Part shown: piece by piece, positions 1-64,000 of the stretch
Position numbering within the stretch: the first letter of the stretch is position 1
How the letters are laid out: each line of letters opens with the position of its first letter
DNA from: a virus
Lineage: Duplodnaviria > Heunggongvirae > Uroviricota > Caudoviricetes
Length of the DNA: 64,000 nt
Virus record (IMG/VR): IMGVR_UViG_3300021400_000028
Location: 106,250 to 170,249 of that record
Strand: one strand, 5' to 3'
The notes under the pieces: generated by a model
Databases searched by the model: none
Seen by the model: only the letters and a program-made list of their open reading frames with translations
Told to the model about the DNA's origin: nothing
Position numbers and translations under genes: made by a program

Positions 1-88
1 AGACATTAAATACAAGCCATAAAAAGGTTCTCTAATTAAAAGTTTTCTTATGGCTTGTGGTAAAGTTAATGGCATAATTTAATCTTTT

Positions 89-985
89 TTAATAATAACC
101 TAATGCTTTGTCCCAAGCATCTTCTTCGATTATTGATATATAGTCATCTTTATCTTTTGCACAATCTTCACAATAAGGAGAAATCCAACCTCTACTTATA
201 TATTTTGCTGGTTTACCACAATTAATGCACGTTTTACGCGAAAGTTCTTCATATTTTGGTATAATTGTGTTAAACATTTCTTCTGTACCACCGTAATCAT
301 ACCAACGCAAAGATCCAAACTTCTCTTTAATTTGAGTAATTCTATATGCATTTAATGCTTTTCTTCCTCCGGCTTTAAGTAAAGATTGTTTTATTTCTTT
401 ACATATTTGTATACCAAATTTCTTACGCCATCCTTTTGGCATAACGTCTAATTCAGTATATGTTGGAATAATAAAAATTTTATCAAGAATATTTTTGTCT
501 ATCCAATTCAAAACTTTATATTCTTGTAGTTTTCTTTTATCATTTAATAGTTTTACAAACTCGTAACAAAAACCATAATTTGTTTTATCGTTTTCATCAG
601 TAGTTTTAACATAAATTGTTATGTTACTGCTATTATTCCAAAATGCAGTCATTCCAAGAATTGTAAACTTATCGTCACTATTCCATAAAAGACTTTTTAA
701 ATCATGTTCTTTTACTTCTAAATGGTTTTTAATGATAAGTTTTCTATTCTTTATATCCAAATCTACAGTTACACTATGGTCTTCTATATGAGTAACTAAA
801 GGCTCTTTTGGCTCATATCTTGTTGCAGTAATTCCGAATTCCCTAATTGCTTGATGATTTAATTTATAAAGTACACGATCTAATTTATATGCATGATGTT
901 TTCCATCCCATCTATTTCTTGGATAGAGGAATGGAAAACGAATACATAAAATAGATGCTTTAATTGCCTTCTTTAATTTGTTCAT
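89..985 (-). CDS. hypothetical protein with C-terminal Cys-rich zinc-ribbon (CINCGKP...CEDC)
   Basis: 298-aa ORF on track; C-terminal CxxC...CxxC; no recognisable catalytic motif. Confidence 0.45.
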   Translation of the reverse strand: MNKLKKAIKASILCIRFPFLYPRNRWDGKHHAYKLDRVLYKLNHQAIREFGITATRYEPKEPLVTHIEDHSVTVDLDIKNRKLIIKNHLEVKEHDLKSLLWNSDDKFTILGMTAFWNNSSNITIYVKTTDENDKTNYGFCYEFVKLLNDKRKLQEYKVLNWIDKNILDKIFIIPTYTELDVMPKGWRKKFGIQICKEIKQSLLKAGGRKALNAYRITQIKEKFGSLRWYDYGGTEEMFNTIIPKYEELSRKTCINCGKPAKYISRGWISPYCEDCAKDKDDYISIIEEDAWDKALGYY

Positions 986-1931
986 ATGTACAATATTTTC
1001 TATTTATAAATTCATCCATTAAGCTGTCTGCTAATATTTGAGCATCAGGATGAGGCTTTCCAGTAGCAGCAATATGTGAACGCAGTCTAAAGAAGTGAAT
1101 CCAATCTTCTATAAACCCGGTCATTATAAGTTCGCTTTTAGTATCTAAAGGAAGAATACCACGTGCCTCTTGCGGTTTGAGTTTATATCCTTCATCTGTA
1201 GAAATTAGATACATATAATCAATTTCCATATGTGCTAAACACTCGTACCATGCAGATACACTTCTGTCAACACATATAAGTTCATCGATTAACTCCATTC
1301 CGCGTAAATCCATTAAATACTCTTGCGACTCATGCGTTAATGGATTTATATGCGATGCTCTTTCTGATTGTATATCATAAATCCATTGTGGAATAATATA
1401 TGTTATCTCTGAACCAAATTTATCTTTGGAATAATTCACATAACGAGTAGATTCTTGCATAAAACTAAATTTTCTGTGTCTTGTGAATTCACGACCAATT
1501 CCTATCGATGTAATGAATTTAACAGTATATCTTTTTGCATGATACTCTGTTGGTTCACACATATATTGTAAATCACTCTCCCATCCATTTTCAATAATTA
1601 CTCTAGCGTTGGTTGTGATATAATATTCTAATTTATCGTTATCAATCCACTTACTTGTTACACGAGAATAAGGATTACTTTTATAATCGTCTATTGGTAA
1701 TTCAGGATCACCGTTGAAATCATACACATAACGTAGATATATTGTTCCATGTTCTAAACAAGCCAAGTGCTTATTTTTTATAAGAGTATCGACCATCTTT
1801 TTTGCAGAATCTTCTGTAATTTTATCCTCGCTTTTATAAGATGTTCTCGCAATACGTTCTACATGTTTATATAAACCTATTAAATTTGGTTGCTGCTTGA
1901 TTATTTCAAAACTACTATCTATAAATTTCAT
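960..1931 (-). CDS. thyX: flavin-dependent thymidylate synthase ThyX
   Basis: 323-aa ORF with the ThyX signature RHRxxSxxxxSxR (EFTRHRKFSFMQESTRY). Confidence 0.85.
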   Translation of the reverse strand: MKFIDSSFEIIKQQPNLIGLYKHVERIARTSYKSEDKITEDSAKKMVDTLIKNKHLACLEHGTIYLRYVYDFNGDPELPIDDYKSNPYSRVTSKWIDNDKLEYYITTNARVIIENGWESDLQYMCEPTEYHAKRYTVKFITSIGIGREFTRHRKFSFMQESTRYVNYSKDKFGSEITYIIPQWIYDIQSERASHINPLTHESQEYLMDLRGMELIDELICVDRSVSAWYECLAHMEIDYMYLISTDEGYKLKPQEARGILPLDTKSELIMTGFIEDWIHFFRLRSHIAATGKPHPDAQILADSLMDEFINRKYCTYEQIKEGN

Positions 1932-2878
1932 AAGGTTCTATTTTTATAATTGTTGCATTTGGAAATTTATCTTGTGCATATTTTATTAATTCTTCATTTG
2001 AATAATTGCCAGAATTCAATATTAATGTATCCTTATAAACATCTTCATATTGCTTATATGTTACCTTATAACATTGCTCATTTCAAGGAGAGCCATATTC
2101 ATTATAATACACTAGCATGTTCCAATAAATTCATAATCATATTCTGGTGATGGGAATATTTCTTCTATTTTAGCAAATGCATTAAGTTTTTCATCTGCAC
2201 GTATAATTACATAATGTTCCCATATTTTTCCGGCCGGTAATATTTTTGTAACTTTAAATTCAAATTTAGCCATAATTAATAACTCAATCTAAAGAACGTT
2301 TATCTATATATGCTTGTACAATTTCAGCTGCCTCTTCTCAAGAAACAGCTGATACTGGTATATTTCCTATACCAGCAATTGTTATGTTAAATATTTCCAT
2401 TATAGACCTGTTTGAGTTGTATAAAAATCTATAATACCTTGTCCAATTACTCTAACTTCCTCATAATCATAAGAATCAGAATCTCCTTCATCATTTATAG
2501 TTTCTTCCTTTAATGGAACAACTTCAATAGAAACATCACCAGTATAATTATTAATTTTTGTGTAGCAATGTTCTCTATATTCATTAAAGAAGTTAGGACA
2601 AAGTTTTAAAACATCTTCATATTTGAAAACAGCTACTAATCCAGCATCTGCACAAAAATGTCCAAGAACCTCTTCAGTATTTGCATCAAATGTTGTACAA
2701 GACCAATCACCGTAAATAGTTCCAGACCAAATAAATTCAACGCCGTTTATTACAGATTCATGTTCATAATCACAATTATCATCAAAAACATCTGAATTTA
2801 ACCAATTGTGATAAATTTCATCAGGAATTACATAACAAGGATCTGTAATTATTAAAGTTTCATTATTAAATTTCATAA

Positions 2879-3763
2879 TTAAAAGTTTCCATAATAAGTT
2901 TGACAACACAAAAGACCTAATTTATCACGCCACATTTTGCAAACTTTATCTCGATCATCAAATACTACTCTAACATCGTGATTTGGTTCAATATATTTAT
3001 GATACATTTCTTCTTTAACAATTTCATCAGGTCTATGATCACCAGCTTCTCGCATATATAGTTCAAAGTATCCTCCAAAATTATCTTCTATCCACGTTTT
3101 AGTCTTTTGCTCACAATTTCCAATCTTTTCTCGTCCAGATAAGAAGATAATTTTATATTCTCGTTGATACAAATCCCAAAGAAGTGAAAACAATCTGTCT
3201 TCTGGTAAATCGGTATCACATTTCTCATAATCATACGGATTTCTACCTTGTCTCATTGAAACAGTACCATCAATATCACAAAGTACTGTTTGTAGCTTTG
3301 TTCTATCAATTGGTTTTCTGAAACGAAGATCCCAATTTTTATCATCGAGTAATTCAGGCTTATATTTTGCATAAAAATCACGAATTACTTTAAATCCTAC
3401 AGGACGTTTACGAGTATTGTTAGAATCTCTTTTAATTGCTTCAGAAAAAGGTAGCCAGAAGTCTTTATATTCTATTTCACAATTATATTCATCTGCAAGA
3501 GCTTCCCATTTTGCAATTGTTTTTGGATTGCAATTAGTAGCATCAATAATGACATTCCATCCATCGTTTACTGCAGAAATAATACTATCACGTTCTATTT
3601 TAGAAACAAGATTTTCTCTTTCTGGAACCCAATATTCACCTAAAGACTCACGAATCGAATCACGGCAAACAATTACCCAATGATTATTTTCAGAAATAAA
3701 TTTGCGAGCAAATGTAGTTTTTCCACTCGCTTGAGGTCCCTGTAATACTAATATTTTACTCAT
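2879..3763 (-). CDS. pnk: polynucleotide 5'-kinase/3'-phosphatase (T4 Pnk-like)
   Basis: N-terminal P-loop GPQASGKTT; C-terminal HAD phosphatase motif DIDGTVS; domain order as in T4 Pnk. Confidence 0.8.
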   Translation of the reverse strand: MSKILVLQGPQASGKTTFARKFISENNHWVIVCRDSIRESLGEYWVPERENLVSKIERDSIISAVNDGWNVIIDATNCNPKTIAKWEALADEYNCEIEYKDFWLPFSEAIKRDSNNTRKRPVGFKVIRDFYAKYKPELLDDKNWDLRFRKPIDRTKLQTVLCDIDGTVSMRQGRNPYDYEKCDTDLPEDRLFSLLWDLYQREYKIIFLSGREKIGNCEQKTKTWIEDNFGGYFELYMREAGDHRPDEIVKEEMYHKYIEPNHDVRVVFDDRDKVCKMWRDKLGLLCCQTYYGNF

Positions 3764-4406
3764 TTTGAAGTATTTTCTTTATTTTATCTCTCTTTAAAAG
3801 ATCATCTGTTCTTTCTCTAAGTAAAGTATATGGTCTGTTTAAATCAAAAGCGTATCGTTCTATTAAATCAGCGTCTTCAACCTCACTTCTAAGAGCGTAA
3901 TATTCTGGAGAAGCTTCCTTAAAGTTAACAATTTTGTGATTTTCTATAATTTGATTGGCAAATTTACACTCTACAAGTATTCTCCATAAGTCTGTAAAAT
4001 CAACAGATTCATTTAAAGCAATCTTTCCAGATATTTCAGAAAGGTGCTTATCAATTTGCTTTCGTAGTTGTAATGGGTTGGTTTGCATTAAAAGTTTAAC
4101 ATGTTCTTTAATTACAAACTTCTTATTTAAACACGAACACTCCCAACAAACGATATCTCCATTTAGAACATAATCAAACCAATCTTTTATTTTATATATT
4201 GTAAATTTTGTACCATTATCATAAAGAATGTCAAATTTTTGTTCGTGGCTAACTAATCCAATCCAATCTTCTGGGTAAACAAAATCTTTATTAACAACTA
4301 CAACGTAATGATTAAATTCTTTTTCCTTTAATCCATATACAGAAGAACTCAGGTTGTAAATATATAAACAACCTGAGTTTTCTTTAAAGTATTCTAATGC
4401 TGTCAT
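3756..4406 (-). CDS. hypothetical protein
   Basis: 216-aa ORF, TAATG-type overlap with neighbours. Confidence 0.4.
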   Translation of the reverse strand: MTALEYFKENSGCLYIYNLSSSVYGLKEKEFNHYVVVVNKDFVYPEDWIGLVSHEQKFDILYDNGTKFTIYKIKDWFDYVLNGDIVCWECSCLNKKFVIKEHVKLLMQTNPLQLRKQIDKHLSEISGKIALNESVDFTDLWRILVECKFANQIIENHKIVNFKEASPEYYALRSEVEDADLIERYAFDLNRPYTLLRERTDDLLKRDKIKKILQNE

Positions 4407-5827
4407 TAATTATCGTCTTCAATATTAGATTCTCCTGCATCAAGTTCCTTAGCTTCACCCTGTAAAAAGGCAAAACATTTTAATTTATATGCAAATGCTC
4501 GAGTATTATCAATCTTAATAACAAGACCTTCGTGAGGAACCTTATTTCTACAACTTGGTGAATTCTTTTCCATGAAAAATTCAGAATCATTAGCCAATTT
4601 CTCTAAGAATTGATCATACCAATCACTAGGAAATATTCTATCACCATTACAATCTTGGTATAATTCTTGATACAATTCTCCAGCATATCCATAATACCAT
4701 TCAGTAACAGGAGTTAATCCACATTCATTACACCAAATTTGGACTTCTCTTGGACTAAATTCATGAACATAACCATCTACATTTGTTAAAGTAATACGAT
4801 AAACTCTTACTTTAAAGTGTTTCTCTGGAGTATATGGCTCGTCTTTTTCTGGAGGAACACAACCGTAATCATAGTTCTTTTGAATATACCCACCATTAGG
4901 TAAATATCCAACTATTTCGTAATACGCAGTCATTCCTTTTTTAAGTTTCGGACGAATAATCTTATCTGCTTCAGCCCAAACATCTACTCCATAGTAACCA
5001 GGAGTTACATCACGATTATAATATTGATTTTTAATAACTGAACGAGAAGAATATACATAATCATAAACTTCTTCGTAAGAATCAAAAGACTTACCACTAA
5101 TCCAATTCAATATACGTTTAACAAAAGAAATAGGTTTCTTGCACAAAACATAAGCACTAATTCCACTTGTACCGTGTATCTTTTCAGACAAATGTATTAA
5201 ATCATCAGGTTTAATAGCATCCTTAAATTTCTTAATTTGCTGTGTATCATAATGGAATCTAAACTGAGTATCTATAATTCTATTAAAACGTTTTACATTC
5301 TTCTGATTACGATTTTTGCCATTCTTTCCAGGAGTTCCTTGTGTTCTATGAACAACATATTTCTTACAAATCCAGAATTCCTTTCCATTGTGTTCAAATG
5401 CATCAAATTCCAATCCGTCATGAACATCAATATTAGACGTATCTAACTGTGTATCATGACCAATCCAATCCAATACAAGCTTTAAAGGAATCAAAAAACC
5501 TTCAGAAAGACAACCACGAAGTTTAATAGCTTTTACACGACCATTATCTTCAAACATGCCTGTCTTTTCAGTATTACTATTCTTTTCTTTATGACGATAA
5601 AGATTAGCAAATGAAAGAAAGTTAGGATTTATACAGCTTGAAGTTGGAAAGTAAACAAACAAACCAGGTTGTTCATCTATTCCAACAATTATATTCCAAC
5701 CTCCAACAGAAGCACATTTAAGTCGTGTTACTTCAGGATCTGGATGATTGTGAAACGAATCTATTTTAACAACTTGTGCTAAATAATTAGGATTCGCCTT
5801 CTTTGATTTTATTAGTTTCATCTTCAA
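4406..5827 (-). CDS. RNA ligase (Rnl2-family nucleotidyltransferase) with N-terminal extension
   Basis: Motif I KIHGTS (T4 Rnl2 is KIHGTN), motif IV EGLVIK, motif V YKLKC in the C-terminal ~270 aa; sits next to pnk. Confidence 0.75.
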   Translation of the reverse strand: MKMKLIKSKKANPNYLAQVVKIDSFHNHPDPEVTRLKCASVGGWNIIVGIDEQPGLFVYFPTSSCINPNFLSFANLYRHKEKNSNTEKTGMFEDNGRVKAIKLRGCLSEGFLIPLKLVLDWIGHDTQLDTSNIDVHDGLEFDAFEHNGKEFWICKKYVVHRTQGTPGKNGKNRNQKNVKRFNRIIDTQFRFHYDTQQIKKFKDAIKPDDLIHLSEKIHGTSGISAYVLCKKPISFVKRILNWISGKSFDSYEEVYDYVYSSRSVIKNQYYNRDVTPGYYGVDVWAEADKIIRPKLKKGMTAYYEIVGYLPNGGYIQKNYDYGCVPPEKDEPYTPEKHFKVRVYRITLTNVDGYVHEFSPREVQIWCNECGLTPVTEWYYGYAGELYQELYQDCNGDRIFPSDWYDQFLEKLANDSEFFMEKNSPSCRNKVPHEGLVIKIDNTRAFAYKLKCFAFLQGEAKELDAGESNIEDDN

Positions 5828-6113
5828 TTTCTTTTAATTCTATTACTACATCAAATACATCATCAAGCGCATCAATATTGAATTTAACAATATATCCTTC
5901 AATGTTATTTGCATCTAATGCATCTAAAAGTTCGTATAAATCATATAGATAATCTCTAAAATCACCCCATCCATTTAAACCACCATATAGTGTAACAATT
6001 ACATTTTGAACTTCGTTTACACTAAATTCTGGAGAATGAAGACGCGATGTATTCTCAAAATCTTCTTCAAAGAAAATATCTTCAAAGATTTCTTGAATTT
6101 CAGAATTTGTCAT
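5787..6113 (-). CDS. small acidic hypothetical protein
   Basis: 108-aa ORF, Asp/Glu-rich. Confidence 0.35.
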   Translation of the reverse strand: MTNSEIQEIFEDIFFEEDFENTSRLHSPEFSVNEVQNVIVTLYGGLNGWGDFRDYLYDLYELLDALDANNIEGYIVKFNIDALDDVFDVVIELKEIEDETNKIKEGES

Positions 6114-6220
6114 TTTTAAGTCCTTTTAAAAGATTATTTTTACAAAAATAATACCTACTTCCAATTAAAAATAATAATCAATTTTTAATAGGTTTTAGGT
6201 ACCGTTAAATTGAAATTGAT

Positions 6221-6721
6221 TTAAAGGTTAGAATACAATTCTTCAACAGAATTAAAATTGGAATTTCCGAAACAAAAATCGGCAATTTTCTCTTCACCGT
6301 CTTCACCAAAAATAACCTTAATAAGATTCCATACAAGATCATTATGCTTGACTTGAATTGAATCAAGAGTAATTCCAAAAGTATATTCAAGCTTTCTAAA
6401 AAGATTTTCAAGATTCTGATAATCATTAATCCATTTACGAAAATCTTCAAGTTTCATAGTCTTTTTAGAACCTTCTTCAACTAATTCATCTGGATTCTGA
6501 CAATCGTATTGATGATCTAAAATAACATCTTTAGTTTTTGTTTCAGGAATAGTTTCTTCATTTTTAATTGCTGCTTTAGCTGAATTCATTGCTTCTTGTT
6601 TTTCAACTTCTTCTAAATATGAATTAACCAAATCATCAATACTTTCGTTAGTAAAAATACCAGCTAACTTAATTAAAGGGTTGTTTTTAAGAGCATTAAT
6701 TTCTTCTTCTGTATATTTCAT
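6221..6721 (-). CDS. hypothetical protein
   Basis: 166-aa ORF. Confidence 0.4.
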   Translation of the reverse strand: MKYTEEEINALKNNPLIKLAGIFTNESIDDLVNSYLEEVEKQEAMNSAKAAIKNEETIPETKTKDVILDHQYDCQNPDELVEEGSKKTMKLEDFRKWINDYQNLENLFRKLEYTFGITLDSIQVKHNDLVWNLIKVIFGEDGEEKIADFCFGNSNFNSVEELYSNL

Positions 6722-6733
6722 AGTTATATGTTA

Positions 6734-7903
6734 TTAAATGTCATTTTCATATCTAACTGTACGAAATGATGGCAAATTTGGAACAGGATGCTCTGTATGA
6801 GTCATTCCAAAATACTTAACAGTTCCCATTTTACCAATTATTTCGTTTATGTGCTCACGATAATATTGTTTTTGTAGTCTATCGCCAATTGGTTTAGCTT
6901 TAAACTCTGTTCCATCTGGCATTGCCATTAAGAAACACATATCTTCTTCACGAAGACCTTCGACAATTCCTTTAATTAAAAATTCTGAATCTTGAAATTC
7001 TTTAATTTTAAGACACCTATTATCACGAGCACCGCATTTATATTCTTTATCTGGATCTTTTATAACGAGGCCTTCGTATCCATTTTCAACAGCCTCATTG
7101 TGCATATCCATTATTTGATCAAGACCTTTTATAAGTCTTTGTTCAATAATTACTAATTTTGAATCAGAAGGACAATTCTTTTTAAACTCATTAAGACGTT
7201 CAACACGTTCTTTAAAAGGAGACTTTTCATCGACAATATCATAACAGTGAAAACAAAGCTCTTTATGATCTTCTTCAAGAGTTTCTTTTCTTACCAGTCC
7301 ACTGATTCTTTGTAGATTTCATAGATGGCGATAAAGTTCTCCATCGAGTATTAGTCCTTCGTTTTCAGTAAGTAATTTTACAATATATGGATCTTGACGA
7401 ATATAAGTTGCTGCTATATCATAATCACCGCCGCCTCTAGATGAGGTATGAACTTCACCATCTCTCATAAATAATAGCATCCTTACTCCATCATGCTTAT
7501 ATGATCCATATCATTCTCTCTCTGTTAATTTTTTATTTTCTTTATCGAGAATCTTACATAACATTGGTTTTAAAGCACCATTTGCATCAGTCTTGGTATC
7601 TCCAAGAATTTCTTTACATTTACCTTCAGTTAGTTCACTTACAGAAAGATCACTAACATCTTTATATCCTTTATCAAGATACTTTTTAAAGTTAGAATTA
7701 AACTCTAGAGTCAATTGTTCATCAATTGATCTTTTAACTTTCCCCTTAAGTATCTCAATATCAGGAGCAATAGTCTTTTTTCCAGTTAATAGACCAGATT
7801 CTCTATGAATAAGATATTTATTATCTACTCATTCTGTTCAAATATGTATATAACGAATTTTATTCTTGGAATCTAATCCAATTGCATGTTTATCTAATTC
7901 CAC
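6734..7903 (-). CDS. ATP-dependent DNA ligase (in-frame TGA read as Trp; start uncertain: TTG near 7714 or GTG near 7903)
   Basis: Track fragments 6734..7111 and 7511..7714 are in the same frame. Motif I YKHDGVRML lies upstream of an in-frame TGA at 7319-7321; a second TGA at 7511-7513. Motif IV EGLVIK and motif V LKIK are in the 3' fragment. Confidence 0.75.
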
Positions 7904-8316
7904 TGTAATATTATATTATTTTTATTTTTAGGAAATTCAATTGGGCATTTAAAAACAATTTTAGTATCTGTTAATTCTAAAACTTCTACTTCTCCGGCTC
8001 TTTCACAATTGAATCTATTTCTATAGCTTACATATAACAAGTTATAATTATTTGGAAACTTATCAAATAGGATACCTTCATAAATAAATAAATTAGTATC
8101 TATATTAATTAATTTAACACCATAAACGGTAATGAACTTGTCATATATAAGATCTCAAAAGAAATCTTCTACTTCAGAACCAATACATATAAAATCACTA
8201 ACTGGTTTTGCCTTAATTTCCATTAACGCTTTCGTTAAATCCTCACTTGTTAATAGTTTAAACTGAACAGGTTCTAATTTGTTTATCTGACCTCGAAGTC
8301 CATTATTTCAATCCAT
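7894..8316 (-). CDS. hypothetical protein (2 in-frame TGA)
   Basis: Starts at an ATG overlapping the dut stop (TAATG); reads MDWNNGLRGQINKLEPVQFKLL... and ends at TAG 7894. Confidence 0.4.
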
Positions 8317-8768
8317 TACTTTCCGGTGCTTCCAAATCCATCAGAGCCTCTATCTGTATTAGAAAGTTCTTCAACGTTATTCCATTCAACTCTTTCGTGC
8401 TTACTAATAACTAATTGAGCAATTCTATCACCATTGTTAATAGTGAATGGTTCAGATGACAAATTAACAAGAATTACGCCCACATTACCTCTATAATCTG
8501 CGTCTATTGTTCCAGGTGTATTAAGTACAGTCACTCCGTGCTTTAATGCAAGACCACTTCTTGGTCTCACCTGTGCTTCATATCCAACAGGAAGTTCTAT
8601 TGATAAGTTTGTAGGAATTAATTTTCTTTCAAGACTTCGAAGAGTTACTGGTTCATCTAAAACAGCACACAAATCACATCCAGCAGCTTGTTTACTCTGA
8701 TATTGAGGAATTACTGCTCTTTCGTCTAATTTTTTAATATTTATCTTCATAAAATCCGTTCCAAACAT
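8316..8768 (-). CDS. dut: dUTP pyrophosphatase
   Basis: All five dUTPase motifs present (AGCDL, RSGLA, GTIDADYRG, RGSDGFGSTG). Confidence 0.9.
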   Translation of the reverse strand: MFGTDFMKINIKKLDERAVIPQYQSKQAAGCDLCAVLDEPVTLRSLERKLIPTNLSIELPVGYEAQVRPRSGLALKHGVTVLNTPGTIDADYRGNVGVILVNLSSEPFTINNGDRIAQLVISKHERVEWNNVEELSNTDRGSDGFGSTGK

Positions 8769-9018
8769 TATTTATTTCTTTAAGTTCATCTTCTGTAATA
8801 GTTGTACCGTTAATATTAGATATTTCTGTAATTAATATAATAGCATCGTCATCATATTCATTGTGCTTTAATCACTTATTCAATAAAATATTCATGACAG
8901 CTTGCCATCTAAATTCTAAAGAAAATAACGGAAGTTCTGCAAAAACACAATTTACATAAGGATCACCTACAGATTTATGTGTTTCTTTAAAGACTTTAAC
9001 ATCTTTAACACGCATCAT
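8734..9018 (-). CDS. hypothetical protein (1 in-frame TGA)
   Basis: Hand translation MMRVKDVKVFKETHK...; ends at a TAA that overlaps the dut start. Confidence 0.35.
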
Positions 9019-9049
9019 TCAGCTGTTAAATTTACTGACTTTTATCATT

Positions 9050-9319
9050 TTAATCATATCTAAATCCCCACGAGTCAAGTCTGTTATTGATACAAAAATC
9101 CCAATTTCTATTTATACAATTTATTTCTTCTAGTGTTAATTTAGATACATGATTATTCGTAAGCAATATGTAATCTGATAAAATTGGTATTACTTCTTTA
9201 GGTGAATATAACCCTATAAAATCATGAAAAATTGGTTCACAATCGAAAATTGGAAGTTCTACAATAAAGTTGAGCACTGTATCAGTCACAGATAAAAGTT
9301 CCTTTTTGATTATTTTCAT
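9050..9319 (-). CDS. hypothetical protein
   Basis: 89-aa ORF ending at TAG followed closely by TAA. Confidence 0.4.
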   Translation of the reverse strand: MKIIKKELLSVTDTVLNFIVELPIFDCEPIFHDFIGLYSPKEVIPILSDYILLTNNHVSKLTLEEINCINRNWDFCINNRLDSWGFRYD

Positions 9320-9320
9320 A

Positions 9321-9349
9321 ACAAAAAAAGGAAGTCTTTTAGACTTCCT
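9321..9349 (-). terminator. rho-independent terminator-like hairpin
   Basis: Perfect stem AGGAAGTCT / AGACTTCCT with a 3-nt loop, followed on the minus strand by a T7 run. Confidence 0.55.
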
Positions 9350-9353
9350 TAAA

Positions 9354-9561
9354 TTATTGTTTTACATATAAAGTACAATGACAAATATTATTTTCACGAT
9401 ATTCTTTACATGGACAAAGACGATCTTCGTGCGTTTCTCCAGGATTCTGACAAGGACATTCTCCGTTATTAAGTTCGCAACGCTTAAGAATTGCATTTAC
9501 CACTTTATCGTTTGGGTTTAATATTCAACCTTCTTTTCTAAGAATCTGTATCATTTTTCCA
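9354..9561 (-). CDS. small Cys-rich protein (putative zinc-binding)
   Basis: Hand translation MIQILRKEGWILNPNDKVVNAILKRCELNNGECPCQNPGETHEDRLCPCKEYRENNICHCTLYVKQ; one in-frame TGA; start overlaps the nrdG 3' end. Confidence 0.3.
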
Positions 9562-10098
9562 AAATAAATCAGTTCTATCATAATATGAACCAGCGTAAGC
9601 ACTCAACTTATTCATTATCCTGCCATTCATATAAAATCTTTGATTGGTATTGGGATTGTTTATAGGTCCAAATTCTGATTTATATGGCCCAATTTTTATA
9701 TAATCAATTTCTGGCATATCAACAGGTATTTTGTCTCGACCTGTATACCAAGCTACTTTTATGTTTTTAAACAATAAAGGACAAAAACGAAAAAGATTAT
9801 ACAGTTCCTCTAAATCAGAATCTCCGCCCATAAAACAAATACAAGTAATTCCTTTATTTTCTGCAACTAAATCGCACAATTTACCTACTCGAAGTGGAGT
9901 TCCTATATCTTTCCATAATTCTTTTGAATGACATTCTGGACAATGATAAGGACAATTAGTTAAATTAATACACAAAGAGATTTCGTCAGGCACTTCTGAG
10001 AAAGTAACCATTGTATTAAGATATTTTAACATCGTTTTCTTTAGTATATGTTCTACCCTTTTGTTCAACCTGTCTTTCTTTGGATCAATTGTCAACAC
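9538..10098 (-). CDS. nrdG: anaerobic ribonucleotide reductase activating protein (radical SAM)
   Basis: Cx3Cx2C cluster CPYHCPEC; lies immediately downstream of nrdD. Confidence 0.75.
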   Translation of the reverse strand: MLTIDPKKDRLNKRVEHILKKTMLKYLNTMVTFSEVPDEISLCINLTNCPYHCPECHSKELWKDIGTPLRVGKLCDLVAENKGITCICFMGGDSDLEELYNLFRFCPLLFKNIKVAWYTGRDKIPVDMPEIDYIKIGPYKSEFGPINNPNTNQRFYMNGRIMNKLSAYAGSYYDRTDLFWKNDTDS

Positions 10099-12190
10099 AA
10101 GTCAAATATCCAATAATTCTTGTCCAATATTTTATATGTTTTGAACCACAATGCGGACATTCTGTTATTGGAGCATTCACTGTATGGTGACAATCCGCAC
10201 ATTCGCTCATAGGAATATTAAATGTGAAGTAATTTGTGCCATTATCTTTAGCAATATCTAGAATTTTAAGATACTGCTCCTTAGAAAGATGCGCATCTAA
10301 ATTGATGTGTGCAGCCTGACCACCGTCTGTAAACTGTGTTATTTCTTTTCCGTGCAATTTTAGTTTATCGAGAACATTAGTATTGTCCCAAGGATTGTAA
10401 AAATAGCAATTATACAAATTTTGATCCTCTGGAACATAATAACCATCCTCTTTATCCCACTGATACAACTTTACAGCCAAATTTTCTCCTGGAATAGCCT
10501 CACTGTTGAAAAGAATTGGTCTTTTCTTATCATGAATTGAGTTCTTTTTATTCTCGTCACGAACAGTGCCAAAAATAGTAGACAAAAAGTGTTTATATTC
10601 CTCATTGTTACCGACTGTTAATCCTAAGAATTTTGCAGCTTCTGAATATCCAATTAAACCAATTGTACTATATAATTTTCGCATATAAATATAACCTGCA
10701 TTTGATGCTGTAAACATTCCTTTGTCTTCAACATCATATAACATTGTTTTGTAAGCAATTTGATATTTATAAACGCGAGAAAGTATATTCTTTAAATATT
10801 CTGGAAATTCCTTATAAAATCTATTAATGTAATCATTAAATGCGTTTGGTTCTGTCTTTGTTTCATTAAATCAATTTTGAATAATTCTATTAAGATTTAA
10901 CGTGATTACATTACAACTACCTGTCATTACACCAGTCATTCCTGTAGTAGAACTAAAGGTATTTTCTGAAATTTCGTTCAAGACTCTACAACATGATGCT
11001 AAACTTGTTGGATTGTCACTATTAAAGCAAAAGAAACTACCACCCTTTGCCCATTCATCTGCACATAGATTTTTATAATCCAAATCAAGATATTCTTTAT
11101 TATTATGAACCAATGCCATTGTAGATACTGGGAATGTAAGAGGTTTAATAAGTCTAAGTTCACGATGGAGTTCCATAAACATTCTTTGAAGAACATCTAT
11201 TGCTTTTCATTCAGGTTTTGTTCCATCTGGATAATAGAAGTCTTCAAATAATGACTTAAAATAAATAGAATCGTAATAAGAAACATTAGAGAATGGAGAA
11301 TTAAAAGATCTGTTGCCAGCTGGTTGATTTACTCCGTAAATAAACTGCTTCATCCCTTTTCTAATGTAATATTTTACATCATGTGGTTCTTCTGTTCCAG
11401 TTGTTACTATTTCGTCCAATCTATTATATCATTCTGCACCAAATTCCTTAATTACATAATAATTTAAAGCAATAAAATAATCACCGACAGCAACAGCGCC
11501 TTTACATTGAGAACTAAGTAAAAATATTAAATTAGTAATCTGTCCACTAAATGATGCAATATCATTCGGCGCACTTGGTGTTACTCCATCTATATTTCCA
11601 ACTCCATCAACCATTAAAGGATATAATGTTACTGCGCAACAATAATATTTTAAAACAGGAGTTGATGCTTCATCGTGTGTATAAATTATATGATTGTCCA
11701 AATCCTTTACGTATTGTTTTGCCACTTCTGGAAACATTTCGTAAAGTTTTTTCTTCATTCGTGCTCTTTGAATTAGTCTATTTCTGGTTTTATAAACCTC
11801 ACCTTCTAGATTTGCTACATTTTTAATAGTAACGTTTGAATTAGCATCTGTTTCAGAAGCAGTAGCAGCATTTGTACCAGAATTAGTATAATTATCCATA
11901 TAATCAATACGCTCTTGTACAAATCTAGATTCTGAATGTTCCTCTTTATATTTTATATAAGCTATTTGAACATCATAATACTTAAATTCACCAAGAGAAT
12001 AAATAATGAACTTTTGAATATCTTCAACAGTTTTATTATCTTCAAACGTTTCAGATGTTGCTTTTAGATAATCTATAAATTCTTCAGGAGCATCCGTTTT
12101 ATATACTGCGTTAAATGCTTTATTTACAGCATTTTTTATCTTATTAAAATCAAATTCTTCTAAATTTCCGTTACGCTTGATTATTTGCAT
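10085..12190 (-). CDS. nrdD: anaerobic ribonucleoside-triphosphate reductase, class III (3 in-frame TGA)
   Basis: Four track ORFs in one frame (10085..10744, 10871..11182, 11207..11419, 11429..12190) are separated only by TGA at 10871, 11207 and 11429. N-terminal ATP-cone MQIIKRNGNLEEFDFNKI; C-terminal Zn ribbon CADCHH...CPHCG and glycyl-radical motif TRIIGYL. Confidence 0.85.
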
Positions 12191-12954
12191 AAAATTTCAT
12201 CATTAAGAATTTGTCCACAAAGATAATTCTTTTCAAATCGATTAAGAATATCCTTGTCATCTTCTGTAATAAGGGAACTAAATGCATTGTAATAGTTAAA
12301 AAGAGAACATTCTTTAGTATCTTCTACATAAAATTTAGAAGAACTATCCATATAAACATTCTCATATGCTTTTAATACTAAATTTGGTGTTATTTTAACC
12401 TTTCCACCTTTAGTATTATAAGAATAAAGCATACTTTTTTCAATTAATTCTCCGAGTTTTTCGTGTCTATCGTCCTTTGAAAATGATTCTGAATCCATTC
12501 TTCTAAATCTGATTTCAGAATCATCAGTCATTTCCATTAAATTTTTGATAGTTTCGTCAAAATCAATAAACTTTGTCTCTGGTTTCAACTCATAATCATT
12601 TAACCATTGAGAATTAAAACAAAATAAATTTTCTGAATTTTTATCCTTATATGCTTTAAAAATCTTATATACAGGCTGTCTCATATCCAGTCCATATACA
12701 AGATTGTATGTTTCTACAAAATCATTTATATGATTTGACATTACTGCTTGTAATCAAACTCTGTTATAAGTAATATCTTCGGAATTATTAGTTAAGGTTA
12801 ATTGATTTGGAAGCTGAACATGACAATAAAATGTATCAGTAAACTTCTTCATTAAATCAATAAACGGTTCACAATATTCCTTTGTTTCAAGATATTCCTT
12901 ACCTTTGATTACCGTTGATTTTCCTTCTAAGAGCTTCCCAATAGTTATTTCCAT
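12181..12954 (-). CDS. hypothetical protein (1 in-frame TGA at 12754)
   Basis: Track ORFs 12181..12741 and 12754..12954 are in the same frame, separated only by TGA. Confidence 0.45.
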
Positions 12955-13003
12955 TATCTAAATTTAAATATTTTTCAAATAATTCCTCATACCTCTCTCC
13001 CTT

Positions 13004-13414
13004 ATATGTATATTCACGTTGCTTATTTATAAGGGAAACTCCATCTCATGTATATTGGTTTCGTTTGGATAACGTTCGATTATTGTTCTTTAAAAGATAT
13101 GCTTCTATTATTCCAGCTTCTTTTTTAGATAATCCGCATGCTAATATCTCACATTTCCATTTTTTACCTATTGTATTTGTAAGCATATCATCCTTATGAT
13201 TAAATGGACGACCCTCCTGCCAGAACTTAGTATCCAATCGGCCTTCTCCTATATAATGGGCAACACCATGTCTACACCATAAATAAATACAATAGTTTCT
13301 ATCCGAATTAAACCAATCTGCATCTCTTTTCTTGAAAATAACATTTAAATCTAGACTTCAGAATTTAACCAAAAATCCGTTTTGATGTCGTTTTCTAATT
13401 TTTGTTACTTTCAT
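13004..13414 (-). CDS. GIY-YIG family endonuclease-like protein (2-3 in-frame TGA)
   Basis: Hand translation contains IYLWCRHGVAHYIGEG (GIY...YIG spacing); free-standing, just upstream of nrdD. Confidence 0.5.
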
Positions 13415-13424
13415 AGTCTAGATA

Positions 13425-13460
13425 TAAAAAGGAGAGGACTGTTTAGTTCAATCCTCTCCT
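13425..13460 (-). terminator. rho-independent terminator-like hairpin
   Basis: AGGAGAGG ... CCTCTCCT stem followed on the minus strand by T5. Confidence 0.5.
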
Positions 13461-13484
13461 ATGTTCCTTAATTAGTTGTTAATA

Positions 13485-14021
13485 TTAGAAGCTAAGTTCG
13501 TTACCAACGAATACATACTTACCGAGTTCTGCATTAACAGAAGGAGTGTACTTAACATGGCAAACAACTTCCTTGTTGTTCTTAACGCGATAAACAACAC
13601 GAATGTCAAGATCGGCTTTTACGTCAACCATAGCTTCCTTAGCAGCCTTAATAGCAGCATCCTTAGTGGCACCTTCACCAGAAAGAGAAGTAATAATCTC
13701 ACCATTATCTACACGATAAACTTCGTAAGTACGCTCAGTAAGAGTACGGCCTTCATTAACAACATTCTCTACAGTATAGGGACGCTCACGGGTATCCTTA
13801 GAACCATTAGCAACAACTACCATGAAACCAACACCGGGAATCTCAGTAAGTTTCTCCTTTTCCATCTGAGCAACAGCAAAAACCTTAAAGTCTTTGTCAG
13901 AAATGGGAGAACCAGCGTTTTTTCAGGAATTAGTCTTATTACGGATAACCTTAAAACCTTCAGCTTCAACAGCAGCCACAGCCTCAGCGTAGCTATACAC
14001 AGAATATTCTTTACGAATCAT
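13485..14021 (-). CDS. hypothetical protein with atypical GC-rich codon usage (1 in-frame TGA at 13923-13925)
   Basis: ATG at 14021 (MIRKEYSVYSYAEAVAAVEAEGFKVIRNKTNSW...) reads through TGA into track ORF 13485..13865. Codons are GCT/GTT/GAA-rich, unlike the neighbouring genes. Confidence 0.5.
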
Positions 14022-14327
14022 AATTTTTAAAATTTTAAAACATTAAACATTAATCCTTGTTTTTACGTGTTGCTGTCACGGGTTTTCATAACTGTTTTCC
14101 TTCATGATTTGTGATACAAAGTTACTAATAAGAATTGACATTTCCAAATTATTTTTAGAAAATTTGAATTATTTTTCAGTAATATCAATTTTTGATCTGG
14201 AAATCACTTTTCCAAATAATACGATCTCTGTTATAAGGTATTTTCTTTTATAATCTTTAGAATAAACCTTTTTCTGAATCATTTTACTTTTTCTTCCAAC
14301 GTAATCTCCAAACATAACAATTATTAT

Positions 14328-15389
14328 TTATTCAAATTCAACTTCTTTATCGTAACCAAAAATTTCATAATAGGCTACTCTCTTGAGTAACTGATTAAGT
14401 TCTTTTGTACCTCGTTTTAACTGTGTATCACTTACAGTGTAACAACGAGACCAATAATTAGGAATTGTTTCTACAACACAGACATTACAATTAAGTTTCC
14501 AACCTTGTTCTTTCGTAATTCCGAATTTCTTCATACAGTAATACCAAAGAATAGTAGAATAAACACTAAATTGTCTATAATAATGATAATGGTTAAAGCT
14601 ACCTTCAGACTTCATAAAATTATTGATTGTTTTACCACTTGTCTTCAAATCATTTAGTGTAATGACTTTATTTTCGAAATCTATGGTCCAATTATCAATT
14701 TTTAACTTAAATCTTAATGTTGTACAACGAGTTCCTTTATAAATAACAACAAAATCCATGAACAAAGCATCTTCACAATGAGATTCAATGGGATCTCCAA
14801 AAATATCTTTTGGATGAAGTTTTGCCATAATTTCAGAATTAGCCTGTAAAGACTCAATACATGAATTTACAACATCCCAATCTGCATCATTGAGAATAAT
14901 TTGTTCCTTATTAGATTTTTTGGCTTTTAATTCATTTAAGTTTTTGGAATATTCTTCCCAAGTTGTTTTGATGAAATCAATTTTAGAATCAATTGAATTG
15001 ACATAATAGTCTGCATTTTGAGCAGCGCTCTTAATAGCTGTTTTAATATCCATATTTGGATTTTCTGTAAGATATTTGTCAATCTCATCCATTACAAGAC
15101 CCAACTTTGCTGTAGGTTTGCCAATTTTCGGTGCCAATTCAAATTCTTCTGGTTGAAGTATAACTTCGTGAACAGAACTACCGCGAACGGTACTTGTAGA
15201 ACTAAATTTTGGATTGGATTTAAATAATCCTGGAGAACCACCCTCTTCTGGATTAATATACTTTAATTTTGAATTACTAACAAATTTACTATACTTAGTA
15301 GAGAAGTAAACCTCATCACTAATCGCTTCTCTATGTACAGAATTAAAGTTAGGTACTATTTGAAAGTCTTTAAATTTTATCTTTTCCAT
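14328..15389 (-). CDS. putative PD-(D/E)xK-type nuclease
   Basis: 353 aa; candidate D...(D/E)xK arrangement (ALFMDF ... ITLNDLKTSGK); weak. Confidence 0.35.
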   Translation of the reverse strand: MEKIKFKDFQIVPNFNSVHREAISDEVYFSTKYSKFVSNSKLKYINPEEGGSPGLFKSNPKFSSTSTVRGSSVHEVILQPEEFELAPKIGKPTAKLGLVMDEIDKYLTENPNMDIKTAIKSAAQNADYYVNSIDSKIDFIKTTWEEYSKNLNELKAKKSNKEQIILNDADWDVVNSCIESLQANSEIMAKLHPKDIFGDPIESHCEDALFMDFVVIYKGTRCTTLRFKLKIDNWTIDFENKVITLNDLKTSGKTINNFMKSEGSFNHYHYYRQFSVYSTILWYYCMKKFGITKEQGWKLNCNVCVVETIPNYWSRCYTVSDTQLKRGTKELNQLLKRVAYYEIFGYDKEVEFE

Positions 15390-15723
15390 CTTCTAAAATT
15401 TTATTCATCTCTTTAATTAATTCGTCTATATAATAACTGCCATTACAATTATTTAAACGAACTACTTTATTTGTTGTTTTATCTAAACCAACAATATTTT
15501 CTTCTTTTTCCTGCATTGAGAATGTGGTTCTACCTTTAACATTGTCCATAATTATTGCGTTTAAAATATCATTAATGGTTCCGTTTAAAAGTAAATATTC
15601 AATACCGGTTGTTCCTAATATATCATAATCATAATTAATATCCAATTTTGCAAGAATATTCCATTCAGTATTATTAATATTAGGATTTACGATTGCTAAT
15701 GCATCTCTGAAAAAATCTTCCAT
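15370..15723 (-). CDS. hypothetical protein
   Basis: 117-aa ORF. Confidence 0.4.
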   Translation of the reverse strand: MEDFFRDALAIVNPNINNTEWNILAKLDINYDYDILGTTGIEYLLLNGTINDILNAIIMDNVKGRTTFSMQEKEENIVGLDKTTNKVVRLNNCNGSYYIDELIKEMNKILEDGKDKI

Positions 15724-16535
15724 TACTTTAGATTAAGATTTAAATTATATATACGACGATGACCAATATTCTTCAAATATCTATTATGTGGGGCGTCCAT
15801 TAAATAACAGAAAATTCCATTTTCTGTAGCATCAAGATAATTGGCAATTTTGTCATCTACAAGAATAGATACATTATGTTCTTTTAGAAGTTTAATCTTA
15901 CTTTCATTCCAAGGAACACAATATACAGGTGCACAAGGAAATCCATTTCTTTCTAGATTTTCTTTAGTCCATTCAACTGGTATGCTACGACTTGTAATAT
16001 ACATATCTGGTTCGAAATTGGGGAGGTGCTTTGTAGGAAGAGTAGTCCAAAATTCTTTATCTGTACTAAGTTCCTTAAGTTTCTCTGAAATTTCATAAGA
16101 ACCATTCCAGTAATCATTAAGTTTAATTCCAGTCTTTTTTTCAAAGCTTGGAATAAAATCAAGGCATACATCATCGATATCTAAAGCAATTACCGGTCTA
16201 TTTGATATTCCAATAACTCGATCATCACCTTGAGGATAACAATGATACATTTCACATATTAAAAGAGCTTGTGATGCAACATATGCCATGTTTAAAAGTC
16301 CTTTTTCATCACAATCATTTCCGATTTCAAATTCAGAAAGATGTTTCTTTAAATTAGAAAGAGCATCAGACCAATTTATGCCTTTACGCCACTCATTGAT
16401 CGAATGCTCTTCTAGTTTTGATGTAAGAACTTTATTTACTTCGTTTAGTCCAATTTGTGGAACTAAATCATATCTAATCTTGTCCGTCATAAACTTTTGG
16501 ATTAGATTTATCTTCGTTTTCTGCCTGTATAGCAT
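15723..16535 (-). CDS. HAD-superfamily 5'(3')-deoxyribonucleotidase-like protein with unknown N-terminal domain
   Basis: C-terminal half has IALDIDDVCLDF (DxDxV HAD motif I), as in T4/NT5C-type nucleotidases. Confidence 0.5.
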   Translation of the reverse strand: MLYRQKTKINLIQKFMTDKIRYDLVPQIGLNEVNKVLTSKLEEHSINEWRKGINWSDALSNLKKHLSEFEIGNDCDEKGLLNMAYVASQALLICEMYHCYPQGDDRVIGISNRPVIALDIDDVCLDFIPSFEKKTGIKLNDYWNGSYEISEKLKELSTDKEFWTTLPTKHLPNFEPDMYITSRSIPVEWTKENLERNGFPCAPVYCVPWNESKIKLLKEHNVSILVDDKIANYLDATENGIFCYLMDAPHNRYLKNIGHRRIYNLNLNLK

Positions 16536-16708
16536 TCATAAGAGTACTTGCAAGCAACATTGGCAGATCTGGTTCTTCTCCGTCTTTCATTTCGGGCTCT
16601 ACTGACATCTGAAGTTCGAGATCTCCATTTGTTTCCGTAAAATACATTGCAATGATTCTTTTACCCGATTTAAACGTTACAACACATTCATTATTTACAG
16701 TTTCCATA

Positions 16709-17644
16709 TTATTTAAATTTAATTTCTGTTATTGGTTTTAGATTAAAACTACTCGGAGTTATTTTAATTGTATCATCAAGAATCAAATTCTTACTAAAAG
16801 ACTCGGGAGGATAAAGCCAGCATTTAATTTTATCTTGATTTACAAGATTTTTATAAAAATTAGCACCGAAACTAATATGTGACCAATCCAATCCAACCTT
16901 CTGGATAAGATACTCAAAAGCCTCATCAGAATAAGATTCATTAGATCTACCATGATTCATTAAAGGCAATAATACAAAGTAATAAGTATCATCTTTAAAT
17001 TCATTATAGATGTTTATAAATTCATCTACAGAATCTTTATCTTTAATGATATAATGTAAATTTATGTTAGTGTCTCCAAAATCAACTAATTTTCTAAAAG
17101 CTTTACGCCAAGTTTTATTTATTTTATCATTCCATGTATTTGCAGATAATGCTACTCCACCAACGTAATTGCGTGTTGCTTCAAGAATTTTTTCACTCCA
17201 TTCATCGTCATTAGCAATACAAATACCGTTTGATGTATAATTAGGTACAATTCTTAATTTGTAAACTGCTTCAAAAAAATCTAGACATTCTTTATTAATT
17301 AACGGCTCTGATTCTGAACCTGTGGCAATCTGAAATGGTCTATCATTATCAGACATACTCCCAAAGAAGAAATTTGCTTTATCAACAAGGTTTGTGTAAT
17401 CTCTACCATTAGTTGACGCTCCAACATAACAAAAAGGGCAGTTACAATTGCATCGTGTACCTAAAGAAACATCGTAAAATTCTGATTTATTTGCCGGAAG
17501 TTCTTTTGCTTGTCCAGTACCAAGCCGTAAAGTTTTTAGATTAGCCCATATAGCATAATAATTATATTCTGGAAACTTTCTAACTTTAACTCCCCAATCT
17601 TTAAAATTCTTCATCGTAATATTTAATCTCAAAATTATTACCAA
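16709..17644 (-). CDS. radical SAM enzyme
   Basis: Cx3Cx2C cluster GTRCNCNCPFCYVGAS in the N-terminal third; 311 aa. Confidence 0.7.
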   Translation of the reverse strand: MVIILRLNITMKNFKDWGVKVRKFPEYNYYAIWANLKTLRLGTGQAKELPANKSEFYDVSLGTRCNCNCPFCYVGASTNGRDYTNLVDKANFFFGSMSDNDRPFQIATGSESEPLINKECLDFFEAVYKLRIVPNYTSNGICIANDDEWSEKILEATRNYVGGVALSANTWNDKINKTWRKAFRKLVDFGDTNINLHYIIKDKDSVDEFINIYNEFKDDTYYFVLLPLMNHGRSNESYSDEAFEYLIQKVGLDWSHISFGANFYKNLVNQDKIKCWLYPPESFSKNLILDDTIKITPSSFNLKPITEIKFK

Positions 17645-18014
17645 AAGATTCTTTTAAAATAGCTTCTAATCCCCATTTATAAAACGCATGACACTCGTCT
17701 AATCTATAAGGAAGTTCTATTTCTATCCATTTTTCTGGGTAATCTTCAGGTTTTGAATCACGCGTAATAATCCAACTTGAATAACCCCAATTTTCAATAT
17801 CGCTTTGAGTTGGACGTTTTATTAAACGAACTACTGGAGTAACTTCGCTTTCTTGGTCGTATCCAAACAAACGATTAACTAATTCATATATTTTATCAAG
17901 CGTATCATTATCAGAATTAATTATTGCAAACAACTCACTTGATGAATTTGTAATAATATCTGAAAAAGATTGAATTGGTATTTTAATCGTAATGTTCCTC
18001 ATAATCAAATGCAT
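17601..18014 (-). CDS. paralogue 1 of conserved-N-terminus family (IQSFSDIITNSSSELF)
   Basis: Shares an N-terminal ~20-aa motif with the next two genes; C-terminus divergent. Confidence 0.5.
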   Translation of the reverse strand: MHLIMRNITIKIPIQSFSDIITNSSSELFAIINSDNDTLDKIYELVNRLFGYDQESEVTPVVRLIKRPTQSDIENWGYSSWIITRDSKPEDYPEKWIEIELPYRLDECHAFYKWGLEAILKESFGNNFEIKYYDEEF

Positions 18015-18450
18015 ATAAGATTCTACAAATAGCGTCTTTTAATTTTTTGCCAAGTTCGCTTTTTGATATAATTACTAAAGTGAGTGCACGATACTTATTG
18101 TCGTAATCATTCTCTAGATCCTCAAGTAATTTATTATTAAAAGTGCTTAAGTTACTAAGAACTTCTTCATTTGTTTTATCGTTCACAAATTCATTAAACT
18201 GACGTTCATAATATTCCTTTCCAGATAGTATCTCGCCACTTTCTTCATCATAATATTCCCAGTCTTCGTCAATATCACAAGAAATCTCTAAATGATCATC
18301 GATATCGATTTCTGGATTTAAACAACGTGCGATTTCTTTAATCGCATCTTCTATTTGTTTAGCACCAGCTCTTGTATACATACAGTATACTTCAGAAGAG
18401 CTATTTGTGATTAAATCACCAAATGATTGTATGTTTATAATATGTTTCAT
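17983..18450 (-). CDS. paralogue 2 (IQSFGDLITNSSSEVY)
   Basis: Same N-terminal motif; overlapping start/stop with neighbours. Confidence 0.5.
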   Translation of the reverse strand: MKHIINIQSFGDLITNSSSEVYCMYTRAGAKQIEDAIKEIARCLNPEIDIDDHLEISCDIDEDWEYYDEESGEILSGKEYYERQFNEFVNDKTNEEVLSNLSTFNNKLLEDLENDYDNKYRALTLVIISKSELGKKLKDAICRILYAFDYEEHYD

Positions 18451-18998
18451 TATCCTAAATGATATCTTTCTGCATAGTCTTCTATTTTTTCTTGATACTC
18501 AAAATTGGGATTCTCATCCAAAGACCACAATGCAATATCGTTTTCAAATTTTTTACTGAACACATCATATCCTTTAGATGAAAGATGTAAATGAAAATAA
18601 TCATTATTATAATCGCCCCAATTATCGAACAACGAGTGAATATCTTTATTGTCAATATCGAATTTTTTATGATAGTGTTCAATTACATCATGCTCAAATG
18701 CTTCAATTTGTTCTTTCTTAGGTTTTCTTACCCAGCTGGTACCATTATAATAATAACTATAATTGGTAAACCAATTATAATAACTAGCAACCCACCCAAT
18801 ATAACAGTCCTGATCTTCTTTAGACATGTTTTTAAATAAGATCGGTTCTTGATATTCGCTTCGCCAATCAGGATATATTGTATTTAATATATTGATTACT
18901 TCTTCTACAGAATTATTCTTAAATACAAATAATTCTGATGATGAATTAGTAATAATATCAGAATAACTTTGTATATTAAATCTAAATAGTATTCGCAT
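18450..18998 (-). CDS. paralogue 3 (IQSYSDIITNSSSELF)
   Basis: Same N-terminal motif. Confidence 0.5.
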   Translation of the reverse strand: MRILFRFNIQSYSDIITNSSSELFVFKNNSVEEVINILNTIYPDWRSEYQEPILFKNMSKEDQDCYIGWVASYYNWFTNYSYYYNGTSWVRKPKKEQIEAFEHDVIEHYHKKFDIDNKDIHSLFDNWGDYNNDYFHLHLSSKGYDVFSKKFENDIALWSLDENPNFEYQEKIEDYAERYHLG

Positions 18999-19005
18999 AT
19001 GGTTC

Positions 19006-19413
19006 TATTAATTTATAAAACATTTTCTTGTCCATAATTACAGCTTCACCAACAGTAACTATATTTGTTTCACGAGGTTCTTGTTTTGCTCAAATAATAC
19101 AAAATTCCTCAGGATTTACAGTAGATTCTTCTCTTATTTTAAAGTAAGATGGGATGGACTGTGTTTTTTTAAGTTGGATCTTTACAGGAAGCTTATTACC
19201 CTTATCTATTAAGTCAACTTTATTATTATCAACCGATTTTGATTCACTACGAGCTGTAACTACGTTATTGAAACCAAGTTCACGTAATTCTTTAGCTATT
19301 TTAACTTCATAAGCATTTCCTTTATTTTTAGAATATGCAGCACTACGTTTCTTCTTCGGTTTCGATTGTTTCTCAGAGACATCCGAATTCTTCTTTTGCT
19401 CACTTTTCTTCAT
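19006..19413 (-). CDS. Holliday-junction resolvase, archaeal Hjc-like (1 in-frame TGA at 19090)
   Basis: KGNAYEVKIAKELRELGFNNVVTARSESKSVDNNKVDLID matches the Hjc pattern KGxxxERxLxxxLxxxGF...DLIA; ends at TAG just before the next start. Confidence 0.55.
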
Positions 19414-20404
19414 AATACTCTTTTATTTTATTGATTAATTCTATCGTTCTTTTTTTACCATGTTGTTTAAAAAAATCCGATATATCTTTATCATCACCGT
19501 GTATTGGAAGAAAAGAAAATTCCAATTCAGGATATCTCTTTTTAAGTTTGGACATTGCGTGAATACCTGGCAAATCATTATCGTAATTTACAATTATATG
19601 ATTGTATTTTGTTTTTATACGATTATATTGAGCGTCTGTTAAAAATTCATTTTCAGAACATGGTGCAATTGCAGGAATTCCAAGCTCATACAAGACCATT
19701 ACATCTTTTAATGATTTTGTAATAACTATATAATTACCTCCATTTTTTGAAAGCATGTGTGCCCCTTGAATTAATGTAGATTTTCAATTAGATACAAATT
19801 TATACTTCTTTCTACCAGGCATATAAATTCGCCACAATTCTTGATTATCTTTTATACCTCCAAAATAACCATACGCCTTTTGTAAATCGTTATCAATATA
19901 AAAGATATTTCCATTTAATCATACGGTTTTACAAGCAAACACCTTGAATTTTTTCAAAGTGTCTGCTGTAATTCCATATTTACCTCACCAAGTCAAATCT
20001 TTGTCATTAAAATCTCTAATCTCTACACGAATGTTGGCTGAGCCTTGTTCTTCGATTTTATTTCCAGAATATTTTAGCTTAGGTTTGTTTTTGGTGAGAT
20101 TTGGTCTTGATATTAGATTAAAATCATTAGCGATTATAACTAAAGACATGTAATAACTCACTTGAAACAACTCTTGTACATATGCAAAACAATCTCTGTG
20201 ACTTCCATCACCAAAATCATGTACAATAAGACGTCCTTTCTTATTACGATATAAACTACAGGTTGGATTGCGATCGTTTCGTAATTTGGAACAAAACAAT
20301 CCTTTCTTTATAGGAACACCATAATGTTCAAGAATTTCTTCTTCTGAAAGTTTACTTAAAATCAAAGATTTTGTTACTTCTATTGGTTCAAGCGAATATT
20401 CCAT
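19400..20404 (-). CDS. DnaG-like DNA primase (zinc-binding domain plus TOPRIM; 3 in-frame TGA)
   Basis: Track ORFs 19985..20404 (Zn-binding: NPTCSLY...HDFGDGSHRDCFAYV) and 19400..19756 (TOPRIM: VNYDNDLPG) are in the same frame. The region between was hand-translated and is open apart from TGA. Confidence 0.7.
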
Positions 20405-20413
20405 GATATTCTA

Positions 20414-21127
20414 TTAAAACGGAAGATCGTTGGTATCAGAATCTGTAGTTTCAATGCCAAGAGCTTCAGCCAATCCATCTACATTACCTGTAGACTGCTG
20501 ACGCATATTAGTAGGCTGGGCATTATTAGCAGCATCAATCTTTCTCTGTTCAGACTGATTAAGAACCAAATCATGACCAATAAAACGAGTAGCAATACCC
20601 AACTGACCTGTTTTACTAATACGTGCAGGAAAACCAGGAATAGAATTAAAACCATTGTTCTGAGGTACAAGTTTTACTTCAAGTTCGTCCCCTTTATGAG
20701 ATTCAGTAAGAATTCCAATAAGAGTTACAAGCTGTTTGAAATCAAGATTCTTGATATTAACATGCTTTCCTTTAACTGTTACATTATCAGCATCAATTGC
20801 TTTTCCAATTTCTGGATCGAGCGCATCAACAATCTGACGAATAGCAACCATAAAGTGTTCAACCTGAGAAGGATTTTCACCAAATTGAGACTGCGTTCTT
20901 TCTGCGGAAGTTGGCTCAAAGAAGTTATGTGTAAATTCACCATAACCTTCTACATCAAGCTTCAACTGCATAGTATTATATGTATTTCCATTATTCTGAG
21001 AGGTAATCTGATTAAAAGAGATACCTTCAAACTTTGCATTATGAATTCCAGCACTAAGAACTTTACCTGCTTCTTTAACGCCAGCAGTAGCGGTCAAATC
21101 AAACATTCCCATATTAAAATGATACAT
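20414..21127 (-). CDS. SSB-like protein with acidic C-terminal tail ...DSDTNDLPF
   Basis: 237 aa ending in a DDIPF-like tail typical of SSB C-termini. Confidence 0.45.
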   Translation of the reverse strand: MYHFNMGMFDLTATAGVKEAGKVLSAGIHNAKFEGISFNQITSQNNGNTYNTMQLKLDVEGYGEFTHNFFEPTSAERTQSQFGENPSQVEHFMVAIRQIVDALDPEIGKAIDADNVTVKGKHVNIKNLDFKQLVTLIGILTESHKGDELEVKLVPQNNGFNSIPGFPARISKTGQLGIATRFIGHDLVLNQSEQRKIDAANNAQPTNMRQQSTGNVDGLAEALGIETTDSDTNDLPF

Positions 21128-21135
21128 TTAAAGAA

Positions 21136-21696
21136 TTAAAAGGGAAGATCATCATAAGTATCTTCATCCTCTTTAAGCATTTCTGCCATATCATCTTCTA
21201 CTTTACTCTGATCCATAGCTTCAAAAGAAGCCTCTTCTTCTTTAATACTTTCAGAGTCTGCATCATCTTCTACTTTTACTGGAATTAGTTTAAAAACACC
21301 GTCTTTAACTTCACCAGTCTTATCTATAAATTCTTCAAAATTAAACATAGAACCAAACTTTAATAGTGTAGTTCTCTGTTGCCCACGAAAAGAAATGGTT
21401 TTACTTTTTGTAAGTTTTGTTCCATCTGCTCCATCAGTAAATATTTCAGATTTACTTATAATAGGATATGTTTCAGTTGGACTTTCATTTCAATAATTAA
21501 CTGCGATTCTATCTCCAGCAACTGCATTAAGCTTTGTTATTGCATCATCTGTTAATTGCAGTTTATTATCACAAACTTCCAAAGCATATGTTCCAGATAC
21601 TGTATTTTTTACAGTATTCTTCTTTTCCGTGCTAGTAACTTTAAGGTTACTTACTTTTTGAGTCTGTTCATCAAAATCAAACGAAATACTAAGCAT
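21136..21696 (-). CDS. second protein ending in an SSB-like acidic tail ...DTYDDLPF (1 in-frame TGA at 21490)
   Basis: Track ORFs 21490..21696 and 21136..21348 are in the same frame, split by TGA; highly acidic C-terminal half. Confidence 0.4.
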
Positions 21697-22366
21697 CGTA
21701 TTCTGCTATTTTATCAATAACAAATTGCAAATCATTAGGAATATAATCGTCATCAAAACATCCCATTGGACTCTTTGCTGTAGTAGTACCATCTGAATGT
21801 GTTTGAAACATATATTTAGGTTTGTCTTCCTCATCTCTCTGAATTTCAGTAAAGAATACATAGGTAAATAAACCCTCTACGGTAATAGAATTATCGATCA
21901 TTTTCCCCAACGTTTTAATCTTGAGCTGAGGTTCATCAGGAGTCCCAATATTTTCACTATGACAAGTCATGATGACGTTTAAATCATCTCTCATCATAAT
22001 TCCAGCTTTTAAAACACTATAAAATTTCTGAGCAATATCACTAAACTTCTGAAAACCTTTCTCCTGAGCGCGGTCCATATATTCAAATCCCATTAAATAT
22101 TGTGCGTCTTCCACAACAACATTTTTAATTTCAGGACGTTTAGTGTTTACATAATTTAATATAGAGGAAATGGTAGATACATTACTTGTATTAATATAAT
22201 TACCACTGGGATTTTCTTTATTTCATACAATATACTTACTACGTCATCCTTTAAAAGGAAGTGGTTTTGAAGCAACATTAATAATAAAAGTTTCGCTAGG
22301 ATTAAGAGTACGAATACTAGAACTCTTTCCGGTTCCACTCGCACCCACAATAGCTATAAGATTTGC
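21689..22366 (-). CDS. Sak4-like RecA-family ATPase (2 in-frame TGA)
   Basis: Hand translation upstream of track ORF 21689..22114 gives MANLIAIVGASGTGKSS (Walker A); sits between the SSB-like genes and the helicase. Confidence 0.55.
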
Positions 22367-22368
22367 CA

Positions 22369-23481
22369 TTAAAAACTAAATGTTAAAGGTTGTTTAGTTT
22401 CTACAGTGTCTTCTGTAGTAACCTCATCTTCTTGTAACGCAGTAGTTAAACTGAGATACTTTTTAAAGTCTTTAATTTCATTAACTTTAGGAAATTGATT
22501 CCAATAACCGATTTCTCCAAAGAAATTTACAGGTACAGCTTTTTCTGATTCGCCCTGTCTATTTTTTATCAATTGTAAACTTCTATATCTTCCACGAAGA
22601 CCATCAAAGTCAGAAGAACCATTATCTACAATTATAGGAAACTCTTTATGTGTTTTTAATTTAAATTTAAGAGGATAATAAATGCCAATGCATACTTCTG
22701 AATCTTGAAATGGAGCGCTTGTATCAGAAATATCTTCGGATGAACATTCTGTTAACTCAGCTTTACGTCTATCCATGCTTGATGAATTTCGATTCTCCTG
22801 CATAAGCATTACAAAAGATATATTACACTGATTCCTAAGAGTAACTGCATATTTTGATACTAAATCAATTTCCTCTTTCTTAGAACGACCTTCTATTGGA
22901 GTAGTTAAATTTAAATGATCAACTACAACAATTATTATTTGTTCTGGATCGTTTTTTGTATAAAGTGTTCTTCTTCCATCAACAGATGGATGAAATTTTC
23001 CATTTTCTTCTAAAAGGCCTTTAACTTTTGAATAGAAAAACTTTGATGTTAATGCGGAATCATATATTATCAATTTTGAATCAATAGATTCTAATCATTT
23101 TCTACCACTAATTACATATTGATAATCTTCATCATCAAGTATGTTACTTCAAGACATTAATCTTGTAAATGGTATAATTTTTCCATATTCTTCAAAAATA
23201 TAGAGACATAAAAGTTTTGCAAGTAATAATTCCGTTGATAATTCTAGACTAAAATAACATAGTTTGATGTTTTTATCAGGATAATCCTTTAATGGGCGAT
23301 ATATATAAGAATAAAGAGCATATGCGCTTTTTCCGCTTCCAGAAACACCAAATATAAGCGTATAAACTGGTTGAATGCCTCCAGTATAATTATCCATTTT
23401 AGGAATACCTGTTTTTAAACCAATGTTTTTACCTTTTCTACCGCGATCTATTTTTTCGTAAAGTAAATCAACGTTAGTCAT
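22369..23481 (-). CDS. DnaB-family replicative helicase (helicase domain only; in-frame TGA)
   Basis: Track ORFs 23149..23481 (Walker A GVSGSGKSA) and 22369..23073 (VVVDHLNLTT, RecA-like C-terminus) are in the same frame. Confidence 0.7.
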
Positions 23482-24070
23482 CAGTTAATATTTCTACAGC
23501 TATGTTGGATTCTAATCCGTTATCCTTAATATACTCTAATTCCTGTCATTTATGTGATACAACAAATTCAACTATACCATAATTAATTTGATTATGTTCT
23601 TTACCTCATGCAAGAAGATCCATTACTTTTTTGTGTGTTTCTGGATTGTGTTTTATTGCAGAAGAATATGCAAAGAAAAATTCATCTAAAGTATCATATT
23701 TCTTAGCAATATTCTTTAACGGATAAAGCTTTGATCCATTTGTCATAAATGGAGGATAAGCATCAAACAATTCTTGGCCCATTTTACCTGAATTTTTTAA
23801 TCAAGACTTTAAGAAATTTTTATTAAATTCAATGTTATTTGGGTCATATGTTGAAGGATTATAATCTTTGTGAATCAGTCCCTTATTTTTAAGTGATTCA
23901 AATAAATTACGTAATTGTGTACTACCGCCGTTTGAAAACCATTTTGAGAAGAATTCTGGATGTCCTTCCTCATCACGAGCCAAAAACGTTAAATATACAA
24001 GTAATAATTCATTTGCATCAATGTTATAAGTAATTAATAAATTTAATATTGTATTTATATCCAATTTCAA
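23478..24070 (-). CDS. hypothetical replication-module protein (1 in-frame TGA at 23801)
   Basis: Track ORF 23801..24070 continues through TGA to a TAA that overlaps the helicase ATG. Confidence 0.4.
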
Positions 24071-24337
24071 AGGTGTTTAAAGTTCTTCTCAAACACCGTT
24101 TATTTATATCTCCTTTACAGGATATTTAATCGGAATATAGTTCCATCTGAATAGGTGTACAGTCGATTGCTACACGTAATAAATCTTGAAGACGTTTTGA
24201 ATCAACATAACTATGAATAAAATCACAAATTATGGCTACACTGTTTTCAACATCATTTGCCAGTAAATCGACAACCTTTTTATTAGACAAATTGTTCCAA
24301 ATATATTCAATTTGTCCATCTGTCAAACGAATACTCA

Positions 24338-25522
24338 TTAAAATCTAAATTTTGTATTTATGATATTTTCTCTTTCTCTTGTTTCAATAGTTTCTCCATT
24401 TAATACCTTTTCAAGTTGCTCTTCGTTAATCGTAATAACTTTAGAAGTATTAGAATTTTGAAACCATTGATATTCTTGAGTTCCACGTAGAATTAAAGTA
24501 AAAATTTCTGCAATTTTACCTTCTTCAAAACGTATTGCTCTGCCAACTGTTTGAACCTTTTTAATTTTGGAAGAATCTGTATTTAATATAACTTCTAGAT
24601 TAACTCCGTGTAAATCCAATCCAGTATTACATGCTTTAGACGAATGTAATACACCAGATTCTGCATTATTAAAAGCCTCAATTATTTCAGCATTCTCTTT
24701 TTGTTTTTGTTTAGAATGAACGACATAACCAAATCCAAAAGATTCTGCCTGTTTAATTGTTGCAGAAAAGGTCATTGCTTTGCTATTTGGTCTTGCTTCA
24801 AGTATTTTCTTTGCAATTTCAAGTTTTTTTGGATGATTTTGAATAAACATTTTTCTGTCACGCATTGCCTTGTTTCATTTTTGTGCAACGCCCATAGTTG
24901 TTTTAGAATCCATCCCATGCTTTTTGGCATAAATGTTACAAAACTTTTTATCAGTTGCACAAGACATTGCATCACTAAAAACAAATCCAAAATAAGCAAA
25001 ACATTGATTAAATATTCTTGTTTTTTCAAGATATTCTGTTAAATCAACATCCAATAATACACAATACTCTCTATGTGGAGCAACTCATCCATTTTGTTCA
25101 GCTTCTATTATTGTGATTTCATCACATACTGGAGCAAATTTCTGAATATATGTTTCTTTACCATCCAAACGTTCGAATGTTCCAGTCAATCCAAGAATAT
25201 TGTTGTAATTAACGCATTCAAACACTTTACGGAAAGTGTCGGATGGAGTTAGGTGTATTTCATCGATTATAAGCAAATCACATGTTCAGTTTAGTTTTAC
25301 AACAGAATTGATTACTTCTACACGAGCGTTTTGTAATAATTGACGTTCTTCTAATTGATCGATTCATTGATCCTTTAGAATTTTAGTTGGAACCACAATT
25401 AATATACTTGCTTCTTCATTTCGTCTAACAAAAGCATCAGTTAAATTAAGTCCTACACGAGTTTTACCTACCCGAATCCGGTACAAGCTACAATAGTTGC
25501 TGCTCCACCGGATTCTAATCAT
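24338..25522 (-). CDS. SF2 DEAH-type helicase (several in-frame TGA)
   Basis: Motif I RVGKT, Ia ILIVVPTKILKDQW, II IIDEIH, III LGLTGT, V SSKACNTGLD, VI QTVGRAIR across same-frame track fragments 24338..24865 and 25085..25276. Confidence 0.7.
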
Positions 25523-25556
25523 CGCTTTAAGCAAAGTTTTTGTCTTTCATCACGTG

Positions 25557-27458
25557 TTACCATAGTGATAATTGCTTTTTATCCATTTTTTCAATTATTT
25601 TATATGCTTCTTGAACATAATATTGATAATTGATACATCTTTTATTGATAGGAATCTCATCAAATTTGTTATAAATTGTAACTGGGGATGCTGCACATAA
25701 AGCAACAGGACTACCTATTTTTTCTCCATTTATAACTTTTTGTTTAACCAGCATTTTACCGTTTGTAGACATATAATATCTGTTTATATGTGCTACTTTT
25801 TCTCCACCATAAAAAACCGTAAATTCTTTTGCTACTTTTTGAAAAGTACAAAACTTTTTAATATCGTTACAAGAACGAATAGTATCTTCTGGACTAATAC
25901 CTTCTACAAAGTATTTATTAAGAGCTTCTGGTATAATTAATGGAGCCAAACCCTTTCCTAAAATTGGTTCTTGAATAAACAATCCTTTTGTTTTAATAAG
26001 TTTTGGATCATGTGACTCACTTCAACCTTTCTTTACTCCTATATAATCATTAACTGCATACTGATAAAATCTTTCAAACGTATCCTCTTCCAATCCAATC
26101 TTAGTAACACCTTCTCACCATTTACAAATGTCTAAAAGTTTTTGATAATCTTTGTTATCATGTAAAACAAATATGCCATCTGTATTAGTATTAATAATTC
26201 TAGCGCCAGCTTCAACAAATGCTTCAGCTAACATAAGAATTATTAATTGGCCATTAATTCTTAATGTAAGAACGGATTCTGGAGAATATACTCAAGAATA
26301 TGGAGATTGAAGATTTCCAGTTAAACCATTTAATGCAAGTTTTAGAGTTTCATTTTTAACTTTATCGCCATTCTTTTTAGCGATAACTCTTTCCTCTCTA
26401 ATACTGCGATACACATCAAGAAACTCTGGACCTAAATGTTTTGGATATAAACCTCACTCAATAATGATACTAGGATACATACTTGTAACATCTCAATCTC
26501 TTAAAGATTGATCTGGTCCAGGTTCAAAGATTTCAGGAGAATTAACTGAATGCATTCCTCCAAGAGAAAAGTTATGTTCAACACCACCAAGTTCAAAAGA
26601 AATATGAAACTTATTTTCTTTCTTTTTCTTTGCTTCTTTCTCGAGATCTATAGTAGTGTTCTTAACTTGCTCGAAGAAATCTTGCATCTTTTTGGTTTTG
26701 AATTGAATACAAGGGAAAATAATATCTTTAAATGATATTACATTGCAAGGACTTCGTAAATCTTTAATCTGAAATCATTGTAATCCTGTTGCTTCAAGAT
26801 ACTTCTTTTTCAGAATTTCCATTCCAAGATTTACACCATCTTTATTTAATGCCGATATGTGATATTCATCTTCAATAGCCAATCTAAGTTCTATGTCTTT
26901 TTTAGATCTATTTAGAAGCTCTTCGGTTGAATCAATATCATTATTATTATAATTTTTTACATTTGGAATTTCATCCTTTGGTAAAGTTGAATCGAAATCA
27001 CCATCGTATTCTTCTACATTTGAATATTCCATTGTTACTTGAAGCGCTTTTAAACTAGGACGAAGCTTTTGAGACCATCGCATTGCTAATAAATCTAAAT
27101 CATCATATAAATTTGCATATTTATATTGACTTCAAGAAGCGGATGTTTCAGATGTAATGATTTTATCACTAAATCGTTTAAGTTCAGATGTAATTTCTCA
27201 ATAAGGTAATAGAATTAATCGCTTATAATTAATAATAATGTAAGAGATTAATACTTTATCATAATGGATTGTATTATATCCGCAAAAAAATATACGTTTA
27301 TTAAGAAACAACTTAACTATTTCTGGCATATCGTTTCTTATCTCGGATATTTGATAAAACCTTCTATTACCAGATTCAGTATTTTTTACAGCAATACTAA
27401 AGAAATTTGGAAAAGATTCAACATCATAAACAAATACAGGTTTATTTCTTATCAGCAT
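25557..27458 (-). CDS. family B DNA polymerase with N-terminal 3'-5' exonuclease domain (>=6 in-frame TGA; 1-2 apparent frameshifts)
   Basis: Exo I VYDVESF and Exo II GYNTIHYD in 27198..27458. PolB motif A DVTSMYPSII, motif B-like KLALNGLTGNL and motif C-like NTNTDGIFV found by hand translation between 26100 and 26500. Track pieces 27198.., 26775.., 26493.. and 25557.. share a frame, but continuity near 26280 needs a +1 shift at a GGG run. Confidence 0.55.
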
Positions 27459-28290
27459 ACTTATTTACAAGATTCCAACCCTTATATTGTGCGACTCGTT
27501 CAATCTTATGCTGCAAATCTGTCCATTTCTTAATATGATACTCAAGATCATTATCCAACATAAGAAGAATCTTGTCACGCAATAATTTAAGAGTGCTAGA
27601 AGGAACTGTAGATACTTTTGCTCTAGATTCAAGATTTAAAAGATTACGCAATTCATCGTAGGATAGTCCAGAAGGTGTAATTCTAAAAAATCCACTATCA
27701 ATAAACAACCTTTCTTTCATCACTTGCAACCAAGGTCTAAGCTTACCACGAGCGTCAAATTCAGTTAAATCCTTTTTATCTGTATCAGTAAGCCAAACTC
27801 CGAGAGACATAATAAATTCATTAGAAATAAGTCGTCGATTAATCGGTTCAAGAGCATCAAGACAGGCCTTTACAAGATCACCAATAGTAAGATTTTCATA
27901 ATCTTTTGGAAGATTGTTAAACATAAGAGTAATAGAATCCTCATTTGTTACTTGATTATGCTCTTTAAACTTATTAATGTAGTCAAGGATGTCTCGATTT
28001 GTTCTAAAAACATCAATAGCTAAATCATGCTGGATATATCTATGTAACAATTCAGCATTACAAGCTGTATAAATTTTATTAATGTTTTTACGAACTTCAT
28101 ATTTACCAAATTTATAATTGGTTGTACGATAAAGCATGTCTAATGAATGCGTATAAGCTTTTTGAAGTTCATCGACACTCATATCAATTAATCGAACTTC
28201 GTTATTGTTCTTATTGATCCAAACTCATGAATTAATATCATTGTTTCTCTTCTCAATTGCTTGAGACAGCTTTTCTCCTAAATCACTCAT
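27442..28290 (-). CDS. hypothetical protein (1 in-frame TGA)
   Basis: Track ORF 27442..28182 extends upstream through TGA to an ATG at ~28290. Confidence 0.4.
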
Positions 28291-28571
28291 ATCTTTAAAA
28301 TTTATAATTTGTTGTTTTAACAATTTCTTTATCTTTTATAAAATTTAAAAGGTAACAACTTGTATATCTATACAATTCTTTGTTACCAGTTGTTCTTTGA
28401 AAATATTCGTCACCAGCATCAACATATTCACATTCTATAAAACCAGTATCTCCAATTTCTGGTTCGTCAATTTTTCAATTTGGAAGAATTGTAGTTGTAA
28501 TATATCTCATTAAACTATTATTGGGTTCATCCAAATTTTGAAAAACCAATAGTTTGTAAAAATCTTCTTGC

Positions 28572-29084
28572 TTAGCGACTAGTTTCGCATGTATTGTTAC
28601 TTTCATTTTCAATTAAATCCAATGGATTCTGTTCATTTTTAACAGCCTCCATTGCTCTACATGCAATATGATCAATTTCATTAATCTTTGGAAGAATATA
28701 TGCAAGTGTCTTCATATCAGAAATAGAAAATGCAGTTTCTGCAATTTTATTTAATTTATCTGCATATTTATCTTCAAGTTCTGCAAGTTTTTCAAATATT
28801 TCTTGTGGAGATTCAAACTCAATATTTAATGCCGGAATTGTAAATTCAGGAATATTTTCAAAAGAATTCATTAAATAAGATACTAAACATGCTTTTGATT
28901 TTTCACAGCATTTGTACATCTTTTTAAAGAACTTTTTGTAATTCATCATTCCATGCATATAAAAATAAAACTTAGCAGAACTAATGAAACTCAATTTATT
29001 TATTTCAAACTGAATCAGATCAATGAATAAATCATATAAATCTTTATTCATTCCTTCCTTTTTTACTTCTTCTTTTAGTTTCAT
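28572..29084 (-). CDS. hypothetical protein
   Basis: 170-aa ORF. Confidence 0.4.
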   Translation of the reverse strand: MKLKEEVKKEGMNKDLYDLFIDLIQFEINKLSFISSAKFYFYMHGMMNYKKFFKKMYKCCEKSKACLVSYLMNSFENIPEFTIPALNIEFESPQEIFEKLAELEDKYADKLNKIAETAFSISDMKTLAYILPKINEIDHIACRAMEAVKNEQNPLDLIENESNNTCETSR

Positions 29085-29460
29085 TTGCTTCAGTTATTGA
29101 TATATCGTATAGAACACCATCCTTATAATAAGAATGTAATTCTTCATCTGATTCCACAATGTTACTATCTATTAAATGATAATATTTTAAGCCCTTACTA
29201 TCATCTCATCCGAATTGTTCTATTAAATATCACATTCTTCAATTTTATAATAATTTTTGTGGAAGTTAGTATTAAATTGTGTTTCAAATAAATCCATTAA
29301 TAATGTTGATACTTCAAACTCTCTATCCCCAATGTAAATTCTAACAGGAAATACAGAATCTGTGTTAAGCCACTTCCAAATATCATCGTCATTAAATTGA
29401 ATACAATTAGAATCAACCCAACTATGTACTTCAGATAACAAGAAATGTAACTCTCCAGTA

Positions 29461-30033
29461 TTAGATTTGTCCAAGAGAGTAAGTAATTTTTCCATTTTCC
29501 TGTCTAACATTAAATCCATCGGATCGTCGTGTTTCAGATTCGGGTACCAATGATTCCCCAATCTCTTTACTGTTATCAGTATATTCATCTTTTGGTAAAT
29601 TTAAACAATTTGCTGCAAACTGACACAATTCATCAACTTTATTATTCATGTCATTATTTGCATGTCCTTTGGTTCATAACATGGTGACTTTATGAAATTG
29701 AAGATAATCTAATAGTTCAAATCAAAGATCTAAATTCTTTTTACTATAGTCTTTATCTTCAAATCATTTTTGAACTCAACCTTCATTAATAGAATTAACT
29801 ACATATTGTGAATCAGAAGTAATTTCAAGTTCCGCTGGTTCTTTAAAATAACGCAATGTTTCTAATATAGCTCGTAATTCCATACGATTATTTGTTGTAT
29901 TAGTAAATCCGCCACATAGTTCTTGAATTATGTTTTCAGATTCATCACAGATTATACTTCCCCAACCCCCTTTTGAAGAAATTCCAACATGTCCTTTAAG
30001 ACTACCATCTGTTCAACATTTATACTTCTTCAT
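29461..30033 (-). CDS. rnhA: ribonuclease HI (6 in-frame TGA, all at conserved Trp positions)
   Basis: Hand translation MKKYKCWTDGS...TNNRMELRA...TDSQYVVNSINEGWVQKWFED...LDLWFELL...HKVTMLWTKGH...NNDMN aligns with E. coli RnhA, including TQWIHNW, DLW and WEWVKGH. Confidence 0.85.
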
Positions 30034-30212
30034 TTGATTCAGTCGTTTCTTTTTCCGGAATTTCTTCTATCTTCTGAAAATCAACATATGTTCCAAGATT
30101 TTCACTATGAATTTGTCCAAAATATTCAACATTGTGTTTTTTAATGAGTTCCTGCATGTCTTGCAGGAACTCATCTGGATTTTCTAATTCAAAACGTCCA
30201 TTAAATGTTAAA

Positions 30213-30560
30213 CTAAACATGTTTTTCAATTATATCGTTTGCATAACGTTCAGAAACTTCACGAATTTTCTTTCTATTTGTTACACGAACTGTAATTTCA
30301 GGTCTTTGTGTTGCACGAGTATATGCGAGCTGACGTCCAATACTCTTTACAAAAATATCTTTTGTAGAACATACTGCAGAACCAAACCTCAAAGTATTTG
30401 TATCTGGATCATAGATAGAAGCCACAGTAACTCTAATTACTCTCTTTGGAGAACTTGTAGACTTCTCATTAATCCACAATATATTACCTTCAGAATCAGT
30501 AAACATCTGTACATTTTGAGCATATACAGGTTTTGAATAATAATATTTAACCTTTTCCAT
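30213..30560 (-). CDS. hypothetical protein
   Basis: 115-aa ORF. Confidence 0.4.
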   Translation of the reverse strand: MEKVKYYYSKPVYAQNVQMFTDSEGNILWINEKSTSSPKRVIRVTVASIYDPDTNTLRFGSAVCSTKDIFVKSIGRQLAYTRATQRPEITVRVTNRKKIREVSERYANDIIEKHV

Positions 30561-30562
30561 AA

Positions 30563-30814
30563 TTATTCTAATTCAAAAATACCACCGTGTGAAATTGATT
30601 TAATTACTTTATTTTCGATTTTACTGCCAACTCTCATAAAAGGACCTCCGTCTGGATCAAATGCAGTAATATTGTTCATTCCATGTTCGTCACCAATTAA
30701 ACGATAATAACCTGCGGATTTTGGATCTGATTCAAATTGCCATAAATTATCTTTAATATGTTTTAATTGATGAACATATCCATATCTGGCAGGTAGTTTA
30801 ATAATTTCTTCCAT
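30563..30814 (-). CDS. hypothetical protein (possible co-chaperonin; speculative)
   Basis: 83-aa ORF immediately downstream of the GroEL-like gene; no clear GroES motifs. Confidence 0.25.
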   Translation of the reverse strand: MEEIIKLPARYGYVHQLKHIKDNLWQFESDPKSAGYYRLIGDEHGMNNITAFDPDGGPFMRVGSKIENKVIKSISHGGIFELE

Positions 30815-32394
30815 TAAAATACTAATTCTTCGTTAATTACTAATGTATTTGCAGATAGATATAGATTTAGAACAGAAAATGCATTTTCGAATGCTAATCT
30901 ATCAGATTTAGCTGGATTTATAATTCCAGATTTCAAGACATCTACCCACTCCATTTTATTAGCGTCAAAGCCATAATTAACAGGAAGATCTTGCAATATC
31001 GATTGAAGATCTAAACCACAATTAGAAATAATCTTGTCTTGTATGCAAAACATACAATCAAGAATGATACGTTGGGCATCTGTAAAATTTGTTTTATTTT
31101 TAACAATACTATCTGCAGCAATTATGAACGAAACACCACCTCCTGGAACAATTCCTTCTTCGATTGCTGCTTTGGTTGCACAAACTGCATCATCAATTCT
31201 ATCCTTGCGTTCCTTCATTTCAAGTTCAGTAGTTCCACCAACATGAATAACAGCAACACCACCAGAAAGTCTTGCAATTCGTAAATTATTAAATTCACGA
31301 AGAAATTCAGAATCTAATGTATCAGAAGGATTATCTAATTCAGATTTTATTTGCTGACAACGAGCATCAATAAGTTCTTTAGAACCAGAGCCATTAATCA
31401 ATGTCGTATTATCACGAGTAATTACTACTTTTTCACAAGAACCAAGTATTGTTTCATCACATTTTTGTAGATTCACACCAGATTCGTAAGTAATTACTTT
31501 TCCTCCAGTTAGAATTGCTAAATCTTCAAGAAGTTTATTTCGATATTCACCATAAGAAGGTGCTTTTATTGCACATACTTGAAGAATTCCACGAGTCTTA
31601 TTAATCTTTAAATTCTGAATAACCTCGTTATCATAATCTTGAGCAATAATAAGAATTGGACGATTCTTTTGATTAACAATTTCGAGAAGAGGTACCAACT
31701 CCTTCATTAACTGAATTTTTCTATCAGTTATAAGGATATATGGCTTTTCTAATACACAATTACCTTTAATTGTATCTGTTGCAAAATAAGGTGACTCATA
31801 ACCTCTATCAAACTGCATTCCATTAATAACATCAATATAAGTTTGAATACTTGATGATTCCTCAACAGTAATTACGCCGTCTCTCCCAATTTTCTGGAAA
31901 GCTTCTGCAATAAGTTTCCCGATTTCTTCATCATTGTTTGCAGAAATAGTAGCCACTTTACTAATATCTTCGTCAATAACTGGTATAGCTTGATCTTTAA
32001 GAGCTTTAATAATATCTTCATAAATCTCTTTTATTTCATTTTTGATTTGAATTGGGTTCTTTCCATTCTTGATAAGCTTGTTAATCTCTGAGATCATCTT
32101 AAAAGCCAATACACAAGAAGTTGTTGTACCATCACCGACGCTTTCCACAGTTTTAGTACTTGCTTCACGTAATAGTTGTACTCCAATGTTTTGAAATTTG
32201 TCTTTTAATTGGATATTTCGTGCAACAGTTACACCATCTTTAGTTACAAGCGGCTTACCATCTTGATAATCATCAATGACAACACATTTTCCTTTTGGAC
32301 CTAATGTTGATCCAACTGCTTCTGCAAGGATTTCCATGCCTTTGAGCATAGAATCCCTTGCATCAGCATTAAATTTGATTAGTTTATTATTCAT
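30814..32394 (-). CDS. groEL: GroEL-family chaperonin (Hsp60)
   Basis: 526 aa; GroEL-like N-terminus AVGSTLGPKGKCVVIDD; uninterrupted (no TGA). Confidence 0.85.
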   Translation of the reverse strand: MNNKLIKFNADARDSMLKGMEILAEAVGSTLGPKGKCVVIDDYQDGKPLVTKDGVTVARNIQLKDKFQNIGVQLLREASTKTVESVGDGTTTSCVLAFKMISEINKLIKNGKNPIQIKNEIKEIYEDIIKALKDQAIPVIDEDISKVATISANNDEEIGKLIAEAFQKIGRDGVITVEESSSIQTYIDVINGMQFDRGYESPYFATDTIKGNCVLEKPYILITDRKIQLMKELVPLLEIVNQKNRPILIIAQDYDNEVIQNLKINKTRGILQVCAIKAPSYGEYRNKLLEDLAILTGGKVITYESGVNLQKCDETILGSCEKVVITRDNTTLINGSGSKELIDARCQQIKSELDNPSDTLDSEFLREFNNLRIARLSGGVAVIHVGGTTELEMKERKDRIDDAVCATKAAIEEGIVPGGGVSFIIAADSIVKNKTNFTDAQRIILDCMFCIQDKIISNCGLDLQSILQDLPVNYGFDANKMEWVDVLKSGIINPAKSDRLAFENAFSVLNLYLSANTLVINEELVF

Positions 32395-32650
32395 AATAAC
32401 CTAAGAATGTACGATTAAACCAATTGTTCTTAACTGTTATTAGTTCGTCGACTTCTAATTCATCATATTTATCAATAAACGTAAATGCCACAAAAGCAAG
32501 TACCAAATAATTTGTAATCGGAATTGTACAAAGAATAATATATAGAACAGTAATCATATGAGGAAAATGCTTCCTCTTTGTGCAAGTAAGGAACCAAATT
32601 AAGAACAAATAAGCTAGTACGTATCCTAATATTATAATAAATCGTCCCAT
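32387..32650 (-). CDS. small membrane protein (2 predicted TM helices)
   Basis: Hydrophobic 87-aa ORF. Confidence 0.4.
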   Translation of the reverse strand: MGRFIIILGYVLAYLFLIWFLTCTKRKHFPHMITVLYIILCTIPITNYLVLAFVAFTFIDKYDELEVDELITVKNNWFNRTFLGYYE

Positions 32651-32651
32651 A

Positions 32652-33473
32652 TTACTTTATATTAATAAAAGGCACAGTTCCGCCAGTATATGTAGGAAGT
32701 TCACCATTCCACTTCTCAAGAGCATACTGTCTTACAAGAAGTTCATTAAGAGATGCTGCTACAGTTCTATTATAATATGCCTCAGCATCTGCTTTAATTT
32801 TCATCGCTTTTGCTTCACCTTCTGCCTGAGCAATTGCAATTTTAGCATTTGCTTCAGCTTCTTTTACTTCATTTTCTGCGCGAAGTGCGGATTGTATTGC
32901 AGCATTCTTAGAATCGATCATCTGACGTAAGGATTCAGGTGGAGTGATCTGAGAAGTAAACTCTTTAACATGAAATCCTTCTTCAAGAAGACTACTTTCT
33001 AGCATGATACGAACTTCATCTTCAAACTGAGCACGAGATGCCATTAATTCATCAGATGTATATTTATTTGCAACAATACGATACGCATCATAAACACAAG
33101 TGCGCATATAACCTTGTTCAATATCACGAAGTGGCTTTCTATAAATGGTAAAAATGTCTACAGCTTTATCTCTTTCAATAAAGTAAGACATATAAGGATC
33201 CATTGAAAAAATTGCAGCATCTTTAGTAGTTACAGAAAATGCAGGATAGTCTACCTGTTGTACATAAGTGCTATATTTAAACACATCTGTAGTAAAAGGA
33301 TTATATACGGTATATCCGGTTACATTTGTAGCTTCAAGCTTACCTTGATCAGTTACAGAGAATTTATTAAACTTAATTCCAACTTCACTATTATCTACAA
33401 CAGTACAAGCACAAGAATTAAACATCAACATTGCAGTAAAAACTGCCATTACAATTACAAAAAACCTTTTCAT
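32652..33473 (-). CDS. SPFH/Band-7 (HflC/K-like) lipoprotein
   Basis: Signal peptide plus lipobox MFNSCAC; C-terminal coiled-coil AIAQAEGEAKAMKIKADAEAYY typical of SPFH proteins. Confidence 0.65.
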   Translation of the reverse strand: MKRFFVIVMAVFTAMLMFNSCACTVVDNSEVGIKFNKFSVTDQGKLEATNVTGYTVYNPFTTDVFKYSTYVQQVDYPAFSVTTKDAAIFSMDPYMSYFIERDKAVDIFTIYRKPLRDIEQGYMRTCVYDAYRIVANKYTSDELMASRAQFEDEVRIMLESSLLEEGFHVKEFTSQITPPESLRQMIDSKNAAIQSALRAENEVKEAEANAKIAIAQAEGEAKAMKIKADAEAYYNRTVAASLNELLVRQYALEKWNGELPTYTGGTVPFINIK

Positions 33474-33744
33474 TACTTAAAATATTTTTTTGAATCAATA
33501 TCAAACAAACCTAATAATACCTTGATTTTGTCAAGTTCATCCGTATTTGCAATTAACCTAACATTACCATAGGATTTATCTTTTGTACTAAATATAATCA
33601 GTTCCCAATTACATTCGTGCTTAACGCCAGTTTCACTAAAATCAATCAGTTCAAATGTATCATCTTTCCAATAATGTACTGTAAAATTCATTTCTACATC
33701 ACATTCGAATCCACAATTATGTAAATATTCATGTGTAAGTTTCA

Positions 33745-34893
33745 TTAGAATCCGATTTTATTAGCTTTTTTCTTTGGCTCAGAATAATCAGTCTTTTCAG
33801 AATTATAAATTTCTGCTAAAGTCATTGGCCTAATGTCTTCAATGCCAAGATTATATTTTTCATTTAATTTAGCAACCTTATCCTCAGAAAGCTCTTTGAA
33901 TTCATATTTCGCAAAACATCTACCTTTACGAAGAAGTGCTTTATCAATTCTATCTACTTCTGCATTAAATGTACAAATGAACTTAATATTAATCATATCT
34001 GACAATAATCCATCTGCCATGTTTAAGATTGTAGTAATTGCATTGTTCCAAGGATTATCAACTCTGTCCATTAAAAGTTGTTCACAATCCTCAAGAATAT
34101 ATACATAGTCTTTACAAGATGTAACATAACTGATAAAATCTGGATCCCCAAGCCTAGATGCCACACTGTTTGGAACGATTACATAATCTTTAGGGATATT
34201 GCTACATAAATGCCGTATAAGCTGGGTCTTGCCAGTACCAATCTCACCATAGAGCAATATTAAGCCACTTTCTCTCTGATTTAAGAAGTTTTCAATGTCT
34301 TGATATACTGGAAGGAAGTCATCGTTGTAATTCTCTTCAATATTTATTTTTGTGTTACGAATATCAGAAAAACTAGTATAATAATCGCCTTGACTATACT
34401 TAATTAATCCAACTTTTGCAGTTTTTTCTTCAGGTTCTTCTGCTGGAAAACTAGAATAAATTTCATGAGCTAATGTTTTTACAGAATCTAATTCATCAAA
34501 ATTAGAATCGTAATGAACACAAATTTCTTTTCTACATACGTAAACAATCTTATGGTCAGCTATGATAATTAAAGAATTTCCAATTGGTTCCAAATTCATT
34601 AATATGTTACCATCAATTTCTTTAAATGTAACAGAAGATTCTCCTTTTTCTAAATCAGTTTCTTCGAAATCTTCTGATTCTTCTATTGCCTCATTGTAAT
34701 AATATCTTACATATTCTACATTTGTGAACAAATGTTTAATTGTATCAAAATTTATCTTAGATACATCTAACATTTTAGAATCATCGTCAATGTCCAAATC
34801 GTACTTAGATGGAATCACATTAAATAAGACCGTATATAGCTGATCTGTTATAAGTGTTCCATTACTACTAAACGCTTGTATTAAATTATTCAT
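33745..34893 (-). CDS. AAA+ ATPase
   Basis: Walker A LLYGEIGTGKTQLIRHL; Walker B-like VYILED. Confidence 0.6.
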   Translation of the reverse strand: MNNLIQAFSSNGTLITDQLYTVLFNVIPSKYDLDIDDDSKMLDVSKINFDTIKHLFTNVEYVRYYYNEAIEESEDFEETDLEKGESSVTFKEIDGNILMNLEPIGNSLIIIADHKIVYVCRKEICVHYDSNFDELDSVKTLAHEIYSSFPAEEPEEKTAKVGLIKYSQGDYYTSFSDIRNTKINIEENYNDDFLPVYQDIENFLNQRESGLILLYGEIGTGKTQLIRHLCSNIPKDYVIVPNSVASRLGDPDFISYVTSCKDYVYILEDCEQLLMDRVDNPWNNAITTILNMADGLLSDMINIKFICTFNAEVDRIDKALLRKGRCFAKYEFKELSEDKVAKLNEKYNLGIEDIRPMTLAEIYNSEKTDYSEPKKKANKIGF

Positions 34894-35338
34894 TAATTTG
34901 ATCTTTTATTGAAATTAAAAATTGCTGTTGCATAATTTCATTTATATCTCGAAATGCAGTAATTGTACCATCTTCTTCTTTATATCGAAGTACATTGTTT
35001 TGTATATAGAATTCATAAGGTTCTTCTTCAAATTCTATCTTTAAAGGATTGTTTTTAATAACAATATTATACAATTCTGCTTCTCATTTAGAGAGTTTAC
35101 TTTCTTTCTTTTTAGAGTTATCAACCAAATCAGGTGCTCACTTTCTTAAAATATCCCCAATTTGTTTCTTTGGAGGCATTCCTAATTTCTTTTGAATATT
35201 AACGTATGTTCATCCTTTAAGTCTTAAAGCAATGATACATTTTTCAAAATCATTACATTCTGGATATTCATTAGAGATATCGTCACAACATTTATAAAAT
35301 CCAGAAGTTAATTCTTCATATTTTTTTCTGTAATCCAT
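34886..35338 (-). CDS. putative HTH DNA-binding protein (3 in-frame TGA)
   Basis: Hand translation MDYRKKYEELTSG...GWTYVNIQKKLGMPPKKQIGDILRKW... continues into track ORF 34886..35074. Confidence 0.4.
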
Positions 35339-35661
35339 TTTAGAAATTCCTTATTATTTTCTAATACCTGTGTATAAGCATAATGTAATTGATTAATCTT
35401 ATAAATTAATTCATTAAACTCTTGTAAAGAAAGTTGTTTTACATTTTCATTACGTTCTGAAGTAAATCCTAAAATCCATTCAGGATTCTCCCACTCATTT
35501 GTATCCTCTGAATAAATAGTAACATTTGATGGTATAACTTCCCAAAAGTCAATACCGATTCGCTTTTCATTACAGATAATACGATAAACAATAACATGCT
35601 TTTTATTTCCTTCTTCGTACCAATATGTATTGTTATACTTTTTTAAATTTTCTGATATCAT
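35308..35661 (-). CDS. hypothetical protein
   Basis: 117-aa ORF. Confidence 0.4.
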   Translation of the reverse strand: MISENLKKYNNTYWYEEGNKKHVIVYRIICNEKRIGIDFWEVIPSNVTIYSEDTNEWENPEWILGFTSERNENVKQLSLQEFNELIYKINQLHYAYTQVLENNKEFLKWITEKNMKN

Positions 35662-35699
35662 ATCTTTAGATAATTAAACCTCCACTTGTGATGGAGGTT

Positions 35700-36105
35700 G
35701 ATAAATTGATTATATTTATTAAATACATAGCACCCTATCTCCGTGTCGAGCAGAGTTCTTCGGTTTTGCTTACTTATCTCTTGTATTTATACTTTTTGAT
35801 AAGCTTGGACTATATCTTCACCGTATCATTATGACTTAGGTGGATCTGCATCTAGTCTCTACGGCTGGAACATTACTCCCTATGCCTCGGTGTTGTTGTT
35901 TATACAGTTTTCACCGATATTCAGATCTCCACTTTATAAATTTCTTTATAAAGGCTCCATTTTAAACTATAAATCTAGCTAAAGACCGAGGTTTTAGCCA
36001 TCGTAAACTAATAGGGTGTATATTATATTATTTGTGGTATATTTCAATGAAAGGATTCTATTTTAAGCAGATATAGTGAATTGCTGTAAATTTATTGTTA
36101 TATAA
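35700..36105 (-). ncRNA. group I intron-like RNA element (host gene unresolved)
   Basis: Non-coding ~400 nt, GC-richer. Minus strand carries an R-like CCGTAGAGACTAGATG and an S-like GGTGAAGATATAGTCCAAGC (Cech consensus S is AAGATATAGTCC), homologous to the intron in tRNA-Leu. 3' side ends at hairpin 35677-35700. Confidence 0.45.
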
Positions 36106-36181
36106 AATTAGAGATTGGATTCGAACCAATGTTATGCGGAAGACTTAACTTCCGGTAACTTAACCACTCAGTCACTCTAAT
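36106..36181 (-). tRNA. tRNA-like gene, atypical anticodon arm (6-bp stem CGGAAG/CTTCCG with 6-nt loop TTAAGT, or 5 bp with 8-nt loop)
   Basis: Perfect 7-bp acceptor ATTAGAG/CTCTAAT, D-loop GAGTGGTTA, T-arm ATTGG TTCGAAT CCAAT; the anticodon cannot be assigned canonically. Confidence 0.45.
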
Positions 36182-36209
36182 TTTATATAACAAATATACA
36201 AAAAATATT

Positions 36210-36641
36210 TTACTTTTCCAAATATTTTTTGATAAATTCATTGATATCGAAATCTTTACTCAGAGTATCGAGTTCAAGCTGTCTTGCCACTTTGGCGTAA
36301 TCCGGATATTTAATTGAAGGGTGTTTTATGCACTTAACGACTTTTTCCTCAGAATACTTATTAAGTAATTCATCAGTTTCCTTCCAACTCCATCCATAAA
36401 TAATGGACATTTCCATTGAAGTAAATCGATTTTCATTATCTTTCCACTTCAATATGATTTCTTTTGCAGCCATTAGCAAACTTTCCAATTTATCCTGATC
36501 TTGGAGAAAAGCCTTGATTTCACCATTAATCTTAGACTTGTTGCTCTTTTCATAAGCTTCATTAGCTACCTTCTGTTTTTCATCAAACTTCTCCTTGAGA
36601 AGACTGATGACTGCATCTTTTTGTGCTCTTGTAATCTTCAT
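36210..36641 (-). CDS. hypothetical protein
   Basis: 143-aa ORF. Confidence 0.4.
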   Translation of the reverse strand: MKITRAQKDAVISLLKEKFDEKQKVANEAYEKSNKSKINGEIKAFLQDQDKLESLLMAAKEIILKWKDNENRFTSMEMSIIYGWSWKETDELLNKYSEEKVVKCIKHPSIKYPDYAKVARQLELDTLSKDFDINEFIKKYLEK

Positions 36642-36645
36642 AATA

Positions 36646-37133
36646 CTAATGATTTAAAATATTTTTAGCTAATTGTACATCTTCTTCTGTTAATCCTACA
36701 TATGAATTAATATGAACGAAATGTACTTTTTGTTCTTCTGTAAAATCAGTTCTATCGTCAATTATGACATAATTAATAATTTCAGGATGTTCTTTTAACC
36801 AAATTTCAATTTCTTCACCTCTTGAAAGATGTACTCTGTAAATTATTGGCGTACAATCAATAATCCAATCCAATCCAGCACTATCCAATCTACTTTTCCA
36901 ACCAGAAGAATATCTCCAATCGGAAGAAATAACAACTCTTGCATTAGTTTCTTCACAAAGTTTATTAATTCTACCTACACATAAAGGATCTACATCTTCT
37001 TCTCCATTTAGATTACCTGGATTTCTATCATCAATATACCATTCAGAATAATTAAGAACACCATCAACAAACGTCGAGAAAGATTACCTTTGATATTAAG
37101 GTAATACCTTCTCGACTATCTCTATTTTGGTTC
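36646..37133 (-). pseudogene. HAD-family phosphatase, frameshifted (4-nt insertion inside HAD motif I)
   Basis: ATG at 37133 reads MNQNRDSREGITLISKVIFLDV then shifts frame; the downstream frame reads DGVLNYSEWY...VVISSDWR...IIDDRTDF. Removing TGTT restores LDVDGVL. A 17-bp imperfect palindrome (37062-37104) covers the N-terminal codons. Confidence 0.4.
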
Positions 37134-37388
37134 ATTACAATATAGTATTTTATTATTTTGATGTATTTCTGTATTTGTTAAAGGCTTTTCCATACGGAAT
37201 CTAAAATCACGTAAATCTGGACCATAACACACAACAATACATCTTCTTGTGATATCCATTATCCAACCTTCAAATAATTCTTCATCATATACCCAAACAG
37301 TATCAAATATTTCTAAATCTTTAATTGTTTTTTGAGGAATTATTTTAGGTTCTTGTTCTTTTGGTTTAAAAAGATTTATTATGCACAT
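37122..37388 (-). CDS. hypothetical protein
   Basis: 88-aa ORF. Confidence 0.35.
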   Translation of the reverse strand: MCIINLFKPKEQEPKIIPQKTIKDLEIFDTVWVYDEELFEGWIMDITRRCIVVCYGPDLRDFRFRMEKPLTNTEIHQNNKILYCNEPK

Positions 37389-37424
37389 TAAAATAATTAG
37401 TTTTTTATAATATTATAGAATATG

Positions 37425-37497
37425 TACTCCGGCTGCGATTCGAACGCAGGACCCACAGCTTAGAAGGCTGTTGCTCTATCCACTGAGCTATCGGAGC
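37425..37497 (-). tRNA. tRNA-Arg(TCT)
   Basis: D-arm GCTC AGTGGATA GAGC, anticodon stem ACAGC/GCTGT with loop CTTCTAA, T-arm CTGCG TTCGAAT CGCAG, 6/7-bp acceptor. Confidence 0.7.
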
Positions 37498-37506
37498 AAC
37501 AGTTTA

Positions 37507-38631
37507 TTAATGCAAAGCACAGAGAACCCCAGAACAATTACTAATATCAAGTTTAAATTTATCTGCCCATTCTTTAACAAAAGGTTTTAGTTCTTTAGTC
37601 AAATTACAATTGCCAAAACCATGAATTTGACGAACTTTCTTATCTGGAGTAACATCAATTGTAAAATAAGGCTTATCTAACTCATTATTTTTACGCAAAA
37701 ACAAAATATATTCGTTTCCATTACTCACAGAATTTATATAAGAACCAACACAATGATGTAATTCAGAACCTTCTGTAATTAAATCTGAAACATCAGAACA
37801 CGCAATTATAGAGTATTCGTCATTCTTAAATTCAAATTCTTTTGCTTTTGGATAAAATTGTGCAATATATTTATCATTACGTTGCTTATCTTTAAGAATT
37901 TGAATTTCTTTTAAATATCTGTAATAAATATTAGTTAATTTATCATGCCACTCTTTTAATTTATCGATTTTAGGAGTCTTTGGCGCACATTCTATATAAT
38001 TAACATTTAATAATGATTCTCGAAGCAATAAATAATCTCTATACATTAATGCTACACCGAATAATGAATCCTTCGAAATTTCATTCATTATTGTTTCATA
38101 ATAGTTCAGAATTTGACGATCTCCTAAAAATCTTAATGCTACATTATAAGTATAAAGAACTCTTAAAACATTTATTGTATCAGCCATCGAATAATTATTA
38201 TTGTGTAGCATCTCGAAAAGCCCTTTTTCTGGATATTCAGTATACTCATAAACCTTAGATATTATATTTAAAGAACATCCACAATATGCATCTTTAATAT
38301 TATCAGCTGATTTATTCGGAATATACTCCAATGGAGAAGTCATCATTGCTCCACAAAAACACATTTTTGGAAATCGAGTTTCTGCAATATCGTACAGATT
38401 CGTATACAATTTTGGATTAATAGTTAATATTTCTTTTAAATCATTTAAGAAATAACACTCTCCTAATACCTTTGAGAACACACGTTTAATTTCTTTGTTA
38501 TCCGAAATAATTGTGTAATGAAAATTATTTATATAAGGAAAATTAATATTTGTAATGGATTTAATTTGTGTATCCTTAACTCCAAAATCAATAAAGTCGT
38601 AAGTATCAAGATTGTTTAAAAAAAGGCCCAA
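37507..38631 (-). CDS. hypothetical protein
   Basis: 374-aa uninterrupted ORF. Confidence 0.45.
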   Translation of the reverse strand: MGLFLNNLDTYDFIDFGVKDTQIKSITNINFPYINNFHYTIISDNKEIKRVFSKVLGECYFLNDLKEILTINPKLYTNLYDIAETRFPKMCFCGAMMTSPLEYIPNKSADNIKDAYCGCSLNIISKVYEYTEYPEKGLFEMLHNNNYSMADTINVLRVLYTYNVALRFLGDRQILNYYETIMNEISKDSLFGVALMYRDYLLLRESLLNVNYIECAPKTPKIDKLKEWHDKLTNIYYRYLKEIQILKDKQRNDKYIAQFYPKAKEFEFKNDEYSIIACSDVSDLITEGSELHHCVGSYINSVSNGNEYILFLRKNNELDKPYFTIDVTPDKKVRQIHGFGNCNLTKELKPFVKEWADKFKLDISNCSGVLCALH

Positions 38632-38835
38632 GATCTACCATGTCCATCTGTTATAACAAGATCAATATCTGGATAATTATTTAAATTGATTATAATCGCT
38701 TCTTCAGGATACTCTTTTGTATAGTTCCTTTTTAATTCTCTGAGTTCCGTAATTGTTCGCATTATTCATCTTCTTTATCTAATTAAATCACGTTGCTAAA
38801 GTTAAGATTCAACTAAAACAACGTGATTTAATAAT

Positions 38836-39105
38836 TTACCAACTGATAATTACATTTCCATCAATTGTAACAGTTTGTTTGTAACCAGCGTTCTTAATAA
38901 TTTTGTTCAGACTAGCCATCATTTCTGCGCATTCATACAGATTTTCAGCACCTTGAATCATCTCGTTAAGACAAATAGATACCTCACGATTGCCAGTCTC
39001 TGCAACAGTATTAATAAGTGTACTGAGTTTGTTTTCTGCATTTCTAATCCAATTGCTACGATTTACCGCCTGAGATTTAGAAACAGCCACATTTGCATTA
39101 ATCAT
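38836..39105 (-). CDS. hypothetical protein
   Basis: 89-aa ORF; a 13-bp inverted repeat lies downstream at 38780-38830. Confidence 0.35.
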   Translation of the reverse strand: MINANVAVSKSQAVNRSNWIRNAENKLSTLINTVAETGNREVSICLNEMIQGAENLYECAEMMASLNKIIKNAGYKQTVTIDGNVIISW

Positions 39106-39158
39106 AATAAATTAGGTTTTAAAGTTAATAAATAAAATAGCGCTTCAGTCACATTGAG

Positions 39159-39235
39159 TAGGGAAGGTGGGATTTGAACCCACGTGCAACCAGCTACGGT
39201 TTCGACACTTTATAAGAGTGAGCCGATACTTCCCT
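39159..39235 (-). tRNA. tRNA-like gene with non-canonical D/anticodon region
   Basis: Perfect acceptor AGGGAAG/CTTCCCT and T-arm GTGGG TTCAAAT CCCAC, but the 45 nt between cannot be folded into standard D and anticodon arms. Confidence 0.35.
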
Positions 39236-39246
39236 GTTTAAATTAA

Positions 39247-39516
39247 TTAAATTCGTATAAATCTTAATACAACAATATCTTTGTATGTTTTAATTGCAAA
39301 CTTTGCCATATTTTCATCAATCCACACAATTAAAACATTTTGATTATTTATTGTTTTAAGTTCATAGCGACTGTCTTCTGTACCATAAAAATAAAATTGA
39401 CACAATTCTTGTCCAACCGTGTATTCAATGTAATATTGTGGTGGTTCTTCAAAAACAATAGTTTTAGAACAACTAAAAACGCACAATAAAGTTAAAATTA
39501 AAACTAATCTTTTCAT
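39247..39516 (-). CDS. small lipoprotein
   Basis: Signal peptide plus lipobox LLCVFSCSK. Confidence 0.5.
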   Translation of the reverse strand: MKRLVLILTLLCVFSCSKTIVFEEPPQYYIEYTVGQELCQFYFYGTEDSRYELKTINNQNVLIVWIDENMAKFAIKTYKDIVVLRFIRI

Positions 39517-39623
39517 AACAACAATATATTTGTCTAGATGACAGGTGCTGCCCCTGCTTCATACTAATTCCCAAAATTAGTGTCTATAAGCTGACTGACT
39601 CCATCTAGATTTATAAAATTATG

Positions 39624-39697
39624 GGGGTTGTGATGGAATTGAACCACCATCTCCCGAACCACAATCAGGAATGCTAACCATTGTCACCAACAACCCC
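39624..39697 (-). tRNA. tRNA-His(GTG)
   Basis: Extra G-1 paired to C73 (8-bp acceptor GGGGTTGT/ACAACCCC), anticodon stem CCTGA/TCGGG with loop TTGTGGT, T-arm GGTGG TTCAATT CCATC. Confidence 0.75.
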
Positions 39698-39703
39698 ATT
39701 TAA

Positions 39704-40036
39704 TTACAATAATTCTAACTCTTTCATTAGAATTTCTGCAATAAGATTTAGATTCATTTTAATTTGCCAATAAATATCAATTTTCTTTTCTATTTGCTGA
39801 CAAGGCCAATCAACAAGAATAACTTCATATTCTGTTCTTGACCAAAATTGATACATTGCTTCTTTATTAACAAATTCAACAAAATCCACTCTTGTTACAG
39901 GAACCTTAAAATATTCAGAATCAGGATATTCCTTTTTCTTTTCAACAACTTCATTATAAGCGTCTACAAAATAAGGAATTATGTTATATGGTACAAATTC
40001 CTTATTATTAAAATCATAAATAATAACATTAAACAT
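39704..40036 (-). CDS. hypothetical protein
   Basis: 110-aa ORF. Confidence 0.4.
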   Translation of the reverse strand: MFNVIIYDFNNKEFVPYNIIPYFVDAYNEVVEKKKEYPDSEYFKVPVTRVDFVEFVNKEAMYQFWSRTEYEVILVDWPCQQIEKKIDIYWQIKMNLNLIAEILMKELELL

Positions 40037-40051
40037 AACATAATAGATTTA

Positions 40052-40123
40052 GAGGCTCTGCCGGATCCCGAGACCGGTACTAGGGGTTACAAATCCCTTA
40101 TTTTGCCTGTTAAACTACAGAGC
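40052..40123 (-). tRNA. tRNA-Thr(TGT), atypical T-loop
   Basis: Acceptor GGCTCTG/CAGAGCC, anticodon loop TTTGTAA, T-arm CCGG TCTCGGGAT CCGG is non-canonical. Confidence 0.5.
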
Positions 40124-40149
40124 CATCGTTTTTAAATAAATAAATGCAG

Positions 40150-40222
40150 TTGCGAGAGCCGGGACTCGAACCTGGGACCTCTGGCTTATGAGACCAGCGA
40201 GCTACCAACTGCTCTACTCCGC
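40150..40222 (-). tRNA. tRNA-Met(CAT)-like, imperfect acceptor stem
   Basis: D-arm GAGC AGTTGGTA GCTC, anticodon stem CTGGT/GCCAG with loop CTCATAA, T-arm CCAGG TTCGAGT CCCGG; the acceptor pairs poorly (possibly degenerate). Confidence 0.45.
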
Positions 40223-40233
40223 AATGTTTAGCT

Positions 40234-40306
40234 ATGATGAGAGGCCTCGAACCTCCATTCCCTATTGGGCAACCTTTATGAAGAATGCCTTCCTCTTCTT
40301 CCATCT
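40234..40306 (-). tRNA. pseudo-tRNA / tRNA-like fragment
   Basis: T-arm-like GGAGG TTCGAGG CCTCT and partial acceptor GATGGAA/TCTCATC; no U8, no foldable anticodon arm. Confidence 0.25.
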
Positions 40307-40436
40307 GATATTATCTCGTGGCGCAAGTATGCCACTTCCTTGTCACATCATAGTATATATCTGTCTATTCCAGATTGCCAAGTCTGTTATTTATTTATGA
40401 CGAGAGTACAATACTAACTATCTCACCAGATTTCTA

Positions 40437-41048
40437 TTACGGCCACTCTCCGAGAGGCATTTCAAACTCAGGACCAAAAGCGGGATTGTCTTTACTTACT
40501 TCACCAGTAACAGCATCTACATAGATTTGTGCTCTAGAGTTACCAAAAATCCACTGAGGATTACAATCTTTTGGACCAATTTCTTTTCTAAGAACCACCT
40601 GGCGACTATGAGGTTTTGGAAGATTAACAGACATTACCTTATCATAAGCTTCTTTAAAAGTAATCTTAATGATCTCTTCGTTAAGAGGATAATCTTCAAC
40701 CCAGAAACCATGCACAGAATCGCTAGTGGTACCTTCTACTGTATGTTGATACTTATATACAATAGTATCAAAACTTGTAGAATCAAATTGTTCAACAACC
40801 TGAAAGACATTAACTACCATTTCGATAGTACCATCGTTTTCTTCATCAAGCCAGTCCTTAAGAACTACGCCTGTTTCATACCAACGATAATTTTCACCAT
40901 TGTCAAGATACATTGTCTGTCTATCAGAAGAAATAGTATTCTCAACTACGATTTCAGGTGTGACATAATTAGTTTCTTGGGTGCATTTGCATGAATTAAA
41001 AACCAATCCAATCATCAAAGCACCCACTAAATAAATAAACTTTCTCAT
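40437..41048 (-). CDS. lipoprotein
   Basis: Signal peptide plus lipobox LVFNSCKC; 203 aa. Confidence 0.5.
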   Translation of the reverse strand: MRKFIYLVGALMIGLVFNSCKCTQETNYVTPEIVVENTISSDRQTMYLDNGENYRWYETGVVLKDWLDEENDGTIEMVVNVFQVVEQFDSTSFDTIVYKYQHTVEGTTSDSVHGFWVEDYPLNEEIIKITFKEAYDKVMSVNLPKPHSRQVVLRKEIGPKDCNPQWIFGNSRAQIYVDAVTGEVSKDNPAFGPEFEMPLGEWP

Positions 41049-41049
41049 T

Positions 41050-41730
41050 AAATTATATTTAAAGTTAAAAGCATCTTTATTTACTGAAATTAATATTTAA
41101 TGTGTTATTACACCAAAGAATCCATTGATTATCCGCTGCCGCAAACACTCCAGCTATTAACTCTGGGTGCATCCGCCAGAGGTATTTCTACCTGAAGGTC
41201 ACTTCCTTCCCGGAACGATTCACTCTTTAAATGATGGACACCTCTAATCCAACATTTTAAATATTAATATAAACCAGACTCTTACGCGGTCTGGTGTTTA
41301 CGTCCGATTTACAATAATTACGGAATATGGTCTACCTAGTCCCATACATACTGCTTAAACGTTTAGTAGTCTAGTGCACTCCTGGAGAATTACCTCGTGG
41401 GCTGTTGCCTAACCTTTGATATACAGGTTGATTCTGCTATTATACTTTGATATACAGGTCGTTCTGCACTTTTAGGCTCATGGATTCACGTTTCTACTCT
41501 TAATACAATCCATTTTTCCGTTGTTTCAGCTTACGTCTATCGTTACGATTTATACTACGGATAGGTTTTAAACATTTTTCTACTTTTTAACGGAAAGAAT
41601 ATTTTAGTATCCGTGATGTTTATTGTGAACATACTGACAGTTATTCTAATATTAACTGACAAAAATACGCAGACAGATTCCATCTATTTTATATGTTAGT
41701 CCTGTCCAACCCGACATATGATGATTATTC
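41050..41730 (-). ncRNA. large structured non-coding region, possibly a group I-like element
   Basis: ~680 nt without ORFs, GC-richer. Direct repeat CTTTGATATACAGGT x2 (~41413 and ~41443). Minus strand has a weak R-like GGGACTAGGTAGACC and S-like GCGTAAGAGTCTGG. Confidence 0.3.
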
Positions 41731-41902
41731 ATCATCTTCTTCGAACTTACTCAATTCATCGAACTTTTGTTGCTTTTTTCAATCAGCACGATAATCTTTC
41801 TTATCCGAATACTTTTTTTCTTTAACTACTTTTTTAGTTTTCTTGATTTTACGAGGTCTTTCAAGTTCCTCCTCGTAATGTTCAAGTTCATAATCACTAA
41901 CT

Positions 41903-42728
41903 TTAGGCATTTTCAATAGGATAGCTAAATGCGTTATAAGAACCAATAACCAAATTAGGAATGATTCTTTTAATCTCATCTGACCAATTATCTTCTGCTG
42001 AAACAACATTCATATCAAGAAGCTGCTCCCAATTGGTTTCGTGCAATCTATAACATCCATGTTCAACGTGGATATGATAAACATCCCACATTTCAGAAAC
42101 TTTAGCAAGAATCTCAGAAACAGTTAAGTCTCTCTCAGTAGAATCACCAATATACTTCTTAATCATTGCTTCTGGAACATGTTTATGAACAGGTTCGTCT
42201 GAGATAGTAATAAGAACACCTTTTTTTACCTCTCTTTTCAAAAGAATCGGTTTTCATATGATTCGCTGCAACATACCAGACCAATTCAGCGTCTTCGCCT
42301 CCATTACCACCGCCTAAACCTTCTAGATAAATCACTTTAAGCCATTTTTCCATTAATTCATCAGAGGATTCAAATTCTCCAACCTGAATTGGTGCTTCTT
42401 CATATAATCTTTGTCCATCACCGAATCCACAAAAACAAACCTGAGGATGTTCAATTCCAGCATCCATAATTGCCTTAATAATATCTGGAAAAGTTTCTTT
42501 AATTAGATCTTCAGGAATCATTCCCATAGAACCAGTCTCATCAAGAGCAATAATTATAGGAAATGAATTAGGATGTTCTTCACTATCACGAGATTCTCTA
42601 ATTGGCTTTTTTCTAATATCCATTTCTGGATCTAAATGAGCCTGCCTAAAGATTTCTTCGCGAGTTTTCAAGGAGTAGTCTTTACTCCTTGAACTCGCAG
42701 AAATGTAACTATAACTTCCACCACCCAT
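41903..42728 (-). CDS. von Willebrand factor A (vWA) domain protein, apparently frameshifted at an A7 run (~42221-42227)
   Basis: MIDAS motif IIALDETGSMG. Track ORFs 42183..42728 and 41903..42241 overlap in different frames across a poly-A run; either a programmed shift or a homopolymer error. Confidence 0.5.
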
Positions 42729-42730
42729 AA

Positions 42731-43771
42731 TTATTCAGCGTTAAGTGCGGTCTTAATCTGATTAGCCAAGTCGGGGTTCTTTTTAAGATTTTCTACAAAT
42801 GCATTAACATCAAATGATGCAGTGGGCTTATCGTTCTCAACTTTAGGAGCGGTAATATTCTGGAAAGGATTCTGTCCACCCATCATCTGAGACATAGCCA
42901 TCAGAGAGAACATATCATTTCCGAAGCCTTCACCATCCTTATTAGCAAAAGCCATCATCATCAAAGGATTCATTGAATTACCGCCAAACATATTGTTTCC
43001 AGTAATTGCCTGAAGCATAAAGAGATCCTTCATATCGAATTCATTATCCTCATCGCACATAGCAAAGATAAGAGGATTGAACCCAGTTGTATTAAATGCA
43101 AATGCATTTACAAGAACACGAGTCATTGCCTGACCAAGAAGGAAATCCTGAACCTCCTGCTTATTATGGGTATAGCCAGTATAAGACAAAATCTTCAGAG
43201 AACCATCAGGATTCTTCATCATTACCTTACCATAACCATTACCATTCTTAACAATATCTCCAATCTGAACCTGAGAAGAAGGCTTATTGATAGAAAATAC
43301 AGGAAATTCAATCAGCATCTCACGAGGATACGACGTAAGAGTACCATCAGCCTTCATACCAATGTATTCGGAACCTACTGCAACACACAGTGTTCCATCC
43401 ATTGCCATCTTAACACCATCTTCACGTTCAGGATAATACTGAGACTTGTACTTGTCTACAATACCTGCAAACATAGAATTCTTTTTTGCCATTTCTTTTG
43501 ATTTGTTATTGTTTTTGTTTTCAACAGAGACTCCATTAACGAAGTCTACAACGAGATTTTTAAGGACAACCTCACTTCCATTACGAGTAATAGTTCGTTT
43601 ATCTCTCTGTTCAACAGAGATTACCTGCATAGCAGTTGCATAATTAGGACTCTGAAGAAGATCACCTTTCTTTACAGGTCCATCATAAATAAAAGCATAC
43701 TTTTTCTGCTGATTAGCTTCAAAAGCATTAAGTTTACGATTTGTGTAAACAACAGTAATTACTTGATACAT
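42731..43771 (-). CDS. hypothetical protein
   Basis: 346-aa uninterrupted ORF. Confidence 0.4.
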   Translation of the reverse strand: MYQVITVVYTNRKLNAFEANQQKKYAFIYDGPVKKGDLLQSPNYATAMQVISVEQRDKRTITRNGSEVVLKNLVVDFVNGVSVENKNNNKSKEMAKKNSMFAGIVDKYKSQYYPEREDGVKMAMDGTLCVAVGSEYIGMKADGTLTSYPREMLIEFPVFSINKPSSQVQIGDIVKNGNGYGKVMMKNPDGSLKILSYTGYTHNKQEVQDFLLGQAMTRVLVNAFAFNTTGFNPLIFAMCDEDNEFDMKDLFMLQAITGNNMFGGNSMNPLMMMAFANKDGEGFGNDMFSLMAMSQMMGGQNPFQNITAPKVENDKPTASFDVNAFVENLKKNPDLANQIKTALNAE

Positions 43772-43773
43772 TT

Positions 43774-44277
43774 TTAATTAATATAACGTATATTTTTTAA
43801 CATTTGGTCTTCTGAAATGATTTTTTCAATAAGTTCAGCATGATTAAATGCCCAATCATACTTATCTAATTCATTTACAGAAACCCATTCGACATCATCA
43901 ATTTCATTTGGTTCAGAACCTTCTGTACTTATTGTCTGCGATTTAAATGAAACACCTTTACAAACATATGTAAAAGTAATATTTTGTTTATTACTTTTCG
44001 GACTATCATCAATATGAAATAAATACATACATGTTTTATCAAGAGTTAAATTAGTTTCTTCTTTAACTTCTCTACAACATGCTTCTATAAGTGTTTCATT
44101 ATAATCCAAATAACCGCAAGGACAACACCACTTTCCAACTTCATCTGGACAGCCAGGTCCTCTTTTAACAGCAAGTACTCTTAATCCATTATCTTGACAA
44201 AAACAAATAGCACAAACTGCAACAGATCGACTAATCCAATATTCTTTGCCATCTACATTTACTGGAAAATTATTCAC
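43774..44277 (-). CDS. Nudix hydrolase
   Basis: Nudix box GYLDYNETLIEACCREVKEETNL (Gx5Ex7REVxEE). Confidence 0.6.
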   Translation of the reverse strand: MNNFPVNVDGKEYWISRSVAVCAICFCQDNGLRVLAVKRGPGCPDEVGKWCCPCGYLDYNETLIEACCREVKEETNLTLDKTCMYLFHIDDSPKSNKQNITFTYVCKGVSFKSQTISTEGSEPNEIDDVEWVSVNELDKYDWAFNHAELIEKIISEDQMLKNIRYIN

Positions 44278-44477
44278 GTTTTGTTTCTATTTTAAATTTG
44301 AACAAACAACTAATTAAAAGATTTAATCCAAACGCTTGCCAAAAAGTAATTGTCGGAAGATTAAAAATAACAGGCATTAACCAATTCCACAATAACATTA
44401 TTGGAAGTGCGAGTAATGTTACTAATATTATACATCCTATAATTACACCGCATATATAAGAAACGGTTTCTATAAAA

Positions 44478-45062
44478 TTATTCATGATTAAAATATAATA
44501 ATGTAGGATTATCTTTATGAATGTCTATATCTGGAAATTCTTCTTTAAATGCTTTAGAATCAAATTTATGAGTAATTAAATGGCATCCATGTAAAGTTGG
44601 AACAGAATATTCAATCATATCTGAATCATAATTCATTGCAAGCCATTGAATTACTTCTGTTGTTGAATTATCATCAATATCAATAATCCAAAGAATATCT
44701 TGTTTCTTTTCAGAATTAATTTTTCCAGCAGCAGATACAACAAGATTCTTTAAATGTTGATAGTTTCCATCCTGAAGAATTTGTGCGAGTTCTTTATTAA
44801 CCTGTAATGCTACATCTTCATAAGAACGACGATTAATTCTTATATAAACTCTAGAACCAGTTTCATTAGATAATCTTTTGATTTCAGGTTCAAGTCTATC
44901 ATAATCTTCAACAGAATTAATAAAATAAGTTTTTACAGTTCTATTATTTGCAGGAAAAGATTCATCATCTTTCTTTCTCTGTTGTAATTGAACCATATAA
45001 AACATACTTTTATCTAAGAAATTTAACTTGTTTCTCAAATAAGCAAAGTTATCTACTACCAT
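44478..45062 (-). CDS. hypothetical protein
   Basis: 194-aa ORF. Confidence 0.4.
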   Translation of the reverse strand: MVVDNFAYLRNKLNFLDKSMFYMVQLQQRKKDDESFPANNRTVKTYFINSVEDYDRLEPEIKRLSNETGSRVYIRINRRSYEDVALQVNKELAQILQDGNYQHLKNLVVSAAGKINSEKKQDILWIIDIDDNSTTEVIQWLAMNYDSDMIEYSVPTLHGCHLITHKFDSKAFKEEFPDIDIHKDNPTLLYFNHE

Positions 45063-45207
45063 AATGTTTTCTTCCCTTCTTTATATGCTTGATACCATTG
45101 AATTTGTTGTTCTGTTAAATTCTCAATCCAATCCTCAAAACACCTTAAATATTTTACATGATTGTTGAATTTCCATTCATGTAAAAGATATTCTTTTAAT
45201 TCCAAAT

Positions 45208-45654
45208 TCATTTTAGATTTTGTAATTTTGATTTATCAACGTCAAAATATTCGCCATTTATAAATTTATTAAAATCATAAATTTCATCAGCAGCAACTAA
45301 AGGCATAATTGAATTATCTGAATTCAAATCTGTACATAAAAGAAATATAGGAATTCCAAGTCCATAAGCCAATCCAAGCTCCCAAGCAGTACCAGAATCA
45401 GAATAATGCTTATCGTAAATAGCAATAACAATATCCGAATTTGTTAATGCGTTAACATCCATATTAAATACTGCTTCAGCCCAATCCCAATTAGACATTA
45501 ATTCACCATTTTCAATAAAATGTTCCATTGGATAAAAAAACTCAAAATCATTAAAATATGAATCGTTATTTAAAAATTCACGAAGTTTTTCAATTCTTTC
45601 TCGTTCTCCATCTTTAAAAAATGGACCTGCAACATAACATTTAAACTTTGACAT
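45208..45654 (-). CDS. nucleoside 2-deoxyribosyltransferase-like protein
   Basis: YVAGPFF and DSGTAWELGLAYGLGIP motifs of the Ndt/Rcl family. Confidence 0.6.
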   Translation of the reverse strand: MSKFKCYVAGPFFKDGERERIEKLREFLNNDSYFNDFEFFYPMEHFIENGELMSNWDWAEAVFNMDVNALTNSDIVIAIYDKHYSDSGTAWELGLAYGLGIPIFLLCTDLNSDNSIMPLVAADEIYDFNKFINGEYFDVDKSKLQNLK

Positions 45655-45662
45655 ATGATTTA

Positions 45663-46802
45663 TTAAAATATAAGTTCAAAATCATCAAGAGGTTCAAAAA
45701 GTTTAGAAGTCTCTTCTGATATATTCACCTTTTCATTAAACATTTCACACAATTCTTTATTATGATCATGCATAAATGCTACAGCAACATCTCTTGTTTC
45801 AGGTTTGACACTCCGATCGTATTTTAAGTAAATTTGATCAAATATTAACTTATCTGCAATATTATTAACAGTTCCACAAACTCTAATACTAAAAGTACAA
45901 TCTTCTGGATAAGTCATATGAAATGCAATATACTTTTTTTCTTTAATTCTATGATAATAATTAGTATATAAGCAATGATGCATATTCTTACCTTCTAAAA
46001 AGATATCTTTTTCTGTATTTAATAGTTTAATTGTATCTGTATTAATTACGTGTTCATAAATTGGCTTATCATCCTTTTTACTAAGCTCTCGTTCCATTAA
46101 TATTTGAATTTGCTTTTTATGTTCCTCTTCAAAACGTTTATCTGACCATTTAAAATCAATTATTTGATTTAATTTAACTGCAGATGTAAGAGTGTCATAT
46201 AGAAGACTATAATTATCAGCTTCAAAAAATCGTTCTATTGTATCATTTATATTTTTTGTAAAATAATAACAATCATAAATCGGAATGCCTCGAATATGAT
46301 TGCACACCCGTTTAACGTTTCTCCAACTTATACCTTTTATATTCCAAACTCTAGAAGCAACGGCTTTATAAAAAGTTTCTTCATTATAGATACTTTTTAT
46401 AACAATTCCTTTAATAATAGATGACCTATTACAATATGATTTAAAAACCTTTATATCTCTAAACCAATTAATACCTATTAATTTTAAAAAACTTACTATA
46501 AGACGCTCTGAAGCATTTTTTAATTTTACAGATTTAGAGTCAATATAAATAGATGATGCAGTAATTAACGACTTATAAAATCGATTACCTTTACGAGTAA
46601 GTTTATATGATGATATTACATAATAAACATGTCCGTCTTTAATAGATAAAACAGTTCTATCCCACGTAATACTTTTCATATATAAATCATACAATCCTTC
46701 GTATGACTTTTCTTTAAAATTAAAAGGCTGTTCATCTTTTATAAAAGATGCTACTGGAAACGTTTCAATAAATTTACGAAGTGTTGTTCTTTTTTGTTTC
46801 AT
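45663..46802 (-). CDS. hypothetical protein
   Basis: 379-aa ORF. Confidence 0.4.
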   Translation of the reverse strand: MKQKRTTLRKFIETFPVASFIKDEQPFNFKEKSYEGLYDLYMKSITWDRTVLSIKDGHVYYVISSYKLTRKGNRFYKSLITASSIYIDSKSVKLKNASERLIVSFLKLIGINWFRDIKVFKSYCNRSSIIKGIVIKSIYNEETFYKAVASRVWNIKGISWRNVKRVCNHIRGIPIYDCYYFTKNINDTIERFFEADNYSLLYDTLTSAVKLNQIIDFKWSDKRFEEEHKKQIQILMERELSKKDDKPIYEHVINTDTIKLLNTEKDIFLEGKNMHHCLYTNYYHRIKEKKYIAFHMTYPEDCTFSIRVCGTVNNIADKLIFDQIYLKYDRSVKPETRDVAVAFMHDHNKELCEMFNEKVNISEETSKLFEPLDDFELIF

Positions 46803-46822
46803 CTTTTTAAAACATTAAATCG

Positions 46823-46907
46823 CAGTAGGGAAGAGATTCGAACTCTTGGTACATTTCAGTACGATAGTTTTCAAGACTATTGATTTAAACCACTCATCCA
46901 CCCTACT
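46823..46907 (-). tRNA. tRNA-Ser(TGA)
   Basis: Type II tRNA: acceptor AGTAGGG/CCCTACT, D-arm GAT GAGTGGTTTAA ATC, anticodon stem ATAGT/ACTAT with loop CTTGAAA, variable arm GTAC TGAAAT GTAC, T-arm AAGAG TTCGAAT CTCTT. Confidence 0.8.
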
Positions 46908-47108
46908 TTTTATTAAATAACTTGTCTAATTTTACTGGAATCCAAAAAGCATACTTAGGATTTAATCCAAAATACCAAAACAAAACACAGATTGCAGTTA
47001 TTATGTTCCATCTACAATAATCAGAATGTTTTGCTTTAGTATCTACTACATAAAATCCTTTAAAAGGATATTTCTTAATAGTTATATATTTCATATTTTT
47101 ATAATTAG

Positions 47109-47181
47109 TCACGGTACTGGAATTTGAATCCAGGTTTCCAGAATGAAAATCTGAGGTCCTAGGCCACTAGACGATACCGTG
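47109..47181 (-). tRNA. tRNA-Glu(TTC)
   Basis: Close to the E. coli tRNA-Glu pattern: TC GTC TAGTGGCCTAG GAC, anticodon loop TTTTCAT, T-arm CTGGA TTCAAAT TCCAG, acceptor CACGGTA/TACCGTG. Confidence 0.8.
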
Positions 47182-47373
47182 TATAATTCGCCTTCTTGTT
47201 CAAGGAAGACTTGTAGAAATTAACTGTTAACGGATATATTTACTACCATATTATTACGCCACTGCTCACTATTTTCGGTGGGCTGCCAAGATTTTAGTCA
47301 TCTAACTACTGATTTTTGGAATCAGTTGAAACCTTTCCTAATTTTGAACAATACGCAGGAAAAACGCAATTTG

Positions 47374-47446
47374 TTGATGCCAGAAGACTCGAACTCCTAT
47401 TCTCAGAACCAAAATCTGATGTCTTAACCACTTAGACGAGGCATCA
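47374..47446 (-). tRNA. tRNA-Gln(TTG)
   Basis: Acceptor TGATGCC/GGCATCA, D-arm GTCT AAGTGGTTA AGAC, anticodon stem TCAGA/TCTGA with loop TTTTGGT, T-arm AGGAG TTCGAGT CTTCT. Confidence 0.8.
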
Positions 47447-47977
47447 GGCTGAAACACTATTGTTTCAATAGTGTTATTATATGTCTATACCCATTATTGT
47501 TAACGATCTGTACATTCCACAATAAGAATATCCGCGAGCGTATAGCATATCTGAACGATCTACACCAGCAAGAATTTTAATAGATGCTAATTTTTTACTA
47601 ACTCTACCTGATTTGGTCAAATTAAGATTATTCTTGACATACGTTTCAATCTTTGAAACAAGATCGTCAACAAGTTTCTTTTTTGTAAACTTATCAAAAT
47701 GTTTATAATTATGAATCTGCATCAGATTAACTGTAGCAATTCTATTAACTGGATCCCATTCCAAAGATACACGGTTAAAATAATCAGAATAATTTGAACC
47801 AAGTACCAAATTAGACTTAATAACTCGATCTTCTACCTTATAAAGGCAATCGTCATTACTTTTTGAAACCAAAATCATCTTTTTAATTTTTACAAAGTTA
47901 AAAAATATATTATTTAATTCCAAATTTATTCTGGAATATTTTTATGTTTTTGTTTGCGAGTATATTTTTTCTTGTTT

Positions 47978-48862
47978 TTATGAATTTTTGTTGGAATAAT
48001 TCCGAACACGTTCCTCGATACTTCTTTCATATTCTTTAGAAGTGCAGAGTGTGTTACCTTTCCAATAATTATCTTCGATTTGTTTTTTCGTTTCATCAGT
48101 ATTTATCTTAGATGGAACAATCAATCTAGTTTCTGGATAATATTCAAAAATCGCACGTGAATCAAGACAGGCACCTGATACCCTTGTCCTAACAAGACCA
48201 GTTTCATAAGATTGGGTATGTCCAAAAATTTGAAAACCAATCCAATCCTTTGAAGGATAGAACCCATAATGAAAATCACACCAAAGCGGTCCACCATATG
48301 GCGCTTCCCCACCACGATCACGACCTACACAGAAAATATCAGAATGTAAGAAACTTGAAAATCCATAACTAACAGCTTTATCATGTTCAAGTTCTATAGA
48401 GAATTCTTTATTTAAATAATCAACGATGTTATCTTCCGTTAGTTTAAAATCATTACCTGCATGTTTAAATCGCTTATTCATCATATCAATCCATCCCGCA
48501 CACAGTCCCGCATGCGTAAAAATGGTATTATCGATTTTTTTAGCTATCGAAAACAAGTCAATATTATCTCTAAATAGCTTATGTGCAGGTTCATAATACT
48601 TTTCTTCTGTACGAAAACAAACAATTGGAGAAAAGATTTCATTAAGATCGTGATTTCCAACTAAAAGAGTTACATTTTTATTATTTCTCGCAAATTCAAT
48701 AATTTCTTCTAAATTTTCAAGACCTTGTGCATCAGAAAATCCTTCATAATGATATGGATCTAAATAATCTCCAAGAAATACAACGAGTTCATCTTTTATA
48801 TTAAGAACAGGCTTATAAAAGGGTCTACAATGTACATCTGGAATAATGTATATTTTATGCAT
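47978..48862 (-). CDS. calcineurin-like metallophosphoesterase
   Basis: DVHCRP ... GDYLD ... GNHD phosphoesterase motifs. Confidence 0.7.
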   Translation of the reverse strand: MHKIYIIPDVHCRPFYKPVLNIKDELVVFLGDYLDPYHYEGFSDAQGLENLEEIIEFARNNKNVTLLVGNHDLNEIFSPIVCFRTEEKYYEPAHKLFRDNIDLFSIAKKIDNTIFTHAGLCAGWIDMMNKRFKHAGNDFKLTEDNIVDYLNKEFSIELEHDKAVSYGFSSFLHSDIFCVGRDRGGEAPYGGPLWCDFHYGFYPSKDWIGFQIFGHTQSYETGLVRTRVSGACLDSRAIFEYYPETRLIVPSKINTDETKKQIEDNYWKGNTLCTSKEYERSIEERVRNYSNKNS

Positions 48863-49081
48863 CTCCGATATATTTATATTTGGTTAATAAATCCCATAAA
48901 GACATCGTTCTATCAAATGGTTCTTCACTATAACGATATTTAACTCCATTTTCATTATAGGATATAATTATAATAGGTCTATCAGTATCTTTTTCTTTCC
49001 ATATTGTTCCATCTATATTAATTTCAATACGAATTGCGAACAATAATGTAAGAATTAATAACATAATCAAAATTGTAGTCA

Positions 49082-50221
49082 TTATAATTTAATTAAATTT
49101 GATTCTGGACTATAATTTTCATAAATGTCTTTAAAATTTAAACAAATATGTTCGGCAATAAATTTACCAATTCCTCTTAAAGACACATTCAAATGACATT
49201 CGTCTTTATTAACAAATGGAATAATTGGATTATTGTATTTATCTCTCTTTACACAATCACAATGTGTGACAACGAGATTGTAATCAACATCGTAATTATC
49301 CAAACAGTGTCTTTGAATGCCATTATTAATAATATCAAAATCTAAAATACCTTTTTTAAATCGACCTTGATACTCATTGTCTTTATTTGCTTCAAAAACA
49401 TCATAATTTATATTATTTAGATATTGTCTTGGCTCATATCCAGAACCATGTCTTGTCATATATGTTCTTGTTACAAGAAATACTTTCGGTTTATCATAAA
49501 TATCTTCAAAGAAGAAGAACGGATCTTTTAAATATGATTCATTGTGTGGAAATATTTCACAAGGAGTTATGTATGGCTTAAATCCACGATCTCCATCTAA
49601 CAACAAACCTTGAGCAGATTCAAAAATATACGTATCAAACTGCATTAAATTTGTTGGATACCAAACATGTTCTTTGACAAAATTAAAACAACGTAAAAAT
49701 TCTTCTTCTAATTCTTTATTTACAGACAAAGAATTCACTTTACGTGATTTATTGAGAATTTCAACTGGATCGTAATCTAAATAAAGCATCTGTTTAAATG
49801 CCCACCAAATTCCACATCCACATGTACCATTTTTAATAGATTCATCATCATTCTTATTAGCGATAACATGATATGGTGAAATAACAGTACAATCTGAACT
49901 AACATAAAATTCTGGAGTAATACCTTTTTGCGCTAGAACATCATATTCTGCTTTAAGTGCAATAGGATCTATAAGAGTCTGTTCATTTAAAGGATAAATA
50001 TATGTTGGAACTCCTAAAAGTGTACCAGAACCAAAAGATGAAAATGTATGCCAAATATTATTATGAACTACTGTGTGTCCGGCTTGTGGACCACTACAAT
50101 ATCTAATTACAAGAGGTTTTTCACCTCTTTTAATTGCTTCTTGACATAGATATTGTGTTGTAACTCCCTTACCTTCATCCCCAAAGTTCATTCCTACAAC
50201 GTATTGTATCTTCTTTTTCAT
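49082..50221 (-). CDS. adenylosuccinate synthetase homologue, short form (PurA/PurZ-like)
   Basis: 379 aa. P-loop NFGDEGKGVTT; SGPQAGHTV (PurA GGHNAGHT); FESAQGLLLDGDRGFKPYITP (PurA [21 protein letters not shown]). Shorter than bacterial PurA, as archaeal and PurZ enzymes are. Confidence 0.7.
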   Translation of the reverse strand: MKKKIQYVVGMNFGDEGKGVTTQYLCQEAIKRGEKPLVIRYCSGPQAGHTVVHNNIWHTFSSFGSGTLLGVPTYIYPLNEQTLIDPIALKAEYDVLAQKGITPEFYVSSDCTVISPYHVIANKNDDESIKNGTCGCGIWWAFKQMLYLDYDPVEILNKSRKVNSLSVNKELEEEFLRCFNFVKEHVWYPTNLMQFDTYIFESAQGLLLDGDRGFKPYITPCEIFPHNESYLKDPFFFFEDIYDKPKVFLVTRTYMTRHGSGYEPRQYLNNINYDVFEANKDNEYQGRFKKGILDFDIINNGIQRHCLDNYDVDYNLVVTHCDCVKRDKYNNPIIPFVNKDECHLNVSLRGIGKFIAEHICLNFKDIYENYSPESNLIKL

Positions 50222-50412
50222 AATAAATTAAAAATTCTCCCTACTCTTTGTGCAGTCAAATTTCAGGAGAATTTTCTTTTAAGAGATAGAATCTCCGCCG
50301 TTCCGCGTGCTCTGATGTACACCATTCACGGATTAGGCAGCCCTAATGGAGAAATGGGCATTTCCGTTTCCTTACAACTGCAATTTCAGTAAGTTATCGG
50401 ATTTTGTAAGAC
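50222..50412. other. GC-rich structured intergenic region between the paralogue-rich module and the purZ-like gene
   Basis: Inverted repeat AATTCTCC...GGAGAATT and a GC-rich segment CCGCCGTTCCGCGTGC...GGCAGCCC, unlike the flanking AT-rich DNA. Confidence 0.3.
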
Positions 50413-50676
50413 TTAAATTTCTATAGTAGATTCAAAAACAGAATCACCGCATTGTTCACAAGTATAAAGATACTTATAATCACCATAATAATCAATCAAT
50501 GTATCGATTATTATTTTAAGATTTGCTTCAGAATAGTTATTTTTAAACCAATCCAAGATTTTCAGATAATACTCTTTCTTTTTTGAATCGTCTAAATAAC
50601 TAATTTCTTCTCCATTAATATCTATTCCAGAAACAACACAACCTTCTGTTTTTACGATTTTTAATTTATCCTCCAT
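50413..50676 (-). CDS. hypothetical protein (GC-richer module)
   Basis: 87-aa ORF with C-terminal CEQCG. Confidence 0.35.
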   Translation of the reverse strand: MEDKLKIVKTEGCVVSGIDINGEEISYLDDSKKKEYYLKILDWFKNNYSEANLKIIIDTLIDYYGDYKYLYTCEQCGDSVFESTIEI

Positions 50677-52795
50677 AAAACTCCTTCTGTTGATATTGTG
50701 GACAATCCTTCACATCCAATCCATTCCTAGCGTACTTAACATCAAATCCACAACGAAGTCTTGATAAATAAGAATCATAACGAATACATAAATTCTTTTT
50801 ATGACAATTTTGTCCAGTACAATAATCTACATCAGTCATAAAACTATTCTTGTTTTAGTTGTTTGATAAGTTCGTTAGCATATTCAATAGCGAGTTTGAC
50901 AGCTTCTTCTTTACTAATAAGAAGATTTGCTCCTGCTTCATTTGTCCGATGCCAATTTATCATTGCTGGTAGTATATCCTTCGCCGCCTCTCTGCGGAAG
51001 GCAGACCAATCAGGTTCTTCCCATAGGTCAAAGCATTCAAGAGGAAGGACCTCCGACTTGTAATAGCCTCCGTTATTGAGCGGGCTTTCCGGGTCATAAG
51101 GAATGCCGTTTTCTTTGCAGTAATCTTCATCCGATTGCCAATATCCGAGCGTTTCTAATCCAATAAACTCTCCGTACGGACCAAATACTTCTTTGTACTC
51201 CTTCCATTCCTGTGTGCCTTTTTTTCTTGCTTTCATTTCTTTCTCTGTTCGTTAAATCTGCGAATAACATCTTCTGCTGTCCATCCGTTTGCCTTCCCGT
51301 ATTCATATAAGTTTACGAGTACCACGACATCTTCTGGAGTCAGCGCAAGATCTTTTGTAAGTTGCTTTATGTTTATGTAATATCCCTTTCCGTTCTCAAT
51401 TAACTCAATAACACACTCTATATCCTCGCCGTTCAACTTAATTGGAATATCACCTGTTGAAAGCATTGAAACTTTGGTTTGAATCCTTCTGATAAATTCA
51501 TTTGCTGTCATTATTCTTCCTCCATTGCTTTACGAAAATCATTTTCCCAAAGTCCAAATCCTATACACCCATCAGCATCGGGACCCCAAACATACTCGCG
51601 CCAATGTTCCCTAATCCATTTAGCAGCTCTATCCGTGGTGTCTTTTTCCGCCTGCTCGTAACCCCTCTGATAAAATGCCCTTTGCATACTTCGCTCTGAT
51701 TCAACTTCAATGTACTCATCCTTGTCTGCATAAGTTTCGGGCGGGTAATTAGGCAGGGCTCTGCTCGCCGCATCCTCTGCTCTTTTACTCATGACTCTCA
51801 TCCTCCTTGAATCCGGGAAGTTTTTCGAGGAAACTTAACTGAATAGAATGGTTCTTATAATAAAGAAATCCTTCGTAAATCCACCCGTCGCTATAAACAC
51901 CTCTACTTTCGTTCCACCTCGGCAAGTTCTTCATGGCAGCAGCCTTGCCCTGTTCTCTTGCTACCTCTGCGTATTCTTTAAGAACAATATCATTTGCAAA
52001 AAGTTCTTCGCGGGCGAGGGCAAGGAGTTCAGATGCAGTATCCTTTACAATACCATTGGAAACTGAGCTACAACCAGCACAAATAAATGCTCGTTTTATG
52101 GCTTTCTCAAACTCGCTCATTTCTTCCTCCGGCGTGACGATGAAAAGATTGTTCTCTTTTTCTCCGTATCCAACCCATCCGTCAACAGAATAGGATTCCA
52201 CAATAACCCGATTATCTTTCGTAAATTCAGCTGTAGCTATCGGGAAATCAGAAGGTAAATCCCAAGCAAGAATGCGAATGGGATTTCCTCCCTTTGTTTC
52301 CACCTTATATTCACCGCTTTCAATCTGTGGACGATATTTAATATCAAATGGTATTTTCATATCTCAAAGTATTATTTCGTGTTCAATTCCACAAATGTGC
52401 AAGGCGTTCTGGAGTTGGTGGACGTGGAGGATAAACAAGAACGTTGCGCTACCATATTCATCTGCATTAACCTCAATCGTATAACCACCGTCTTTTTGCT
52501 GCTGAAGTTCGAAAGGTGCTCTCAAGTTACTATACTTGTGGTATGTATTGAAACACCTCCACTCATTCTTCTCCAAGATTTCAGCCGTGAGGGGAATAGG
52601 CTCCACATTGAAAGCAACATCCGGCCATTCCGGGTCATAACCAGTCCCATAGAAGTCAACACAAAAATCGTCACGCTTATTTATGTAGTCATATTTCAGG
52701 TTGTTGACGCGACAAGGATGTTTCTCTCCATTATCATCAATAGCATACACCCAATCCCCAATCATAAGTTCATTTGCTTTCATCTTCTTTCTCTT

Positions 52796-53899
52796 TTAGG
52801 CTAATAGTTTCAGTACACCCTGAAGGTATTCTCCAATCTCCACCAGAGCACTATTGTCTTTGAACTCGTCAAACTCCCCACGACATAAGGATTGACTGAT
52901 ATGAAATGTGTTATACTTGTAGTTCTCAGGAGAACAAAAGAACATGCAGAGCTTACTGAGGTGCTCGTTGATATCTTTCTTCGTTGTCGGAAGAAAAATT
53001 TTCCACTTCGTTTCTCTGCGTTCTATTTCTTCGTCGGATGCGGAGTTGGAGACAAGAGTCCACAGCAATTTCGAGGCGACCTTTTCGTTGATTTTGTCAA
53101 TGCGTTTTTTCAAAAGGGTTTCGTATTCCTCTTTCGTGATGTCCACCATCTTGCCGTTTCTTTCAGTCTGGTAGATATTGATGTCCACCTTCTTTCCGTC
53201 GGGCGTAATGAGATACAGGATACCCCTTGTGTCAAAGTCTCCGTTTCTCTTGTCGGAAAGAAAGGACTGCGCATAAATAACGTACTTGCCTTTCTCCGGT
53301 GAATATGGCATCTTGATAGGGAACATCTCGTCAAGAAATCCCGTCCACGAGCAATATGTATCAGAAGGGTCCTCAATGTTAACATAGTATGCCCTATCGT
53401 TATCATAATAGGTCACTTTGCCGTCAAGGGTTTCGTCCCGGAATAGTGAAAACATACGTGTGCATTGTAGTGACGACTTAAGACCGCGATTCATGAGGCT
53501 CTCTTCCGATTCGTATGATTCATTTCCGTTAGCGAAGAAATCCTCGTCCGTAATCGGCGTCAGCGGCTGACCGTTCATAAGCCTGATAAGGATGTTTTTG
53601 GTAAATCCGAAACTTGCGCCGGAGTGATCGTCGTTCATAAGGCTCTTATAAGCCTTCAAGGCGGACTTGTAGCAGGAACAACCATAGTCCCAGGCGTTCG
53701 GGTCATCGAAGTTGAAATTCGGGTTTTCTTTTTTGCAGGCAATTCTACACTCTTGCTCTGCCCATTCATACATTCTCATAGTTATATCTCCTTTTCTTTC
53801 TCTTTTAGGCTTTCGCCGGGTAGAACTTCTTGTGTCCATCAGCTGTGAGTTGAGGCACCATATCCCCATACATTTCACGGAGATCGAAGCCAAACTCAT
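52796..53899 (-). CDS. hypothetical protein (GC-richer module; real start probably at internal MRMYEWAEQE)
   Basis: 367-aa uninterrupted ORF, no TGA. Confidence 0.4.
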   Translation of the reverse strand: MSLASISVKCMGIWCLNSQLMDTRSSTRRKPKRERKGDITMRMYEWAEQECRIACKKENPNFNFDDPNAWDYGCSCYKSALKAYKSLMNDDHSGASFGFTKNILIRLMNGQPLTPITDEDFFANGNESYESEESLMNRGLKSSLQCTRMFSLFRDETLDGKVTYYDNDRAYYVNIEDPSDTYCSWTGFLDEMFPIKMPYSPEKGKYVIYAQSFLSDKRNGDFDTRGILYLITPDGKKVDINIYQTERNGKMVDITKEEYETLLKKRIDKINEKVASKLLWTLVSNSASDEEIERRETKWKIFLPTTKKDINEHLSKLCMFFCSPENYKYNTFHISQSLCRGEFDEFKDNSALVEIGEYLQGVLKLLA

Positions 53900-55013
53900 T
53901 CATTTTGTCAAGGAAGAATGTCTTTTCTTCATCAGTAGCGGGACGATAAAAGTTCTCGTTCTCATCATAACGAGGGCCATAGAATCCATTGAGCCATTCG
54001 TTCATATGAAGGCCCATTTCATTATCCCAGTCGAAATAGTCATAAATACAGACGCTATTCTCGCCAATCACAACTTTTGCGACCATCAAAAGGTTGCCGT
54101 ACTTTGTTGCAAGGATGTCCCCTGACTTTGCCTTGCGAATAAAATTTGGAATGTACATATTCGTTTTGGTTTTTATAAAAAGGGCGCGGCCACTAAACTG
54201 CTATGTGGAATCGGCGAGGTGTAAGCAGTATCTCCATTCCGATAACCTCCGCGCCCGTAATTCAATTCTTTGGTATCAAGATATAATCCTTGACAAGTTC
54301 TTCAAGATGTTCTTCCGTCCAAACAGGTTCGTGAGCATCAACGGACTGTATGTACCACGAGATTAAATGTGATAGGCTTACTCCTTGTCCAGCCATCCAC
54401 TCTGCTCCGGCTTTGAAGGCATCTACAAAATCTTCCTTCATTACTTCTGGCTTATTTTTAGAAAGCCCTTCGTCCCAAAAGTGTATGGCATGTGAGTATT
54501 CTTTTCTGCCATATTCTTCTGCCGCCTCGTCAAGATTGGAAGGAAGGGGAGATTGTAACTTTTCAAGTCTTTCCATCCCAGTAAGTTCCTCTCCTTTTAA
54601 AAGTTTACGAAGACCATTAAGAGACTCTCGTACATTTCTGTCTTGACAAGTTTCTCCAGTCTTTTTATTGAGATCAATATTGATATTGTTCTGAATTCTC
54701 AAAGTGTTCTCTACATTTTCAAGAAACCAACGAGGAACAATAATGTTATCTTCTTGTGTCATACTACATTGAGTTTAATAACTTAATTACACCATCTAAT
54801 GCATCACGTCTGCCAAAGTTGAAATGATCGAGTTCCTCTAAAGTTTTCCCGTATATAGTGACTCCGTACTTTTTAATTTCATTTAATTTCTCTAACAGAG
54901 TGTCCTTACGAATATATTCTGAAAAATTTGGAAGTTGTTTTAATGATATTTTCGTAATACAATCGTTTACAACAGCTAAATCATCAATATAAACTTTGTC
55001 TGGTGCTTCCATA

Positions 55014-55241
55014 TTAATCTTTCTTTTTAGAACACCTACAATCCGGGTCGTGTACTACTCCATTCGTCATATTTGTATGACCAAATATTAAGTATGTATG
55101 ATCATTATACTCATAAGTGCTAACATCTAATTTTTCGTCATTAGAATTTACCGGAGTTGCCCATCCGTCCATATGTACTTTCATAAAGTCACAAGATGAA
55201 AGCATCATACAAAAAACAGCTATTAATATTATCTTTTTCAT
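55014..55241 (-). CDS. small lipoprotein
   Basis: Signal peptide plus lipobox MMLSSCDF. Confidence 0.45.
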   Translation of the reverse strand: MKKIILIAVFCMMLSSCDFMKVHMDGWATPVNSNDEKLDVSTYEYNDHTYLIFGHTNMTNGVVHDPDCRCSKKKD

Positions 55242-55243
55242 GG

Positions 55244-56251
55244 TTATTTCTCCTTTCCTGCGTTAAGCCCAAGTTCATAGAAGTGGCGGGCGATTAATAA
55301 AACGGGACTTTCTTTACTCTCAATAAATTCTTTTGATTGGACAAACTTAATTGCTTCTTTCTCCAAATCCACCTCCGGATGCTTATCATCATTCCTACTG
55401 TAATAGAAATATAGAGCGAGTTCACGCAAGTCTTCTTCACTCCAGGCTTTTGCGCCAAGTTCGGCATCCTTTCTTTCAAGAAATTCTGCGAACTTAACTT
55501 CAAAATCTATCTCCGGCTGCTCCTGCTGGATATATTTCGCAACAGATGGCAAATTATAACCGTCCGGGGTCTTAACTATCCAAGAACCTACTGGAACTTC
55601 GTAGTAGCTCCCGTCCTTACAGAAGAGTTTCAGTATGTCATTGTGAGTATGCACATAGTTCTCATATTCTTCCCAGGAGTTAAACCACTCTCCAAACCTT
55701 GGACTCTTACCCGTAAAATCAATAACTTCTTTAAGATTACTTCCGGTCCATTGTATCATGTTATTCGGATGCTCCTGTTGAAGATATTTATGTAATCTTT
55801 CTGCTGCCTCTTGTGGAGTGTGACCGTCCCATTCATCAGCAAACTCTTTTTCTGGAACTTTAAATAAATCCCAATCTTTAAGTTCGTAGTGATTAGAAAC
55901 CTGACCAGTAGGAAGTTCTGCCATGACGATGAACCAGCCACCGCCGAAACACTCTTCTCCGTCGTGATGCTTTTTGCTTTTGTGTACCCACTCTTTAGGT
56001 AAGAGGTTGAAGAATGCGACATTATAAAGCATCCGGTAATAGTAAAGCTCGTTGAAAGTATGATAACCATCTGAAACTTCACCCATCTCTTGCTCCTGCT
56101 GGAGAGAGGTAATGAGGGCAAGAATACTATCATAAACTCCATTTTGAATAGCGCAATCTCGTCTTGCTTGTTCAATATTGGATAGAAGTATGAGCTTTCT
56201 TTGTTGCCTTTCTATCTCGGCCTTCAGTTTTTCTGCGTCAATGTATTTCAT
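55244..56251 (-). CDS. paralogue-family protein A1 (N-terminal MKYIDAEKLKAEIE)
   Basis: 335 aa; N-terminus shared with 56285..56719 and 56844..57218. Confidence 0.4.
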   Translation of the reverse strand: MKYIDAEKLKAEIERQQRKLILLSNIEQARRDCAIQNGVYDSILALITSLQQEQEMGEVSDGYHTFNELYYYRMLYNVAFFNLLPKEWVHKSKKHHDGEECFGGGWFIVMAELPTGQVSNHYELKDWDLFKVPEKEFADEWDGHTPQEAAERLHKYLQQEHPNNMIQWTGSNLKEVIDFTGKSPRFGEWFNSWEEYENYVHTHNDILKLFCKDGSYYEVPVGSWIVKTPDGYNLPSVAKYIQQEQPEIDFEVKFAEFLERKDAELGAKAWSEEDLRELALYFYYSRNDDKHPEVDLEKEAIKFVQSKEFIESKESPVLLIARHFYELGLNAGKEK

Positions 56252-56284
56252 ATCTTACTCTCTTTTTCAATTCCACAAATAAGC

Positions 56285-56719
56285 TTACGCTCCTTTCATA
56301 AAAGTTTTGAAATCTTTAACCGCTTGTCCATAAAAGACATTCACTATAGTTTCGCCAAGTTTATTTCCATATTCATCCTCATCAGTTAATTCATAATATT
56401 TTGATAAATTATTTTCCAACCAACTAATAGCCTTTTCAATAAAAGCTTGCTTTTGCCAAAGATTAAACCTTTCAGGAAGGACTTTGAGCCAAGAATACCA
56501 AACGGAACGATAGTCTCCTTTTTCTTCAAGATATTTAAGTAATTCATTTCTCTTCCACTCATCTTCTTCACTCCATTCCGCGGACTGCTCGAAAGAGGTA
56601 ATAAAGAAGAGGACATTATCGTATTCTTCTGCCATACTGTGAAAGTTATGGTCAGAAAGTTCTTCTTGCCGTTTTTCTATCCAATCAGTAAGTTTCTTTG
56701 TGTCAATGTATTTGTTCAT
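56285..56719 (-). CDS. paralogue-family protein A2 (MNKYIDTKKLTDWIE)
   Basis: 144 aa. Confidence 0.4.
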   Translation of the reverse strand: MNKYIDTKKLTDWIEKRQEELSDHNFHSMAEEYDNVLFFITSFEQSAEWSEEDEWKRNELLKYLEEKGDYRSVWYSWLKVLPERFNLWQKQAFIEKAISWLENNLSKYYELTDEDEYGNKLGETIVNVFYGQAVKDFKTFMKGA

Positions 56720-56843
56720 AATTCTTTTTATTAAAAGAGGTGAAATAAATCATTTAATTACAGGCCTCCGTTTCAGCTCAGACCTATTGTGTCAGCATAC
56801 AACAGTCCAATAGGATACGGTATATATTTATTCCACCTTAAAA

Positions 56844-57218
56844 TTATATTTCATGGATAGACAATTCGACTTCAATTGGTTCATCTTCCCAGGTAAGTTT
56901 GGGTATCATATCCTTATATCCGATATATCCACGATCAGCGTGACTAGTCCATTCGTTACCCAACCGATGCGGATATTCACCTTGAAACAGAAAGAGGCAT
57001 CCGTCTTTATTCCGTGCTACCCATCCGTGTGTTGATGCTTGCTCCTGCTGGAGGGAGTCGATAATGCGTAAAACATTTTCGTATTGTAATACTATTGCAT
57101 CCCATTTCGTACAATCAGATGATGTTCCGGTTTCTCCTGCAAAACGGGCTTTTTCCTTGGCATCAAGATATTTTTTTTCTATTTTCTCTTTCAGTTTTTC
57201 TGCTGGAATGTAGTTCAT
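56844..57218 (-). CDS. paralogue-family protein A3 (MNYIPAEKLKEKIE)
   Basis: 124 aa. Confidence 0.4.
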   Translation of the reverse strand: MNYIPAEKLKEKIEKKYLDAKEKARFAGETGTSSDCTKWDAIVLQYENVLRIIDSLQQEQASTHGWVARNKDGCLFLFQGEYPHRLGNEWTSHADRGYIGYKDMIPKLTWEDEPIEVELSIHEI

Positions 57219-57427
57219 AAGTTATAGTTTTATGCGTTGATATACTAAATCAAAAGTTATTTTATTATTTCCAGTCAATAGAGCAATGTCAAACGTCAAA
57301 GATAGATTTGGATCATCTTGCATCGCAAGAGTTAAATCTTTTAATCCTTGAATATAAGTTTGTACAATATATTCGACATCTTCTTTGGAAAGTTAGTGTA
57401 TAAGTTCTTTATTAATCATAAACTAAA

Positions 57428-58681
57428 TTAATTTTGAAGATCTGTTAATAGAGAATTAAGAACCTCTTTATTATAAGTGCCTCCTTTACCAAGTGTATAT
57501 TTCAAAGCCTCTATCTGTTCTTCGCTTGGTTTCCAATGAGTATCAGATACAAGTATAGGATGTGTAATAAGCAATTCTAATACCGCTATCTCGTTTGTAA
57601 AATCCTCTCCATCGTAGCAATTGTGTTCTTTACGCAAATAGTCCAGTGTCCGTTTAAGACAAATAATTTCTTTTTCACTTAAACTTGGAAGAACATCTTG
57701 TTTTGGCTGTGAACGAAGAGATTTGAGAAACTCAATATCATTCAAAACTGTTCTTGCAACTACTGGAGTATTATAAGGAATATAATCAACGCCATGATTT
57801 ACGGAATAATCTTTTAGCAATTCTTTATAACTCTCAATAATTGAATTGAGGTGTTCTTCATCCTCTTCGCTCCACTCTTGTTTACTTGGTTTTTGATATT
57901 CAAGAGTCTTTTTAAGCCAATCATAATCTTCTTCAAGAGCCATAAATTTATAGCCGTGTTTGCGATACCAAGTATTAGCAGGACTATTCTGTTTTACTTT
58001 TAAAAGAATATTTGTTGCTCCTATTGTTTCAGCAACTTTTTCTGCAGCTGCAAGTATTTTTGTGCCAAATCCTTTATTACGACTTGTTTCTTCTACAAAG
58101 ACATTAGAGAGGTACAATACATCATTTTCATCTTTATAAGTATAAAATGCAAATCGTGTTCGTAAATATTCTTCACGATAATCCTCATTCCAATCTGTAG
58201 ACTTTGGATTCTCTTTTGCAAGTCTTTTAAGAATTATTTTAGCCTCGTTGACATTGTTATAGGCATCCTCTACACCTTTTGCATATCCGCGGTTGTGAAT
58301 ATCCCTAGCATTCTCTATAGGCTTCTGCTCTTTCTTCACTATCCGATTTTTCAGATTCTTAAGCCATTCTCTTTCGGACGGCTTCAAGTCACCTTCTTCA
58401 CACATAGCTTTTACCTTCGCGTCATCTTCTTCTGTCCATGCACCATCAGGCTTTTTCTGCTTTTCAAGATAATCAAGAAGTTCATCTCTATTATTAGGAA
58501 TTGGAACTACTTCTCCAGTGTTTTGAATAAGATCAATAAGTTGATTAATTATTCTTTTATCCTCATTGTCCTTGAGTTCAGGAAATAAATCAGGCATAAG
58601 AACAGTATAACCATCATTCATATATTTTTTAGCCTTTTCTAAAGCTTCATCGTATGCTTTTGCTTTTTCTTCTGTTGTCAT
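57428..58681 (-). CDS. multidomain protein containing a GNAT N-acetyltransferase domain
   Basis: GNAT motif A ETSRNKGFGTKILAAAEKVA in the middle of a 417-aa ORF. Confidence 0.5.
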   Translation of the reverse strand: MTTEEKAKAYDEALEKAKKYMNDGYTVLMPDLFPELKDNEDKRIINQLIDLIQNTGEVVPIPNNRDELLDYLEKQKKPDGAWTEEDDAKVKAMCEEGDLKPSEREWLKNLKNRIVKKEQKPIENARDIHNRGYAKGVEDAYNNVNEAKIILKRLAKENPKSTDWNEDYREEYLRTRFAFYTYKDENDVLYLSNVFVEETSRNKGFGTKILAAAEKVAETIGATNILLKVKQNSPANTWYRKHGYKFMALEEDYDWLKKTLEYQKPSKQEWSEEDEEHLNSIIESYKELLKDYSVNHGVDYIPYNTPVVARTVLNDIEFLKSLRSQPKQDVLPSLSEKEIICLKRTLDYLRKEHNCYDGEDFTNEIAVLELLITHPILVSDTHWKPSEEQIEALKYTLGKGGTYNKEVLNSLLTDLQN

Positions 58682-59105
58682 ATTATTCCCAAATTACTTC
58701 TACTGTGATCAATCCATTTTCATTATCCCACTTGCATGTTTTACAAACATCAACAAAATTATTATCAGGATACATTTCGGACAAGATTTCACTAATTTCA
58801 TAAGGATGTATTTCAGCGGCATGTAGCATTAATGCATTGACACTTCCCATAAACCAGGCTTGTTCTACGTCCGGTTCATCATCAAATGTAAAAAACATAA
58901 CGCCACTCCGCACATATGTTACCGTCAGTTTTTTCCAACGCATTTTTTCACCATCGTAATGCCAGAATTTCCTGTCAACCTTAATATATTTCTTAGCAGC
59001 ATTATCGTTCTTACAAAACAATTCATATAAACAAGTATCAAATACTGTGTGACTATAATCCCTGTTTATAAAATCAAGGATTTGCTGTTCTACATCATTC
59101 ATATT

Positions 59106-59498
59106 TTAAATCAAGTTTTCAAGACAATATTTAATAGCCGCTTCACAGGCTTCTTCGTAACTGTTAAACCAGTCCCATTGCATTTTACTTGGAATGGGAA
59201 TTTCCTGTTTTTGAATGAATACTTCATATCCCCAATTTTTATCACTGCCTATTACAGTATTGATACCAATGAAAAGATTATGAGTTTTTCTCAACCACTT
59301 CATTGTCATTTGAAGTGTTGGGGCATGAATACACCCAATAAGCCCATCACTATAGTATATTGAAATTGGAGAGTCAAAAAATTTTATTTTTTCTGGCGTT
59401 TCAGATAAAGTATAATAGTAGCCAATAGTGTCTTCGTCAAATCCTTTCTTTTTCAAAAGTTTTGCCGTTTCAAAACTGACGTAATCTTCGGTAATCAT
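59106..59498 (-). CDS. paralogue-family protein B1 (MITEDYVSFETAKLLK...EEACEAAIKYCLENLI)
   Basis: 130 aa; near-identical termini to 62456..62842. Confidence 0.4.
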   Translation of the reverse strand: MITEDYVSFETAKLLKKKGFDEDTIGYYYTLSETPEKIKFFDSPISIYYSDGLIGCIHAPTLQMTMKWLRKTHNLFIGINTVIGSDKNWGYEVFIQKQEIPIPSKMQWDWFNSYEEACEAAIKYCLENLI

Positions 59499-60163
59499 AT
59501 GTTATCATTCAAATATTTAATGAATTTTTCTATAATATAATTCGACATATCATCGGGGTGTTCAAATCCCTTCTTCTTCAACTCATTTTTCAATTCCGAG
59601 TCTGTGTCTGCCCATAATCCCAATTCATTTCTAATCCATCTGCCAAGAGAATCGTGCATTGAAATTGCGCCGTTTTCGAGAAAATAATCCCTGTCTTCTT
59701 TTGAAACTATCTTAGCCAAGGTTTTTACTGCCTCATCAACGGTTTTTGGAATGGGTATCTCGGGTTCTTCTTCATTATACATCCCCTCAGGTGCTTCAAG
59801 AGCAAGTCCCATAGGAATTAACCCACGATAATCAAACATGTTCTTATTAAGCCAATCAACATCTTCGCCATAATTTCCTAATCTTATATTATCCAATTCA
59901 TCTTGTTCATCATCTGTCATGGAAGACATTTGACGGAGATATGGCTTTAATACAATATTATCATTGACAAAATCACTGATGATATCAGTATTAAGTGTTT
60001 TTTTTACTGTAACGTCACGCACTTGATTAACAGGCATGCTTATACCGTTATTCATTGGTTTTAGTTCCCTGACTACACCTTTTTTGGTAATACTGCATTT
60101 TACCTTATAAGGTAATCTTGCACAAAGGTCTATAAACAGTAGTTGTTTTTCTTCCTGTGTCAT
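59495..60163 (-). CDS. paralogue-family protein C1 (MTQEEKQLLFIDLCARLP)
   Basis: 222 aa; paralogue of 63103..63453. Confidence 0.4.
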   Translation of the reverse strand: MTQEEKQLLFIDLCARLPYKVKCSITKKGVVRELKPMNNGISMPVNQVRDVTVKKTLNTDIISDFVNDNIVLKPYLRQMSSMTDDEQDELDNIRLGNYGEDVDWLNKNMFDYRGLIPMGLALEAPEGMYNEEEPEIPIPKTVDEAVKTLAKIVSKEDRDYFLENGAISMHDSLGRWIRNELGLWADTDSELKNELKKKGFEHPDDMSNYIIEKFIKYLNDNI

Positions 60164-60603
60164 ATTTTAATCTCTTTCATAAAAAGTTTCTAATTCCTCC
60201 GCCTTTACGTATTCATTAAAAAGCTCTTTTTCTTCGTTTGTTATAGTTCAATATCCCTCACCGAAGTTCAACTCAGTTACTTTTTCACCGTCCAGTTTAA
60301 GTATAATATAGTAATTACCGTTTTTGTGTTCCCAGGATAACTTCAGATTATCTTTGAGGTACTGTTTAATTTCTTCTTTAGTCATATTATATTGAGTTTA
60401 GTTTGTCAATAACGACATTTATGAATTGTACGTACGGGTGAGTTTCATCGGGATACTTTATCTTCTCTGTTTTCGTCCACTCCAGTAAAATATCCTTACG
60501 AACATATTCAATATCGTCTGGTGCATTTTTAGTTTTAAGAATCGCAGCACTCACAAAGTCTATTTTATTTGGAATATAAATTTTATCTGGTGCCATAGTT
60601 ACT

Positions 60604-61042
60604 TTAATCGAAAATTGTTTGTCCATACTCTTGTTCACGGCCAGAATCGTCTCCGATCGGATTATCCCATCCATATTTTATAGCAGTCGCCTTAAACAAT
60701 GGAAGTCCATACATTGCATAATCGAAATCTGGCCAGTTTTCCAGACCCTCTTCCAGGATGCGATTCCATTTTAACACAATATCAAACATAAGGCTGGATG
60801 ATATCCCGCGCTGATCAAGTGCTTTTTCAAACCCAAATTCAACATCTTTTTTCAGCTGAGCAAGAATGTTCTCTTTTGTCCACGCTACGGGAACATGAAC
60901 TTTTACATACTCCTCTCCAAATTCGAAGCCTATCTGAATGGCTTGCTCGACCGTTAAGAACTGGCACAGGCGGACTCCAAATCTATCGTCCAGCGGGGTC
61001 TCTCAATCTTTATAATTTTCAAGAATTTCGTTGATTGTTTTC
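60604..61042 (-). CDS. hypothetical protein (1 in-frame TGA)
   Basis: Hand translation MKTINEILENYKDWETPLDDRFG... continues into track ORF 60604..60789. Confidence 0.4.
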
Positions 61043-61686
61043 ATATTATTCTTCCTTTCTTACATTACAGCCTAATCAGATCTGCTGCCTCTTTTAGTTT
61101 GTGAAAATCGTAGAGTGCTATTGAAGCATCTGTATATGATTGTATCTGTTTCCATTTATGAAACCAGTTTTTTCGAACATAAATTGCAAAGGTGCCAGGT
61201 CTATCAAGTCTGTAATTATTTGCTTTACAATCTTCTGAAAAGTCTATTTTAACTTGCATAATTAGTCTTTCTTTCTTATATTAAAACTTAATATAGTTTT
61301 TATATTTACTTCCGCAGCATTTTGCATATAACAATCAGTATGAAGCATCAGCTGTCCATCGTGGTTTAATAAGTAATGAACTGGAGCATTAACGTCTCCA
61401 ATTCCAACACATATCTTTACATCATCAGGAATATGTTTAAGATATAATTTTAATTGAGCTACGGTTAACTGAGGACCTTTGTCGTAATCCATATTTATTT
61501 CTACTTTCTTTTATTCATTATACATTAATTATAGCATTTCTGAACGTTCATTGTATTTCTTTTTAGCATATTTGATTGCTTCTGAAACATCTTCATATTT
61601 AGTAATAATTGGAATATTCACCCAACTTACGTGATCAACTATTAATTTTAAAACTTTTATTCATAATTTGACTTCATTTGTTTTAG

Positions 61687-62411
61687 TAGCCCCGGCCGGA
61701 GTCGAACCGGCACGACCATTTCTGGTCGAGGGATTTTCGTACCACTATAGTTTTCACTACCAAAGTCTTATTCACAGTATCATAGCAAATAGCTTCTCTG
61801 CTCCTAAGTATTTAAAATAAGTAACTTGTTTGTGGTCTGGACTCTATCTTAACCATATTGAAATCTTGCAAGATTATAACGACTCATTCCAAAGATTACT
61901 CACGGTTGACTCTTTTCGCCAGTTATAAATTTCAACTTAGGTTCCTCCTGTAGTAGTCTCTACACACTGTCTAATAGATTACATTAACGATAAACGTTTC
62001 AATTAAGTTCACTTATTAGGAACTGTTCTATCAGTGACATTGGCTCGGTATTAGCATATATTATAACTCTCAGCAATCACCTGATACTTTAAGGGTTTAC
62101 CCGTCTGTACAATTACTTGTCATCGACACGCTACAGTACTTAGCTTTCACCGAATTAGGGAGGTTCTACATCTAAAGTTTCCTTTAGTGCACTCAAATTA
62201 TACTTTAAGTAGAGAAATATCGTAGGTTGCGTACCTTATTACGTTGGACTTTCACCAACATCCTACCTAGCTCATCATTCGTCAATGAAGTATTGCGATA
62301 TTTCTCCCATATGAACATATAGTCAAGTTGCGAACTTGAATAAATGCGCTATATATTCACATGTTTAGTAACGTTAAAGTCCCTTGTGTCTACCTATTCC
62401 ACCACGAGGCC
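61687..62411 (-). tRNA. tRNA-Leu(TAA) gene interrupted by a group I intron in the anticodon loop (5' exon 62377..62411, intron 61738..62376, 3' exon 61687..61737)
   Basis: 5' exon GGCCTCG TG GTG GAATAGGTAGA CAC A AGGGA CTT. 3' exon AAAA TCCCT CGACCAGAAATGGTCG T GCCGG TTCGACT CCGGC CGGGGCT A. Joined they give anticodon loop CTTAAAA, a type II variable arm and Leu-type D-arm. The intron starts after U34, ends in G, and carries an R-like GTAGAGACTAC and S-like AAGATAGAGTCC. Confidence 0.7.
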
Positions 62412-62455
62412 ATATAATAATATTAATACATATTTGTTATTCTATTTTATTAAAT

Positions 62456-62842
62456 TTAAATCAAATTTTCAAGACAGTATTTAATTGCTGCCTCACAAGC
62501 TTCTTCATAAGAATTATAGAACTTGCAATCGCCACCTTCATTTGCAAATCTATCAAGACGAGAAACATTGAAGTGGTAATGATTTGCAATTACGGCTTCT
62601 TCATCTTGAACATCTTGGTTTAAAACAACCTCTATATGAAGTTTATGTTCTTTTCTCAACCACTTTCTTGCCATTTGGAGGGTTGGAGCATCAAGGTATT
62701 TTTCAGGATGTCTTGCCCTATCAGTTATGTTATAATCACCAACAATTTTATCGCTGTTAAATTGTTTATCCGTACTATCATTAAAACCCTTTTCTTTCAA
62801 GAGTTTGGCTGTTTCAAAACTTACATAATCCTCAGTGATCAT
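62456..62842 (-). CDS. paralogue-family protein B2
   Basis: 128 aa; paralogue of 59106..59498. Confidence 0.4.
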   Translation of the reverse strand: MITEDYVSFETAKLLKEKGFNDSTDKQFNSDKIVGDYNITDRARHPEKYLDAPTLQMARKWLRKEHKLHIEVVLNQDVQDEEAVIANHYHFNVSRLDRFANEGGDCKFYNSYEEACEAAIKYCLENLI

Positions 62843-63102
62843 TTCTTTCTATTTAATCATTAAACACTGTAAATCCGGTTGAATCAATAGAAATCACCTT
62901 ACTTCCATTAATAGTAAATGGAATTTTTGCTTTTTCGAGTTTCTCAACAAAGTACTTAACTGCTTTTTCCTGCTTAAATTCAATCACCAATCCTTGCTCC
63001 GGAGCAACTGAAAGATTGTTAATATCTTTAACAAGAACTCGATTTTTTTGATAATGAATAATTGCTTGCATATTCTAAAAGTTAAAATTCTACTATAATC
63101 GT

Positions 63103-63453
63103 TTAATACATTCCTTCAGGCGCTACAAGAGCTAATCCCATAGGAATGAGACCGCGAAAATCAAGATGATGAGAAAGAACATAATCAAGAGCGTCTTCAT
63201 TACAAGGAAATAATCCTTCGTAACAATTTATTGCTCTATATTCATTTTCCTCTTCCTCAGTCATACTAGATAGAGGACGAAGATAGGGTTTAAAGTCTTC
63301 TCTTTCAGAATATTCAAGAAAGTGAGCAAACCCATCTATTTCATTCGGCTCAAAAATATGATCAGTGTTATCACAATATCTGTGTACAGTGAACCCATGA
63401 GGTAGCCTTGCACAAAGATCCTTTAATAAAAGTTGCTTTTCATTCTGTGTCAT
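63103..63453 (-). CDS. paralogue-family protein C2
   Basis: 116 aa (MTQNEKQLLLKDLCARLP). Confidence 0.4.
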   Translation of the reverse strand: MTQNEKQLLLKDLCARLPHGFTVHRYCDNTDHIFEPNEIDGFAHFLEYSEREDFKPYLRPLSSMTEEEENEYRAINCYEGLFPCNEDALDYVLSHHLDFRGLIPMGLALVAPEGMY

Positions 63454-63674
63454 AGCGATTCGATTTTGTCAATTAGTCTTTTAAGCATTTTACGCTTTCC
63501 AAGCGAAGTAAATGAGTCACTTACTAACTTTTCTTCTTGCTCTTTCGTCCACTCAAGCAGAACGTCCTTGCGGATGTACTCAACAGAACCCCCTATAACA
63601 AACTCACATAATTCATAAATGGATTCTGCTTCAATATTATGTTGAGGCACATAAATCTTATCTGGTGCATTCAT
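63450..63674 (-). CDS. paralogue-family protein D (APDKIY...EYIRKD.LLEW)
   Basis: Shares motifs with 60387..60674 and 54764..55012. Confidence 0.4.
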   Translation of the reverse strand: MNAPDKIYVPQHNIEAESIYELCEFVIGGSVEYIRKDVLLEWTKEQEEKLVSDSFTSLGKRKMLKRLIDKIESL

Positions 63675-63991
63675 TTGCTTTCCTTCTTTGTTCCATCAAG
63701 AACTTTTGCTATGTCTTCTCTAATCTCACTAAGAAAATCTTCAAAACAGATATCGTTGCACTTGTTGTTGGCTATAACGACATCTACCTTATCGAGGATT
63801 TCTTCAAGTTGGGAGGAACAATCTGCCAAGCAAATCACATATTTTTCTCTATAATTGGTAGAACGATAGAATTTGCAGTGGCGATGACAATCGTGTGAAT
63901 TAACTTTAGTAGTCCACAAACCAGACTTGTGTCCGTAGGGACAGTCTGTTTTTGCAAATACTCCGTCTGATATGTATTTTATCTTTGCCAT
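63671..63991 (-). CDS. Cys/His-rich putative zinc-binding protein
   Basis: 106 aa with CPYGH...HDCHRHC...CLADC...CNDIC. Confidence 0.4.
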   Translation of the reverse strand: MAKIKYISDGVFAKTDCPYGHKSGLWTTKVNSHDCHRHCKFYRSTNYREKYVICLADCSSQLEEILDKVDVVIANNKCNDICFEDFLSEIREDIAKVLDGTKKESK

Positions 63992-64000
63992 ATCAATCCT

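Follow-up and report, generated by a model that had tools for sequence, protein, structure and literature searches.

In-frame TGA codons, most likely read as Trp, in the replication genes of a rumen phage with an intron-split tRNA(UCA) gene

Genes in a 64,000-nucleotide stretch of phage DNA (the window) look fragmented when read with the standard code, and the gene calls at loci L011 and L012 are broken up in this way; the question is how these genes are read and whether phage or host supplies the means. The window is contained, letter for letter, in a 170,316-bp crAss-like phage scaffold from sheep rumen, 84 kb of which we read. GC content is low (31%), and the minus strand carries all genes, as well as the split tRNA gene with its intron and the hairpin described below.

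TGA as a sense codon in the replication genes

We found in-frame TGA in 20 of the 34 ORFs between 6734 and 30033. Re-calling genes with TGA as sense, a check proposed in the preliminary description, raised the coverage of this region by ORFs of 100 codons or more from 59.8% to 91.0%, compared with 61.2% for the control in which TAG was sense. The relatives carry TGA at 97 and Trp at 25 of the 162 positions aligned to window TGAs; one is TAA, none is Gly, and the 39 with neither TGA nor Trp fall in variable columns. Conversely, the relatives have TGA 20 times where the window has TGG; in relatives of about 65% identity, TGA recurs at matching codons and also interchanges with TGG. Pfam domains run across the TGAs in a single frame (RNase_H, residues 3-140; DnaB_C, 21-323; DNA_ligase_A_M, 1-188; Helicase_C; Toprim), so that they are restored by read-through rather than by frameshifts.

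RNase HI (29461-30033; Pfam RNase_H, E=1.8e-25) has TGA at 30013, 29776, 29764, 29722 and 29674, in the contexts KCwTDGS, GwVQKw, DLw and MLwTKGH, where w marks TGA. In alignments with PDB structures, TGA residues 86, 90 and 104 fall on conserved Trp positions of both 3h08 and E. coli RNase HI; residue 120 is likewise opposite a Trp of the E. coli enzyme, and residue 7 is opposite Tyr or Phe. The TGAs described earlier at GWVQKW, DLW and MLWTKGH are thus real, but the gene has five rather than six, the sixth Trp being TGG. The family B DNA polymerase (PolB; 25557-27458) has eight TGAs; at six of them the relatives have TGA or Trp. The SF2 helicase (24338-25522; ResIII and Helicase_C domains) has four, and the DnaB-like helicase (22369-23481; DnaB_C) and the AAA_24 ATPase (21689-22369) have two each, the positions in these last two genes being TGA or TGG in relatives. 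The interruption of PolB and both helicases had been reported correctly, whereas the RNA ligase (4406-5821), said to be split as well, has no TGA.

The Toprim primase (19343-20404; Toprim domain) has in-frame TGA as described, at five positions instead of three; relatives show TGA or Trp at three of the five. NrdD, the anaerobic ribonucleotide reductase (10016-12190; precomputed Pfam matches ATP-cone and NRDD), has the three TGAs already recorded (11429, 11207 and 10871) and one more at 10085; it is colinear with PDB 4coi over residues 109-712 (E=4e-56), and its last TGA aligns to Phe. In the ATP-dependent DNA ligase (6734-7903; 389 aa in the gene call of the source scaffold), Pfam DNA_ligase_A_M (E=3.5e-22) spans TGAs at 7838-7840, 7829-7831, 7511-7513 and 7319-7321, and one precedes motif I as noted before (TEREwYGSYKHDG). 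Hence, relatives, solved RNase H structures and Pfam domains agree that TGA is read as sense, most likely as Trp, in the conserved replication genes.

A split tRNA(UCA) gene

No UCA-anticodon suppressor had been recognised in this DNA. ARAGORN in intron mode (-i and -ps) finds a tRNA(UCA) gene carrying Trp identity elements at 35730-36017, split by a 213-nt group I intron (35769-35981) between U34 and C35. The 5' exon (35982-36017) ends in GGTCTT at U34, the intron begins with TAGCTAG and ends with TAAG, and the 3' exon (35730-35768) runs from CAAAACC to ATAGGGT, with discriminator G73 and one trailing base. The intron boundaries are exact, because a related phage has an allele without the intron (L009, 2499-2573), in which the exons are contiguous, and BLAST joins both flanks between 2534 and 2535 of that locus. 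The joined exons form a 75-nt tRNA(tca) with a clean cloverleaf in default ARAGORN. Compared with the homologue in L008, 13 stem pairs are compensatory, and the anticodon loop CTTCAAA, A1-U72 and G73 are invariant and the same in E. coli tRNA-Trp. Since the Rfam tRNA model misses even the intron-less homologues, the tRNA call is based on ARAGORN and this covariation.

The intron scores 33.1 bits against Rfam RF00028 (E=1.5e-6), less than the 50 required by the gathering score. RNAfold gives helices P2, P3, P4, P6, P8 and P9, and P1 can be read as exon CUU plus intron UA pairing with UGGAG. A predicted terminator-like hairpin (35676-35697; CCTCCA-TCACAAG-TGGAGG, then TTT) separates the tRNA from the gene that follows. 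Downstream of the suppressor, the first recoded gene encodes 150 aa (34886-35338) and has three TGAs and no TGG; its orthologues in relatives have six TGA versus two TGG.

TGA could be sense and the split gene nevertheless a dead copy, with UGA suppressed by a phage tRNA in the other 86 kb, by a host tRNA or by a near-cognate tRNA-Trp(CCA). Splicing is predicted from sequence, the RF00028 score is sub-threshold, and a second intact suppressor or code-change genes could sit outside the 84 kb searched. Moreover, recoded phages in published surveys often have no detected suppressor (PMC7886860; bioRxiv 10.1101/2021.08.26.457843), and a mechanism based on tRNA-Trp with a 4-bp anticodon stem has been proposed in bacteria (PMC13092985). 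However, both exons are intact and, compared with the intron-less allele, keep all 21 stem pairs, the anticodon loop and the identity bases; the intron retains its group I core, the U before the 5' splice site and the terminal G; the gene occupies the same position as intact suppressors in two relatives; and we found no other tRNA(UCA) or tRNA-Trp in the 84 kb. We therefore consider a dead copy improbable, and a functional split tRNA(UCA) remains our preferred decoder.

Mosaic recoding and the code of the host

The preliminary description had TGA recoded throughout the core genes of 6734-30033. This holds for the replication core, but the block at 14328-18998 (exonuclease-like and MazG-like genes) within that range has no TGA and 31 TGG; in genes g77-g79 the relatives have 0 TGA versus 32 TGG. 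A second TGA-free block of seven genes (30213-34893; GroEL, Band_7 and AAA ATPase among them) has 9 TGG, and its orthologues in relatives likewise avoid TGA. A third block (89-6721; ThyX, polynucleotide kinase and RNA ligase) has 41 TGG and a single TGA, which probably lies upstream of the true start. Overall, TGA versus TGG is 52 versus 34 in the recoded blocks and 1 versus 81 in the TGA-free blocks (Fisher p=4e-19); orthologues in relatives (45-75% amino acid identity) give 168 versus 54 and 3 versus 69, respectively (p=4e-29). Hence, recoding is mosaic, and the partition into recoded and TGA-free genes is conserved in relatives. The two kinds of block are interleaved on one strand, which fits poorly with a plain early-left, late-right order. 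Immediately past the window, the large gene of the convergent block also belongs to the recoded subset.

At least one accessory gene terminates at TGA: the 139-aa gene g19a (52364-52783) stops at TGA 52364-52366, and the next gene (51785-52360) begins two codons later in the same frame. If the two are fused, 120 of 120 homologues among the matches listed align from Met142 onwards only, beginning at residues 1-3 of their own sequence, and the upstream part matches positions 1-122 of the 136 of the phrog_10066 profile. The earlier statement that TAA and TAG terminate genes and TGA is sense thus needs this exception. In another accessory gene, g6 (60604-61044; phrog_5706, E=5.8e-47, residues 1-142), one TGA is sense (61003-61005), being residue 14, inside the homologous region.

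These features bear on whether the host itself reads UGA as sense, by code 4 (Mollicutes-like, Trp) or code 25 (Absconditabacteria/Gracilibacteria, Gly), with the phage mirroring it. The low GC content and the abundance of TGA in essential genes, including the DNA polymerase, would agree with such a host, and code-25 hosts do have phages (bioRxiv 10.1101/2021.08.26.457843). However, no window TGA aligns to Gly, and about 90% of the genes of phages of recoded hosts have in-frame TGA (bioRxiv 10.1101/2021.08.26.457843), whereas more than half of the genes here have none and use TGG. In addition to the conserved TGA avoidance in three blocks and the TGA end of g19a, the phage carries its own tRNA(UCA), the matches of PolB and the DnaB-like helicase are all to crAss-like or other Bacteroidota phages, and the bacterial relatives of one island gene occur only in rumen Bacteroidales MAGs. 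A host with a reassigned code is hence very unlikely. The preliminary description held that the window alone could not separate the two cases, but the suppressor, the TGA-free genes and the TGA gene end help to decide and, with the Bacteroidota-linked relatives, favor a recoded phage of a standard-code host, most likely a Bacteroidales bacterium.

That the TGAs are not Trp codons but selenocysteine codons, programmed stops or frameshift sites, assembly errors or signs of pseudogenisation has next to no probability: ARAGORN labels any UCA anticodon 'SeC' and genes are broken on the standard-code track, but the region is 100% identical in three independent assemblies, the codons are kept or swapped with TGG in relatives at about 65% identity, the frames are unshifted through Pfam domains, the TGAs stand at Trp or aromatic rather than Cys/Sec positions, the short variable arm and normal 7/5 acceptor/T arm of the tRNA set it apart from tRNA-Sec, and 52 TGAs over about 20 genes make SECIS-dependent insertion implausible.

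Our favored explanation, which we regard as probable, is that the phage-borne split tRNA(UCA) reads UGA as Trp in a subset of genes within a standard-code Bacteroidales host. The subset would include the conserved DNA-replication and nucleotide-metabolism core, and the decoder would most likely be the phage's own tRNA-Trp-like suppressor, presumably charged with Trp. Because the intron splits the anticodon at 34/35, the RNA would have to self-splice before it could read UGA. Host release factor 2 would still recognise UGA, so that genes needing to function without the suppressor (presumably early, host-takeover, anti-defence and accessory genes) would avoid TGA, selection would maintain this avoidance, and at least one of them would retain TGA as its stop. 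Neither a release factor nor TrpRS is among the precomputed Pfam hits over the 84 kb.

Relation to known recoding and tRNA introns

[quoted passage not shown] 2021, PMC7886860; Zeta phage Lera, PMC12386605). The present phage shares their lineage (its replication proteins, PolB included, are 45-47% identical to those of crAss-like Suoliviridae, and PolB is 65-68% identical to IMG/VR relatives), many tRNAs, group I introns, TGA aligned to Trp, partial recoding and a phage tRNA(UCA), and its 170 kb falls within the Zeta range of 145-192 kb. Assignment to one of these groups is tentative, because the window has no TerL, portal or MCP. Published crAss-like recoding is 'mostly in late genes', whereas in this phage recoding extends over the entire replication core (polymerase, primase, helicases, ligase, NrdD and RNase H), TGA-free blocks are interleaved among the replication genes, and an intron splits the suppressor gene. 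Code-4 gut phage clades such as Agate, Jade and Sapphire likewise combine standard-code hosts (as predicted here), suppressor tRNAs and partial recoding (26-71% of genes), for which a role as translational timer has been proposed; a suppressor is detectable in only about 35% of code-4 genomes (Borges et al., bioRxiv 10.1101/2021.08.26.457843). Their replication genes are usually standard-coded and their structural and lysis genes recoded, unlike the recoded replication genes here. In genetic code 4 of Mollicutes, UGA is also Trp via a tRNA with a UCA anticodon, but that reassignment is genome-wide in a cell without RF2; here it is phage-borne and gene-selective, with TGA still at one gene end.

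The unusual part is that the predicted suppressor gene is interrupted in its anticodon by an intron of predicted self-splicing type; we found no report of an intron-split suppressor gene in the literature searched. Group I (IC3-type) introns of bacterial and plastid tRNA genes lie classically in tRNA-Leu(UAA), at position 34/35. The window intron shares this site, the 5' exon context CUU, the terminal G and the predicted form of a small, ORF-less ribozyme, and its GAGCC-P2-GUGGA-P3 layout presumably resembles that of the Anabaena intron. It differs in interrupting a phage nonsense-suppressor tRNA gene and in its sub-threshold RF00028 score. A 2014 review placed every phage group I intron known by then in a protein-coding gene (PMC3984707). 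In Patescibacteria, group I introns in the anticodon loop hide tRNA genes from standard annotation (PMC13011429), and recovery there, as here, used an intron-mode tRNA search, RF00028 and intron-less homologues; the gene here is instead a phage suppressor split at 34/35, with splicing predicted. An anticodon intron together with a divergent T-loop and D-loop is one concrete way in which a suppressor may escape detection. The window also holds a tRNA-Leu(UAA) gene split at the classical site (61686-62411).

TGA as a sense codon in the core genes

We found in-frame TGA in 20 of the 34 minus-strand ORFs of 6734-30033 when TAA and TAG were the sole stops: five each in RNase H and the primase, four each in NrdD, the ligase and the SF2 helicase, eight in the polymerase and two in the DnaB-like helicase. 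Reading TGA as sense raised the coverage of this interval by ORFs of at least 100 codons from 59.8% to 91.0%, the gain in coding density that the preliminary description had proposed to look for, and a TAG-sense control gave 61.2%. Pfam domains run across the TGAs in one frame (RNase_H residues 3-140, DnaB_C 21-323, DNA_ligase_A_M 1-188, Helicase_C and Toprim). Hence, these genes are restored by read-through and not by frameshifts, which had been named as the outcome that would speak against TGA as a sense codon.

With TGA masked, we aligned the proteins of the window to those of six IMG/VR relatives (polymerase 65-68% identity) and one named crAss-like genome. At the 162 positions opposite the TGAs of the window, the relatives have TGA 97 times, Trp 25 times, another residue 39 times, TAA once and Gly never; conversely, TGG of the window stands opposite TGA in relatives 20 times. 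That TGA and TGG replace each other freely in relatives at a given codon is as expected of synonymous Trp codons. On alignment with solved structures of RNase HI, the TGAs in RNase H coincide with Trp of the Chlorobaculum and/or E. coli enzyme in four of five cases and with Tyr/Phe in the fifth, so that in-frame TGA occupies the Trp positions of homologues in conserved genes. The in-frame TGAs are therefore confirmed, and the earlier proposal that TGA is sense in the core genes, most likely Trp, is supported and sharpened.

Other explanations were considered. Translation as Gly (code 25) is excluded by the complete lack of Gly among the 162 aligned positions and by the many genes that are free of TGA. 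Selenocysteine would call for a tRNA with a long variable arm and 8/5 or 9/4 acceptor/T stems, and for TGA at Cys/Sec positions; in the tRNA(UCA) candidate of the window the stems are 7/5 and the variable region is 4 nt long, and the TGAs lie on Trp/aromatic positions, which excludes it. Frameshifting and assembly error were also rejected.

Some details of the preliminary description needed correction. RNase H has five TGAs and one TGG, not six TGAs, and the RNA ligase (4406-5821), which had been reported as split by TGA, contains none. The three TGAs located in NrdD (10871, 11207 and 11429) are confirmed, among four in total. TGA had been said to be read as sense throughout 6734-30033; this holds for the 20 ORFs that carry it and fails for the block 14328-18998, which is TGA-free.

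The window has 31% GC with a steady negative GC skew, and all its genes and tRNAs lie on the minus strand. It matches exactly positions 60991-124990 of a 170,316-bp scaffold in ENA assembly ERZ1756080, and the identical sequence (100%) is present in two further assemblies of sheep-rumen data. The DNA polymerase is 45-47% identical to crAss-like Suoliviridae polymerases, and the matches of the DnaB-like helicase are limited to crAss-like and other Bacteroidota phages, the latter being Bacteroides phages DAC15 and DAC17 and Flavobacterium and Cellulophaga phages. The window contains 11 genes for tRNAs or tRNA-like molecules and two group I introns; a relative contains one group I intron. Genomes of the ‘Zeta’ crAss-like group range from 145 to 192 kb (Yutin et al., PMC7886860). 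In its 170-kb size, its tRNA number and its group I introns the phage is consistent with this group, as it is in the similarity of its replication module. Since the window and its 10-kb extensions contain no terminase/TerL, portal, capsid/MCP or giant RNA polymerase block, membership of the Zeta group is what we infer from these features. TGA-to-Trp recoding has also been described for the Zeta phage Lera (PMC12386605), and Borges et al. reported the same recoding in other gut phage clades, with a detectable suppressor in only ~35% of code-4 genomes (bioRxiv 10.1101/2021.08.26.457843). Recoding itself is ordinary for this lineage, and the phage is one more rumen member of a known phenomenon.

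Mosaic use of TGA

We found that recoding is confined to a subset of genes and that the rest are compatible with the standard code. Three recoded blocks (34886-35338, 19343-30033 and 6734-14021) hold 52 TGA and 34 TGG codons; three TGA-free blocks hold 1 TGA and 81 TGG (Fisher p=4e-19). The latter comprise 30213-34893 (GroEL, Band_7 and AAA ATPase), 14328-18998 (exonuclease-like and MazG-like) and 89-6721 (ThyX, polynucleotide kinase and RNA ligase). In relatives at 45-75% amino-acid identity, TGA and TGG number 168 and 54 in the orthologues of recoded genes, and 3 and 69 in those of TGA-free genes (p=4e-29). Hence, the partition does not merely reflect recent gene acquisition. Moreover, TGA and TGG interchange readily in the recoded set and hardly in the TGA-free set, which argues for selection against TGA in the latter.

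In the window, which does not reach the structural block, a concentration of recoding in late (structural or lysis) genes, with replication genes in standard code, was not found; the replication genes are heavily recoded. Compared with published TGA-recoded phages, the replication core here lies on the recoded side, and the TGA-free blocks are interleaved and maintained by selection. This split bears on the debated idea that recoding serves as an expression timer. It also means that the genome must be annotated with table 4 in some blocks and with table 11 in others.

A convergent reverse-strand gene just beyond the window encodes more than 1457 aa and has 13 TGAs. Hence, recoding is not confined to replication genes. 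This gene found no match in a PHROGs search; it matches weakly, in support of synteny only, gp27 of the crAss-like phage cr4_1, a large ‘exonuclease’ gene with which the reverse block of that phage begins.

Throughout the accessory region (36-64 kb), taking TGA as sense adds almost nothing to ORF coverage, and most TGAs precede a likely true start or stand close to the end of an ORF, just ahead of it; in the gene at 60604-61044, a TGA lies within the homologous region. We found that the ORF at 51785-52783 is two genes with the TGA at 52364-52366 as their boundary. Among the matches listed, 120 of 120 homologues begin at Met142. The upstream gene (g19a, 139 aa, 52364-52783) matches a phage family of 136 positions, and the downstream gene (g19b, 51785-52360) starts two codons after this TGA in the same frame. 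A phage database search with the whole ORF gave no match. If the suppressor is active, read-through would yield a fusion of the two proteins alongside the separate products.

The tRNA(UCA) gene and its group I intron

By allowing introns and lowering the threshold in ARAGORN, we found a tRNA(UCA) gene, c[35730,36017], whose anticodon is interrupted by a 213-nt insert (exons 35982-36017 and 35730-35768, intron 35769-35981, minus strand). The preliminary description had recognised no UCA suppressor among the tRNA genes. Default searches of the window (ARAGORN default; Rfam) likewise gave no UCA anticodon, ARAGORN -i without -ps missed the gene, and Rfam at gathering thresholds detected neither the tRNA(UCA) nor the introns. 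The intron aligns to the Rfam group I model RF00028 with the conserved AGACUA and AAGAUAUAGUC core (local E=1.5e-6), at 33.1 bits against a gathering score of 50.

A related phage, L009, has an uninterrupted 75-nt tRNA(UCA) in synteny, upstream of the same AAA ATPase and almost identical to the exons of the window; by BLAST, the two flanks of the insert join at its adjacent bases 2534|2535. Hence, the intron boundaries are exact: U34 is the last base of the 5' exon, G the last base of the intron and C35 the first base of the 3' exon. The junctions (...GGTCTT|TAGC...TAAG|CAAAACC) are those of a group I intron. From the sequence, a P1 helix would be formed by exon CUU plus intron UA pairing with UGGAG at intron bases 23-27, with the splice site at the customary U·G wobble, and RNAfold gave helices P2, P3, P4, P6, P8 and P9.

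Default ARAGORN recognises a clean tRNA in the joined exons. Relative to the tRNA(UCA) of another related phage, L008, 13 of 21 stem pairs are altered on both sides with pairing kept, and there is no change in the anticodon loop (CUUCAAA), in A1-U72 or in discriminator G73. In bacterial tRNA-Trp, A1-U72 and G73 serve as identity elements. At the tertiary pair 19:56, the window has G:C where both relatives have C:G. Because MAFFT with RNAalifold misaligned the three suppressor tRNAs, we used a structure-guided alignment to count the stem pairs. Even with a cut-off of E<=10, the Rfam tRNA model missed the intron-less homologues; hence, this suppressor family is hard to detect even without an intron. 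The phage thus carries its own gene for a putative suppressor with anticodon UCA, split by an intron.

A terminator-like hairpin (35676-35697) follows the gene. Two other assemblies of the same phage both begin inside the intron (position 1 at window ~35894 and ~35790); these independent breaks may stem from a population in which phages with and without the intron coexist, or from assembler confusion over an intron sequence that is repeated. A tRNA-like gene lies 87 nt upstream of the suppressor gene (36105-36182, minus strand); its acceptor, D and T arms are good, and its anticodon arm allows only a 6- or 8-base loop. ARAGORN gives a 4-base anticodon, ‘taag’. The gene was not found in L009; a decayed tRNA-Leu and a tRNA akin to frameshift suppressors are two possible readings of it. 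A divergent tRNA-like element at 39156-39235 (minus strand; Rfam tRNA 34.7 bits, partial tmRNA match 24 bits) was missed by ARAGORN and has an oversized D-loop and an indistinct anticodon arm.

We found a second intron-split tRNA with ARAGORN (exons 62377-62411 and 61686-61737, intron 61738-62376, minus strand). Re-spliced without its 639-nt intron, which follows U34 and ends with G, it is a clean tRNA-Leu(UAA) with discriminator A73. The ARAGORN call of Ser(UGA) was rejected on the basis of A73, the perfect AGGGA/TCCCT stem, the intron end at G and the clean default call after re-splicing. This intron scores 29 bits with RF00028 (E=2.9e-5), lacks an endonuclease ORF and resembles the 213-nt intron in core motifs only. 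[quoted passage not shown]

In the relative L005 (IMG/VR 3300021256_000461, 6134-7555), the SF2 helicase orthologue is split by a 1.4-kb insertion, which holds a group I intron at 7315-7527 (RF00028 29.4 bits) that is 73% identical to the tRNA(UCA) intron over 86 nt. On this sequence likeness, both tRNA genes and protein-coding genes of this clade seem to be targets between which the intron family moves. Just past the window start, a DUF2201 (VWA-like) gene lies in two pieces around a LAGLIDADG endonuclease ORF (window 1-75 and 10911-13182 of L013, a locus reaching past this start). The interruption is probably another intron or an intein, and the LAGLIDADG ORF has 3 in-frame TGAs.

According to a 2014 review, the phage group I introns then known were all in protein-coding genes (PMC3984707), and a 2026 paper reported group I introns that hide tRNA genes in Patescibacteria (PMC13011429). 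The tRNA introns of the window show group I invasion of phage tRNA genes and, if true, would be its first case. The searched literature held no report of a phage suppressor tRNA split by an intron, an absence in one library and not proof of novelty. A suppressor gene split by a group I intron also sets this phage apart from published TGA-recoded phages, and the split suppressor together with the conserved mosaic is modestly novel.

An intron in the anticodon offers a testable reason why suppressors are missed in most TGA-recoded phages and, if true, intron-split and divergent suppressors could account for part of the ~60-65% of recoded phages without a known one. Searches of public collections for further intron-split suppressors found none or were too unspecific. 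IMG/VR scans for the 3' exon, the split anticodon arm and the intact arm returned L009 alone. A gapped pattern in metagenome contigs was too unspecific, and when its 120 listed matches were re-analysed, no split tRNA(UCA) was among them. With an 18-mer from the intron core, 16 phage group I introns were recovered, all unrelated and all outside tRNA(UCA) genes.

Probable host, proposed code switch and accessory cargo

All the related phages have Bacteroidota as host phylum. On the indirect evidence of these relatives, of two rumen Bacteroidales MAGs that alone among bacterial genomes carry a relative of an island gene (g19b, below), of the conserved TGA-free genes, of the gene end at TGA and of the phage-borne suppressor, we favor a host with the standard code, most likely a rumen Bacteroidales. 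Precomputed Pfam hits, which cover 84 kb of the 170-kb scaffold, include no release factor and no Trp-tRNA synthetase.

In such a host, the TGA-free genes could be translated immediately, from the start of infection. Transcription of the suppressor tRNA would take place in the tRNA region, which immediately precedes the recoded genes, and the tRNA would have to self-splice before competing with release factor 2; once spliced, it would allow the recoded replication and later genes to be made. Splicing, charging, timing and host are all inferred here. Because the only suppressor seen is split in its anticodon, translation of the recoded genes would depend on group I self-splicing, which would place an RNA-catalysed step upstream of the code switch; that a ribozyme gates the switch in this way is a tentative idea that we consider rather unlikely. 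Self-splicing requires a guanosine cofactor and, if the gating is true, this requirement would add a delay or a metabolic checkpoint.

A polynucleotide kinase/phosphatase lies close to the RNA ligase, with one small ORF between them (2879-5821, minus strand); both genes are TGA-free. The pair resembles the tRNA repair pair of the T4 type, and its lack of TGA fits a need for early action against host anticodon nucleases.

In the accessory region, a GC-rich island (51000-56000, minus strand; 38-45% GC vs ~30% elsewhere) includes a WDGH-domain gene and the two genes separated by the TGA at 52364-52366. It also carries, at 52796-53779 (minus strand), a homologue of the Thoeris inhibitor Tad3 (Pfam PF25185, E=8.6e-20). 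Among GTDB species genomes, g19b has only two relatives, both rumen Bacteroidales MAGs. Unusual cargo elsewhere in the window, all on the minus strand, includes a full-length GroEL-like chaperonin (30814-32394), an adenylosuccinate-synthetase-like gene (49082-50221) and a nucleoside 2-deoxyribosyltransferase (45196-45654), which ends at TGA with a TAA three codons later.

Follow-up and report, generated by a model that had tools for sequence, protein, structure and literature searches.

Introduction

Stop-codon-recoded crAss-like, Lak and other gut phages encode suppressor tRNAs, among them a tRNA(UCA) that reads TGA as tryptophan (PMC7886860; bioRxiv 10.1101/2021.08.26.457843; PMC12386605). 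TGA- or TAG-recoded phage genomes with no detectable suppressor tRNA have also been reported (PMC7886860; PMC12386605), and none of these three studies describes suppressors split by group I introns. 'Enigmatic' tRNA introns are on record from Lak megaphages and jumbo phages, which use alternative codes; in the passages searched of those two reports, they are described neither as group I introns nor as residents of suppressor tRNAs (PMC6784885; PMC13037316). [quoted passage not shown] A 2014 review placed all phage introns then known in protein-coding genes (PMC3984707).

Here, we analyze a window of 64,000 nucleotides (the whole stretch of DNA under study) from a ~170-kb crAss-like phage, a putative rumen phage. 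We conclude, with a probability of roughly 0.88, that positions 36017-35731 on its minus strand make up one split gene: an opal-decoding tRNA-Trp(UCA) interrupted by an IC3-type group I intron, 213 nt long and without an ORF.

Results

An opal tRNA gene split within its anticodon

A sequence-only reading of this DNA had proposed a group I intron-like element at 35700-36105, carrying the core of the window's tRNA-Leu intron on the minus strand, and had left its exon context open. Both motifs that it quoted do lie on that strand (CCGTAGAGACTAGATG at 35851-35866 and GGTGAAGATATAGTCCAAGC at 35806-35825, each read as the reverse complement), and the group I assignment holds. The intron is shorter than proposed, however, and of the contexts that were considered, an intron in an unrecognized gene proves correct: a complete tRNA(UCA) flanks it on both sides (Table 1).

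Table 1. Features of the split tRNA gene and its surroundings, in window coordinates.
Feature	Position	Strand	Basis
Exon 1, tRNA-Trp(UCA) nt 1-34	35982..36017	-	In-silico splicing and ARAGORN; BLAST against intron-less L039
Group I intron, 213 nt	35769..35981	-	Rfam, covariance model, family covariation, absence from relatives
Internal guide sequence UGGAG	35955..35959	-	Sequence reading; alignment columns 4-6 with 35-37
P2 hairpin, 9 bp, GAAA tetraloop (CUUUAUAAA-GAAA-UUUAUAAAG)	35932..35953	-	Minimum-free-energy fold
Catalytic core, P3 to P7 5' strand	35840..35931	-	Rfam, family alignment, fold
P8, then J8/7 and P7 3' strand	35807..35842	-	Rfam, family alignment
P9/P9a, CUUAUC...GAUAAG around GUA-UAAA-UAC hairpin	35773..35803	-	Family comparison, fold
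Exon 2, tRNA-Trp(UCA) nt 35-73	35731..35768	-	ARAGORN, BLAST against L039, tRNA(UCA) alignment
Terminator-like hairpin AACCUCCA...UGGAGGUU, then UUAAUUAU	35677..35699	-	31 nt downstream of tRNA
tRNA-like element (core 36105-36182)	36095..36193	-	ARAGORN tRNA-???; inverted repeat

Exhaustive in-silico splicing, in which every 5' site ending in T was combined with every 3' site ending in G around the core, yielded one unique tRNA, with anticodon tca and the junction at 34|35. ARAGORN folds the joined exons into a canonical cloverleaf with a 7-bp acceptor stem, a D arm, a 5-bp anticodon stem with a 7-nt loop, and a T arm; the product is 74 nt long, has the anticodon UCA, and is Trp-like in its A1-U72 pair and G73. 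Exon 1 supplies the acceptor 5' strand ACCCUAU, a D arm (GUUU/AAAC) with GG in its loop, the anticodon stem 5' strand UCGGU and the loop bases C32, U33 and U34. Exon 2 continues with C35, A36, A37 and A38, the anticodon stem 3' strand ACCGA, the variable loop AGAA, a T arm (CUCUG-CUCGACA-CGGAG), the acceptor 3' strand AUAGGGU and the discriminator base G73, with no encoded CCA. The intron thus enters between the anticodon nucleotides U34 and C35, as tRNA-Leu(UAA) introns do, and the predicted ligated junction reads GGUCUU|CAAAACC, that is, GGUCUU|CAAAACCGA. The sequence of the split gene is 100% identical across three independent assemblies. Counting against this reading, T54 is replaced in the spliced tRNA by C, an unusual base at that position.

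In three related phage contigs, this tRNA(tca) stands uninterrupted at the syntenic position (L039, 2499-2573; L038, 2160-2237; L163, 3541-3612), and this locus holds the only tRNA(UCA) detectable in these relatives. Between the L039 gene and the spliced tRNA of the window there are just four differences, and L039 runs through GGTCTT|CAAAACC without a break: BLAST places its nucleotides 2534|2535 side by side, whereas the window contains 213 additional bases at this point, from 35982 to 35768. The tertiary pair 19:56 is G19:C56 in the window and C19:G56 in L039 and L038; since this swap is compensated, it argues that the window's tRNA and those of its relatives are functional. In annotated phage genomes, BLAST searches with the region, with 12 kb around it and with another split tRNA(UCA) precursor returned only generic tRNA-Arg matches.

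Neither ARAGORN (with default settings or its intron option) nor Rfam finds the unspliced tRNA(UCA) gene, which is invisible to standard tRNA finders because the intron splits it. The ARAGORN intron option also mislabels the window's tRNA-Leu(UAA) gene as Ser(tga). This silence on a host gene, together with the position of the element in a non-coding gap, is what would be expected of an element without exons, either a group-I-like ribozyme standing on its own or a leftover of intron mobility, the other contexts offered by the sequence-only reading. We give these options virtually no weight. The flanks form a complete tRNA, three relatives have it uninterrupted with the junction at the identical nucleotide, and a covariance model built from relatives only aligns end to end, including 6-nt exon flanks; the existence of intron-less alleles already refutes an element without exons.

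An IC3-type group I intron with a complete core

In a search of 1.3 kb, the Rfam group I model (Intron_gpI, RF00028) matches 35787-35974 on the minus strand over its full length (1-253) with 33.1 bits and E=2.4e-6, a score under the curated gathering threshold of 50 bits. The accepted tRNA-Leu intron of the window reaches just 29.2 bits against the same general model, which we take to be weak for this AT-rich subgroup for that reason. Rfam searches of the whole 64-kb window reported neither intron, whether at the gathering threshold or by E-value, and both matches come from local searches; at 64 kb, the match described here was lost to speed filters. A covariance model (R1) was made from 11 related tRNA introns, with the window sequence left out; it spans the intron and reaches 6 nt into either exon. 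R1 matches 35763-35987 on the minus strand over its full length with 86.5 bits and E about 1e-23, which puts the group I signal far above chance and bears out the structural homology that the sequence-only reading had proposed from short shared motifs.

The family structure itself is well supported by covariation. Across the alignment, 91.6% of cells are paired, versus 32-41% when the partners are slid, and 29 pairs are compensatory, with changes on both sides; none of 500 shuffles reached the observed values. Conserved core helices, together with J6/7 and J8/7 and with covariation, place the family in the IC3-type tRNA-intron subgroup. The window intron retains all pairs of P1, P2, P3, P4, P6, P7 and P8 and every invariant core base. 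The 639-nt tRNA-Leu intron at 62376-61738, which had been read as its homologue, does belong to the same IC3-type family, although the two are not close copies: blastn finds only short conserved core motifs in common (best E 0.056). Nearest in sequence are the phage tRNA-Leu(UAA) introns L019 and L020, at 65-67% identity.

The intron starts UAGCUAG and ends in GAUAAGUAAG, with its terminal G (omega-G) at 35769; the ending UAAG is shared with L019 and L020. Exact removal of this segment restores the host gene and matches L039 at the same nucleotide. No ORF, and hence no homing endonuclease, lies within the 213 nt. In P1, the internal guide UGGAG pairs with exon bases C32-U33-U34 and intron bases U+1 and A+2, with U34.G as the wobble pair where the 5' splice site lies; the exon contributes only three base pairs, and a U.G pair occupies this place in all 11 aligned sequences that have a base there. 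Two other candidates for P1 were rejected: the hairpin GCUAAA...UUUAGC belongs to the D arm and anticodon stem, and the 8-bp long-range pairing CACCCUAU/AUAGGGUG is the tRNA acceptor stem.

Within the family, covariation is seen at eight of the nine pairs in P2. The core comprises P3 (GGAGAUCUG / CAGAUCC), P4 (UCGGUG / CACCGA), a reduced P5 (UGU-AUAA-ACA), P6/P6a, and J6/7 with the P7 5' strand (GUAGAGACUAGAU); all that it lacks relative to the family is three pairs of the P5 extension. J8/7 with the P7 3' strand reads AAGAUAUAGUCC, and its J8/7-P7 bases are invariant in 12 of 12 family members. P8 (CACCUAAG...UACGGUG) resembles an 11-nt receptor with one substitution (UACGG for UAUGG); this receptor-like motif and the L2 GAAA loop that would dock on it in IC3 introns are both present, whereas the P5 extension and an L9 GAAA loop are absent. 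P9 diverges from that of the relatives, whose L9 has a GAAA loop, and the tertiary contact usual between L9 and P5 thus lacks both partners. Given these missing partners and the substitution in the P8 receptor, self-splicing could be weak or need a cofactor.

TGA encodes tryptophan in the replication genes

We counted 64 in-frame TGA codons in ORFs of 120 aa or more on the minus strand. The genes so recoded serve replication and include those for DNA polymerase, NrdD, primase, helicases, ligase and RNase H. In RNase H, Trp of solved RNase HI structures stands opposite four of the five TGA positions: at three of them in all three alignments shown, and at the fourth in E. coli RNase HI only. Read with TGA as W, the DNA polymerase, with its 8 TGA codons, aligns over its full length with crAss-like phage polymerases.

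Trp-type tRNAs are identified by A1-U72 and G73, which E. coli tRNA-Trp has as well, and which are common to all other tRNA(UCA) genes that we examined. The UCA anticodon, this A1-U72 pair with G73, and TGA at Trp positions together point to an opal-decoding tRNA-Trp(UCA) of the genetic code 4 type, probably charged with tryptophan. Acceptance of another amino acid, as a tRNA-Sec, a tRNA-Gly(UCA) of the code 25 kind or a general opal suppressor, is very improbable in our judgment. It might be suggested by ARAGORN, which calls the tRNA 'SeC', and by the core motif of the intron family, which is common in Patescibacteria, a group that contains code-25 lineages. ARAGORN gives 'SeC' to any tca anticodon, however, so that the label reflects the anticodon only, and the 7-bp acceptor stem and 4-nt variable loop, alongside a 5-bp T stem, do not fit the architecture of tRNA-Sec, which has a long variable arm and an 8+5 or 9+4 geometry of acceptor and T stems. 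Against the remaining versions stand the alignment of TGA with conserved Trp and the shared A1-U72 and G73.

No other UGA-reading tRNA was found in the ~82 kb searched of the ~170-kb genome (the window and ~9 kb on each side), nor any Trp tRNA in the two ~9-kb flanks, which suggests that the split gene may be the sole UGA decoder of the phage. Were the intron instead catalytically dead and the tRNA(UCA) a split pseudogene, TGA would be decoded by another suppressor, either elsewhere in the phage genome, about 88 kb of which lie outside the region searched, or of the host. The loss of the P5 extension and L9 tetraloop, the P8 receptor substitution and the sub-threshold Rfam score would all fit such decay. 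We nonetheless consider it improbable, as both exons are intact and form a perfect cloverleaf, nearly identical to the intron-less homologue save for the compensated change in a tertiary pair. The intron keeps all invariant core bases and helices P1-P4 and P6-P8, the three independent assemblies agree at 100% identity, the ~82 kb without a second UGA-reading tRNA include the tRNA cluster, and the relatives' only detectable tRNA(UCA) sits at exactly this locus.

Neighboring elements

The strong hairpin that had been taken as the end of the intron-like element (35677-35700) is real, at 35677-35699, though it marks no ribozyme end: it resembles a terminator stem and lies downstream of the tRNA gene. 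A matching hairpin follows the intron-less tRNA(UCA) in L038. A simple terminator scan called no terminator-like site, missing this hairpin because its U tract is weak, and a promoter scan found promoter-like sites at a chance rate.

On the other side lies the odd tRNA with a 6- or 8-nt anticodon loop that the sequence-only reading had placed directly next to the intron. It is real as an ARAGORN call at 36105-36182 on the minus strand (tRNA-???, with a 4-nt 'anticodon' and a loop of 6 or 8 nt), yet it is a separate feature: 87 nt of spacer lie between it and the split gene, and exon 1 lies between that spacer and the intron. A perfect 19-bp inverted repeat (36095-36113 / 36175-36193) encloses the element. 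Only its T arm (AUUGG-UUCGAAU-CCAAU) is canonical; the D stem is almost unpaired, the 7-nt anticodon loop of a tRNA is absent, and the Rfam tRNA model gives no match to 36105-36182 even at E<=10, so we do not count it as a tRNA. It is missing in L038, L039 and L163. We rejected it as a 5' exon of the intron, as it is complete alone, lies 87 nt upstream and does not occur in the relatives. It was also rejected as a repeated mobile element: the 19-nt arm is single-copy in the window, and no viral contig matches the anticodon arm exactly.

Discussion

We propose that the precursor would be transcribed through both exons and end at the hairpin 35699-35677, and that the intron would fold into P1-P9, with its guide UGGAG (35959-35955) paired to C32-U33-U34 through the U34.G wobble. 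An external guanosine would then attack after U34, and the freed 3'-OH of U34 would attack behind the terminal G (35769) and so ligate U34 with C35. The ligated 74-nt tRNA would gain CCA, be charged with Trp and read UGA (and UGG). This ~170-kb crAss-like phage would need tRNA-Trp(UCA) to translate its TGA-bearing replication genes, and a ribozyme reaction thus appears to be a prerequisite for their translation.

The simplest explanation of the intron is that of a selfish element acquired recently from the pool of tRNA-Leu(UAA)/tRNA-Ile(UAU) introns; its family also occupies ordinary tRNA-Leu and tRNA-Ile genes. Introns of this pool recognize an identical C-U-U sequence in the anticodon loop. 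A core-motif scan of bacterial genomes returned mostly tRNA-Asp/Asn introns of Patescibacteria, where the motif is abundant; the in-silico junctions in that scan were ambiguous, and it did not clarify the origin of the window intron.

At least seven other viral contigs (L008/L034, L013, L023, L014, L024 and L032) also have tRNA(UCA) genes split by group I introns, which belong to a different lineage from that of the window. Read-through of TGA lengthens ORFs 1.9-3.2 fold on L008, L034, L013 and L023, while that of TAG does so 1.1-1.3 fold; on L014, L024 and L032 the TGA gain is only 1.3-1.6 fold, not far from the 1.1-1.2 fold of the tRNA-Leu control contigs L001, L002 and L004. At other non-UCA loci, the gain is 1.0-4.5 fold.

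One could imagine that the intron acts as a gate on a genetic-code switch: the suppressor tRNA would arise only once splicing, which depends on guanosine/GTP and on folding, has taken place, and TGA read-through would thereby be timed or tuned in the course of infection. Such a role would suit the split tRNA(UCA) genes that recur on phage contigs with introns of two unrelated lineages, four of these contigs being clearly TGA-recoded, as well as the theta ribozymes known beside suppressor tRNAs of recoded phages (PMC10879173). We think this unlikely, because intron-less genes suffice for three close relatives, the intron family is also found in ordinary tRNA-Leu and tRNA-Ile genes, and the genes recoded here are replication genes and not only late genes. 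A broader and also doubtful idea, which we put forward as speculation slightly less long in its odds, is that group I introns recur in the opal-suppressor tRNA genes of phages as a selected trait, either because splicing controls the timing or strength of the TGA=Trp switch or because introns shield the gene from neighboring homing endonucleases. Free-standing endonuclease genes do lie beside the intron-less tRNA in two relatives (GIY-YIG in L039, HNH in L038). If introns are selected in opal suppressors, this would explain many of the recoded phages reported without a suppressor tRNA.

The split tRNA-Trp(UCA) has useful consequences for the annotation of recoded phages. Since a UGA decoder is hidden here by an intron, and such an arrangement recurs in other viral contigs, intron-aware searches could recover 'missing' suppressors and improve phage genetic-code calls. 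The window also adds the tRNA genes of phages to the known hosts of group I introns of the bacterial tRNA type.

Among known introns, the bacterial and plastid tRNA-Leu(UAA) IC3 intron of cyanobacteria and chloroplasts is closely similar: it too sits at 34/35 after C-U-U, with a U.G wobble and a short P1, is ORF-less and about 200-250 nt long, and has identical conserved J6/7-P7 (GUAGAGACUA) and J8/7-P7 (GAAGAUAUAGUCC) sequences. Unlike it, the window intron resides in a phage, in a stop-decoding tRNA-Trp(UCA); it has no P5 extension or L9 tetraloop, and its P1 loop is longer (20 nt). The Azoarcus tRNA-Ile(CAU) IC3 intron, which serves as a structural model for its class, presumably shares the P2 GAAA tetraloop, the compact P3-P9 core and the terminal G, and we take its P8 receptor to be of the CCUAAG...UAUGG type, to which that of the window is similar with one substitution (UACGG). 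The window intron differs from it in its AT-rich helices and its host tRNA.

Compared with the suppressors of recoded phages described so far (PMC7886860; bioRxiv 10.1101/2021.08.26.457843; PMC12386605), that of the window is split by a predicted self-splicing intron and goes unseen by standard tRNA finders. Relative to the tRNA introns of Lak and jumbo phages (PMC6784885; PMC13037316), its ribozyme class, boundaries and host tRNA are defined. In gut-type phages, HDV-like theta ribozymes beside suppressor tRNAs likewise couple a ribozyme to the maturation of a recoding tRNA; they are small, self-cleaving and flank the tRNA (PMC10879173), whereas the predicted self-splicing intron of the window lies inside it.

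Structure of the split tRNA gene

The sequence-only reading left the exon context of the group I intron-like block open. Its proposal of an intron in an unrecognised gene stands, and the context is now resolved as a tRNA(UCA) gene, both by a unique junction and by intron-less alleles in related phages. An 8-bp long-range pairing on the minus strand, read from the sequence, joins CACCCUAU (36018-36011) to AUAGGGUG (35738-35731); its inner 7 bp (ACCCUAU / AUAGGGU) form the tRNA acceptor stem, and the flanks supply the other arms (see table). Joined, exons 36017-35982 and 35768-35731 give 74 nt that ARAGORN folds into a canonical cloverleaf with anticodon UCA; CCA is not encoded. We also ran an unbiased junction search, passing all T-ending upstream positions combined with all G-ending downstream positions around the core through ARAGORN (118,328 candidates, 38 loci). 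The window had a single solution: a tRNA(tca) whose exons meet after anticodon position 34, which sets the intron bounds.

Coordinates and sequence elements of the split tRNA gene, TGA-containing genes and homing-endonuclease genes of relatives
Feature	Position	Strand	Detail
Intron	35981-35769	minus	213 nt; 5' end UAGCUAG, 3' end UAAG
D arm of split tRNA		minus	GUUU-ACGAUGGCUA-AAAC (flank sequence)
Anticodon stem of split tRNA		minus	UCGGU ... ACCGA (flank sequence)
T arm of split tRNA		minus	CUCUG-CUCGACA-CGGAG (flank sequence)
Discriminator of split tRNA		minus	G (flank sequence)
NrdD	10016-12190	minus	4 in-frame TGA
DNA polymerase	25557-27458	minus	8 in-frame TGA
Primase-like	19343-20404	minus	5 in-frame TGA
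Helicase	22369-23481	minus	2 in-frame TGA
Helicase	24338-25522	minus	4 in-frame TGA
Ligase	6734-7564	minus	2 in-frame TGA
RNase H	29461-30033	minus	5 in-frame TGA
GIY-YIG + NUMOD1 gene	L039 1710-2492		in-frame TGA inside
HNH + HTH gene	L038 1256-2152		in-frame TGA inside

Relatives were located through genes neighbouring the split tRNA: viral contigs L038 and L039 encode relatives of the AAA-ATPase gene (33745-34893) at 64% identity, and L163 encodes one of the upstream 143-aa ORF at 75%. In each of the three contigs the syntenic position holds a tRNA(tca) with no interruption. The L039 tRNA (2499-2573) shows only four differences from the window's spliced tRNA and contains ...CGGTCTTCAAAACCGA... 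unbroken. In BLAST the window matches L039 2484-2534 and 2535-2584; these segments are contiguous in L039 and exactly 213 nt apart in the window, where the match breaks at 35982 and 35768. The intron-less alleles thus provide independent confirmation of the predicted exon context. The D-loop/T-loop tertiary pair is G19 and C56 in the window versus C19 and G56 in L039 and L038, a compensated swap which argues that all three are working tRNAs. The window tRNA carries C54 instead of U54.

Intron family and structure

Both core motifs quoted in the sequence-only reading lie on the minus strand where it placed them. The general Rfam group I model matches full length at 35787-35974(-) in a 1.3-kb search (33.1 bits, E=2.4e-6), below its curated 50-bit threshold; the whole-window Rfam search did not report this intron, because of speed filters. 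The window's tRNA-Leu intron scores similarly under that model (29.2 bits) and likewise goes unreported when all of the window is searched. The core pattern GTAGAGACTAGA-N20-50-GAAGATATAGTCC, searched in viral contigs, occurs at 37 loci, and the introns with definable exons sit at position 34|35 of tRNA-Leu(UAA), tRNA-Ile(UAU) or tRNA(UCA). The 12-intron alignment A1 folds into P2, P3, P4, P5, P6, P8 and P9, with compensatory changes in 29 of 43 pairs. When P1 and P7 were added and pairs recounted, 91.6% of cells were paired in the real structure versus 32-41% with partners slid 1-3 columns; 0 of 500 shuffles matched the observed values, and a U.G pair marks the 5' splice site in 11/11 sequences with a base there.

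The covariance-model search that the earlier reading had suggested bears this assignment out: a model trained on 11 relatives, with the window sequence excluded, matches 35763-35987(-) at 86.5 bits (E about 1e-23) over its full length, including 6-nt exon flanks. Its only other match in the window is the tRNA-Leu intron, which it finds as two pieces. The proposed group I kinship between the two introns holds at family level, but blastn finds only short core motifs shared. The window element is a bona fide group I tRNA intron of IC3 type at position 34/35 of the anticodon loop.

The P1, P2, P3, P4, P6, P7 and P8 pairs of the window intron are all intact and the invariant bases all kept; it differs from the family at two places only, the P5 extension and P9/P9a, where it forms a 6-7-bp helix of its own that lacks the GAAA loop of the family. 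The P5 extension (35897-35906) and L9 GAAA tetraloop (35773-35803, both minus strand) are present in all relatives and absent here, a double loss that looks like the coordinated loss of one tertiary contact. With the L9-P5 contact lacking both its partners, the intron may be a weakened or cofactor-dependent ribozyme.

Gene structure, intron family and splice-site geometry are shown at the level of sequence, and we infer self-splicing of the precursor by the usual two-step reaction. An external guanosine would attack after U34, and U34 would next attack after the terminal G at 35769, ligating the exons. The ligated tRNA would then receive CCA, be charged with Trp and decode UGA.

TGA recoding

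Under the standard code, several minus-strand genes fragment into pieces in one frame, all ending in TGA, and TGA read-through restores whole genes, with a total of 64 in-frame TGA versus 217 TGG codons. In alignments, RNase H TGA positions 86, 90 and 104 correspond to invariant Trp in solved RNase HI structures and position 120 to Trp in E. coli RNase HI; with TGA read as Trp, the DNA polymerase shows ~47% identity over 100% of its length to crAss-like phage polymerases. Judged from these sequence comparisons, TGA encodes Trp in this phage. The split tRNA has A1-U72 and G73, as do all other tRNA(UCA) examined and E. coli tRNA-Trp; under established identity rules these bases are of Trp type. 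No other tRNA able to read UGA was found in the window or ~9 kb past either end.

In-frame TGA occurs in replication and nucleotide-metabolism genes (6734-30033, minus strand), and other genes have none. A few genes apparently stop at TGA (e.g. 59495, 63671), and together with the recoded genes they fit the mixed-code pattern described for such phages; here the mixed code reaches replication genes, beyond late genes only. The phage is crAss-like by PHROG, Pfam and polymerase matches, and across the window there is 100% identity to a section of a 170,316-bp ENA contig as well as to contigs from two further samples.

Neighbouring elements

The atypical tRNA of the sequence-only reading does have a 6- or 8-nt anticodon loop (36105-36182, minus strand; ARAGORN tRNA-???, 4-nt 'anticodon'), but it lies 87 nt upstream of the intron-containing gene and does not belong to it. 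It combines a canonical T arm with an almost unpaired D stem and a 6-nt variable region, and its acceptor stem passes into a perfect inverted repeat of 19 bp (36095-36113 with 36175-36193). The Rfam tRNA model does not match it, the window and viral contigs hold no second copy, and it is missing from L038, L039 and L163; at the homologous position L163 has a simple hairpin, with the sequence leading into the 5' arm conserved. A decayed tRNA gene, a processing signal and a decoy tRNA are the options. A 12-bp perfect AT-only inverted repeat (36199-36231) overlaps the stop codon of the 143-aa ORF. The hairpin noted at 35677-35700 is real, spanning 35677-35699, and is kept downstream of the tRNA(UCA) in L038.

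Elsewhere in the window, the tRNA-Leu(UAA) gene (61686-62411, minus strand) holds a 639-nt group I intron (62376-61738) in which insertions are large and no ORF exceeds 48 aa; run in intron mode, ARAGORN shifts the junction and mislabels the gene Ser(tga). Rfam also detects two more tRNA-like genes that ARAGORN misses, at 40053-40124(-) and 39156-39235(-), the latter with a weak tmRNA-model match (24.1 bits) as well, so the cluster contains more unusual tRNAs. The phage encodes an RNA ligase (4406-5821, minus strand) and a PNKP-like kinase/phosphatase (2879-3763, minus strand) that together resemble a tRNA-repair pair. Just outside the window, two DUF2201 pieces flank a LAGLIDADG gene (L166 12387-13232).

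Origin and spread of the intron

The window intron is 65-67% identical to two phage tRNA-Leu(UAA) introns (L019, L020) and only 58-61% to introns of other tRNA(UCA) genes, which points to at least two invasions of tRNA(UCA), from different intron lineages. A distinct second group I lineage splits tRNA(UCA) on IMG/VR contigs L008, L013, L014, L023, L024, L032 and L034; TGA read-through lengthens ORFs 1.9-3.2 fold on L008, L013, L023 and L034, and only 1.3-1.6 fold on L014, L024 and L032. Because three relatives lack the window intron and its nearest kin reside in tRNA-Leu(UAA), it is most likely a recently acquired selfish element; the C-U-U recognised by P1 is common to the tRNA-Leu(UAA) anticodon loop.

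In L039 and L038 the intron-less tRNA(UCA) has a free-standing homing-endonuclease gene immediately upstream, which makes this intergenic spot a mobile-element hot spot. These genes may be connected with the spread of introns, or with introns protecting the target site. In two independent assemblies of this phage the contig ends inside the intron (L041 and L042, at window 35894 and 35800), as could happen if strains with and without the intron coexist or if it shares repeats with the other intron.

Discussion

Recoded crAss-like phage genomes without a detectable suppressor tRNA have been noted (PMC7886860, PMC12386605), and theta ribozymes flank gut-phage suppressor tRNAs (PMC10879173). The host gene of the intron described here is biologically consequential: an intron-split gene offers a concrete reason for suppressor tRNAs going undetected, and it suggests that translation of this phage's recoded genes depends on ribozyme splicing, which is testable.

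A 2014 review placed all then-known phage group I introns in protein-coding genes (PMC3984707), and the available portions of two later reports describe 'enigmatic' tRNA introns in Lak and jumbo phages without an assigned ribozyme class (PMC6784885, PMC13037316). No paper reporting a phage suppressor tRNA split by a group I intron turned up in the full texts searched; their coverage is incomplete, and an earlier description may exist. On bacterial genome contigs (L043-L162) the core motif occurs mostly in Patescibacteria, chiefly in tRNA-Asp(GUC) and tRNA-Asn(GUU) at position 35/36, and both this dominance and this position agree with PMC13011429. IC3 group I introns at 34/35 are likewise known; what is new is the host gene, the UGA-decoding tRNA-Trp of a recoded phage.

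Follow-up and report, generated by a model that had tools for sequence, protein, structure and literature searches.

The cyanobacterial and plastid tRNA-Leu(UAA) intron (of the Anabaena/Nostoc PCC 7120 type) is approximately 250 nt long, as compared with 639 nt for the phage intron described here, and interrupts the anticodon loop between positions 34 and 35 (CUU/intron/AAAA). It follows a U at position -1, ends in omega-G, forms a short P1 and P10 from the anticodon loop, contains no ORF and has a core of the tRNA-intron type. The IC3 subgroup is defined by a compact core that lacks P2.1 and P5abc and by two GAAA tetraloop-receptor contacts, L2-P8 and L9-P5. The classical phage introns mostly belong to the IA2 subgroup, and many of them carry homing endonuclease genes. 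The tRNA-Ile(CAU) intron of the bacterium Azoarcus, which occupies another insertion site, is 205 nt long and has no peripheral domains (PMC13168695). [quoted passage not shown] Those bacterial tRNA introns that exceeded 500 nt contained endonuclease genes (PMC13011429), unlike the 639-nt ORF-less intron considered below.

All phage introns observed up to a 2014 review were in protein-coding genes, despite the many tRNA genes of phages (PMC3984707). The group I introns of T4 (td, nrdB and sunY), Twort, and the crAss-like and Jug phages are likewise in protein genes, and such introns are numerous in the crAss-like and Jug gut phages (PMC12880540, PMC7886860). In the Lak megaphages, 'enigmatic' tRNA introns have been recorded using the eukaryote mode of tRNAscan and left unclassified, with one intron, in tRNA-Tyr, listed for the Lak-B genomes (Devoto et al. 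2019). In the literature searched, no earlier report of a phage tRNA with a group I intron was found. In the 64,000-nt stretch of Caudoviricetes DNA that was analysed here (the window), a tRNA-Leu(UAA) gene very probably carries an ORF-less group I intron at the U34/A35 junction, one that would be removed by splicing (Table 1). This is a known kind of element in a new setting, namely phage tRNA genes.

The split tRNA-Leu(UAA) gene and its intron

An earlier note on this DNA had claimed that two minus-strand halves join to form a canonical type II tRNA-Leu with anticodon UAA, and that the intervening sequence begins after U34, at the classic U34/A35 site, and ends in G. Both halves of this proposal hold. 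The joined exons were modelled by ARAGORN as an 86-nt type II tRNA-Leu(taa) with a perfect cloverleaf, in which the acceptor stem has 7 bp, the variable arm is long and the anticodon loop reads CUUAAAA. The exon/intron boundaries, confirmed by the coordinates, read CUU|...G|AAAA, which is the same CUU/a...g/AAAA site as in the cyanobacterial intron (Williams 2020; PMC13011429). The CCA end is not encoded in the 3' exon. The gene was missed by the default ARAGORN and Rfam tRNA scans; with introns allowed, ARAGORN recovered it with a boundary 2 nt off, and this alternative, a Ser(tga) with an intron at 37, was rejected as it fits neither the U(-1)/omega-G rule nor the Leu identity. The phage uses UUA for 33.5% of its Leu codons, making it the second most used, and UUG for 14%; the mature tRNA would decode UUA, plus UUG via wobble, together about half of the Leu codons. 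No further tRNA-Leu(UAA) was seen in the window in the default ARAGORN and Rfam tRNA scans.

Table 1. Positions of the exons, of the intron and of its predicted structural elements in the window
Feature	Position	Strand	Remarks
5' exon, tRNA-Leu(UAA) positions 1-34	62411..62377	minus	35 nt, ends C32 U33 U34; GGCCTCGTGGTGGAATAGGTAGACACAAGGGACTT
3' exon, A35 to discriminator A73	61737..61687	minus	51 nt; AAAATCCCT...GGGGCTA
Group I intron, ORF-less	62376..61738	minus	639 nt; starts TAACG, ends GGTACG; omega-G 61738
L1 module, domain A	62308..62363	minus	Long hairpin with inner hairpin; four lineages, compensatory changes; MFE fold
L1 module, domain B	62211..62308	minus	11-bp closing stem around multi-branch junction
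Domain B hairpin GUUGG-UGAAAGU-CCAAC	62259..62243	minus	In multi-branch junction
ACUUAAA, internal copy of ligated exons (P1/product mimic)	62204..62210	minus	Can pair with guide; alifold hairpin
Guide UUUGAG	62197..62192	minus	GAG with C32U33U34 = P1, U34-G wobble; UUU with A35A36A37 = P10
P2 hairpin CUAAAG-GAAA-CUUUAG	62172..62187	minus	GAAA tetraloop L2; 6/7 pairs with double changes
P3 5' strand CCUCC	62159..62163	minus	Helix 96.6% paired, double changes in 4/5 pairs
P3 3' strand GGAGG	61944..61948	minus	Pairs with P3 5' strand
P4 5' strand CGGUG	62148..62152	minus	J3/4 CUAAUU before, J4/5 AAA after; 99.3% paired
P4 3' strand UACCG	62046..62050	minus	Family helix test
P5, tetraloop-receptor-like GCUAAG...UAUGC	62054..62144	minus	Encloses 80-nt distal extension 62138..62059
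P6a extension CUGAUAG...CUAUUAG	61971..62034	minus	Closes 50-nt insert; flanked by short P6 (GC/GU)
Motif GTAGAGACTAC	61963..61953	minus	R-like
P7 5' strand G(A)GACU	61955..61960	minus	R element, bulged A; 94.5% paired, mostly invariant
P8, 11-nt GAAA receptor CCUAAG...UAUGG	61853..61941	minus	7-bp stem, 56-nt insert, palindrome CUUGCAAG (61872..61865)
Motif AAGATAGAGTCC	61850..61839	minus	S-like
P7 3' strand AGUCC	61839..61843	minus	S element; preceded by J8/7 UUAAGAUA (61852..61845)
P9 domain	61741..61836	minus	P9 ACCAC/GUGGU; P9a CAAG/CUUUG with 59-nt insert
P9b GUAGU-GAAA-ACUAU	61760..61747	minus	GAAA tetraloop

In a 901-nt search against 4227 Rfam families, the group I intron model RF00028 was matched at 61822..62209 over its complete length (model positions 1-253), with 29.2 bits and an E-value of 2.4e-5. 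This score is below the curated gathering score of 50 bits, and the match was absent from the Rfam gathering-threshold scan and the whole-window E-value scans, being visible only in the scan of approximately 900 nt. Big insertions in the alignment cost score, in P5 (about 60 nt), in P6 (73 vs 34 nt) and in P8, which is longer. The E-value, together with homologous split tRNA-Leu genes on dozens of phage contigs, argues that the match is more than chance.

The R- and S-like motifs that the note had pointed out are both present and correspond to the two P7 strands together with J8/7. Its description of the intron as ORF-less also stands, as no ORF of at least 60 aa is found; the longest is 37 aa (table 11), the longest stop-free stretch with TGA as sense is 52 aa, and no intron-encoded ORF marks the presence of a homing endonuclease. 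GAAA loops cap P2 (L2) and P9b (L9b), and both P8 (CCUAAG/UAUGG) and P5 (GCUAAG/UAUGC) hold receptor motifs. The core architecture resembles that of the IC3 subgroup of bacterial tRNA genes, by comparison with the Azoarcus and Anabaena introns; GAAA loops and receptor motifs of the kind used in the IC3 definition are present, yet at 639 nt the intron is not compact. Typical tRNA introns are about one-third of this length, and the extra length of the phage intron consists of structured insertions in L1, P5, P6, P8 and P9. By direct reading, the guide UUUGAG is complementary to the ligated exons CUU|AAA at all six positions, one of them the U-G wobble at the splice site, so that P1 and P10 can both be drawn with the proposed exon ends. 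P1 with the real splice site is nevertheless weak, at -2.9 kcal/mol, and long-range, as approximately 170 nt separate the 5' splice site from the guide; it consists of only 3 bp plus 2 bp, and the wobble is followed by a U-U mismatch.

Related introns and covariation

Searches of IMG/VR recovered 49 and 48 related loci, with about 90 related introns on large phage contigs, and most of the loci tested are split tRNA-Leu(UAA) genes inside phage tRNA arrays. The loci were retrieved by patterns from the window intron, such that the patterned segments are invariant by construction. When pairing in P2-P9 was tested across 29 family introns (57 pairs in 12 helices), 92.8% of cells were found to be paired, as compared with 34-42% with slid partners; changes on both sides were seen in 28 of the 57 pairs, and none of 500 shuffles reached the observed value. 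The tested structure was written from the window sequence, a choice that biases the comparison with the slid controls in its favour. The P9, P9a and P9b helices were paired in 100%, 91.7% and 99.3% of cases, with many double changes, whilst P7 is nearly invariant across the family and is uninformative for covariation. The P6a pairs and alternative P7 registers were omitted from the formal test because the alignment is ambiguous there; by inspection, the position of the P6a stem is kept in relatives. Every core element of the window intron agrees with the family consensus.

The guide follows its exon context in the relatives. Leu(UAG) genes (CUU|AGG) have the guide CUUGAG, Arg(UCU) genes (CUU|CUA) have UAGGAG, Lys(UUU) genes (CUU|UUA) have UAAGAG, Ser(UGA) genes (CUU|GAA) have UUUGAG or UUCGAG, Gln(UUG) genes (UUU|GGU) have AUCGAA and CAU tRNA genes (CAU|AA) have UUGUG, and Leu(UAA) relatives that are split at 33/34 (ACU|UAA) have UUUGGGUU. 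The P10 part therefore covaries over tRNA contexts (AAA/UUU, AGG/CUU, CUA/UAG, UUA/UAA and GGU/AUC). Taken from these sequences, the pattern suggests that a single intron family occupies Leu, Ser, Arg, Lys, Gln and CAU tRNAs via a rewritten 6-nt guide, and the family offers a natural series for the study of group I intron retargeting. It is also found at CUU|AAA in a phage primase-like gene (L021, L024, L026 and L041), and some relatives have ORFs or a neighbouring HNH gene (L045, L016 and L034). Not all copies of the family are functional: L037 has an A where omega-G is expected, and L044 and L144 are chimeric with mismatched tRNA halves. Such mixing of tRNA halves may result from recombination between copies of the intron. 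A genome scan with the phage-family pattern gave two Firmicutes MAG contigs only. When 24 kb of the window was compared with GenBank phages by megablast, no match was obtained, and in a distant blastn search only the 3' exon and 17 nt of the intron were matched, in Lak-B phages. The upstream 128-aa gene, used as a synteny marker, proved to be multi-copy (77 loci), and a tRNA adjoined it in none of the eight best loci examined.

The module in the P1 loop

A conserved structured module of approximately 170 nt sits in the P1 loop (L1). A search for it in 241 million metagenome records gave 33 loci, from which four lineages are real and the remainder are chance matches in coding DNA; across these four phage lineages, compensatory changes are found in 24 of 59 pairs. 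The loop UGAAAGU of the domain B hairpin is read as T-loop-like. At 6 nt from the guide lies ACUUAAA, the mimic of the ligated exons, for which pairing with the guide was calculated at -5.8 kcal/mol, as compared with -2.9 for the real 5' splice site and -6.0 for the ligated exons. According to these models, the mimic could compete with P1 or misdirect cleavage. It covaries with the guide, being AAA/UUU in the window and L165 vs AAUU/AAUU in L078, and copies resembling the P1 5' strand adjoin the guide in L003 (CUUGAA), L037, L051 and L007; two other L1 insert types (L008/L138 and L133) are without the mimic.

No Rfam family or aptamer signature was matched by the module, and nothing else matched in the fetched loci. 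Two origins were considered and rejected, an endonuclease remnant, for which there is no ORF signal, and a transposon-like insert, where inspection revealed no terminal inverted repeats and only the short direct repeat ACUU.

Proposed splicing and alternative explanations

Under standard group I chemistry, the pre-tRNA would be transcribed together with the co-oriented early genes, and P1 would form between the guide and C32U33U34, with its U34-G wobble. The attack after U34 would come from an external guanosine held in P7, A35-A37 would be held by the UUU of the guide (P10), and omega-G would then take the place of the cofactor, such that exon ligation yields the mature tRNA. From its sequence, the window copy is predicted to splice, and to do so without the help of a protein.

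It is very unlikely that the intron is instead a decaying remnant and the tRNA-Leu gene a pseudogene that yields no mature tRNA. The exon cloverleaf is perfect, the core elements all agree with the family consensus, and the guide, the U-G wobble and omega-G are intact; these points have to be set against a sub-threshold RF00028 score, a real P1 that is weak and, in silico, loses to the internal mimic, and the existence of dead copies among the relatives (omega-A in L037, mismatched halves in L044 and L144). The L1 module has been conserved with compensatory changes in four lineages, which argues for ongoing selection, and the tRNA serves the second most used Leu codon, with no second tRNA-Leu(UAA) in the window scans. 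Removal by another route, or none, is extremely improbable, whether by a bulge-helix-bulge with endonuclease and ligase, as a group II intron, or through separate use of the tRNA halves. The boundaries do not allow a bulge-helix-bulge to be drawn; they follow the group I rules, with a U ahead of the 5' site, a G ahead of the 3' site and a guide complementary to both exons, and the group I core is complete and covaries. The generic intron mode of ARAGORN does model the gene, with its boundary 2 nt away, and a group II D1-D4 match was obtained in the module, but it is very weak (12.5 bits, E 3.9), covers about 35 nt, is at chance level and was rejected.

A further explanation accepts splicing and holds that the L1 module and the adjacent mimic hairpin (ACUUAAA/UUUGAGU) act as a functional switch or processing device, which we consider unlikely. 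The formation of P1 might be gated, making tRNA maturation conditional, or the guide might be captured after ligation, with omega-G attacking the internal CUU|AAA to give a core circle and a module RNA of approximately 170 nt. In the allosteric group I ribozyme of Clostridioides difficile, which is combined with a c-di-GMP-II riboswitch, a domain beside P1 decides the 5' splice site through alternative pairing. This is an analogy only, as the phage module is inside the P1 loop, not upstream of the intron, and matched no known aptamer. The Tetrahymena group I intron circularises at sites that pair with the guide. The same behaviour is known for Azoarcus (PMC13168695), and the mimic, which pairs with the guide much as the ligated exons do, would offer such a site. 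The retention of the module in four lineages with its compensatory changes, the joint change of mimic and guide (the window and L165 vs L078) and the similar copies of the P1 5' strand beside the guide in four other loci all fit a device of this kind. However, the comparison covers only four independent sequences, alternative pairings are cheap in so AU-rich a region, the duplication may be a mere scar of module insertion, the other L1 insert types have no mimic, and the module has no Rfam family or aptamer signature.

Comparison with described introns and phage tRNA repertoires

The group I intron of the phage tRNA-Leu(UAA) gene shares with the cyanobacterial and plastid intron its gene, its 34/35 site and the further features given at the outset, and differs in its phage host and in five peripheral insertions, including the L1 module. 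The common site is not proof of shared ancestry; because the phage family retargets to many tRNAs by guide change, the phage site may be convergent. The Azoarcus core motifs AAUUCGG(C/U)GAAA, CCGAGCCAA, GUGUAGAGACUA and AUAGUCC are presumably nearly identical to those of the phage intron, and we take the GAAA loops L2 and L9 and the CCUAAG/UAUGG receptors to be common to both. Phage relatives in CAU tRNAs (L149 and L155) use a CAU/GUG P1, as in the Azoarcus intron.

The Lak-B phages, which are gut megaphages, carry a homologue of the window intron in tRNA-Leu(UAA). Their tRNA-Leu is interrupted twice and is missing from the published list, since that list gives only the tRNA-Tyr intron (Devoto et al. 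2019). Taken together, the present locus and its approximately 90 relatives suggest that the 2014 statement that phage introns are all in protein genes fails for large gut or rumen-type phages.

The same window contains a second intron-split tRNA, a UGA-reading one with anticodon UCA, and the phage reads TGA as sense. Split tRNA genes are invisible to default finders, with the consequence that phage tRNA repertoires, codon-compensation analyses and suppressor-tRNA searches undercount; the Lak-B tRNA-Leu and the tRNA(UCA) of the window are examples. It is quite unlikely, in our estimation, that ribozymes control tRNA maturation in these large phages, with the L1 module and mimic gating or timing the splicing of tRNA-Leu(UAA), or circularising the core and releasing the module, and likewise for tRNA(UCA). 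Conditional splicing, if it occurs, would add a new point at which phage translation and stop-codon recoding are controlled, and were this true for tRNA(UCA), self-splicing would time the translation of TGA-containing phage genes.

The split tRNA-Leu(UAA) gene

The gene for tRNA-Leu(UAA) is interrupted by a group I intron, and we have high confidence that this finding is real and that the earlier note interpreted it correctly. The two exons lie at the coordinates reported there (see the table of features), and when joined they give a tRNA-Leu(taa) of 86 nt in which ARAGORN finds stems of 7 bp (acceptor) and 3 bp (D), an anticodon loop CUUAAAA and a long variable arm. The gap, put at ~640 nt, measures 639 nt; it starts after U34 and ends in G as described, and the two core motifs that had been quoted are also correct. 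The split gene in the window was missed by default ARAGORN and by the Rfam tRNA model. With introns allowed, ARAGORN recovered it with a boundary 2 nt off and the label Ser(tga), a placement that was rejected because it breaks the group I boundary rules. The intron is ORF-less, as had been claimed: it holds no ORF of at least 60 aa under table 11 or with TGA read as sense, the longest stop-free stretch under the latter reading being 52 aa.

Coordinates of features in the window (all on the minus strand)
Feature	Position	Remarks
5' exon, tRNA-Leu(UAA)	62411..62377	35 nt; ends AAGGGACTT; exons located by script within 61500..62600
Intervening sequence	62376..61738	639 nt; TAACG...GGTACG
Two structured L1 domains	62363..62308 and 62308..62211	between 5' splice site and guide
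Mimic ACUUAAA	62210..62204	directly after L1 module, 6 nt before guide; equals ligated-exon sequence
Guide 5'-UUUGAG-3'	62197..62192	just 5' of P2
3' exon, tRNA-Leu(UAA)	61737..61687	51 nt; AAAATCCCT...CCGGCCGGGGCTA
Adenylosuccinate-synthetase-like and Tad3-like ORFs	49082..50221 and 52796..53899	
Second split tRNA	35731..36017	5' exon 36017..35982; group I intron 35981..35769; 3' exon 35768..35731
tRNA-like gene (taag)	36105..36182	4-base anticodon, 8-nt anticodon loop (ARAGORN)
Two tRNA-like genes	39156..39235 and 40053..40124	Rfam tRNA 34.7 and 39.3 bits; unseen by ARAGORN
ORFs with TGA as sense	10016..12190, 19343..20404, 24338..25522, 25557..27458	

Group I identity and guide pairing

At Rfam gathering thresholds only tRNAs were reported across the window, and a whole-window scan by E-value also missed the intron. 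A match to RF00028, the Rfam group I intron model, was obtained when the scan was limited to 61600..62500 (61822..62209, minus strand; 29.2 bits, E 2.4e-5, model positions 1-253); it is sub-threshold and arises in this restricted region only. The alignment contains the conserved segments J3/4-P4 (AAUUCGGUGAAAGC), P4'-P6 (ACCGAGCCAA), J6/7-P7 (GUAGAGACUA) and J8/7-P7' (AAGAUAGAGUCC); P5 and P6 also hold big insertions and P8 is lengthened, which accounts for the low score. The internal guide sequence pairs through GAG with C32U33U34, where U34 wobbles with G, and through UUU with A35-A37, which makes it exactly complementary to the ligated CUU/AAA (the slash marks the junction), as P1 and P10 need. 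Both the covariance-model match and the P1/P10 pairing, without which the earlier note would have abandoned its reading, are thus present. We infer splicing of this copy without protein help.

Comparative test of the intron core

Five anchor-defined core segments were cut from 29 distinct introns of the family described below and aligned, and a structure written from the window sequence (P2, P3, P4, P5, P7, P8, the P8 palindrome, P9, P9a and P9b) was tested on them. Standard pairs form in 92.8% of cells, against 34-42% in controls with the 3' partners slid by 1-3 columns, a comparison in which a structure derived from one of the aligned sequences has an advantage. Changes on both sides were seen in 28 of the 57 pairs across the 29 introns, with compensatory changes abundant in P2, P3, P5, P9a and P9b. 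P4, P7 and P8 are nearly invariant and so carry little information for or against the structure, and segments covered by the search patterns, which were taken from the window intron, cannot vary. No shuffle of 500 reached any observed measure; kinship alone can let sequences beat shuffles without structure, and the pair-count measures, which are more trustworthy, are also extreme.

Anatomy of the intron

P2 and P9b carry GAAA loops, P8 has the 11-nt receptor motif CCUAAG/UAUGG and P5 has GCUAAG/UAUGC. By comparison with the Azoarcus and Anabaena tRNA introns, the architecture is presumably IC3, and the core motifs appear nearly identical to those of Azoarcus. The Azoarcus intron has 205 nt (PMC13168695); the length of the window intron is due to inserts in L1 (~170 nt), P5 (80 nt), P6a (50 nt), P8 (56 nt) and P9a (59 nt). 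In a bacterial survey an endonuclease gene was present in every tRNA intron of more than 500 nt (PMC13011429); the window intron has no such gene. Taken as a whole, it folds more stably than shuffled sequences do (z -3.2), and P2, P4/P5, the L1 domains and, of P3, the 5' half appear in the minimum-energy structure.

The distal P8 element (61865..61872; alignment columns 172-179) is a perfect palindrome in every case, with variants CUUGCAAG, CUAGCUAG, GUUGCAAC, CUCGCGAG and CUUGCGCAAG. Positions 3 and 6 are kept complementary by covariation, and the 2-nt loop that would remain is odd for a hairpin; the element may hint at intermolecular pairing or a DNA-level site.

The L1 module and the exon mimic

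The structured insert in the P1 loop was found elsewhere in only three lineages among those retrieved, L165 (identical to L173 and L179), L175 and L078 (on the same contig as L153 and L182), and all carriers are tRNA-Leu(UAA) introns. RNAalifold predicted 59 pairs from the four module sequences, 24 of them with compensatory changes. The adjoining mimic ACUUAAA can pair with UUUGAGU in a local hairpin, and by nearest-neighbour energies the guide duplex with this mimic (-5.8 kcal/mol) is close to that with the ligated exons (-6.0 kcal/mol), the duplex with the real 5' splice site having -2.9 kcal/mol. L078 has a different guide (AAUUGAG) and a different mimic (ACUUAAUU), which still match each other. 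Copies of the P1 5' strand also adjoin the guide in L003 (CUUGAA, in an insert that L044 does not have), L037, L051 and L007; none lies beside the guide in L008, L138 or L133. Module and mimic may be the scar of an insertion; they may also serve as a gate, act as a decoy that has to be displaced, or provide the intron with its own circularisation site. A functional role has, in our estimate, a low probability.

A family of retargeted introns

No near relative of the window was found among GenBank phages. In a distant blastn search against these, Lak-B megaphages gave the sole matches, which were limited to the 3' exon and the last 17 nt of the intron; in Lak-B1 the corresponding site is occupied by a homologous intron. 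With a pattern running from the guide to J3/4, 49 loci were found in IMG/VR, on contigs that reach 554 kb and mostly have at least 80 kb, and only 2 among 185,579 GTDB species genomes, both on Firmicutes MAG contigs. By ARAGORN (introns allowed), most of these loci are split tRNA-Leu(taa) genes that belong to tRNA arrays, and the introns measure 443-1109 nt. A second pattern (J6/7-P7) gave 48 loci and added introns with other guides in other tRNAs. For each intron the omega-G (its last base) and the 5' exon were located and the spliced tRNA identified.

Junctions and guides of the family introns
tRNA	Insertion site	Junction	Guide
Leu(UAA)	34/35	CUU/AAA	UUUGAG
Leu(UAA)	33/34	ACU/UAA	UUUGGGUU
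Leu(UAG)		CUU/AGG	CUUGAG
Ser(UGA)		CUU/GAA	UUUGAG or UUCGAG
Arg(UCU)		CUU/CUA	UAGGAG
Lys(UUU)		CUU/UUA	UAAGAG
Gln(UUG)	35/36	UUU/GGU	AUCGAA
CAU tRNA	36/37	CAU/AA	UUGUG

A family intron also lies in a primase-like protein gene at CUU/AAA. The guide tracks the exons, the pattern that functioning group I introns would show if they moved to new sites by altering their guide, and this supports the P1/P10 assignment in the window; P10 has a mismatch in L151 and L131.

Among the family loci (L003-L051 and L131-L164), several contigs carry two or three introns close together, e.g. L003, L042 and L044. In L044 (minus strand, ~2924..3700) the 5' half and the intron are those of a tRNA-Ser(UGA) and the 3' half is of the tRNA-Lys type; in L144 a Leu(UAA) 3' half comes after a 5' half of the Arg(UCU) type. 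These chimeras look like recombination between intron copies of neighbouring tRNA genes. Having halves of different tRNAs, both look like dead copies, as does the tRNA-Leu intron of L037, which ends in A instead of omega-G. In L016 and L034 the guide is directly preceded by the end of an HNH endonuclease ORF, with no tRNA half upstream, and the 1109-nt intron of L045 appears to have an ORF in the P9 region. Relatives of the window intron, itself ORF-less, thus do bear ORFs.

The tRNA-Leu(UAA) of Lak-B1 (L001, MK250020; 1826..2568) is interrupted twice, by a 309-nt group I intron in the D-loop after GGU/AGA (guide UUUGCC; RF00028 40.5 bits, E 9e-9) and by a 348-nt intron at 34/35, and double splicing gives a tRNA-Leu(taa) of 86 nt. 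The bacterial survey found group I introns confined to anticodon loops (PMC13011429), unlike this D-loop intron.

Relation to known introns

Protein genes are the classical setting of phage group I introns, and a 2014 review placed all phage introns known by then in protein-coding genes, although tRNA genes are numerous in phages (PMC3984707). Group I introns at tRNA-Leu(UAA) 34/35 are classical in cyanobacteria and plastids and present in other bacteria (Williams 2020; PMC13011429), and the window junction CUU/AAA is at this same site, as the earlier note had recognised. Unclassified 'enigmatic' tRNA introns were described in Lak phages, with phage tRNA introns said to be previously unreported (Devoto et al. 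2019); only one (Tyr) was listed there for Lak-B, in contrast to the twice-interrupted tRNA-Leu(UAA) found here. The Jug phage paper nowhere mentions tRNA (PMC12880540), and the crAss-like phage paper does, the passages on introns consulted in it concerning protein-coding genes only (PMC7886860). Full-text literature searches gave no account of a phage tRNA with a group I intron, which is absence of evidence only, many subscription papers being outside their coverage. We rate the ribozyme class and site as known, and the kind of host gene and the unusual, ORF-less extended architecture as new. The interest comes chiefly from the family-wide picture, together with the second split tRNA, the use of TGA as sense and the Lak-B tRNA-Leu.

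Phage setting and other tRNAs

All window ORFs of at least 220 aa are on the minus strand; the ORFs include a GroEL-like chaperonin and PcfJ-like proteins. Another ORF resembles adenylosuccinate synthetase (Pfam Adenylsucc_synt, E 1.4e-26) and could encode an enzyme of the PurZ type found in phages with modified adenine; a Tad3-like anti-Thoeris ORF (E 1.2e-19) is also present. In the long ORFs UUA makes up 33.5% and UUG 14% of Leu codons, so a tRNA with anticodon UAA would plausibly be of use. Upstream of the tRNA-Leu gene, at a distance of ~33 nt, there is one promoter-like site, a kind of match no commoner here than in shuffles; downstream of the gene no terminator-like site was seen. The tRNA is presumably co-transcribed with neighbouring genes.

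The phage reads TGA as sense, and table-11 ORF lists therefore fragment the genes concerned. With TGA as Trp, the Pfam NRDD match in an NrdD-like ORF is unbroken over positions 3-560 of 562 and spans three of the four in-frame TGAs, the fourth falling in the stretch that separates the ATP-cone match from the NRDD match. The same behaviour is seen in a helicase (4 TGA), a primase-like ORF (5) and a polymerase-like ORF (8). The second split tRNA, missed by default ARAGORN and Rfam, has a 213-nt intron (RF00028 33.1 bits, E 1.5e-6) with a final G and a guide (..UGGAG..) that matches CUU/CA. Spliced, it is a normal cloverleaf of 74 nt with the anticodon UCA, which would read UGA, and it likely decodes TGA. 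The taag tRNA-like gene lies ~90 nt upstream of it and has no Rfam tRNA match at gathering; that at 39156..39235 also gives a weak, partial tmRNA-like match (24.1 bits).
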